DNA of 63,519 nt, filler included, from Reclinomonas americana ATCC 50394 (GCA_048213135.1; 17 parts of 17 records of this genome joined end to end with filler, not necessarily neighbours in it); one strand, 5' to 3'. Positions 1-63,519 are shown, counted from the first letter of the whole stretch. Translations and numbers: made by a program. The notes: generated by a model not told the origin, from the letters alone.

Positions 1-120
1 CGTCTCTCCCTCTCGCTCGCTCGCTCGCTTTTCCGTGTGCATTGAGTTATGGTTGAGAGAGAGATAGATGGTGTGGTCGCAGAGCAGTGGCAACAGTAGC
101 AGCATTAGTTAGTGTTGTAT

Positions 121-835
121 TCATTGATGACGAGGCCATGGTGGTGGTGGTGGTGGTGGCGGTACAGGGTGGTGTTGTTGTTGCTGAGCTTGCCGTCGGC
201 TTCTTCGCTCCACATGCCGCACAAACACCAATTCGGCTCCATTGTGCACACCAAGTGCACGCAGCGACGGTTGCAAGTGTAGCTCATCGCCGGTCAGCGG
301 CGGCAACAGCAGACCACCGCCGACACTCAATCGCTGTCGCTTCCACACGTATCGCCTGCATGACACAAAAACGAGGCGAGACATTTGAAACTTGGCCCTT
401 TCGCCAAAAGGCGCGCACAGCACACACAAACCAGCTGATACGACGCGGTCGAATGAGTGGCTCCTCGCGTACACGAATGGCGAGCTCAATGGCGCGTCGG
501 AGCTCCACGAGACCCTCATCGGGACGCACCACAATCGCTGCCAACAAGTCAGAGCACGCCTGCAGACGCAAGACACACTCACACGCAACGAATCCTCTCG
601 CCACCGTCCTTGCACAGCGTCAGCGTCCACGCAGAGCCCATCTCCGCCGCCAACAAACGCTGCACATCGTCAACTCGACACTCTGCGTGTGCGGCAAAAA
701 ATCAGTCAGACAGACAAGACGCACAACAGCTTGCGTTCAGTGCCGCGCACCTGCAGGCACATCCTGCAGCAACGGGTGCTCAAGAAGCCGCGCAATCTCC
801 GCCTCCACGTCGCCCTCTTCTCCTTCTCCAAGCAT
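121..835 (-). CDS. SNRNP25: U11/U12 snRNP 25 kDa protein (minor spliceosome, ubiquitin-like fold); 4 exons 835-751, 682-590, 537-432, 355-121
   Basis: Spliced translation (172 aa) MLGEGEEGDVEAEIARLLEHPLLQDVPAECRVDDVQRLLAAEMGSAWTLTLCKDGGERIPIVVRPDEGLVELRRAIELAIRVREEPLIRPRRISWRYVWKRQRL...LRALGVHNGAELVFVRH matches the SNRNP25 pattern (DPLLxDLP, ALExGxAxTxxxCK, ISWxYVW, LxxxGxxNxxExxF). All three GT-AG introns keep frame. An alternative in-frame ATG lies at 853. Confidence 0.9.
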
Positions 836-1010
836 GCATACGAAACACAACATGGAAATTTCCCTTCGTGTGTTTCTCTCGTCACAATGAACCCTGTGCG
901 TTGTCGGCGCACACTCCCTCGCCCACTCACTCGCCCACTCACCGCCACTCTCACAGGACGACATTGAGTACAAGTTAGAAGTGCAGCGATCCGTGCGCGC
1001 GCACAAGAAC
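836..1010. promoter_or_regulatory. Putative bidirectional promoter between SNRNP25 and U2SURP
   Basis: 175 bp between divergent start codons, with three tandem copies of a CGCC(C)ACTC(TC)AC motif at about 920-953. Confidence 0.5.
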
Positions 1011-4000
1011 ATGGTGAAGAAGCAGCGCGAGGACGAGGAACGACGCAAGCGCGAGGCCGAGGACGCTGCCGCACAAGAGCTGCAGACGTTTGTGCAGGCA
1101 TTCGTGGCGACGCCAACGCCAGCCCGAAAAAGCGCGTCGGCACCACTGGCGTCGCCGTTTGTGCGCGGCGGTGTGCTGGACCCCGGCAAGAACGTGATCA
1201 CTGCAAGCGGCGAGTCGACCGCTGCGACTGTGGCCACTGCGCACTCGTCTCCTCCGCGAGTGCCCTCTGCATTGCCGCTGCCGGCCGCGGGAGATGCGGT
1301 GCTGGCGATGGATGAGGCGGAGCAGCGATGGTTGCGCGAGGAGAAGGAGCGTGAGAAGAAGGAGCGTGCAAAGCGCAGGTTTCAGGCGGAGTTGGGCGTG
1401 TCGTCGTCGACGGCGGCGACGAGCAGTGCGGCGAGTGGGAGGCAGCGCGAGCTCGATGCGTACCTGTTGGAGATGAAAAAGTTGCGGCGTTTTTTGCTTG
1501 CTTGCAGGTATCTCTCTCTCATTGGGTGCACGCAGAGCGCGAGAGGAGCGAGAGATGGCGGCCAAGAGGAGGGAGGAGGCGGGCGCGTCGCCGGCTATTG
1601 TGTCGTCGTCTTGTTGCGTTGCGGTGCCTTGCATGCACCGTTTCCTTTTCTGCGAGTTGTGACGCGATTGCATGCAGCATCCGGGAGCCACCACGATTCC
1701 ACCGAGCCCGACTCCACGAATCTGTACGTCGGCAACCTGAGTCCGTCGGTGACCGAGGAGGACTTGCTGAGGGAGTTTGGAAAGTACGTGTGCAATCGCG
1801 TTGAGGTCATCTCTTGCAAATGTATGGCTCATCCGGCTTGCAGGTACGGCGCAGTCGGCAGCGTCAAGATCATGTGGCCGCGTACAGCCGAGGAGCGCGA
1901 TCGGAAGCGAACCAACTCGGGATTCGTGGCGTTCATGAAACGTGAAGAAGCCGGGCGTGCCTTGTCCGCGCTGTCGGGTTTGTTGTTCCTGCATGTGATG
2001 GCACGTGACGACGAGTGTTACTGATTAATGGCCGCAGGTGTCATGCTGCAAGGGTGTGAACTGCGTGTGGGATGGGGCAAGAAGGTCCCGCTGCCCCCAC
2101 GGCCAATCACCTGTGCGTCTGCTCGTTACTGTGAGATGATCGGGGTGGAGTCTCACGCATTTCTATTTTTTTGTCGTGCAGCAATGGGGTCGTCGCAGGG
2201 TGATGCACCGGTGAGCGTATGCTGTTCCATCCACTCTTCATATATCTCTCTGCTGACAATCTCTGCCACAGGCTGCTGCCAGTGTGGGTGTGGTTCCGAA
2301 TGGTGCGCTCACGCGGCGAGTTTGCTTCTCAGTGCCCGTGATGCTCATTTCCTTGTGCAGCATACGGCGTGCGCTCCACGGGTCAGATTCAGGTTGCGCT
2401 GCCGTCCGACGAAAAGACACGCAAGCTGATCGATCGACTCGCCAAGTACGTGGTGAAGGAGGGCTATCAATTTGAGGTATGCTTCGCCTTCCCTTGTTTC
2501 TTTGTTCGCCGTTTGAAGTGCGCTGTTTTTGTGTGCCACAGCTGGCGGTGTCGGAAAAGGAGCACGGCAATCTCGATTTCTCGTTCCTCTTCTTCAACGG
2601 GACTCCCGACAATGTGTACTACCGCTGGCGGATATTCTCGCTGGCTCAGGTGTGCCATCAGGGCGTTGTTTATTTTCTGTGTGGAATACTCTTCATTCAC
2701 CCGTTGTAACAGGGTGACACGCTGCGCGTGTGGCGGACAACGCCCTTTCAAATGTTTGCTGGCAACACCCTGTGGGTACCGCCACCTTGCAAGGATGCCC
2801 CTGTTGCGCACAATTCTCTCTCTCTCTCTTTCTCGTTCCGCGTCCCTCGGATTACTTACAGAGCACGCTGTTCAGCCTCCCGACGCTCGAGCCTCAGCCG
2901 TTGACGCGGAGTCGGGATCGACGTTGCTCGGTGTGCCGACGCGGAAACGCGTTCGTATCCTCAGCGACAGGCGACGGAAAGAGTTTTCGGTGAGCAATGT
3001 GAGCCTCTCTCATTATTGGTGCATCCAAACATGTACACTCACCGCCAATTGTTGATGTATTCAGGATCTGTTGGACAAGTTGACGGTGGAGAAAGATCGC
3101 GTGCGCGACGCCATGATGTTTGCGTTGGACTTTGCCGACGCTTCGGAAGAGGTTTGTGTGCGCTTCTACCAAGTTCTTGCTCACCTCGATGCTAAATTCC
3201 GTTGACGCTACTGCATAGGTCATTGACATGATCGCGGATTCGATGGCCAAGGAGGATGCGGAGCCGGCACGACGCTTTGCGTTGCTGTTCTTGGTCTCCG
3301 ACATTCTGTTCAACACCGGGTCGTCGAAAGTCAATGCCGGCCAGTATCGTTCCGGGTTTGTTGTCTGTCCTCTTCTCCTCTTCGTCCGCTGCCGCAGCTT
3401 CCTGACGAATCTGCGTGCGCTGCAGTTTCCAAGCTGTTCTGGTCGACATGTTTTCCGCGTTGAATGACATGTACCGTCGCGCTGGTGGTCGTTTCACTGC
3501 CGAGCTGATCAAAGAGAACGTGGTGCGCGTGCTGCGCGTGTGGGAGCGCTGGTCGCTCTACCCGCCACTCTTCATCCAGCGACTCGAAGCCACCCTGATT
3601 CGCGACAAGAACGCCGAAGCCAAGGCGGAAGAGCGCTCTGCGGCATCGTCGACAACCACACCAATGTCAACGTCGGTGCATGCAACTAGCGCGAGTGCCG
3701 TCAAGGACACTCCTCGGAGACGTGCAGAGGTGAGTGTCTTTCCTTTGTGTGATTTCGCTCAGTAGTTTTTCTGACGCTGATACCAGGCTCTCGCCGAGGC
3801 GCCGTACGATCCCGCGAATCCACCAATCTTGCCAGTGGAGCACATTTCGTTTGCACTTACCGAAGCCATTGGCTCTGCCGATCCTCCACCACCACCGCCC
3901 CCACCGCCACCATCTTCTTCGTCAGCAACAGCCCCGCCCAAGCCTCCATCCCAGGCAGGAGGTGGAAGGACGCCTGCAGCTGAGGAGTCGCGCTTGATGT

Positions 4001-5041
4001 ATGCCTACGAACCGGAACCGGAACCGCCCGAGGAAGTTCCGCGTGCTGCTGAGGATGCTGATTGCACCATGTCACTTACGTGATACTCTTTCAGGTCGCT
4101 CCAAGTCATCCGCTTGGCTTGTTTGGTGCACCGATTCCGGCCGGTCGGCAACGAGGTCTGTGATGGTCGGCGGGTGGTGATTTCTTTTGCCTGTGTGTCA
4201 CACTGGTTGCAGTGCCGTCGGTTTCGAGTCCCACTGCTGTGGCTTCATTACCAACGGCCATTCGCGCAAGCGATGACGGACCGGACACGCCGCCACCCGA
4301 AGACATCGACAGTGAGGAGGATGTGGATCCGCGTGAAGCGCTGCGGCAACGACAGCACCAGCACTCTGCCTCGTCTCACTCGCACCACTCGCAAAGTCAG
4401 CGTGCCCACGATGGTGCTTGTTGCCCGTGCCCTTCTTGTATTCCTCCACTGCGTGACTAACTTGTGCTTCCTCAATGGCGCAGCTCGTGCTAATGACACC
4501 GTGGAAGACGAAGAGACGAGGAAGCGACTGCGACAAGTGGAAGTTGCGTCGTCACCGACTACACTTTAGAGACGCCGTGTTACTAATGATCCGGCAGGTG
4601 GAGATTCTGAAGCTGCGCGATGCGCTGGAGAGCCAGGGCCTGCCACCCAGCGCCGTGGAGGAGCGGTGCAGAGCGCGACGAGCGGAGATGATTGCCAATG
4701 TGCATCGCTCGCCCACCATCGCAGCAGCCGACAACAGCAGCCGGCATCCATCCTCATCGTCGTCGTCGTCGTCGTCATCCAATCGTCGACGAGAGCCATC
4801 ACCGGAGCGACATCGCGACCGCCGTGACCGCGAGCACGACCGAGACAGCCGAGATTATCGGGACCGAGATAGAGATCGCGACCGAGACCGTGATCGGGAT
4901 CGCGATCGCGATCGTGACAGAGACCGAGATCGAGATTATCACAGGCGACCACCACCGCCGCCGCCGCCGCCACCATCAGGCAAGCGCGGTTCCAGTCGCA
5001 GTCCGTCAGGGTCGCCACCACGCAATCGGCAGCGGCGTTGA
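1011..5041 (+). CDS. U2SURP: U2 snRNP-associated SURP motif protein (SR140), multi-exon
   Basis: RRM (TNLYVGNLSPSV; VKIMWPRT; SGFVAFM; LRVGWGKKV), SURP (LIDRLAKYVVKEGYQFE; FSFLF; YYRWRIFSL), CID-like region (LFLVSDILFN; VLRVWERWSLYP), cwf21-like (LRQVEVEILKLRDALE) and an RD/RS-rich tail, in the canonical SR140 order. Some internal exon borders are uncertain. Confidence 0.93.
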
Positions 5042-5348
5042 CGACACGTCAGTTAATGAATGGGAACAATGTGTGAATTCGTGACAGCAACAATGTGGCA
5101 GGTCGATTCCACCGCCACCGTAGCAGTTGTCAGCTGATCCAGTCCATCGCGTAATGCAGCAACAGTCTCCACTGCGATGCAGGGGAACCGCAGCCACTCT
5201 GCGCCACTGCTATTGTCCGCAGTCCATTGCGTTGCGAGGCTGCTGCGGGCATCAACGCAAAATGTGCATCCGGCACTGCAATGCACACACACACACACAC
5301 ACACACACAGAAGGAATGAGGGGCTCGTGTGTGTGAGGTGTGGGTGGA

Positions 5349-5937
5349 TTATGGAATACGACTGGCAAACCGTTCCAGCGACAGCAGAGACTCCACGACA
5401 CTGTCGACGGTGATGCCGGAGAGTGCCCACAGATGCGGACACAGCTCCACCAACGCACGGTGCACGGTCAACAATGCGTCGCTGACTATGGCACGCAGCA
5501 CGTACGGCTCGAGTCCCGGCACCGAGATCAGCAGCAAGTCAATGTCGGTGTGACCGAAGCTCGGTGACACAGGGCCGACGGTGGTAGCATGCTGAACGGG
5601 GATACGATAAGCAGACTTGAATCGTGCACTGCCGGAAGAAAACATGAATCCTCACCGACAAGTGCTCGGGGCTGACCACGAACAGACAGCCGATGCAGTC
5701 ACGCAGCTGCGTCGGTCGGAATCGCACGTCACTCTCCGTCGTCAGCACTCCGTGTCGGATGACAACCTGTCGCGAGAATGACATGAGGCNNNNNNNNNNN
5801 NNNNNNNNNNNNNNNNNNNNNNNNNNNNNNNNNTTAATTAATTAANNNNNNNNNNNNNNNNNNNNNNNNNNNNNNNNNNNNNNNNNNNNCCTGTGAGAAC
5901 AAAAGTACAGTCAACTGAAACAACTGGCAAGGGTACG

Positions 5938-5968
<31 letters not shown>

Positions 5969-8839
5969 CACAAACACACCAATGTCAACAATGGTGGTTG
6001 CAGGCTGCTGCCGACAAATGCCAGCAATGGCCAGCTCCATGTCGAGATCTGTGCGCAGTAAACCCGACAACCGCGGTCGTTGTCGCATTGCCAGCCTGCC
6101 GGTACCGTGTGGAAGAGTGGCGATGGTGGGTCTGTCGCAGAAGTTTCGCGACGCGTGAGCAATCGATGAGACGCGGAACAAGAGATACTCTCTCTCCCTC
6201 TCTCTCCCTCACCCTGTGCGTCGAGTCATCACCACTTCGCCTCCCTCTTGCGCTCGCCGGTGCACTCGGAATTGAGCATCGATGAAGAATGTGGTGTCGT
6301 CGAGGCTCCTCATCTGCCGACCCGAGTCGGTGAGCGCTGCGGAGTGAGGGTCGGTGGATCAGTCACAACGCTGGAGCAAACGGTGGATACACCTGTATCA
6401 TACACAACTCCACATGCGCGCAATGAGCGGACCAAACTTGGCCATGGTGGTGCGCCTCGAGTGGTTGACATGGTACACTCGACTGACGGCGGTGACATTG
6501 ATGATCGCCCAGCGCTCGCGCTGCAGCAGACGATACAAGACCCACGGGTCCCAGTGATTCATGCCGGCGTAGAAATCGAGAAGCGGAGGAATGGCGCCTT
6601 GGACATGCACGCTCATGAGTCGCTGCGCGTGCGTGCGCGAGGAGATGGCGAGAGAGAGACTGATAACAAACCGGGAGTGTGTACAAAATAATCGATGCCA
6701 GTCGGTCCGTGTGGCTTGGCCGCGCGCACCTGTGGCATGCTCGAAAACCTGGCCTCCCAGTCGGAATCCTGCAGCGGGTCGCCGGGCACGCCATCCATGT
6801 CCCACCGCTCACCCACGAGCACAAAATCGGGAAATGTGGCGACGGCTGTCTCCAGTGCCTGCCGAGCAACAGTGAGAGGCGGCCACGGGCCGAGAAGGGT
6901 TGGGTGCGCACGTGACGCAACTCGACGCAGGGAAGATGCATGCACAACGATATCGCTGTTGATAAACATGTGCACTGGCGTGTCGTCGCCACACAGCTGG
7001 TGACCAGCGTCAAACACGCGACGCAGCAGCGGAATGTCGAACTCGCCGCGACGTATGCCAAGCGACTGTCGCGCCAACGTGAGTGGGAGCTGGTGACACA
7101 GGAGAGAGAGAGAGTGTGTGTGTGAAAGTTTGACGCACCTCCATGCCACAGTGGCTGATGGTGCCGACAGGAAAGCGTTGCAGCAACCACTCGCAGTCGT
7201 CGGAAAAGAGCACGAGACGAGCGAGCTTGAGTCGCGTCCACGAGGCAATCGCAGCATAGACGGCTGGCAGAGCAAGATGAGCAGGTGCAGTGCACTGAGC
7301 AGCAGTCGGCGAGACGCACCAAGTTGACTGCTCACTTCCTGCAGCGACTTGACCAGCGAGTACACACAAATCGCGCCGGTATCCCTGCACCAGTGAGAGT
7401 CAGCGATGCACATGAGTGAGTGCTCTGGCGCATCGTCAAAGGCTCACCACTGCGGCATGGTGCGCGCCAATCGGGTCGGGTCGAATCGGAGACGCGGCGG
7501 CACGGGTGTCGGCTGAATCCCGGTGCTTCGGAACCACCAGAGCGGCTGCCGTGCGGCGGGCACGGGAGCTGTCACAGTGTTGGACGAGCTCCAAGCGGCC
7601 GCCGACACGGCCCAGTAGTCGGAGCGGAAGACGATCTGTGCGCGCACACCAGTGAGACGAAATGAGATGCACGAGTTGGGGTATCCAAGAAAGACGAAAC
7701 CACTGGCGGGCGTGCGACACTCCGCACGAGACGACAGGCGATGGGCAGGAGGATGCCGAGCGGCACATCCATCCCGCGCGTCTTGTAGACGTGGTGAAGG
7801 AGGTCGTGCACGAGGGGCAACTGCAGCAGCGACCGCGCAATCATCTGCATGCACCCCGTCAGCGACAGAGTGTGTGGCGAGGTGGGCGGTAAAGGACAGG
7901 CAACGCACCAGATTGTGCGAGTCCCACTCATCGTACACCTCGGCGAGTGGCATCACGGAGTGCTCCTCGTCGGCGCGACCCACATGCTGCAGGAACTCGC
8001 GAACGACTGCACGCAGGCGATGCGGCAATGCAGTCTCGTGTCGAATCGAACGCCACACCACGACATCGACGCCAGAGGTCAGCAAGAAGCGCGGGCAGAA
8101 CGGCAACGGCGAGCCTGCAGGCGCGCACACACATTGTGTGAGATGCAGCTTCGTTACATTCCCCGCCTCACCAAATACGCACCGAGAAAGAACTGCGAGT
8201 CCACCAGCCACACACTCGCCTCGTCCGCCTCCGCCTCGTCGAGAACCACCTCCCACCACGGCTGCTTGGTGACGACGCTTCGCGGTCGCGCCTCGCGTGT
8301 ACGTGCAGCAGCGTCGCGCAGCACCGCCTCCACCATGCCGTTCACCTCCGTCGTCGTCGACACCACCACATGCACAGCATACGAGCCGGCCGCCGCAAAG
8401 TCCATCACGAAGCGATCCAGCATCGCCAGTGCCAGAGAGGCCGACCAGTGGCGATGAACTGGTGGTGCGTCTGCAAATGCAGTGAGCAGAGGAGCGAGAG
8501 GGTGAGCAGAGGACAACTCGCGCAACTCATGCTCAACACAATGCGCATTCTCGGAGTCGCCAGTCGCTCATTGCATCGCGTATGTGTATCGATGAGCGGT
8601 GGCGTAGTTGGCTGCGGTCGTGGCGGGAACGGGAACCAGTCGTCGTCGTCGTCGCGCCGGTTGTGGCGGCTGCGCAACTCGGAACGCACATCAAAGTCGA
8701 AAGCGTCGCTCGTGCTGCGACCGGGGCCGTCGGAGTTGCGCAGAACGAGAATGAACAGGAGGAGGAGAGAGGTGAGTGTAGCGACGACGAGGGTTATGGT
8801 GAGGAGGAGGAGCCGAGAGGAGCAGCAGCGGAGTGGCAT
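5349..8839 (-). CDS. Type II membrane glycosyltransferase-like protein with possible C-terminal FkbM-like methyltransferase domain (multi-exon, crosses a gap)
   Basis: N-terminal TM anchor (LLLLTITLVVATLTSLLLLFILV) and stem; GT-A-like motifs MFINSDI, LVGERWD, GIDYFV, GMNHWDPW, VYHVNH; then TIVDIG before the gap and DIDLLLISVPGLEPYVLRA...LVELCPHLW after it. The exon chain is only partly resolved and could be two genes. Confidence 0.55.
5790..5889. other. Artificial contig spacer N44-TTAATTAATTAA-N44 (first of 16)
   Basis: The same six-frame-stop linker also occupies 11801-11900, 17220-17319, 18556-18655, 19987-20086, 21394-21493, 24219-24318, 33182-33281, 35868-35967, 37692-37791, 39562-39661, 42122-42221, 45507-45606, 53166-53265, 57631-57730 and 62322-62421. 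Confidence 0.98.
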
Positions 8840-9277
8840 GTTGCGCGCGGCATCGAGAATTGGTCGGAGTGGACAATGGAGGGAGATGACTCATGACTGC
8901 ATCTGAGACGGGTGTGCAGTGCAGTCGTGCACAGCTGGCAAGCGAGCGAGTGGGGGAGGGAGGAAGCGGAGAGGGAAAAGGAGGGGGTTTGCCATGACAT
9001 GCAGCGTGGGGCAAGGTACGCGGGCGTGGGGAATGAGATGAGGACAGCTGAGCCTGCGTAGCATAGTGGTATTGCGTCGCACTCGTAATGCGAAGGTCGG
9101 GTGTTCAATTCACCCCGCAGGCATCGTTCTTTTTTGATTTTCTTTTTTTTTTCCTCAACAATCGATGCTGCTGCTGTTCTTCTGCCTGGTGGTGGTGTGT
9201 GTGCATTGAAAGTATGGCGTACTCGAACATTCCAATAATCCCTTTACACAAAAACTCCCATTCGCATCCACTTCCAC

Positions 9278-9693
9278 TCAGCGCTTGGTGGGATTGGTGG
9301 CCAGCTGCACAGCGTGTGTCGTCGTCAGTCACCCCATCCTCAATAACAACAATAACAAGAGACAACAGCCGCAGCGCACCTTTTCGCCAAACTGTGTGAT
9401 ATCGCACGTCACGCGCGGCTTGTAGCCCAGCTCGGTGCGCTCCGCCAGTGGCTCCGTGTCCCAGCCGTACTCGTGCGAGGCCACCTGCGGTCGCGTGTTC
9501 TTCTCACGCGGCAGCTTGTGCAACCGGCGCAGTGATTGCGTGAACTCGGCTGCAGCAACGAGAGGGAAAGAGAGACAGAACGAAACAGTCAGCGGAAAAA
9601 GGGAAGGGTAAGAGGAAAGGAGTCTGGCGGACCGGCTGTTGTTCCTTCCATGTCTCTGTCTTTCTATCCGTCGCTGACGCGCAGTGCGTTGAG

Positions 9694-9724
<31 letters not shown>

Positions 9725-10981
9725 CTTGCTCTTGTTGTTCTTCTTCTTGCTCTTGTTGTTCTTTTTCTTTTTCTTCTTTTCCCCCTTCTCCTCCTTTTCC
9801 TTCTTCTTCTTCTTCCCCTCCTTCTTCTCTCCTGACGCAATCAGCCTCTGTCCCTGCTTCCTTTATCTCCTTCACTCTCCTTCTCTCTCCTCAGACGACA
9901 GGGCTGTACGCCACGAGAACCGCCAGTGCATCGCCACCACTTGCTCGAGAATGAGAGGAAGAGCACACACAGGGAGACAAGGAGTGGAGGAGTCGGTCAT
10001 GGCATTGCGAGAGAGGAGAGAGGAGGGAATATCAAGCGGCCGGACTCACTCAGCTTCAGTTCTTTCTTCCCTTTCTCCACCCAGCCCAGGCACACAAGAT
10101 ACTCAGTGCACTGAGAGGAGAGACAGGCTCTGCTCCCCTCCCTTCGCCCTCTCCTCAGACACAGTGCTTCGAGAGATCAGGACTCGGCCTCTATCCTTGC
10201 CTCTTTCTCTGCTGTACTCCGTTGTCCTCTCCTCAGACGTGCAGCAGGCGGAGAGGTGGAGCACAGAGACGACCTCCGGCTCTGCGTTTCTCCCAGTGAT
10301 GTCTGCTTTCTCTCCTTCCTCCCCTCCCTTCACCCTCTAAACAAACACACACTGCTTCGAGATCCTGCCTCTTTCTCTTCTGTACCTCTTCGCCCTCTCC
10401 TCAGAAGAGCAGCAGGTGGAGTGGAGCACAGTGACAACCTCCTTCAGCTTCTGGCCCTGCGTTCCTCCCTGCCTCCCTGCTCCTTCCTCCCTCCCCCTTT
10501 CCCTTCTCCCCCTCCACCCTCCCGCCACGACACGCAACGATCAATCTCCTCTGCACTCCGCGTGGCCTGCAGACCACCACGACTGCCACCGAGCGATCCG
10601 GCTGTTCGCGTGGCCGTGGTCGCCGTCGCCGTCGCCGTCGCCGTCGCATTCTGTCGCCTCGCAGCACGCTCCTGCTGCTTCCGCTCAATCGACTCGAGCA
10701 GATACGCCTCCTTATCCAGGAAATGCGTCGGCCGCTTCGTCGGCTTCTCCGCAATGTCAGCCACTGTGGGGTGAGAGATAAGAATGAGAGACGGAAAAAC
10801 TCAGCGTGAAAAGCGGGCAGTGTGTGTGTGCCTCTCCGTTGTCATGCACGCAACATCGACGAGGATCGACAGAGAAGGTGGGCGGTGCACCGCCCGAGAG
10901 CACGTGCTTCTCCTTGTTCACATGCTCCACCCAGATCGAGTTCTTGCACACCTCGTCGATCTTTTCCGTCTTCCAGTTCAT
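9278..10981 (-). CDS. CFAP144: Cilia- and flagella-associated protein 144 (FAM183 family); exons 10981-10855, 10763-10539, 9549-9380, 9304-9278
   Basis: Spliced protein contains IDEVCKNSIWVEHVNKEK, FSVDP, IAEKP and LPREKNTRPQVASHEYGWDTEPL...VTCDITQF, matching FAM183 motifs (DxVxxNxIxxExxxKE; PxxKYxxPQTxxQExGW; xDITxY). Intron phases are consistent. Confidence 0.82.
9696..9830 (+). repeat. (TTC)n/pyrimidine-rich microsatellite in CFAP144 intron 2
   Basis: Direct observation. It produces the spurious poly-E/poly-L ORFs in the track. Confidence 0.9.
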
Positions 10982-11175
10982 CTTGTTTGCGGTGTTGTTT
11001 CCCAAAGAGCACGCACGGTGAGCGTTTTCGGGAGGGGCGAAGAGAGAGCGTGCTTCAGAGGGGTGAGTCACGCCGAAAACGGACGCGAGCGGAATTGTCG
11101 ACCGTTGAACATTTTACCGCGCGCGCGTGATCTCGCACACACTGCTGCCTCAACGCCACACTAAACGAACAAGCC
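10982..11175. promoter_or_regulatory. Putative bidirectional promoter between CFAP144 and MYCBP
   Basis: 194 bp between divergent ATGs (10981 minus, 11176 plus). Confidence 0.5.
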
Positions 11176-11705
11176 ATGTCGTACCAGGTAATGTCTCACG
11201 CACACGCACACACACGCGCACAGTGAGAGAGAGAGAGACAGAGTGTGTGTGTGCGCGTGGAAATGTCGTCGCTCACGGGTGTGAGTCCCAACAGTCACCC
11301 GATTCACGAAAGGAGCAGTTCCGCAAGTACCTCGAGAGCACAGGTGTGATTGATGTGTTCACCAAGGTGCTCGTGGCATTGTACGAGGAGCCTGAGCGAC
11401 CGTCGAATCCGATCGAGTTGCGTCCCCTCTCTCTGTTGTTGATGATTGTCGATGCACACCACTCGCTCACTCTTCTTGTCTGTGCGACTCAGGTACATCA
11501 AGCAGTATCTGGGCGCACCCTCCTCCGACGAGCACCAGCGTGAGCAAGAGGAGCTCGCCGCACTGCGTGCAAAGAACGAGGAGTTGCAGCGACGGATTCA
11601 AGAACTCGAGTCGGTGCGTGTCTCTTTCTCTGCTACTCCTGTCTCCTCCTCATGAGCGTGATGACTGAATGGTGTGATGTGGCTGGCACACAGGGTGGTC
11701 AGTAA
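11176..11705 (+). CDS. MYCBP: c-Myc-binding protein / FAP174 homolog; exons 11176-11187, 11295-11416, 11493-11613, 11694-11705
   Basis: MSYQSPDSRKEQFRKYLESTGVIDVFTKVLVALYEEPERPSNPIEYIKQYLGAP plus a coiled coil is the MYCBP/AMY-1 signature. Confidence 0.93.
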
Positions 11706-11900
11706 AGGTTGTCTGTTGGTGGGAGCAATGGGCCGTGGATGGTTGCCGGCATGTTTCTGTGAGGGTCGGTGAAGTGTACAGATGTACTGTCTTTTTTTTT
11801 NNNNNNNNNNNNNNNNNNNNNNNNNNNNNNNNNNNNNNNNNNNNTTAATTAATTAANNNNNNNNNNNNNNNNNNNNNNNNNNNNNNNNNNNNNNNNNNNN

Positions 11901-37602: not shown

Positions 37603-39883
37603 TCTGCGCGGGGAGAGAGAGGAAGAGTGAGGAGGAATGCACACACGCACGAGAGAGAGACAGGGAGAGAGAGAATGCAATGCAATGCACANNNNNNNNN
37701 NNNNNNNNNNNNNNNNNNNNNNNNNNNNNNNNNNNTTAATTAATTAANNNNNNNNNNNNNNNNNNNNNNNNNNNNNNNNNNNNNNNNNNNNCACATTGAC
37801 GCACACAAACGCACACTCCATGCATTGTCACACACAGGCACTGCACTTGTGCAAGAGATGAAGAAATGGTGCGGGAGTTTGAAACACAGAAAAGTGTGGC
37901 ATCGCCGAACGTTAACGAGTCAGACAGTCAGAGAGAGAGAGAGAGAGAAAAGAACAGCAAGTTGCCCAGTGAGGGAAAAGCGAGAGAGTGAGAGAGCAAG
38001 TGAGACATGGAAAGCGGGCAAACGGGAGGAGAAACAGAGAAAACAGGAAATGCAAAGCATCAGCAGTGAGAGGACCAGAGAGAGAGATCGAGAGAGAGAG
38101 AGACAGGAAGAGTGGGGCGTGAGAAGTAAAAAACGCAGGCGACACATGCAGCGCAAGATAGCAAATAGCGAGTTGCCAACTCACCACGGTTGTGCAAAAG
38201 AGTGAACTAACATTGATAATCGCCGTGCTCGCCCTTTATTGTCCACTTCCGCCCCTTCTGGAATGTAGGGCACTGCGAAATTTCCCGGTTGCCAGTCGCC
38301 GGGTGGCAATCAGTTGGTGCGCGTCTGAAACAAAAATCATCGTCTTTCATCCGCTCTCCATACCCCATGTTTCATTTGCTGATGGTTGTGTGCGCCATGA
38401 GAGGGAGCGCAAGGTGAGACTGCGTGTGCGCAGAGAGCAAAGTAAAAGTGTACAAAGTGAAAGGCGAGGGGATGGTCCACGGGCTCGCATTTTGTCAGGC
38501 TCTACACTTCCTTCCGGGGAAGCCAATTCTCAACCGCTCGCAGATTCTCTGCAGGTTCGAAGTGACGTTTCGCAACTCGCTCGAAACTTGCGGCATTTAT
38601 GCTCGCTAACGGGGTTAAGCACTGACGGCGAAAGTACCATCACCGAGCTCGCCCCGGTGCGCGCTTCACGTGGAATGTGTTCTTTCGGTGTTTGCTTGTG
38701 TTAGAACCTTGTCTGATTTATAAATTCTTGGTGTGTGAGTTGCAAAAGTTGAGTGAACTCGGTGAAATTGACCACACGCGTGCACACCGCGACAGCGCCT
38801 TGGAGAGCGCCGAGTGGCGCTTCTGGTGACACTCCGTGCGTCTCGTGCAGAGCAGCGTGGACATGTGTGACTTTCGCTGATCAGACCTCTTGCCGCATTG
38901 GGCGCCAGCTGCCTGTTCGCCACCTTGAATCTTTCTGTGCGACCTTGGGCACTGACGCACACTTTGGCTCCTCCACAAGCAACACTCATGCCATGCATAA
39001 CGTAGTTACGCGCACACTTCGCGGACATATGGTTGTTTCGGAAAGTCGATGACAAGATGTCCTGTTTCTTCAAAAGGAAAGCAAGATTAGTCAAAGTCGC
39101 ATCGCTCACGCACATTCTTTATTTTCTTTCACCGCGGTGAGTTGACCATGTGGTACACATTGATGGTCACGGGGAGGGAGTGTGGGTCAACGTTTCGACT
39201 CTCTGTCACAGGCTTCGCACACTCTCCGCCTTGACGGCGTGCGAGATCACACCACTACTTCCCTTTCGTCGACGTCTCTCTCCATCTCTCTCCATCTCGA
39301 TTTCGAACCCTTCTGCTTCTGCCGACTGCCTCCCGCTGCCTTTAACTCTCTTTCTGCCGCTGACCGACACGGTTCGATATTGCTCTCGCGTGTTGTGTGC
39401 GTTGCGCCGCGATGCAGCATTTTCTGTTTTGCGCATTTCCGACCCCCCATGGCCACACTGCCTTTTCACAATCTCACGCACCACTCTTGACTTTCTCACG
39501 CAAAACATAGTGCACGTGTGTGCGCGACAATGCGTGGAGCGTGTATGTGAGTGCCAGTGTGNNNNNNNNNNNNNNNNNNNNNNNNNNNNNNNNNNNNNNN
39601 NNNNNTTAATTAATTAANNNNNNNNNNNNNNNNNNNNNNNNNNNNNNNNNNNNNNNNNNNNGTGTGCGAGAGTGAGAGAGAGAGAGAGAGAGGGGGGGAG
39701 GAGAGAGAGAGAGAGGAGAAGAGAAGAGTAGGGCTGTGTGGTTTCCTCTTCTTCGTTTGTGCGTGCGTGCGTGAGAGAGAGAGAGAAAAAAGTGGGCTGG
39801 GCTGTCCCTTTGTCAGTGAGTGAGTGTTTTTTTCATGTGCACTGCCAGTATCTCATCCAGTGGCTCTCCTCTTCCCAACACAG

Positions 39884-42024
39884 ATGACGCGCCTATTGCC
39901 CCGGCGGCCCCGACGCTCGCTGGTGGTGTGGCCAACTCGGAGGGCGGCTCGACTGGCGGTGTGGGCTTCTCTGGCAACTACTACCAGGACACCCTCACCA
40001 ACGCCTCGTGGACGTCGCCGATTGGCATTGGTGGCACCTCGATCAACGGCTACGTTGTGACACAGAACACCAACAACTGCAACCGCACGTACACGTGGAC
40101 GACGCTGACCAACAACTTCTCGTTCCCGACCATTCCGGGCAAGTCGTACACCTACGCCGTGCAGGCCACCAACACCCGCTCGGACTCTGGCGTGACCTCG
40201 ACGCAGAACGGTGCTCAGTCGGGCACTCTGTCGCAGATTGCCAACTCGATTGTGCGCCCGTACCCGCTGCCGGCTCTGACCACTGGCGGCTCGGCTGGCG
40301 CGACTGGCTCCGGCTACGTGACCTTCACCCTGTCGACCCCGTCGACTGTGGTCGGCACTCAGTACTCGCTGGCCACCTCGGACGGCATCATGAACTACGT
40401 CGGCGTGCAGGTGCTGGTGCAGAACCTGACCAACGTCACCTCGACCACCTTCGTGCCGGACTCGTTCGTGACTCAGTTCACTGGCTCGCTCGGCTCGACC
40501 ACCACGACGCTGTTGGTGAACGGCCTGAATGCCAACACCAAGTACCGCGTTGGCGTGTCTTCGTTCAACGGCTACCAGGCTGGCTGGTCTGCGACGGTGC
40601 TGACTGTCACCACGGCCACGTCGCCGCAGCGCCCGAGCGGCATCTTGTCGCTGTCTTCGAACCTTCTGCTCAAGCGTTCGACCTCGATCTGGCTCAGCTG
40701 GGGACAGCCGCAGGAGACTGGCGGCCAGGGCTTCGTGAACCAGTGGCAGGTGTCGTGGCGCGCGGCTACGGCCAGCACGCTGACCCAGAACACCACCTCG
40801 GTGATGCAGGCTGTGATCCGCGGCCTCACCGACGCCACCAACTACTTTGTCGACGTGCGCGGCATCAACGGCATTGGCACTTCGACCACTCAGGCCACCT
40901 TCGGTGACGGTATCATCGGCAACGGCCTCAACAACAACGTGCTGACGGGCCAGGTGCCGAACGATCAGACCAACTTTGCGGTGACCAGCAACACCGGCAC
41001 GGCGCTCGCGTTCACGTGGACGACCGCCACTGGTGCGTCGACTACCATCTCTGGCCAGGCTCTGACTGGCACGTCGGGCACGACTGCGTCGAACCCGGCG
41101 GTGGCGGTGGGTGCCACCGACACCACGGCGTCTGTGACGGTGGTGAACGGCAACTTCTACCGCTTCTGGCTCAACGCCTCCAACTCGATTGGCACGGGCA
41201 ACAACTCGCTGTCGATCTACATCCAGGCGGCACCGGTGACCACGACTGGCATTGTGCCGGCTGCTGGCACCCCGTCGCTGGACTTCTACGCCGCCAACGA
41301 GTACCGCGTGTCGTGGACTTCGGTGGGCTCGGGCACGACTGCGGCCGCCACCTACTACCTGGTGTACTGGCAGTGGACGACCCGCTTCCTGGCGTCGACT
41401 GGCAACCCGGCCGCCGCTGACGGCCTGGGCATGAACACTGCTGTGCTCGGCAGCGGCACCAACCCGGCCATTGCCGGCACTTGCGTGCAGCTGTTCCAGA
41501 CGATCAAGCCGTCGTCGCGCTACCGCATGGTGCTGATCGGTGGCAACACGGTCGGCCTCGGCCAGGGCTCGCAGGGCACCGCCAACAACAACATCGGCAC
41601 GCCGTCTCAGGGCGCTCTGACCCAGACGGGCCAGGCTGCCGCGCCGGCCGCCCCGACTCAGGGCACCAACACCAACACCTCGGTCACCGTCAACTTTGTC
41701 ACCCCGGTGTACACTGGTCTCGGCCTGATCACCAGCTACCAGATCCAGACGTTCCCGGAGAACGGCGGCAACGTCATCTTCGGCTACAAGAACGCCACCG
41801 ACTCGACGTCGTCGTCGCGCGCCAACTACACGTTCACTCAGTCGAACCTGCAGCCTGGCACGCCGTACGTGGTGAACGTGCGCGCTGTCAACTCGTACGG
41901 CCAGTCGATCCCGTCGGCCAACCTGCGTGTGTCGACGACTGGCGGTGCCGGTTTCGCCGCGACCTCGTCGCTGTGGACTGTGGTGCTGATGGCCATTGCC
42001 GCGCTGCTGGCATTCGCCTTCTAA
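39884..42024 (+). CDS. FN3 repeat surface protein, terminal exon with GPI-signal-like hydrophobic C-terminus (probably the same gene as 33391-37602)
   Basis: Starts at acceptor acacag|AT; FN3 motifs (IWLSWGQP, GLTDATNYFVDVRGING, LQPGTPYVVNVRAVN); ends GGAGFAATSSLWTVVLMAIAALLAFAF-stop. Confidence 0.82.
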
Positions 42025-42221
42025 ACACCGCTGTGTGGTGTGGCGTGGCGTGGTGTGGGTGGCGGTGGTACGATTGTGTGGTGTGCTTTTTCTGTTCACT
42101 TGGGGGTTTTCTTCCTTCTTGNNNNNNNNNNNNNNNNNNNNNNNNNNNNNNNNNNNNNNNNNNNNTTAATTAATTAANNNNNNNNNNNNNNNNNNNNNNN
42201 NNNNNNNNNNNNNNNNNNNNN

Positions 42222-42297
<76 letters not shown>

Positions 42298-42360
42298 GTG
42301 TTATTGCTTGTGTATGTACTATGACGAGTGGTGCTGAAAATGGGTTATGCGCCTGTTTAG

Positions 42361-43298
42361 GCGGCGAGACTGTGCAAGATCGTCGTGCTGTTTCTGCCAG
42401 TGTGTGGAGCGGACTTCAGCAACAGCAAAGCGTGGGCGCACCAGCCAATGCGCCGAGCGCACAGCATCAGATGCCGGCTTTGCGCTCAATGTTGACGGCG
42501 CCGCAGGACGACCGCGACAATGACGATGGTCGACGACGGGTGCTGCAGGTGGATGACATGGCGGCCGAGCCCATGGAATTCTTGTCGCCGCCAGTGCCGC
42601 TGCGGATCCCGAAGTTGAACCTGGAGCTGCTGGCGTCGGTGATGAACAGCGGTGGCGGGGCGTACAATAGTGCGCGACTGGGGTCCATGCCGCTGACGCC
42701 GCCGGCTGCGCTGTTGCCGCCGAGCATTGCGCACCTGGTGACTTCGCGTGCGGGGCCTACCGCTTTCGCCCCTCAGCGTCCGGCACCTGCGGGCTCGCCA
42801 ACTGTTCAAGATGTGCCGGCTATTATGCTTCCCCCTGTCATCGCTCGCGGCATGCAGCAGCAACTCGAATTGGCGCAGTTGGCTCCGCGCCTCGCACCAC
42901 CGCGCCATGCTCCGCCTCCGATTCCTCAGGGCCGTCCACCATCCCCACCCATGTTTAATGAGCTGTCGCCGCGGCCGCCGCCTCTTGCGCCACCGCCAGT
43001 GCCGCGATATGTGCCTGCCGATGGCGCAGCAGATGAGAATCTGTTTAATGCCCTGTCGCCGGCAGACGCGCGGTTCATGGCGCTACGGCCGGGAAGTGCG
43101 CGCGCGTCTGGTGTGCCAATGGTGCCACCGTTGCGGTTCCCCAGTTTGGTTGGTGGACAAGGTGGCGGCTCGGCATCCGCACCGTCGTCGCCGCGAGGTG
43201 CATCAATTCCGCCGCTGCCTTTGGCTCGATTGGCGAGCATTCGCGAGAGTTTGCAGGGCGACGACGTCCAAGGCGCGCCGCCGTCAGCCCACAATTAG
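42361..43298 (+). CDS. Proline-rich, probably disordered hypothetical protein (terminal exon)
   Basis: Long open frame after acceptor gtttag; recurrent [IV]PxLx[LF] and S[AP]R motifs. Confidence 0.5.
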
Positions 43299-43595
43299 GA
43301 TTTTCACTAGTGAATGTTAAGATGTTGTGTTGGAAAAAATCAACGTGCTGTAACAAGTCAGTGCGTGGAAGTGCGGACACCGCCAGCACAACTCCGTCGG
43401 ACCGAACTTTTATTCTTTTTTCCAAACACACGCGCTGAGCTTGCACTTCTCCACCAAGTGCGCTCTCTCCAGTGCACACACTATAGACTCCACAGTGTGT
43501 GTCTGTCTGTGTGTCTGCGTGTCACCTGGGACCGCGCATCTCGTTTTGTCTAGTTTTGAGAGGTCTCACACACACTCTTTCACTGTGAAGAGAAA

Positions 43596-46500
43596 ATGAG
43601 AGCGCGTCGATCGTCGCCTGTGCGCGTGTGGCACACATTAGTGTTTCTCTCGTTATTGGCGTTTGCGGTGTTGTGCGACTTGATGCCGCCTGCACTGGTC
43701 CGTGTTCGAAAATGCGACTCTGGCGATGCATCAGTGTCGACCAGTGTGATGCTATGCGAGGCAAGCGTGATGGTCGACGACGATGAGCTGAGATTACACA
43801 GTGAGCAGACGAGTGTGGGGTGAGTGTGTGAGTGTGCGATAAAGAGTTAGACATTGCGTCATCAATCACCTCAAGCTGCTGTGTGTGTGCATTGTGTGTG
43901 GCGCAGTCGCTTCCATACTGACGCAGTGCAGGCGGCGCTGCCGAATGCTGCGCTGCCGTTCTATCCCACCTCGTTCTCGCCGAACCCTGTCAATGCGTAT
44001 GACAGCACGATGAGCTTCTCAGTGGCGTACACGGGTACACCGACTGTGGCCAGCACTGTGGCGGGGCGCCTGGAGCCGTCGGGGGCATGCCCAGTCAGTC
44101 CCACTGCCTCTGCGTATTCGCTGACGGTGGCGAGCGGCGCGACGACGAGTCCCTTGGTGTTGCAGGCGCCGGATAACACCTTGGTGAATGGATCGTATGC
44201 GGTGTGCGTCAACATGGTACGCGGTTTGCCCAGTGGATCGATTGTCGTGCAGCGTAGTGGGGTTGAGTGTGCTTATGTCTCTGGGTTGCAGGGCTATCGC
44301 ATCACGTCGGACCTTGATGGCGTGGTGAACAATTTCACGGGCGGCGGCAACGACCCGATGAACGCACGCAGCGCCGGGCTGACCAAGTGGCTGACGCCGG
44401 CCAAGAGTCCACCGCTGAGCTTTGACCAGCGAGCGCTCGGCGACTATGACGACGTCGGCGATCGGTTAGTCGCCGACTTGCCTGCTGCTCCATGATGATT
44501 CACCATCCTCACACCGGTAACCGCAGTGTGGTTGCCATATCCTTCGTTGGCATTGCTGATACACCTGGCGTTGACATCGCTGTTATCGAGGCTGTCATGA
44601 GGCCTGTGGGGAACATGCCTAGCAACGACGAAATTTACTTGTTTGTCGCTGACGACTCGAATGGCAACGTTTTCGGAGGAGGAGCGGCGGAGCAGCATGT
44701 CGTCTTGGACACATACGTCGGCAACTGCTGCAATAAGAACTGGAACTCGGGATCGTACTCGGCCACGCAGTCTCAGAAGTTCACCATCACGGTTGCCGGC
44801 AACGTCCTCACTCAGATGAATGCCAAGAACAAACTGGATATCGCGATTGGCGAGGACACGTCAGTCGATTACATCAAGCTGACAACGTACACGGTTCGTC
44901 GGGAACCGCAAGTGGGTCTCTTGTTTGTAGGTACTCTTCGCTTATTCCCCCTCGTTTCCATCAGACACTGGTTATGAAACTGCCGACGCTGCTGGTTGCC
45001 GGTAAGCGCACTCTCTTACGCCGCGTGTTATGTTTCCCAGGCGCTCATCCTCCCTCCCTCCCCCCGTGCTTTCACAGTGATTCCCGTGTTCACCGGCTTT
45101 TCGCCGGCGATTGTCGCCCCACTCGCGTCGCAGTCGGTGGTGGTGACGGGCACCTACTTGCGTGATCTCACGGGCGACGCGGCCGCATTCATCATCTCGG
45201 CGTCATGCGCGTCTGGCACGGCGGTCGCTGGCACGTCCATCACGTCGGCGGCGCCCGTGGGTAACACAATCACGCTGACTGTGAATGGATCGACGGCCAG
45301 CGGCGGTGTGTACCAGCTGTGTGTGCGATGGTGCGTCATTGGAGCGCTGGAGTGGCAGGCAGCGGTCATCAAATCGCTGACATTTGTGGATGAACAGGTC
45401 GAGCGCCGTGTCGTACGGAACTGCTGACTCTGCGGGCGGTGTGTTCTCGATTGGTGAGTGACCGGTTGCTTTGTGTGTCGCACGGTGCATCTGGCCCCGT
45501 CTGACCNNNNNNNNNNNNNNNNNNNNNNNNNNNNNNNNNNNNNNNNNNNNTTAATTAATTAANNNNNNNNNNNNNNNNNNNNNNNNNNNNNNNNNNNNNN
45601 NNNNNNTGGTGTATTCGCCTCGGCCTCGTACCCGACAACTCTGAGCGGCACTGGCCTGATCGATGTGTCGACCGACACGTTGGCGTTTGTGATCACCGCC
45701 AGCGCCAATTGCAGTGCGGCATCGCCGACAGCAGTGGCTGGGTCATCGACAACGAACGCGTTTATTTCGGCGGCGTCAATCACAATGACGGTGGTATCGT
45801 CGACATCGCCGGGAGGCGTATACCGAGTATGCATCCGTCTGAGCAACGACTCGTGGGCGGCGTACAATCAAATTCTGTCTCCATTCAGCATCGGTGCGTG
45901 TTTGCGTGCGTATCTGAGACTACTTAGTGGGTGTTATTGCTCACTCGATTTCGGCGTGGCGCAGGCACTGTGTCATCGCTGTCTCAGCCCACGGTCGCAC
46001 AACTGATTGCAACAAGTGTTGTTGCGACCGGGACGGGTTTGATTGATCTGACCGGTGTCGGGACTGCATTTCGACTTGGCACTACGTCTGCGTGCACCAC
46101 TGCAGTAACTGGCAGCAGCGTGAGCATGGTGACATACACCAGCAGCACAACGACCACATTGACTGTGAATGGTGGAACAAGCTCTGGTGGCAACTACTTT
46201 TTGTGTGGCCGTACTGCCGGCGGCGGAAACTATGCATCCTTAATATCCATCAACGTTGGTGCGCTATGTCTGCCTCGTTCGCTGAGCTGTGAGCGACTGT
46301 AATCTCACGCGTGATACCGTCGCACAGCCCAAGTGACATCGACAACGCCAGCCACGCTGGAGCCACTGACTGGTCGATCTCTGACTCTGACTGGCATTGC
46401 ATTCCCGACGCTCGATGCGGCCGGCGTGGTGATCTCGGCCAACTGCTCGACCGTGTCTGCGGTGGCCCCTGTGACAGCAATCACGACCGTGAGCAGCACG

Positions 46501-49500
46501 AGTATCACCATGACAGTCGATGCGTCGGGTGCGAGTGCGGTCGGCGCACAGCGAGTGTGTGTGCGCTGGAGCGCGGCGCAGTCGTACATTGATGCCATTG
46601 GCATCCAGATTGGTACATTTAGCAGATATTTGTGGGTTGACGAGTGCCGATCAGTCTTTAATTTCGCTTCACCATCACAGGCAACGCAACAGCATTCGGT
46701 GGAGCAAACGGCAGCGCGATGATTCGGTCGTCAGTGAGTGGCGAGACAGTTACCCTTACCGGTCTGTTTCTCACGTCCGCCACCACATCAATTCTGCTCG
46801 AGCCGAACACAACGTGCACGCCGGCTGGTACTGCGATGGGCTCCGTGACTCTGTCTGGTGGCACGAGTGGCGGTGGAACAAGCATGAATCAGAGCATTGG
46901 CGGCAGCGGTGTGACGGTGGGTGGAGCGTACAGCGTGTGTGTGCGCTTCTCCTCGACTGGCTCGTACTTCAAGGTCGGCTCGACCCAGCTGCTCGTCCGT
47001 TTCGTTCAGCACTGTCGATTCCTTATTTTCGCCACGCATGAGTGTCTGAGCTGACAGTGTGTTTCGGGGCTGTGCAGCAACGGTGTCGAGCTTCAGTCCA
47101 TCGTCAATCATGGCCGAGGTGCCGACAGAGAAAGTGACGATCACTGGCGCCGGTCTCTCGACGCTGTCGATCAATCGAGTGATGTTCATGCCGGGTAGCA
47201 ATTGTACTGGATCGGGTCAGACGATTGCGGCGACACTCAACTCCGTGATTCTTACGGAAATTGTGGCAACCGTGGGTGGTACGGGTCTCGCGTTGCCTGC
47301 TGCGAGTCCCGACACGTTTGCTGTGTGTGTGGAGTACGTCTCCAACACCAGCACGTGGGTACAAGTATCTGCGTCACAACTCACAGGAGGTGAGTGGGTG
47401 AGTGTGTGAGAGAATGCTGTGGAAGCAATCGATTAACTTGCGAGTGCGGTGCAGTGGCGAATGCGACATCGTTCCTGCCGGCGTCGATTCTGGCGGAGAC
47501 TATTGGACAAGTGATCACGATATCGGGTCTGGGGTTGCGCACCAGCGACAAGATTCGAATCCAATCGGGAACAGTGTGCTCTGGTGGCGGCAACCTGGTG
47601 TCGTCTTCGCCTTCGCGGACGGGATCCGCAGGAGCGTGGACGCTGACTGCATCGGTTCCGGCTGTGACAACTGCACCGACGGATCTGTATGCTGTGTGGT
47701 GAGTGCAGTGTGTCTGTTGGAGTGCGAAGCGCTTTCATGCTGATCTCTCTCTCTCTCTCTTTCGTTCATATGCAGCATCCAGTACGGTGGTGGAGGATCA
47801 TTTGTCCGTGTCGGCGTCACGCAGCTGGCTGCTGGTATGTTTTTTTGGTGTGAGCTGTGTGTCGGCACGCAAAACATTGTGTGATTGTGACTGTGCATTC
47901 TTTACACAGTGCCGTCGACGGCTGGCTTCACACCTGCGACGATTCTTGCCGAGTCAACATCACAGCAAGTGACGGTGACTGGACCTGGGTTGCTGGCCAC
48001 CGATGCTGTGCAGCTGCAACTCGGCGTGACGACGTGTGCGTCGGGTGGCGGCGGAATTGGGTTGTCGTCGCCAACGTACGCTGGTGCAGCGGGAGCACGC
48101 ACGCTAGCGGTGCGACCGGCAGCTGTGTCGACGTTGACTACGGTGGGACTGTATGCGGTGTGCATCCAGTTCACTGGCACTGCAACATTCACGACTGTTG
48201 GCGCGACTCAACTGAGTGTGGGTGAGTACGGCGGTGGCTCTGCGCGCGCGTACCTCCTTCCCCTCTCATGCATATGTTTCTTGGACGCAGTGGGAAGCGG
48301 TACGTCGTTCTCGCCGTCGTCGATTCTCGCGCAGGTCGCTGGTGCACAGGTGACGATCACTGGACTGGCATTGGCGACGACAGATGTGTTCAGTCTGCAA
48401 TCGGGAGCGGTGTGTCCGGGTACTGGTGGAACGATTCCGTTGGTGACTGCGGCGAGTATCGGCGGTGTTGCTGGCGCGCGAACTGTGGTGGCAAGTACTG
48501 CAGCCGCGAACACAATCATGAGCAGCGGGTGTGTCTTTGCTGCTCTCCATGATTCTTTGGTAGCGGTGAAACTTGTTCTGACACGTGTGCATGCGCAGAT
48601 CATACTCGGTGTGCGGCAAGTTCAACGGAACGAGCACGTTTGTAAAAGTCGGTGGCACACTCACTGTTGGTGAGTACGCACGCGAACGAGAGCTCTCGGT
48701 GGATCAGCCGTCTGATGATTTGTTCGCCTTCCTGCAGTTTCTTCGGCAACTGGATACGCTCCAAGTGTGATCAACATCAACGGTGCGGGTGCGGTGTTCT
48801 CGGTCTCTGGGCGTGCGCTGAGCATGTCGGACAATGTGCGACTGGAGGTGGGATCGATGGCGTGCACGGCGAGCGGCGGCAGCTTCCCAGTGATGGTGAA
48901 CCAGTCTCTGGTGAGCACGGCTGGAGCGAATGTGTTGGTCGTGACGGCACAGGGTGCAGCTGTGAGTGCCGGATACTGTGCAGTGTGCATCCAGTTTGGC
49001 GGCGCTGGCAACTATTCGCTTGTGGCCGCCACACAGCTGGTGGTGGCGTCGGCTAGTGGTGTCAATCCGCCAGCCATGGCCGCGCTGTCTGGGCGAACGA
49101 TCCAGATCAGCGGCACTGCGATGCCGGACGTGAGCACCGATCCGCAGGCGTTTGTGCTGTCGTCGGGAACGTGCACTGGCACGCCGTCGAGTGTGGTGAC
49201 GATGACGAGCATGCGGACGGTGGACACTCTGATCACGCTGACGATTGACGCCGGCACGACTGCAGCCGGGGCGTACACGGTGTGTGTGCGGTGGCTGGCG
49301 ACGAGTGCATATACAACAGTGAGTGCGACTCCGGCGACTCTGAATGTTGGTGAGTATTTTGGGAAGGAGCTTGGTGGGGCAAGTGAGTGAGTGACTGACT
49401 GATTGGCATTGTTTTATGTGCACGCACAGCCACGTGGTCAACTCAGGTTCCTCGAGCCGTGTTCACGGTGACGACACCGAGCCAGACGATTGCGTTGACG

Positions 49501-52500
49501 GGAAGCTCGTTGGTGGATGTGAGCGGCGACACGGCAGCGTTTGTGATTTCGACGAGTTGTGCAGCGGCGGCCACGACTGCCATGATCGGTGTGTCGTCGA
49601 CGCCGCCGACGAGCATGGTGCTCTCGGTGAATGCGAGCAGTGTGGCGGCGGGATCGTATGTGCTGTGTGTGCGATGGAGCAATGCTGCGTTTGCGCAGTA
49701 CACGCAAGTTGGGAGCCTTGGAGTTGGTGAGTGGTAGTGGGAGAGGGAGTGCACATGTGTGTGTAGTGGATGTGTGCTTGGCTGAGCAGTGTCGGCTGAC
49801 TCGTGTGTTATTTTCTCTCTTGTGTGTGGTGTCACAGCCAATGTGACGAGTCTGTCGGTGCCTGCGATCAACAACCGAACGGGACAGACGGTGTCGCTGA
49901 GTGGAGCGGGATTTGTGACGCTGCTGTCGAGTAGTCTCGGGGCGGCATATGATGCGTCGGCGGTGATTGTTGCGGCGAGCTGCACGACGCCGTCGTCGAC
50001 GGCACCGACTGTGGCGACGGGTGTGACGGTGACACCGAGTGTGTTTACGAGCAGCAACAGCATGGGTGTGTCGATTGATGCGAGTGGATCGAGTGGCGGC
50101 GCACTGCGGATGTGTGCGCGATGGGCGTCGAGTGTGGCGTATGTGGATGTCGGTGCATTGTCTGTTGGTGAGCCGGGGTTGGGTGATGTCACGTGTGTGT
50201 TTACATGTGAGGGGTGATGTTCTCACGCGTGCGTGTGTGCATTTATGTATTGACAGCCAACTTCATCTCGACAACACCGACCAAGCTGGAGCCACTTACT
50301 GGCCGATCGTTGACGCTGACTGGCGCCGGCTACGTGAGCGTGACGGCAGACGCGGCGGCGTTTGTGATATCAGCGAACTGCAGCACTGTGAGCAGTGTGG
50401 CGACGTTGAGCAGTGTGACGCTTGTGAACTCGACGACGTACACGATGACGGTGGATGGGTCTGGAGTGAACTCCGTGGGGAGTCGACAAGTTTGTGTGCG
50501 ATGGACGGCGAGTGAGGCGTATCAGACTGCGATATCGATTGAGATTGGTGAGTGGGAAGAGTGCGGGAAGCGGGGGGTGGGGGGGGGGGGGGAGGGGAGT
50601 GAAGAAAACTGACTGTTGTGGTATGTGTGTGTGCAGGATCTGCGACTGGATTCAGTCCGGGAATGATCCGAGGAGCCGACTCGACGGCGGTGCTGACGCT
50701 GAGTGGGACACTGTTCTCGGCGACAGACAGTGTGATTCTTGAGCGTGCGACGACATGCACGGCAGCGGGTCCGCCGGCGATGAACATGGTGTCGCCGGGT
50801 GGAGTGATCAGTGCGTCGGCGAACCGACTGCAGCTGACGGTGCCGATTGGCGGAAGTGGCATTTCGCCGGGCGGCGACTTTTCGTTGCGTGATGTGTGTG
50901 TGTAAGAGAGTGGGTGGGCGAATGAGGGTTGTTGACGAGTGATATATGTGTGTGTATGTGTGTTTGTGCATGGATGCAGTGTGTGCATTCGGTTCTCTGC
51001 GAGCGGATCGTACTTCAAAGTGGGCAGCACGTCGTTGGTTGTCCGTGAGTAATCCCCCTTGACTGCTGTGCTGCGCTGTGTGTTGTGTTGTGTGTTTGTT
51101 TATGAGTGGGTGTGCGTGCGTGTGACTGACCGTGTCGGTGTGGGTGGGTGCAGCACTCGGTCTGACATTCAGTCCTGCATCGATTCTCGCGGAGGATGCG
51201 ACGGCGACTCTGGTGATCACCGGAGCGGATCTGATTCCGACGACGGCGATTGTGGGAGTGCAGTTTGAGCCGGGGACGGCGTGCACTGGAACGAATCCAC
51301 TGTCGACACAAGCGGCGACATTTGTGGCGAACGGAGCGCTGACGCAGCTGACAGTGACAGTTGGTGGCAACGGACTGCTGCTGCCGACGGGAACGCCGCC
51401 GTTCACGTTCAGTGTGTGCGTGCAGTACTCGCCGACACCTGGATCGTACTTCAAGGTCGGGACGACGGAGTTCACTGGAGGTGAGTTGATTGTGAGGGGG
51501 AAGAGGGGAGGGGAATCGGAGGAGAATGAGTTGGATGGCTGACTGTGTGGCACACAACAGTGTCGACGACGTCTGGATTCACGCCGAGTGTGATCAATCG
51601 AGTGGGAGCAGGAGCGGCGTTTACGATTCTCGGGCGCGGTCTGTCGACGAATGATGTTGTGCGACTGGAGGTGGGATCGATGGCGTGCACGGCGAGTGGC
51701 GGCAGCTTCCCGGTGATGGTGAATGGGTCGGTGAGCGGCGGACCGGGAGCGCGACAACTGGCAGTGACAGCGCAGGGTGCGACGGTGGCGGCCGTAAGTG
51801 CTGGGAATTGTGCGGTGTGCATTCGGTTCGGCAACGTCGGCAACTTTTCACTGGTTGGATCGGTACAACTTTTTGTGGCTGACGCGACGTCTGCGAATCC
51901 GCCAGCCATGGCCGCGCTGTCTGGGCGGACGATTCAGATCAGCGGCACTGCGATGCCAGACGTGAGCACCGATCCGCTGGCGTTTGTGCTGTCGTCGGGA
52001 ACGTGCACTGGCACGCCGTCGAGTGTGGTGACGATGACGAGCATGCGGACGGTGGATACTCTGATCACACTGACGATTGACGCCAGCACGACTGCAGCCG
52101 GGGCGTACACGGTGTGTGTGCGGTGGCTGGCGACGAGTGCATACACAACGGCAAGTGGGTCAGCAGCGACTCTGAATGTTGGTGAGTGTATTGGGGAAGG
52201 AGCTTGGTGGGGCCAGTGAGTGAGTGACTGACACTGTGGTTTATGTGCACGCACAGCCACATGGTCAACTCAGGTTCCTCGAGCCGTATTCACGGTGACG
52301 ACGCCGAGTCAGACGATCGCTTTGACGGGAAGCTCGTTGGTGAATGTGAGCGGCGACACGGCGGCGTTTGTGATTTCGACGAGTTGTGCGGTGGCGGCGA
52401 CGACTGCCGTGATCAGTGTGTCGTCGTCGACGCTGCCGACGAGCATGGTGCTTGCGGTGAATGCGAGCAGTGTGGCGGCGGGGTCATATGTACTGTGTGT

Positions 52501-53165
52501 GCGATGGAGCAATGCTGCGTTTGCGCAGTACACGCAAGTTGGGAGCCTTGGAGTTGGTGAGTGGTAGTGGGAGAGGGAGTGCACATGTGTGTGTAGTGGA
52601 TGTGTGCTTGGCTGAGCAGTGTCGGCTGACTTGTGTGTTATTTTCTCTCTTGTGTGTGGTGTCACAGCCAATGTGACGAGTCTGTCGGTGCCTGCGATCA
52701 ACAACCGAACGGGACAGACGGTGTCGCTGAGTGGAGCGGGATTTGTGACGCTGCTGTCGAGTAGTCTCGGGGCGGCATATGATGCGTCGGCTGTGATTAT
52801 TGCGGCGAGCTGCACGACGCCGTCGTCGACTGCACCGACTGTGGCGACGGGTGTGACGGTGACACCGAGTGTGTTTACGAGCAGCAACAGCATGGGTGTG
52901 TCGATTGATGCGAGTGGATCGAGTGGCGGCGCACTGCGGATGTGTGTGCGATGGGCGTCGAGTGTGACGTATGTGGATGTCGGTGCATTGTCTGTTGGTG
53001 AGTCGGGGGTTGGGTGATGTGACGTTGTGTATATGTATGTGTGGAGGGGTGATGTTCTCACGCGTGCGTGTGTGCATTTATGTATTGACAGCCAACTTCA
53101 TCTCGACGACGCCGACCAAGCTGGAGCCGCTTACTGGCCGATCGTTGACGCTGACTGGCGCCGGC
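43596..53165 (+). CDS. Giant secreted protein built of ~100-aa TIG/IPT-like Cys-containing repeats (3'-truncated)
   Basis: Hydrophobic N-terminus (LVFLSLLAFAVLC); more than 15 repeats of the form F[ST]PxxI...TITGxGL...C...GxYxVCxx[WF]...VGxxxLxVG, mostly one repeat per phase-1 exon. Confidence 0.78.
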
Positions 53166-53265
53166 NNNNNNNNNNNNNNNNNNNNNNNNNNNNNNNNNNN
53201 NNNNNNNNNTTAATTAATTAANNNNNNNNNNNNNNNNNNNNNNNNNNNNNNNNNNNNNNNNNNNN

Positions 53266-56200
53266 GTACCGGTGCAGAGTGAGTGCTCTGGCGTACGACT
53301 GTGTGCTACGTGGTGCGTGCGACACGAACCCTGTCACCGGCTCCGAGTGGCCTCGATAGGCGCGCACGCAGTCGGCGGTGCTGAGGTCGAACTCGCGGAT
53401 CACGGTGTCCCAACACGCGGTCACCACGTGCTCCTCGTGACCGGCTGCCGAGCGGAACCGGACTGCCGTCACCCATCCGTCGTGCTCCTCGAGAACGTGC
53501 GTGCACACGGGGAGCTCGGTGCGGCCGTCGGGGGAGTAGGCGCTCGTGAATTCGTATACGCGCGCCGTCGCATCCCACGAACCGCTGGCCAGTCGTTTGC
53601 CGTCGACAGAGAACGCCACACTGCAGCACACACACATGTCACGACGGCGGTGACTGGGAGACGATGACAGGCAACCAAAAAGAAAAAATACGCAGACGCA
53701 CCTCGTCACCATATCCTCGTGCTCCGCAATCAGATGCAGGCAGTCGCCAGTGGCGGCATTCCACACGCGCACCGTCTTGTCGACGCTGCCCGAGGCAATG
53801 AGCTTGCCGTCGCACGAGAACACGCCACACATGACGAGTTCCTGGTGGCCGCTAAACACGCGCACCACCGACACCGATGAGCCAGTGTCGAGGCTCCACA
53901 AACGGAGAGTGCGATCCTCCGATGCCGTCAGCACCGTGCGCGTGTCGGTCGGTGAGAAGGCCACCGACGTCACGGGTTCGGAGTGTGCGCCTTGCAGCAC
54001 GTGCGTGCAGGTCGATGAAATCACATCCCACACTCGCGCCGTGGTGTCGACACTGCCCGACACCACGTGCACCGAGTCGCCGCAAAACGCCACACTCGTC
54101 AGCTTGTCGGTGTGACCAAACAACGTCGTCACGCAGGCGCCACTAGACGCATCCCACACTCGCACCGATGCGTCCTGGCCAGCCGAGGCCACCAGCAAGC
54201 CGTCGACAGAACACGCAACCGACACCACATGCGCTGTGTGGTGATCCGTTGCCTTGAGCGACTGATGACCGGCCGAATCCCACACACGAACGCGCTGCCG
54301 AGGAAGGGGAGGAGTAAGTGAGTGCACTGCAAAGGAAAGAGGGACGCGAGCGCCCTGCTTCACCTGATCGTAGCCACCCGAGGCCAGCAACCGACCATCG
54401 GCGTCCCACGACACGCTGGTCACCATGCCTCGATGCCCCAGCAGCAGGTGCGTGCACGCGCCACTGGCCACATCGAACACGCGCACCGTATTGTCCTCGG
54501 CTCCACTGGCAAATCTGTGGGGCGTGTCAGCAGCGACACACACACACACACACACATGTGTGTGTGTGTGTGTGTGCGACGTGGTGTGGGTACATACATA
54601 CGTACCGTCGACCATCTGGCGAAATTACCACTGCATTCACCAAGCCAGAGTGCACACCGGCGACAGTGCGCACGCACGCACCCGTATCCACATCCCATAT
54701 GCGAAGTGTGCGATCCCACGATCCACTGATACACAGCACCTGGCCACCGGCCGCCACCTGGCACGCCACACTCGATACTTCGCGCTATTGCGTGCAATCT
54801 CCACAATGAACACAATAAAGAGAGGGAGAGGCGCTCGCTAAAAATCGCTCACCGTATGCCCCGTCAAGCTGTGCAACAGTGTGCCGTCAGAGACGCGCCA
54901 CACGTCCACCGTGCGATCGTGACTCGCGGAACAAAGGCGCGTGTCATCAGGCGAGAAGGCCAGTGACGCCACCCGACCAGTGTGCTGTCGCAGTGTTCGC
55001 ACGCACTGCCACGAGGTGGTGCTCCACAGTCGAATCTGCGCGGCATTGTCTGGTGGGATATCTCTGACCAGTACATGGCACGCAGAGCACGGTGAATACG
55101 AACGGTCTTGTCATCGGCACCAGTGGCCACTTGACCGGCCTTGCTCGCAAAACACACGGCACACACGGCGGCAGTGTGCCCCTCAAGAGTGGCCAGCACT
55201 ATGCACGCAGACACAAAGATGAACATCTACTGCTGCCTCTTCGCCCTTTCCGTGTGCGTGTGTGTGTGTAGGGTAACCGCACCTCGCTGATCTTCCATGT
55301 TGACGACCTTGGCGGTCTTGTCGGACGAAGCCGTGCCGAGCCAGCACCCATCAGGCGACAAATCTATCCCACTGACAGATCCACTGTGCAGCGAAAATGT
55401 GCGCGACGAGCGACCCGTGTCCAACATGTACATGTTCACCCGACCGTCCCACGTGCCCACCAGCACCGCCTGCCCATTGTGGGCCATTTTCACCGCGTCA
55501 ACATTTGAGTTCCCCGCGATCCACGGAAAGTGTTCACCCAACAACACATTGTCCATTTGTGCGTTGTCCAGAATGGCGCCACGCAGCCACGCACCATCCA
55601 GCGAGACATTGCGCAAATCAGCCCCTCGAAGCACACACGAGTCCATCATGGCGTGCGACAACACAGCTCCCGGAATACGAATGCCATGCAGATCCAGCTT
55701 GGCAAACGACATGTGTGCCAGATTCAACACGGAGATGGCGTTCGCCGCAGCCACGGCCAGCGTCGGCCGTGAGCGACTTTCGCAGACGAGAGCAAGAAAG
55801 CGATCCCGCACGTCCTTTCGGCTGCGAGCGTGTTCAGCCATGAAGAGAATGACGGCCAGCTGCATCGGGAGGGTGAGCACGGGGTGCGAGTGGGACGACA
55901 GCGTGTGGGCGGCAATGAACCTCGTGCACCAGCAGGCGCTGGTTGACTACGTGGTTCTCGACATGATCGAGCGATTGCGTGATAGCATCCACGGCGGCCT
56001 GCGCAGCAAAGTACTCGAGGATCGAGTTGTGTACAAAACGCACACAACCGGCACCCACACGCTGCACCATGCACTGGGAGACGCAGAGGGAAAGAGGGAG
56101 GGAGCGGCTGTTCGTCAGTACAAACAGGAGTGGACGAATATCGCCTGGATAACATACCGCAGTGCGCAGGTATCGCTGCCGTTCGTTCTTGCGCTCGGGA

Positions 56201-57630
56201 AACACTCGCCGCCACAACTCGCCCTGCTCCTCCTTGTTGAGAATGACAAGCCGGTGATGGAACATGTGACTCGCCAGCCGATATCCGAAATCACGCATGG
56301 CACGCACAGCATCGGCCTCGTCAACAAACATGCCCTATTATGCGCGAGTCAGACCGCCGATGTACGCAAAAGTGCATCCACACGAACACACATAATGAGG
56401 AGCCAACAAACCGCAGGCGCATTGGTTGCCGCACGAGCAAACCACCATTCGACAAAGTGATGATACAACTCGCCACGAAACACAGGCTTTCGCCGAGCTC
56501 CATCACCAGTCACCGACGTCAACTTGGTGATGACTCGCACCGCCATCGTAAGCATCAGCGGTAGTCGCACAAGCCGCTCGAGACCCAAGACCGACTGAAT
56601 CGCCGAGTCGTACCGCGTCCAGTCGCTCCACTCAGAGTCCCCAGTGGCAACAAATCTGAAGCCAAGAGAAAATAAGCGCAAAATTATTGCAGAAAACCAA
56701 ATCACACTGCCGTGGACAAACTGCTGCAAGTACTGCTGGATGTCGTTGTGTTGGAAGGGGCGAAGCGCGCACTGATCCAACTCGTGCACACCGATGCGAT
56801 GCTTGGAGCCGGTGGGCGACACGGCGATGGTGGGGTCATTGGGAGCAATGGGCTCGAACACCTGGGCAGCGCGCGGCCCGACCACGTGATGCAAGAACTC
56901 GGTTTGGCACGACACAATCAGCTTGAGCGACGTCCACTCGTGCAACTCATTGGTCTGGTAAATGTTGCGCAGGTCGGTCGACACAATCTCGTCGTACCCG
57001 TCCAGTACGAGAAGCAGCGGTGGCGATCGTCGCTGCTGCAGCTGACGAACCTGCAAGTGTCACACAAGTGAGGCACTGGTGTCACACGAGGAAATCGAAA
57101 GTGTGTGCAATCGTACCTGCTGCGCCGAAAAGCCCTCTTTGCAGAGCAGATAGTCCACCACGCGATGATAGGGATTGCGAATGGTGTTGAGATTGGCCAT
57201 AATGTACACAGGAAGGTCATCCTTCCAGCGCCACTGCTGCCAGGCGAGCGCAGTGACACGTCGCAGGAACTTGCTCTTGCCGGCTCCGGAGCCGCCACTC
57301 ACTAGGAGCACCTGCATCCAGTGTCATCGACCATGTGAAAGAGGTGCACACCACCAATCATGTTACCTTTCGCTTGCGGTTTTCTTTATCTACAAAGGAC
57401 TGCAGCACGTCCGTGGCAGCCTCGTCATGCTGGTCGTTGGGATGGCGTCCGGCGCGAGGCGCAATAAAAATGTTGAGACCGTGCGTCTCTCCCTCCAAAA
57501 AGCGCATCCACCGATGCCGCAACCGCAAGAACAGCATGCACATGACGCGATCCCGCTGAGGCTGCACACACAAGGAGGGTCAGCACGTGACAATGGCAGT
57601 GTGCATGGCAGACTGGGGCTGCACAAACCA
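53266..57630 (-). CDS. NACHT NTPase - pentapeptide repeat - WD40 protein (NLR-like STAND), partial at both ends
   Basis: Walker A VLLVSGGSGAGKS; Walker B LLLVLDGYDEI; LPLML; FVHNSILEYFAA; AAANAISVL followed by pentapeptides (LRGADLRNVSLDGAWLRGAILDNAQM); more than ten GH..V...SGS.D.TVRVWD repeats. Confidence 0.92.
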
Positions 57631-57787
57631 NNNNNNNNNNNNNNNNNNNNNNNNNNNNNNNNNNNNNNNNNNNNTTAATTAATTAANNNNNNNNNNNNNN
57701 NNNNNNNNNNNNNNNNNNNNNNNNNNNNNNGCGCACACACACACGAGTGAGCAGACAACTGGGGAGGAAGAGGGTGGACAACCTCAC

Positions 57788-58363
57788 CTGCATGAGTCGC
57801 TCCAGTTGCTTGTCGCGCGGTGTGAACACCACAATGCGCTCTTGCAGGAACCGTGGCACGACGGCCATCTTCTCCAGGAGCGCCGAGTCGAGCACCACAA
57901 TGTGTGTGGCCTCCACCCACGCCATCATGATGCGGCGAAAGATCTCGCGACCAATGGCCGGGTGTGTGATGCGATTGAGTTTCTGGGTGAGAGTGTGAGT
58001 GAGAGCATGGGAGGGCAGAAGAGAGGCAAGGAGGGAGGGAGAGCCAACTTGAAGGGCAGATGGGTCGGAGAACACAATGTTGCTGAGGGCGGGGCGATTG
58101 AGGGTGCCGAGAGCGGTGAGCACCGAGTTGCCGAATTCGGCGGCGATGCGTTGCAGCAGCTTGCTGCCGGGTTGCGAGATGAGGTCGTCGTAGACGCGAT
58201 CGGCATCGATGACACACACATTGCCGTGGCGACTGAGCACCTCGGAGACTGTGGACTTGCCACTGGCGATGCCGCCTGCGTGGAGGGTGTGTTACGGCGT
58301 CAGTGCAGAGTGGGGGTGGAAGGAAAGGCTGCATGATGCACCCGTGAGGCCGACGAGCAACAT
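57788..58363 (-). CDS. DCAKD: Dephospho-CoA kinase (3'-truncated)
   Basis: Spliced MLLVGLTGGIASGKSTVS, VIDAD, LNRPALSNIVFSD, LNRITHPAI, QLERLM. Confidence 0.9.
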
Positions 58364-59560
58364 TCTTCGTGTGTTCCTGGGAGAAGAGGACACCATGACA
58401 CCCTTCCACGCAACATCGGAGGGCGGAAGTGTGAGGCGGTGTGGCACGCAAGAACCTCGACTGCGGGAAAGTATGACAGCGCGAACAGGCAGTGGTGCAG
58501 CTGCGCAGTCTGCATTGGAGTTTCAGCAAAAGTTTTTCCGTGGCCACGACGCTGTTTGTTGTCGACGTCTTCCCATGTTAAGAAGCTGTATGAGGACTGG
58601 ACATGCAGGATACAGCTCATGCGAACGGCTTGGTGGGGGAGGTGGAGGGTGGTGAGGGTGGTGAGGGTGCCGAGCGTTGGGGTCGACCGCATAGAGAGAT
58701 TCGAATATTCAGGAGCGGACGCACTCGAGCTCGAGCCCAGCAGCGTTCACACTCGCATGCACGACAACGTGTCCATCAGCATCAAGTGTCAGTGGCTGTG
58801 GATGCGCTGACACTGCGAGCACGACGGGAGAAGATGCATGGCCCACGACGACGAGGCACAGGATGTGCGCATCTGCATCGAATTCTTCACGATCGGATAA
58901 TTAAACTCTCTGGCCAACTACTATTTTTTGAGCGCCTCGTGTGCCCCACGCACATCGCAGTGCGCCAGCTGCAGCTTGGCGACGCTGGTCGAAGGGTGCG
59001 GTTGTCGTGAGGCCGATCCAACGCGGCGTGCGCCCGATGCGATTGCAATCGTGGTATGTCAGAGCGCACCTTTTCGTCCGAAACTCTTCGGACGTTCACC
59101 GCCGTGGAGAGAGAGGGGGAGAGTGGCAAGAGTGGAGGAGACGCTGGAGGTGAGTCGCAGTGGGGGCAAGTAGGGGAGAATCCGCTGTTAAGATGCACTC
59201 TTGTACAAGCATGCATGCAGAAAACCACGCGCCCATTGACAAGCGATTACCCGCTGCACCCTGCAGCTGCACATCAGCAGCAACCAGCCGCAAGGCGGGA
59301 TGGAACACAGGCCACGAACGCAGGCTGCCAACCGACCCGGAGAAACTCTAATCTGCAAGTTCGCATTTGGCTATTGTCCCCCTGGAAAAGGCCAGGAGCA
59401 TATGCGCATTCAAGGGCAGATCTCATTTTTTGACCGCATCGTCCTTTTTTCTCGTCTTTCTTTGAGCGAAGACCAGGTGCCTTCACTTCTTGTTTCCTCC
59501 TCGAACTTATTCGCATCTTTCACGATCACTCATCGCTCTCTCCTCTCCCCACCCTGCAGC

Positions 59561-62276
59561 ATGTCTCTCTCTCGTCGCACCTCGACAACACTGCTCCTCG
59601 TGGCTCTTGCCATGACACTGCTCGCCACCACCGCCATGGCCTGCAGTGGCGACTCGGAATGCAACTACCCCTACGGATACTGCAAGTCGTTGCGTCTCGC
59701 TGCGAGGGAGAGTGATGCTGTTTTTTCTCCCTGCTTGCTTTTGTTTTGTTTTGTCTGATTGTTGTGTTTGACACATTCTTCCGCCTTCTTCACCCTCTTA
59801 TCCTCGCCCCCTTTCTCCCTCTCCTGCTTCCCTCTCGCGTGTTGTCACCTCGGGCTCCGCTGCATGCGTGTGCGGAAAGAGTTTTCGAGTTTCGGACTTT
59901 TTTCTATGATCATGCCCTTTCGTCTGTGCGTGTGCCGCCTCTCTCGTTGTTTTCCTGTATCTCGCTGTCGATCAAGGCAGTGTTGTGTGATCTCACGTCT
60001 CTTTGCCTTGACTCTCACCATCCCCCTTCCCCCTCTCGCTCTCTCTCTCTCCCTGCAGTGGCTCGTGCATCTGCGGCAACCGCTCTGACGGCTCCCTCAA
60101 CCTCAACCGCGGCGATTCGTGCCAGTGCTACGCTGGTGGCAAGGGCGGCCAGTGCAATGGCGCGCAGTATCCAAACAACTACGCCTACGGCACCTCCACT
60201 CAGTGCACGACGGCCGCCGCCTGCATTGCCGCCACATCGACCCCGCCGGTGGCGACGTGCTCCATTGACTCGGACTGCAACTACCCGTTGCGTTCTTAAC
60301 TCGTGCACTCTTGTATACGCACACCGCAGTATGCTGACAATATTCCTCTCCCGGCACACAGGTACGGTTTCTGCCAGTCCGGTTCGTGCTTCTGCGGCAA
60401 CCGCAGCGACCTGTCGCGCAACCTCAACGTGGGCACGCACTGCCAGTGCTTTGCGGGCGGCCGCGGTGGCGAGTGCAATGGCGTCAACTACCCCAACAAT
60501 TACTCCTTCAACGGCGGATGCGGCTCGCCGGCCGCCTGTGTGGCCTTCACCGAGTGCGCTCCGTGCCCGGCCAATCAGTACCAGTCGTCGCCGTGCACAC
60601 CCATGGCTGATCGCGTGTGCACCGACCTCACCGTGTGCCAGGCGGGCGAAGTCGAGCGTGTCGCGCCCACCGCCACCAGTGATCGCGTGTGGTGAGTTTT
60701 TGTTCGGAAAAACTTCTGCCTGTCTTTATGCATGCTGCTCATCGTACCCGTCGCAGTGCCACCCGCGGAGGCATCGTGAGCGGCACCGTGAAGGACGCCT
60801 TCAGTGGCACCCTCATGTCCGGTGTGGCCGTGAGCATCGGCAGCCACAGCACCTTCACCAACGACCAGGGCACTTTCTCGTTCGGTGTCCTGGACGCCAC
60901 TCCCAGCGCGGTGCTGATTGCCTCGTACACCGGCTACCTCGTCAACTACCGCACCCTGTCGATTGTCGACGGCGAGACAACCTGGGTCAACGTGCAGATC
61001 GCGCACACTCAAGTGCAGCAGCTGGTGACTCCAGCCATCGGCGGCGCCGTGTCGAGCAACTCGCACACGGTCACCTTCCCGGCCAACGCGTTCGCCTACG
61101 CCGACGACCCAACACAGCTCGTGACGAATCCGGTCAGCGTGTTCCTGGCAGGCTTCGATTTCAGCAGCGCGAATGCACACATGAACGCCTTCCCCGGCGA
61201 TTTCATCGGCCGTGACGGCAGCGGCAACTCGGTGTCGCTGAGCAGCCTTGGTTTCCTCCATGTGCGCATGGTGGACTCTGTCAACGGAAAGATTGTTGAG
61301 CTGGCGCCTGGCGTCTCCGCCACACTGCGCCTCGAGTCGGCTCTCTCTGCCACGGCACCGGCGACCGTGCCTCTGTGGAGCTTCGACACAGCCTCTGGCC
61401 AGTGGGTGCAGGAGACGTTTGGTGCGCGTGACGGCTCGGCGCTGGTTGGCTCGTGCGTACCCCTTGCCTTTCTCTCTCTCTCTCTCTCTCTGTTCCTTTC
61501 GTCTAACCGCAGTGTGTCTCCTCGGCAGGGTGACGCACTTTTCGTACTGGAACTGGGACATTGTCGACCAGACCATTTACGCCACCGGCTGCGTGACGTT
61601 TGCCAGCGGCGCACGAGTGTCCAACGTGGAGGTCGTTCACACGGGTGAAGGCTTCATGGGCTCGTCGAGGGCACTGACTCAGTGGGACGGATGCTTCCGT
61701 ATCCCTGTCCGTGCCGCAAGCACGATTCACCTGGTGGCCACCTACTTTGGCGTCAACGGCACGGTGCTGACACTCGTCACCCCCGCGTACCCGCACGCCG
61801 ATATTGCCGTCGGCAACCTGCTGCTCACGACGGCTCCGATTGACTTGTACGTGTTGCTGACTTGGGGTGTGCACCCGCACGACCTCGACAGCCACCTGTT
61901 CACGCCGGTTCCGGCCCCCAACCCGGCTCACCACATCTACTATGTGAACCGTGGCTCCCTGATCGTCAATCCGTTTGCCGGCCTCAACACCGATGACACG
62001 ACATCGTACGGACCGGAGATCATTGCCGTCAACTTCCAGCCATCGCTCCTCGGCAACTTCACCTACTGCGTGCACAACTACTCGGGCGAGGCAGGCATTG
62101 AGACGTCGGGCGCAGTGGTGCTGTACGTGTACCCCAAGAAGTTCAAGTTCCAGTTTTACACTGTGCCGACCTCCAACCCCAACCACTACCGCTGGTGGAA
62201 GGTGTTCTCGTTCAACCGTGCCGGAACGTCTGCGACCTTCAGCTCCGTCAACACGTTCGTCAACGCCTGCACTTGA
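59561..62276 (+). CDS. Secreted chimeric protein: two Cys-rich repeats, TNFR-like Cys module, carboxypeptidase-regulatory-like domain, THFSxWNxD domain and DUF2135/YfaP-like C-terminus
   Basis: Signal peptide; duplicated CSxDSxCNYPYGxCxSGSCxCGNRSD...CQCxAGGxGGxCNGxxYPNNY; CPANQYQSSPCTPMADRVC; VSGTVKDAFSGTLMSGVAV; VPLWSFDTASGQWVQE...VTHFSYWNWD; LTWGVHPHDLDSHL...DDTTSYGPE...VHNYS. Confidence 0.75.
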
Positions 62277-62618
62277 GCGGCCACCAGTGCGACAGTTTTG
62301 TGGATAGGCGTGTGTGCATTGNNNNNNNNNNNNNNNNNNNNNNNNNNNNNNNNNNNNNNNNNNNNTTAATTAATTAANNNNNNNNNNNNNNNNNNNNNNN
62401 NNNNNNNNNNNNNNNNNNNNNCCATTCGCCGCAGCGGCAGCGTCGCCGGTGGCACTGCACCGATGGCCGGTACCGATGTGCGCGCCAGCACAGGTGCCGC
62501 AGCACCACCCTCCTCAGGAGCAAGCTTGACCGCCACGGGTGGCGTGCGAGCGAGGTGAGCGAGCGCAGGCTAGCGAAATTCACCAGGGAAGAGACTCATG
62601 TTGTGCATCGCAGCAGTG

Positions 62619-63442
62619 GAAGCATGTACGGCGGCGGCGCATCGGTGCCTCCGGAACTCATTGAGCAGCTGCAAAAGTCCATCACAGAGGGTTTCACAAA
62701 GATGGAGGCCAAGACCGCCGAGTTGACCAGCAATACGGCACTGGTGGAGCAAATCAAGGTGCTGACCGAGAAATTGGAGGCCGAGTCGCAGCGCAGCAAG
62801 GAGCTGGAGATGAAGGTACGCACGCACCTCTCCGAATTCTTGTTGTCCCATGTGGCGTGACTTGTTTGTTTGCCAGTTGCATGCATTTGATGTGGAGGCG
62901 GAGAAGAAGATGACGGCGCTGCGAAATGAGCTGATGGAGAAGAGTCGCGCCACCGAGTCCACGCTGGAGCAGCGACTTGCCGAGGCACAAGCGGAGCACA
63001 ATCGCTTGCGACAGGAGGCCAATTTGGCGAAACTGGCACACGCCCAGGAGCTCAAGAGTTGCGTCCCGCAAGTTGCACCCGCAAGTGTGCGTGTGTGAGC
63101 TGACAGGCTGCTTCTTGTGCTTGCGCTACACGCAGACATGACCGACGCCGCAGAAGCGCGTGCGACTCGCGATGCTGCCGATCGTGCGCGTGCCGTGGAG
63201 GATGTCGAGTCGAGATGGAGACAGCGAGCGGAGCACGAGCGCACGCTTCATGCCCAGGCGCTCTTCACCAAGGAGCAGATGCACACCGAGGCGCTGGAGA
63301 CCCAACACCGTCTCTTCAAGCAAGAGAACGCCGCACTGGTATCGCAGGATGCCATCAATCGTCGCCTGGACGAGATGACCACCAAGCTGACGGTGGAGGC
63401 CGACAAGGTCGCCAACTTGCAGCGGCACGCACTGGAGGAGCG
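62619..63442 (+). CDS. Coiled-coil protein (partial, multi-exon)
   Basis: E/K/R/Q/L heptad-rich exons joined by frame-compatible GT-AG introns. Confidence 0.7.
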
Positions 63443-63519
63443 GTGAGTGCTTCTTGCGAGTGCATTGTGCACAGGCGGCCAGCACGCTCACTCCTTCCTC
63501 CCTTCATTGTGGTCAGAAA

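Follow-up and report, generated by a model that had tools for sequence, protein, structure and literature searches.

GTTGCG(T/C), a second type of 5' splice site of Reclinomonas americana

Does Reclinomonas americana use a second kind of 5' splice site and, if so, what reads it? A preliminary description of DNA from strain ATCC 50394 listed 23 introns that begin with GTTGCG, and took this word for the normal donor shifted by one nucleotide. We examined these introns in the window, i.e., the whole stretch of 63,519 nucleotides that was analysed, which consists of 17 small contigs joined by spacers. The listed sites cross 16 artificial joins, so the "11 genes" of that description cannot be counted; we count 13 gene fragments. 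All 23 positions read GTTGCG on the strand given for them. H^GTTGCG(T/C) (H is A, C or T, and the caret marks the splice boundary) is a genuine second 5' splice-site class in this organism, and the introns that carry it are otherwise ordinary, being short, U2-type and GT-AG.

Frequency and placement of the word

As a plain word, GTTGCG is not over-represented in the window relative to shuffled sequence (66 copies vs 65.34 in shuffles, sd 7.73; at least 66 were reached in 49 of 100 shuffles). At donors it is far commoner than chance. A home-made, donor-blind gene finder, in which any GT was allowed as donor, called 125 introns in the window, and their commonest donor hexamer was GTTGCG, with 16 cases against the roughly 0.9 expected from its share of GT hexamers (66/8751). 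These are 16 of the 23 listed sites, and no other GTTGCG was called as a donor. The finder missed seven (589, 1481, 4543, 6921, 10538, 10854 and 29970). Gene predictors do stumble on such introns, as expected earlier. On the 11 curated ordinary introns of the U2SURP-like gene, the finder placed only four donors correctly. Approximately 12-20% of introns in the window are headed by GTTGCG (from 16/125 to 23 of about 99-133).

There are 21 GTTGCGT heptamers in the window, 16 of which are donors, and 12 of the 21 reach a donor-independent intron-likeness score of at least 30, compared with 110 of 800 random GT sites. T follows GTTGCG at 16 of 23 donors vs 5 of 43 non-donor copies. None of the 11 copies of GTTGAGT in the window is intron-like, and GTTAAGT does not occur there. 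GTTGCG introns are unevenly spread over genes and contigs, i.e., clustered (p=0.0005 by permutation): GTTGCG heads 4/4 introns of the short-chain dehydrogenase (SDR) gene and 3/4 of the fn3 gene, vs 1/19 in a large gene on 45607-53165. A variant donor proposed earlier, GTTGTGT at 33390 (minus strand), is doubtful, as it and the SDR gene are on separate contigs and its intron would end in a (GA)n run.

Table 1. Introns beginning with GTTGCG in the window. GC+3, the GC 3 nt downstream of the donor, taken as an alternative donor; finder, the donor-blind gene finder.
Gene	Coordinates	Length (nt)	Strand	Status, phase and support
	538..589	52	-	Candidate; compatible frames and CAG acceptor only; missed by finder
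U2SURP/RRC1-like	1481..1535	55	+	Frame change needed; GC+3 -1.5 bits
U2SURP-like	1613..1677	65	+	HMM; GC+3 +0.8 bits; exact codon not set by homology
U2SURP-like	2803..2875	73	+	Frame and HMM; GC+3 -1.5 bits
U2SURP-like, within cwf21 domain	4543..4597	55	+	HMM; cwf21 match
	6859..6921	63	-	Candidate; frames and acceptor only
	8471..8526	56	-	Finder only
FAM183/CFAP144-like	9550..10538	989	-	Candidate; compatible frames and acceptor
FAM183-like	10764..10854	91	-	Candidate; frames, CTCAC motif, CACAG acceptor
MYCBP/FAP174-like	11417..11492	76	+	Phase 2; PDB, homologue proteins, metagenome spacing
	29970..30044	75	+	Candidate; frames only; missed by finder
SDR	31915..32005	91	-	HMM 322.6 vs 315.2 bits for GC+3
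SDR	32111..32663	553	-	CT-rich repeats; PDB and Pfam continuity, HMM
SDR	32784..32846	63	-	adh_short continuity, exon A to C; HMM 322.6 vs 315.9 bits for GC+3
SDR	32882..32941	60	-	adh_short continuity, exon A to C; HMM 322.6 vs 316.0 bits for GC+3
	35389..35468	80	-	Found by every finder version
fn3	36646..36729	84	-	Phase 0; finder; weak fn3 matches in flanking exons
fn3	37201..37268	68	-	Phase 0; finder
fn3	37392..37466	75	-	Phase 0; finder; upstream exon weakly matches fn3 12-41
Large repeat-rich	50884..50979	96	+	Finder; downstream exon short, support moderate
Cys-rich repeat	59689..60058	370	+	Paralogous repeat
Cys-rich repeat	60287..60361	75	+	Paralogous repeat
Coiled-coil	63058..63135	78	+	Finder

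Junctions placed by homology

Homology or paralogy pins eight junctions to the exact residue: four in the SDR gene, two in the Cys-rich repeat gene, and one each in the MYCBP/FAP174-like and U2SURP-like genes. In the SDR gene, the Pfam adh_short profile is unbroken over three junctions (exon A residues 7-26 correspond to profile positions 76-95, exon C residues 2-37 to 111-146, and exon D residue 1 to 150). The 32663- intron splits the codon of the catalytic Tyr of YxxxK as T^AC, and in both PDB chains 8g9v_A and 1yb1_A exactly one residue, this Tyr, lies between the parts matching exons C and D. At 32005-, the alignment with four full-length homologues is ungapped over the CP..INTGMF stretch. 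An HMM built from 51 full-length homologues scores the GTTGCG model at 322.6 bits. Moving any single donor to GC+3 lowers this to 315.2-316.0 (a cost of 6.6-7.4 bits), and the remaining in-frame GT donors give 294.1-313.0 (9.6-28.5 bits).

Alignment of the MYCBP-like exons with PDB chain 7som_T places exon 1 residues 42-77 at 3-38 and exon 2 residue 1 at 42, with one split codon between the exons. A 90%-identical protein (P0241) runs through the junction with no added residue, and a second protein (P0243) also spans it. Among the 25 metagenome homologues read (out of 26 fetched), 23 are intronless at this point and have the same spacing. In the other two (L002 and L003), the same site is interrupted by an intron in the same phase, the donors being GTACGT and GTAAGT. 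Thus, the MYCBP intron, at least, is not a recent insertion, given that its position is common to two distant relatives with ordinary donors.

For the U2SURP-like gene, reading frame and the HMM place the introns at 1481, 1613 and 2803, and the HMM gives 490.1 bits in one domain. Retention of both the 1481 and 1613 introns reduces this to 477.4 bits and splits the match in two (a loss of 12.7 bits). The 2803 intron was previously ended at 2861, which yields 324.3 bits; the acceptor at 2875 yields the full 490.1, and we have moved the end accordingly. No alternative usable GT was found between the conserved W-PPP stretch and this acceptor. GC+3 and GTTGCG are indistinguishable by homology at 1481, 1613 and 2803 (Table 1). 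At 4543, the GTTGCG model scores 21.7 bits, GC+3 16.8 and a GT 6 nt upstream 12.8 (costs of 4.9 and 8.9 bits). Both junctions of the Cys-rich repeat gene can be read against the paralogous repeat, in which the corresponding exon continues unbroken: 59689+ corresponds to a point within the second repeat and 60287+ to one within the first, each aligned without gaps.

Five introns (589-, 6921-, 10538-, 10854- and 29970+) are candidates, for which the support is that the frames agree and the acceptor is good. For 6921-, the finder chose an in-frame GTGCAT at 6945, 24 nt upstream. The exon downstream of the 10538- intron matches Pfam FAM183 positions 52-107; its upstream exon is of low complexity and the donor is not fixed by homology. 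Exons 1-2 of this gene have no match to Pfam FAM183.

Composition of the donor and its possible readers

We compared the 23 donors with 76 others (65 predicted, plus the 11 ordinary donors curated in U2SURP; the 76 include 6945-, the rival model of the 6921- intron). Earlier tallies of the flanking bases were reproduced: A8/T9/C6/G0 at -1 and T16/C6/G1 at +7. The exclusion of G at -1 is pronounced (0/23 vs 50/76 other donors, p=3e-9), also inside the curated U2SURP gene (0/4 vs 9/11), and G is scarcer there than even at position -2 of ordinary donors, where it stands in 17/76 (p=0.01). T at +7 is as frequent as T at +6 of ordinary donors with G at +5 (35/52, p=1; C there in 10/52), and differs from T at their +7 (15/52, p=0.002). 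The bases at +3/+4 of the ordinary +5G donors vary (GA 16, GC 12, TT 7, GT 5, AT 4), unlike those of the GTT class, in which GTT is followed almost exclusively by GC. GTGCGT is among the most frequent ordinary donors in the window.

The acceptor is CAG in all 23 introns. A branch-like motif, CT[CGA]A[CT], is present 6-45 nt from the 3' end in 20/23 GTTGCG introns, 54/76 other introns and 11/99 exon controls, at median distances of 23.5 nt in the GTTGCG introns and 23 nt in the others, and median intron lengths are 75 and 70.5 nt, respectively. We therefore assign these introns to the U2-type GT-AG group. Both donor classes can occur in one gene, as in U2SURP (4 GTTGCG and 11 ordinary donors). 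Pyrimidine content is higher in GTTGCG introns (0.66 vs 0.59, p=0.02). All-against-all blastn of the 23 interiors returned only two short low-complexity hits. Since the interiors are unlike one another while six bases are invariant, the word itself is probably under selection.

The explanation we favour, with somewhat less than even confidence, is that GTTGCG is read by ordinary U1, and later U6, in a register offset by one base. Cleavage would occur before the G of GT as usual, and the part normally read at +3 to +6 (G-C-G-T, cf. G^GTGCGT) would be placed one base further into the intron. U1, then the U6 ACAGAGA box, would pair with the donor in the offset register, either through a shift of the U1 helix, with the first G of the intron standing in for the one that normally ends the exon, or through a U bulged out at +2/+3. 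The +7 composition is what a one-base offset predicts. We propose that a G at -1 is disfavoured since it would bring back the normal register.

One part of the earlier idea of a shifted normal donor stands, the likeness of +7 to ordinary +6, whereas the near-exclusive GC, the unused GTTGAGT and the depletion of -1 G beyond that at ordinary -2 are not predicted by a pure shift. The standard U1 5' end is AUACUUACCUG (PMC4856993), and when paired by hand with it, A at +5 of the GTTGCG donor would do better than C. Nevertheless, words with A at +5 are unused, although GA is at least as frequent as GC at +3/+4 of ordinary donors. The need for C at +5 (GCG used, GAG not) may provisionally be ascribed to an added requirement of the lineage's machinery. 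With a bulge, G would be favoured at -1, and with a shift it would be tolerated; none is seen. The clustering by gene and contig is left unaccounted for by an offset.

The strongest alternative, though on balance an unlikely one, is a dedicated snRNA that is complementary to GUUGCGU, be it a second U1-type RNA or a U1 whose 5' end is altered. The U2-type introns would then be split between two 5' splice-site readers, and U6/U5 contacts may have adapted too. Rigidity over 6-7 bases suits base pairing better than a degenerate, mismatched helix, and a partner G would explain the need for C at +5, as standard U1 would not. The lack of a -1 G preference is as in classes read mainly from the intron side, and separate handling of the two classes would make the clustering easier to explain. 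However, the +7 mirror of ordinary +6 is expected from one common reader, and single genes contain both classes, with no difference in their 3' signals. Moreover, the U1 5' end is, as a rule, almost invariant among eukaryotes. No snRNA genes were found in the 63.5 kb window even at E<=1, which weighs little for or against.

Two further explanations are improbable, to a similar degree. There may be no specific reader, with GT, 3' signals and short length sufficing and GTTGCG a relic of the introns' origin or spread (by introner-like insertion, gene conversion or mutational bias). The looseness of ordinary donors at +3/+4, the clustering and the pyrimidine richness would fit, as would the Micromonas intron families, which can have their own donor words (PMC3879977). 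Such a relic is difficult to reconcile with six invariant bases amid unrelated interiors, the T at +7 of donors but not of other copies, the high proportion of GTTGCGT heptamers that are donors, and the shared position of the MYCBP intron. Alternatively, a sequence-specific protein (U1-associated or another RNA-binding protein) could recognise UUGCG(U) beside the point of cleavage and recruit the ordinary spliceosome. The need for GCG and the avoidance of -1 G, both unpredicted by standard U1/U6 pairing, would then be explained, and clustering would suit regulated use; but the factor is hypothetical, and the likeness of +4 to +7 to GTGCGT and the +7/+6 match become coincidence.

It is very improbable that these are transformed introns of the minor (U12-type) spliceosome whose 5' motif drifted to GTTGCGT. 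U12-type donors typically have a rigid word of about 7 bases without -1 G preference, and minor introns have expanded greatly in one slime mould. Yet GTTGCGT agrees with the U12-type consensus GTATCCT at only 4/7 bases; the introns do not differ from ordinary ones in the branch-like motif or where it lies, in the pyrimidine run or in the acceptor, CAG; and the share of introns far exceeds usual minor-intron levels. Least probable of all is mis-modelling, with true donors at the always in-frame GC+3 (adding one residue) or another nearby GT: homology leaves room for it at three U2SURP sites and the five candidates rest on frames and acceptor, but the SDR and 4543 score costs, the residue-level Pfam and PDB continuity, the MYCBP junction without an extra residue and the paralogous repeats all oppose it.

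Comparison with known systems

In this intron-rich eukaryote, about a sixth of the introns open with GTTGCG in place of the usual GT..GT pattern. The signal is genuine and, for so odd a donor, exceptionally frequent; the readers in the splicing machinery set out above are proposals. A GC-AG reading is formally possible, as every GTTGCG contains a frame-preserving GC 3 nt inside. GC donors usually need a strong consensus, which GCG(T/C) lacks. When tried, this reading scored worse wherever homology can decide (SDR, 4543). Like U12-type introns, the GTTGCG introns have a long rigid donor word, no -1 G and minority status beside ordinary introns. Unlike them, they have a different donor word, no TCCTTAAC-type branch box and ordinary 3' signals, and are far commoner.

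Roca and Krainer (2009) reportedly described U1 recognition of human 5' splice sites in a shifted register. Tan et al. (2016, PMC4856993) proved shifted and +2/+3-bulge U1 registers in human cells. The sites resemble ours in having GU, an extra U and then a match to the normal +3 to +6, with the cut at GU and +7 similar to the normal +6. In that paper, the validated non-canonical registers together make up 1.5% of human donors, and the +2/+3 bulge class 68 sites, whereas a single word accounts for 16/125 to 23 of about 99-133 introns here. Unlike the human sites, the GTTGCG class allows no variation in its word: GCG is used and GAG is not, even though A would pair better with standard U1. It also excludes -1 G, and the human case is proven in cells while ours comes from sequence.

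In Micromonas, too, several intron classes, each with a donor word of its own, coexist in one genome (Verhelst et al. 2013, PMC3879977). In its ordinary class, AG^GTGCGT and an NCTGAC branch motif are preferred, and this class is much like the ordinary introns here. The special Micromonas classes are either repeat families, the introner elements, or a class set apart by composition in one chromosomal region (PMC3879977). In contrast, the interiors of GTTGCG introns are unrelated, and the class is set off by a one-base offset and a C at +5.

Contigs and recognisable genes

We identified 17 contigs of 1,098 to 8,863 nt in the window, linked by 16 spacers of the form N44-TTAATTAATTAA-N44, with an overall G+C content of 57%. 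The GTTGCG class, 23 putative introns with GTTGCG as their first six bases (named here by first base and strand), spans these 16 artificial joins. Genes are therefore untraceable across the joins, and features that span a join are artefacts. The genes are densely broken by short introns, with a median length near 70-75 nt. In addition to the features in the table, two ankyrin genes, fn3 genes and one WD40 gene were recognisable. The flagellar genes, MYCBP/FAP174-like and FAM183/CFAP144-like, suggest that the source organism bears flagella or cilia.

Features located in the Reclinomonas americana window
Feature	Position	Strand	Remarks
First spacer	5790-5889		15 further sites; stops in all six frames
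U2SURP/RRC1-like splicing factor gene	about 900-5000	+	
tRNA-Thr, anticodon CGT	9052-9123	+	Rfam, 70.8 bits
FAM183/CFAP144-like gene	9373-10981	-	
MYCBP/FAP174-like gene	11176-11650	+	
Short-chain dehydrogenase gene close to HSD17B11/13	31631-33024	-	

A protein search with the U2SURP-like gene gave no close relative; its hits were land-plant RRC1 proteins, ~30-45% identical. For the WD40 gene (53266-54624, minus strand), the top-ranking database hits, ~30-39% identical, carry the generic name 'WD40 repeat protein' and come from metagenomes, bacteria and fungi; no conserved eukaryotic orthologue came out on top in the search with its ORF, which was useless for placing junctions. Pfam gave no FAM183 match for exons 1-2 of the FAM183-like gene, and weak fn3 matches only for the fn3 exons. 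The tRNA-Thr gene adjoins the 3' end of the FAM183-like gene on the opposite strand.

The two ankyrin genes, on separate contigs, are paralogues, and their GTTTGT introns (22679-22755 and 26384-26451, plus strand) have an identical 23-nt stretch in common. When metagenomes were scanned with an ankyrin ORF, 0/31 pattern matches were confirmed. A large repeat-rich gene contains a tandem duplication (48956-50200 and 51788-53100, plus strand; period ~2.83 kb, 84-93% identity), and its duplicated introns retain their donors (e.g., GTGAGT at 49350 and 52182). The strands are strongly asymmetric from 30000 to 38000, where GC skew and AT skew on the plus strand reach +0.30 and +0.37, respectively. Genes in this region lie on the minus strand with extremely CT-rich introns, and GTTGCG introns cluster in these contigs.

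The 23 sites and their junctions

All 23 positions listed in the preliminary description carry GTTGCG on the strand named there, and its base tallies are exact: A8, T9, C6 and G0 at -1, and T16, C6 and G1 at +7. Every one of these introns starts with GT and ends with CAG (23/23), and the junctions of 8 of the 23 are residue-exact by homology or paralogy. In the main test, introns were removed and the resulting protein was aligned with relatives residue for residue.

All four visible introns of the short-chain dehydrogenase (SDR) gene (32941, 32846, 32663 and 32005, between exons A to E) begin with GTTGCG. Residues 7-26 of exon A correspond to positions 76-95 of the Pfam adh_short profile. Counting the 11 residues of exon B and two split codons, profile position 111 is predicted at residue 2 of exon C; the observed match is of residues 2-37 to positions 111-146. 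Exon D starts at profile position 150, as predicted. On structures 8g9v_A and 1yb1_A, exons C and D are separated by a single residue. This residue is the catalytic Tyr of YxxxK, and its codon (T|AC) is split by the 553-nt intron. PDB searches with exons A and E missed the chains found with exons C and D, and the exon A and E junctions were settled instead by the Pfam coordinates and an HMM of 51 full-length homologues retrieved using the last exon. The GTTGCG model scores 322.6 bits with this HMM. A GC donor 3 nt inside GTTGCG (GC+3) costs 6.6-7.4 bits per junction at the four junctions, and the remaining in-frame GT donors cost 9.6-28.5 bits.

On 7som_T, a single split codon is all that separates the two exons of the MYCBP-like gene, and the junction is read through by two database proteins, P0241 and P0243 (an MMETSP transcript ORF). 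P0241 is a 103-residue MYCBP from Logan/ENA assemblies and is 90% identical; thus, a close relative of the source organism is present in public data. In 23 of 25 metagenome homologues the site is intronless with equal spacing (a 26th, L026, was excluded because its match ends before the junction). Two metagenome contigs, L002 and L003, have a ~31-nt intron at the same place and in the same phase, with donors GTACGT and GTAAGT. Thus, we infer that the MYCBP position is an old intron site, occupied here by GTTGCG. Among genomic sequences, L002:1884-2040 (73% identity) and L003:742-900 (68%) are the nearest MYCBP relatives; they represent another organism, one with tiny introns, and the 3' end of the intron at this junction is of the CTAAC/TTTACAC type.

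For U2SURP we used 14 curated introns plus 4543 and an HMM of 60 homologues. The spliced model aligns in one piece with 490.1 bits; with introns 1481 and 1613 kept in, the score is 477.4 bits in two pieces. The intron at 2803 ends at 2875 (490.1 bits) and not at 2861 (324.3 bits). At 4543, GTTGCG scores 21.7 bits, versus 16.8 for GC+3 and 12.8 for a GT six bases upstream. GC+3 and GTTGCG are indistinguishable at 1481, 1613 and 2803 (-1.5, +0.8 and -1.5 bits). GC-AG introns starting at GC+3, which would add one residue, were rejected on the costs at the four SDR junctions and at 4543 (4.9 bits). In the Cys-rich gene, each of two junctions falls inside an unbroken stretch of the other repeat copy, and the copies align ungapped. 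What supports 589, 6921, 10538, 10854 and 29970 is compatible frames with a good acceptor.

We also predicted introns with a small Viterbi gene finder that used two codon classes, a trained acceptor, and intron length and composition, and in which any GT scored equally as a donor. Versions with a single codon table were discarded; they were drawn towards the fn3 genes, whose bias is strong, and overlooked ordinary ones. The most frequent donor hexamer among the 125 introns found was GTTGCG (16), followed by GTGCGT (11) and GTGAGT (9). Only ~0.9 would be expected from 66 copies among 8,751 GT hexamers. Dinucleotide shuffles give 65.3±7.7 copies, so the 66 copies in the window are no excess of the word as such. 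Given a learned hexamer table, the finder called 133 introns, again with 16 GTTGCG donors, all from the earlier list and none besides. The finder is rough, as it placed the donor correctly at only 4/11 curated ordinary U2SURP introns, and it missed 7/23 sites. Among those missed, 1481 and 4543 are nevertheless HMM-supported, and a spurious antisense model on a low-complexity stretch displaced 10854 and 10538. A few GTTGTG donors, one GTTTCG donor and no GTTGAG were among its calls.

Within the window, 16/21 copies of GTTGCGT and 6/25 copies of GTTGCGC are donors. A score computed without the donor, from the acceptor and the coding potential of the two flanks (cut-off 30), was at least 30 for 12/21 GTTGCGT copies versus 110/800 random GT sites; the corresponding counts were 13/33 for GGTGAGT, 6/24 for GGTGCGT and 0/11 for GTTGAGT. 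In a weak test, hexamer enrichment upstream of strong acceptors, GTTGCG was enriched 2.7-fold at threshold 8, level with GTGAGT, and was third at threshold 10 and unlisted at threshold 12. Of the 43 remaining copies, 9 are preceded by G at -1 and just 5 have T at +7; when the 43 were checked for donors, 13432- alone was plausible. This candidate 24th donor, GTTGCGCAT, absent from the earlier list, would open a 75-nt intron (13358-13432, minus strand) with a good acceptor and long flanking frames. A putative U2SURP intron located by eye (4036-4095, plus strand) starts with GTTCCGC, another GTT..CG word. This word and GTTTCGT at 46999 hint at a wider GTTNCG(T/C) family.

As the preliminary description anticipated, such introns are easily misplaced: our own finder and the first reading of the window were both prone to frame-preserving neighbour donors. 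Predictors trained on one donor model will misplace or miss GTTGCG introns, and the proteomes of this lineage may therefore hold systematic errors.

Intron type and the one-base offset

The most conserved donor positions outside GT are G at +5 and G at the exon end, both read by U1 and U6. The GTTGCG class departs from this consensus, with C at +5 in 23/23 sites and G at -1 in none; ordinary donors, a comparison set of 65 predicted and 11 curated U2SURP introns, have +5 G in 52/76. The described exclusion of -1 G is borne out by this comparison (0/23 versus 50/76, p=3e-9), and in curated U2SURP alone the counts are 0/4 versus 9/11.

At the 3' side the two classes are alike. The motif CT[CGA]A[CT] occurs 6-45 nt from the 3' end in 20/23 GTTGCG introns, 54/76 others and 11/99 exon control windows, at a median distance of 23.5 nt (GTTGCG) versus 23 nt (others). 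Median lengths are similar (75 versus 70.5 nt), the pyrimidine share is higher in GTTGCG introns (0.66 versus 0.59, p=0.02), and both donor classes occur inside single genes. An introner-like family was rejected: an all-vs-all blastn of 99 intron interiors found an 18-nt and a 15-nt low-complexity match alone among the 23, so these mutually dissimilar interiors do not form a repeat family. U12-type introns have the donor [AG]TATCCTT and the branch box TCCTTAAC near the 3' end. This type was likewise rejected, the donor here being GTTGCG(T/C) and the 3' region having the same CTSAC-type motif as ordinary introns. Given the ordinary 3' signals and lengths, the mixed genes and the unrelated interiors, we infer from sequence features that these are U2-type GT-AG introns with an unusual 5' word, neither U12-type nor introner copies. 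Low-complexity repeats, CT-rich or GA/AAG-rich, fill two of them (32111-32663, 553 nt, and 9550-10538, 989 nt, both on the minus strand), which are far longer than the others.

The class is not evenly distributed over 18 contig-strand groups (99 introns; permutation p=0.0005, chi-square-like statistic). Its share is high in SDR (4/4), an fn3 gene (3/4) and the minus strand of contig 5890-11800 (4/9), and low in the large gene at 45607-53165 (1/19) and contigs 11901-17219 and 53266-57630 (0/8 each); as the comparison set is mostly predicted, the size of this effect is uncertain. A sum-of-squares clustering statistic (p=0.47) was dropped because it is blind to group sizes.

The proposal that the normal donor is displaced by one nucleotide holds in part. 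In its favour, G-C-G-T is what one of the most frequent ordinary donors has at +3 to +6, and +7 of GTTGCG (T16/C6 of 23) resembles +6 of +5G donors (T35/C10 of 52, p=1); T at +7 is found in 16/23 GTTGCG sites versus 15/52 ordinary +5G donors (p=0.002). The absence of -1 G also fits. A simple displacement does not account for the +3/+4 spectrum: ordinary donors have GA (16), GC (12), TT (7), GT (5) or AT (4) there, and the GTT class has nearly always GC. Nor does -1 behave as a displaced -2, as G is rarer at -1 of the GTTGCG class than at -2 of ordinary donors (17/76, p=0.01). In a hand pairing with the 5' end of standard U1 given in PMC4856993, from which the source organism's own U1 may differ, the offset register gives 4 Watson-Crick pairs and 1 wobble versus 2 and 1 wobble in the normal register. 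By the same hand calculation, A in place of the C would pair better with standard U1; GTTGAGT would thus be stronger, yet it is unused. Thus, the restriction to GCG, the rarity of -1 G and the better pairing predicted for A suggest that something beyond the standard U1 helix selects GCG and rejects -1 G.

At the level of sequence, and within these 63.5 kb, the analyses show that GTTGCG donors form a real and frequent class whose introns have ordinary 3' signals; the downstream consensus is offset by one base, -1 G is absent and C is apparently required at +5.

Possible readers and known systems

Recognition of GTTGCG donors by ordinary U1/U6 in an offset register is the reading we rank first, at a little under an even chance, because it has a known precedent and accounts for what is seen at +7. 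A dedicated or altered snRNA would account for the rigidity of the word and for the C, and is possible, though clearly less probable. An Rfam search of the window at gathering thresholds plus E<=1 returned the tRNA-Thr and sub-threshold noise alone, and no snRNA. We consider it rather unlikely that U2-type introns here have two parallel 5' splice-site readers, ordinary U1 and a second U1-like snRNA or remodelled U1/U6 complementary to GUUGCGU. A separate particle would then commit ~1/6 of introns, which cluster in certain genes, to splicing. A protein factor as the reader is improbable, and equally so is the absence of any specific reader, with GTTGCG as a historical leftover. A transformed minor spliceosome is very improbable. 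U11, U12, U4atac and U6atac were not found by Rfam in the 63,519-nt window. Least probable of all is that the introns are mis-modelled.

A free-living eukaryote in which many introns, though a minority, start with an invariant GUUGCG, with C at +5 and G never at -1, would be a natural experiment on the extent to which recognition of 5' splice sites can be re-registered or duplicated. Offset U1 registers are established in human, where Tan et al. (2016; PMC4856993) put them all together at 1.5% of donors and the class bulged at +2/+3 at 68 sites. Offset-register recognition, until now rare in human (1.5% of sites), would become testable genome-wide. Among the matches listed in a full-text string search of the literature, GTTGCG/GUUGCG is undescribed as a splice-site class, although logos in figures and supplements escape such searches. 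In Micromonas, the portions of PMC3879977 drawn on here describe several coexisting intron classes, each with its own donor words; these classes are repeat families or one compositional class, and ordinary introns have the donor AG|GTGCGT and the branch motif NCTGAC. GTGCGT is also common among ordinary donors in our window. Unlike the Micromonas classes, as far as those portions describe them, the GTTGCG introns have mutually unrelated interiors.
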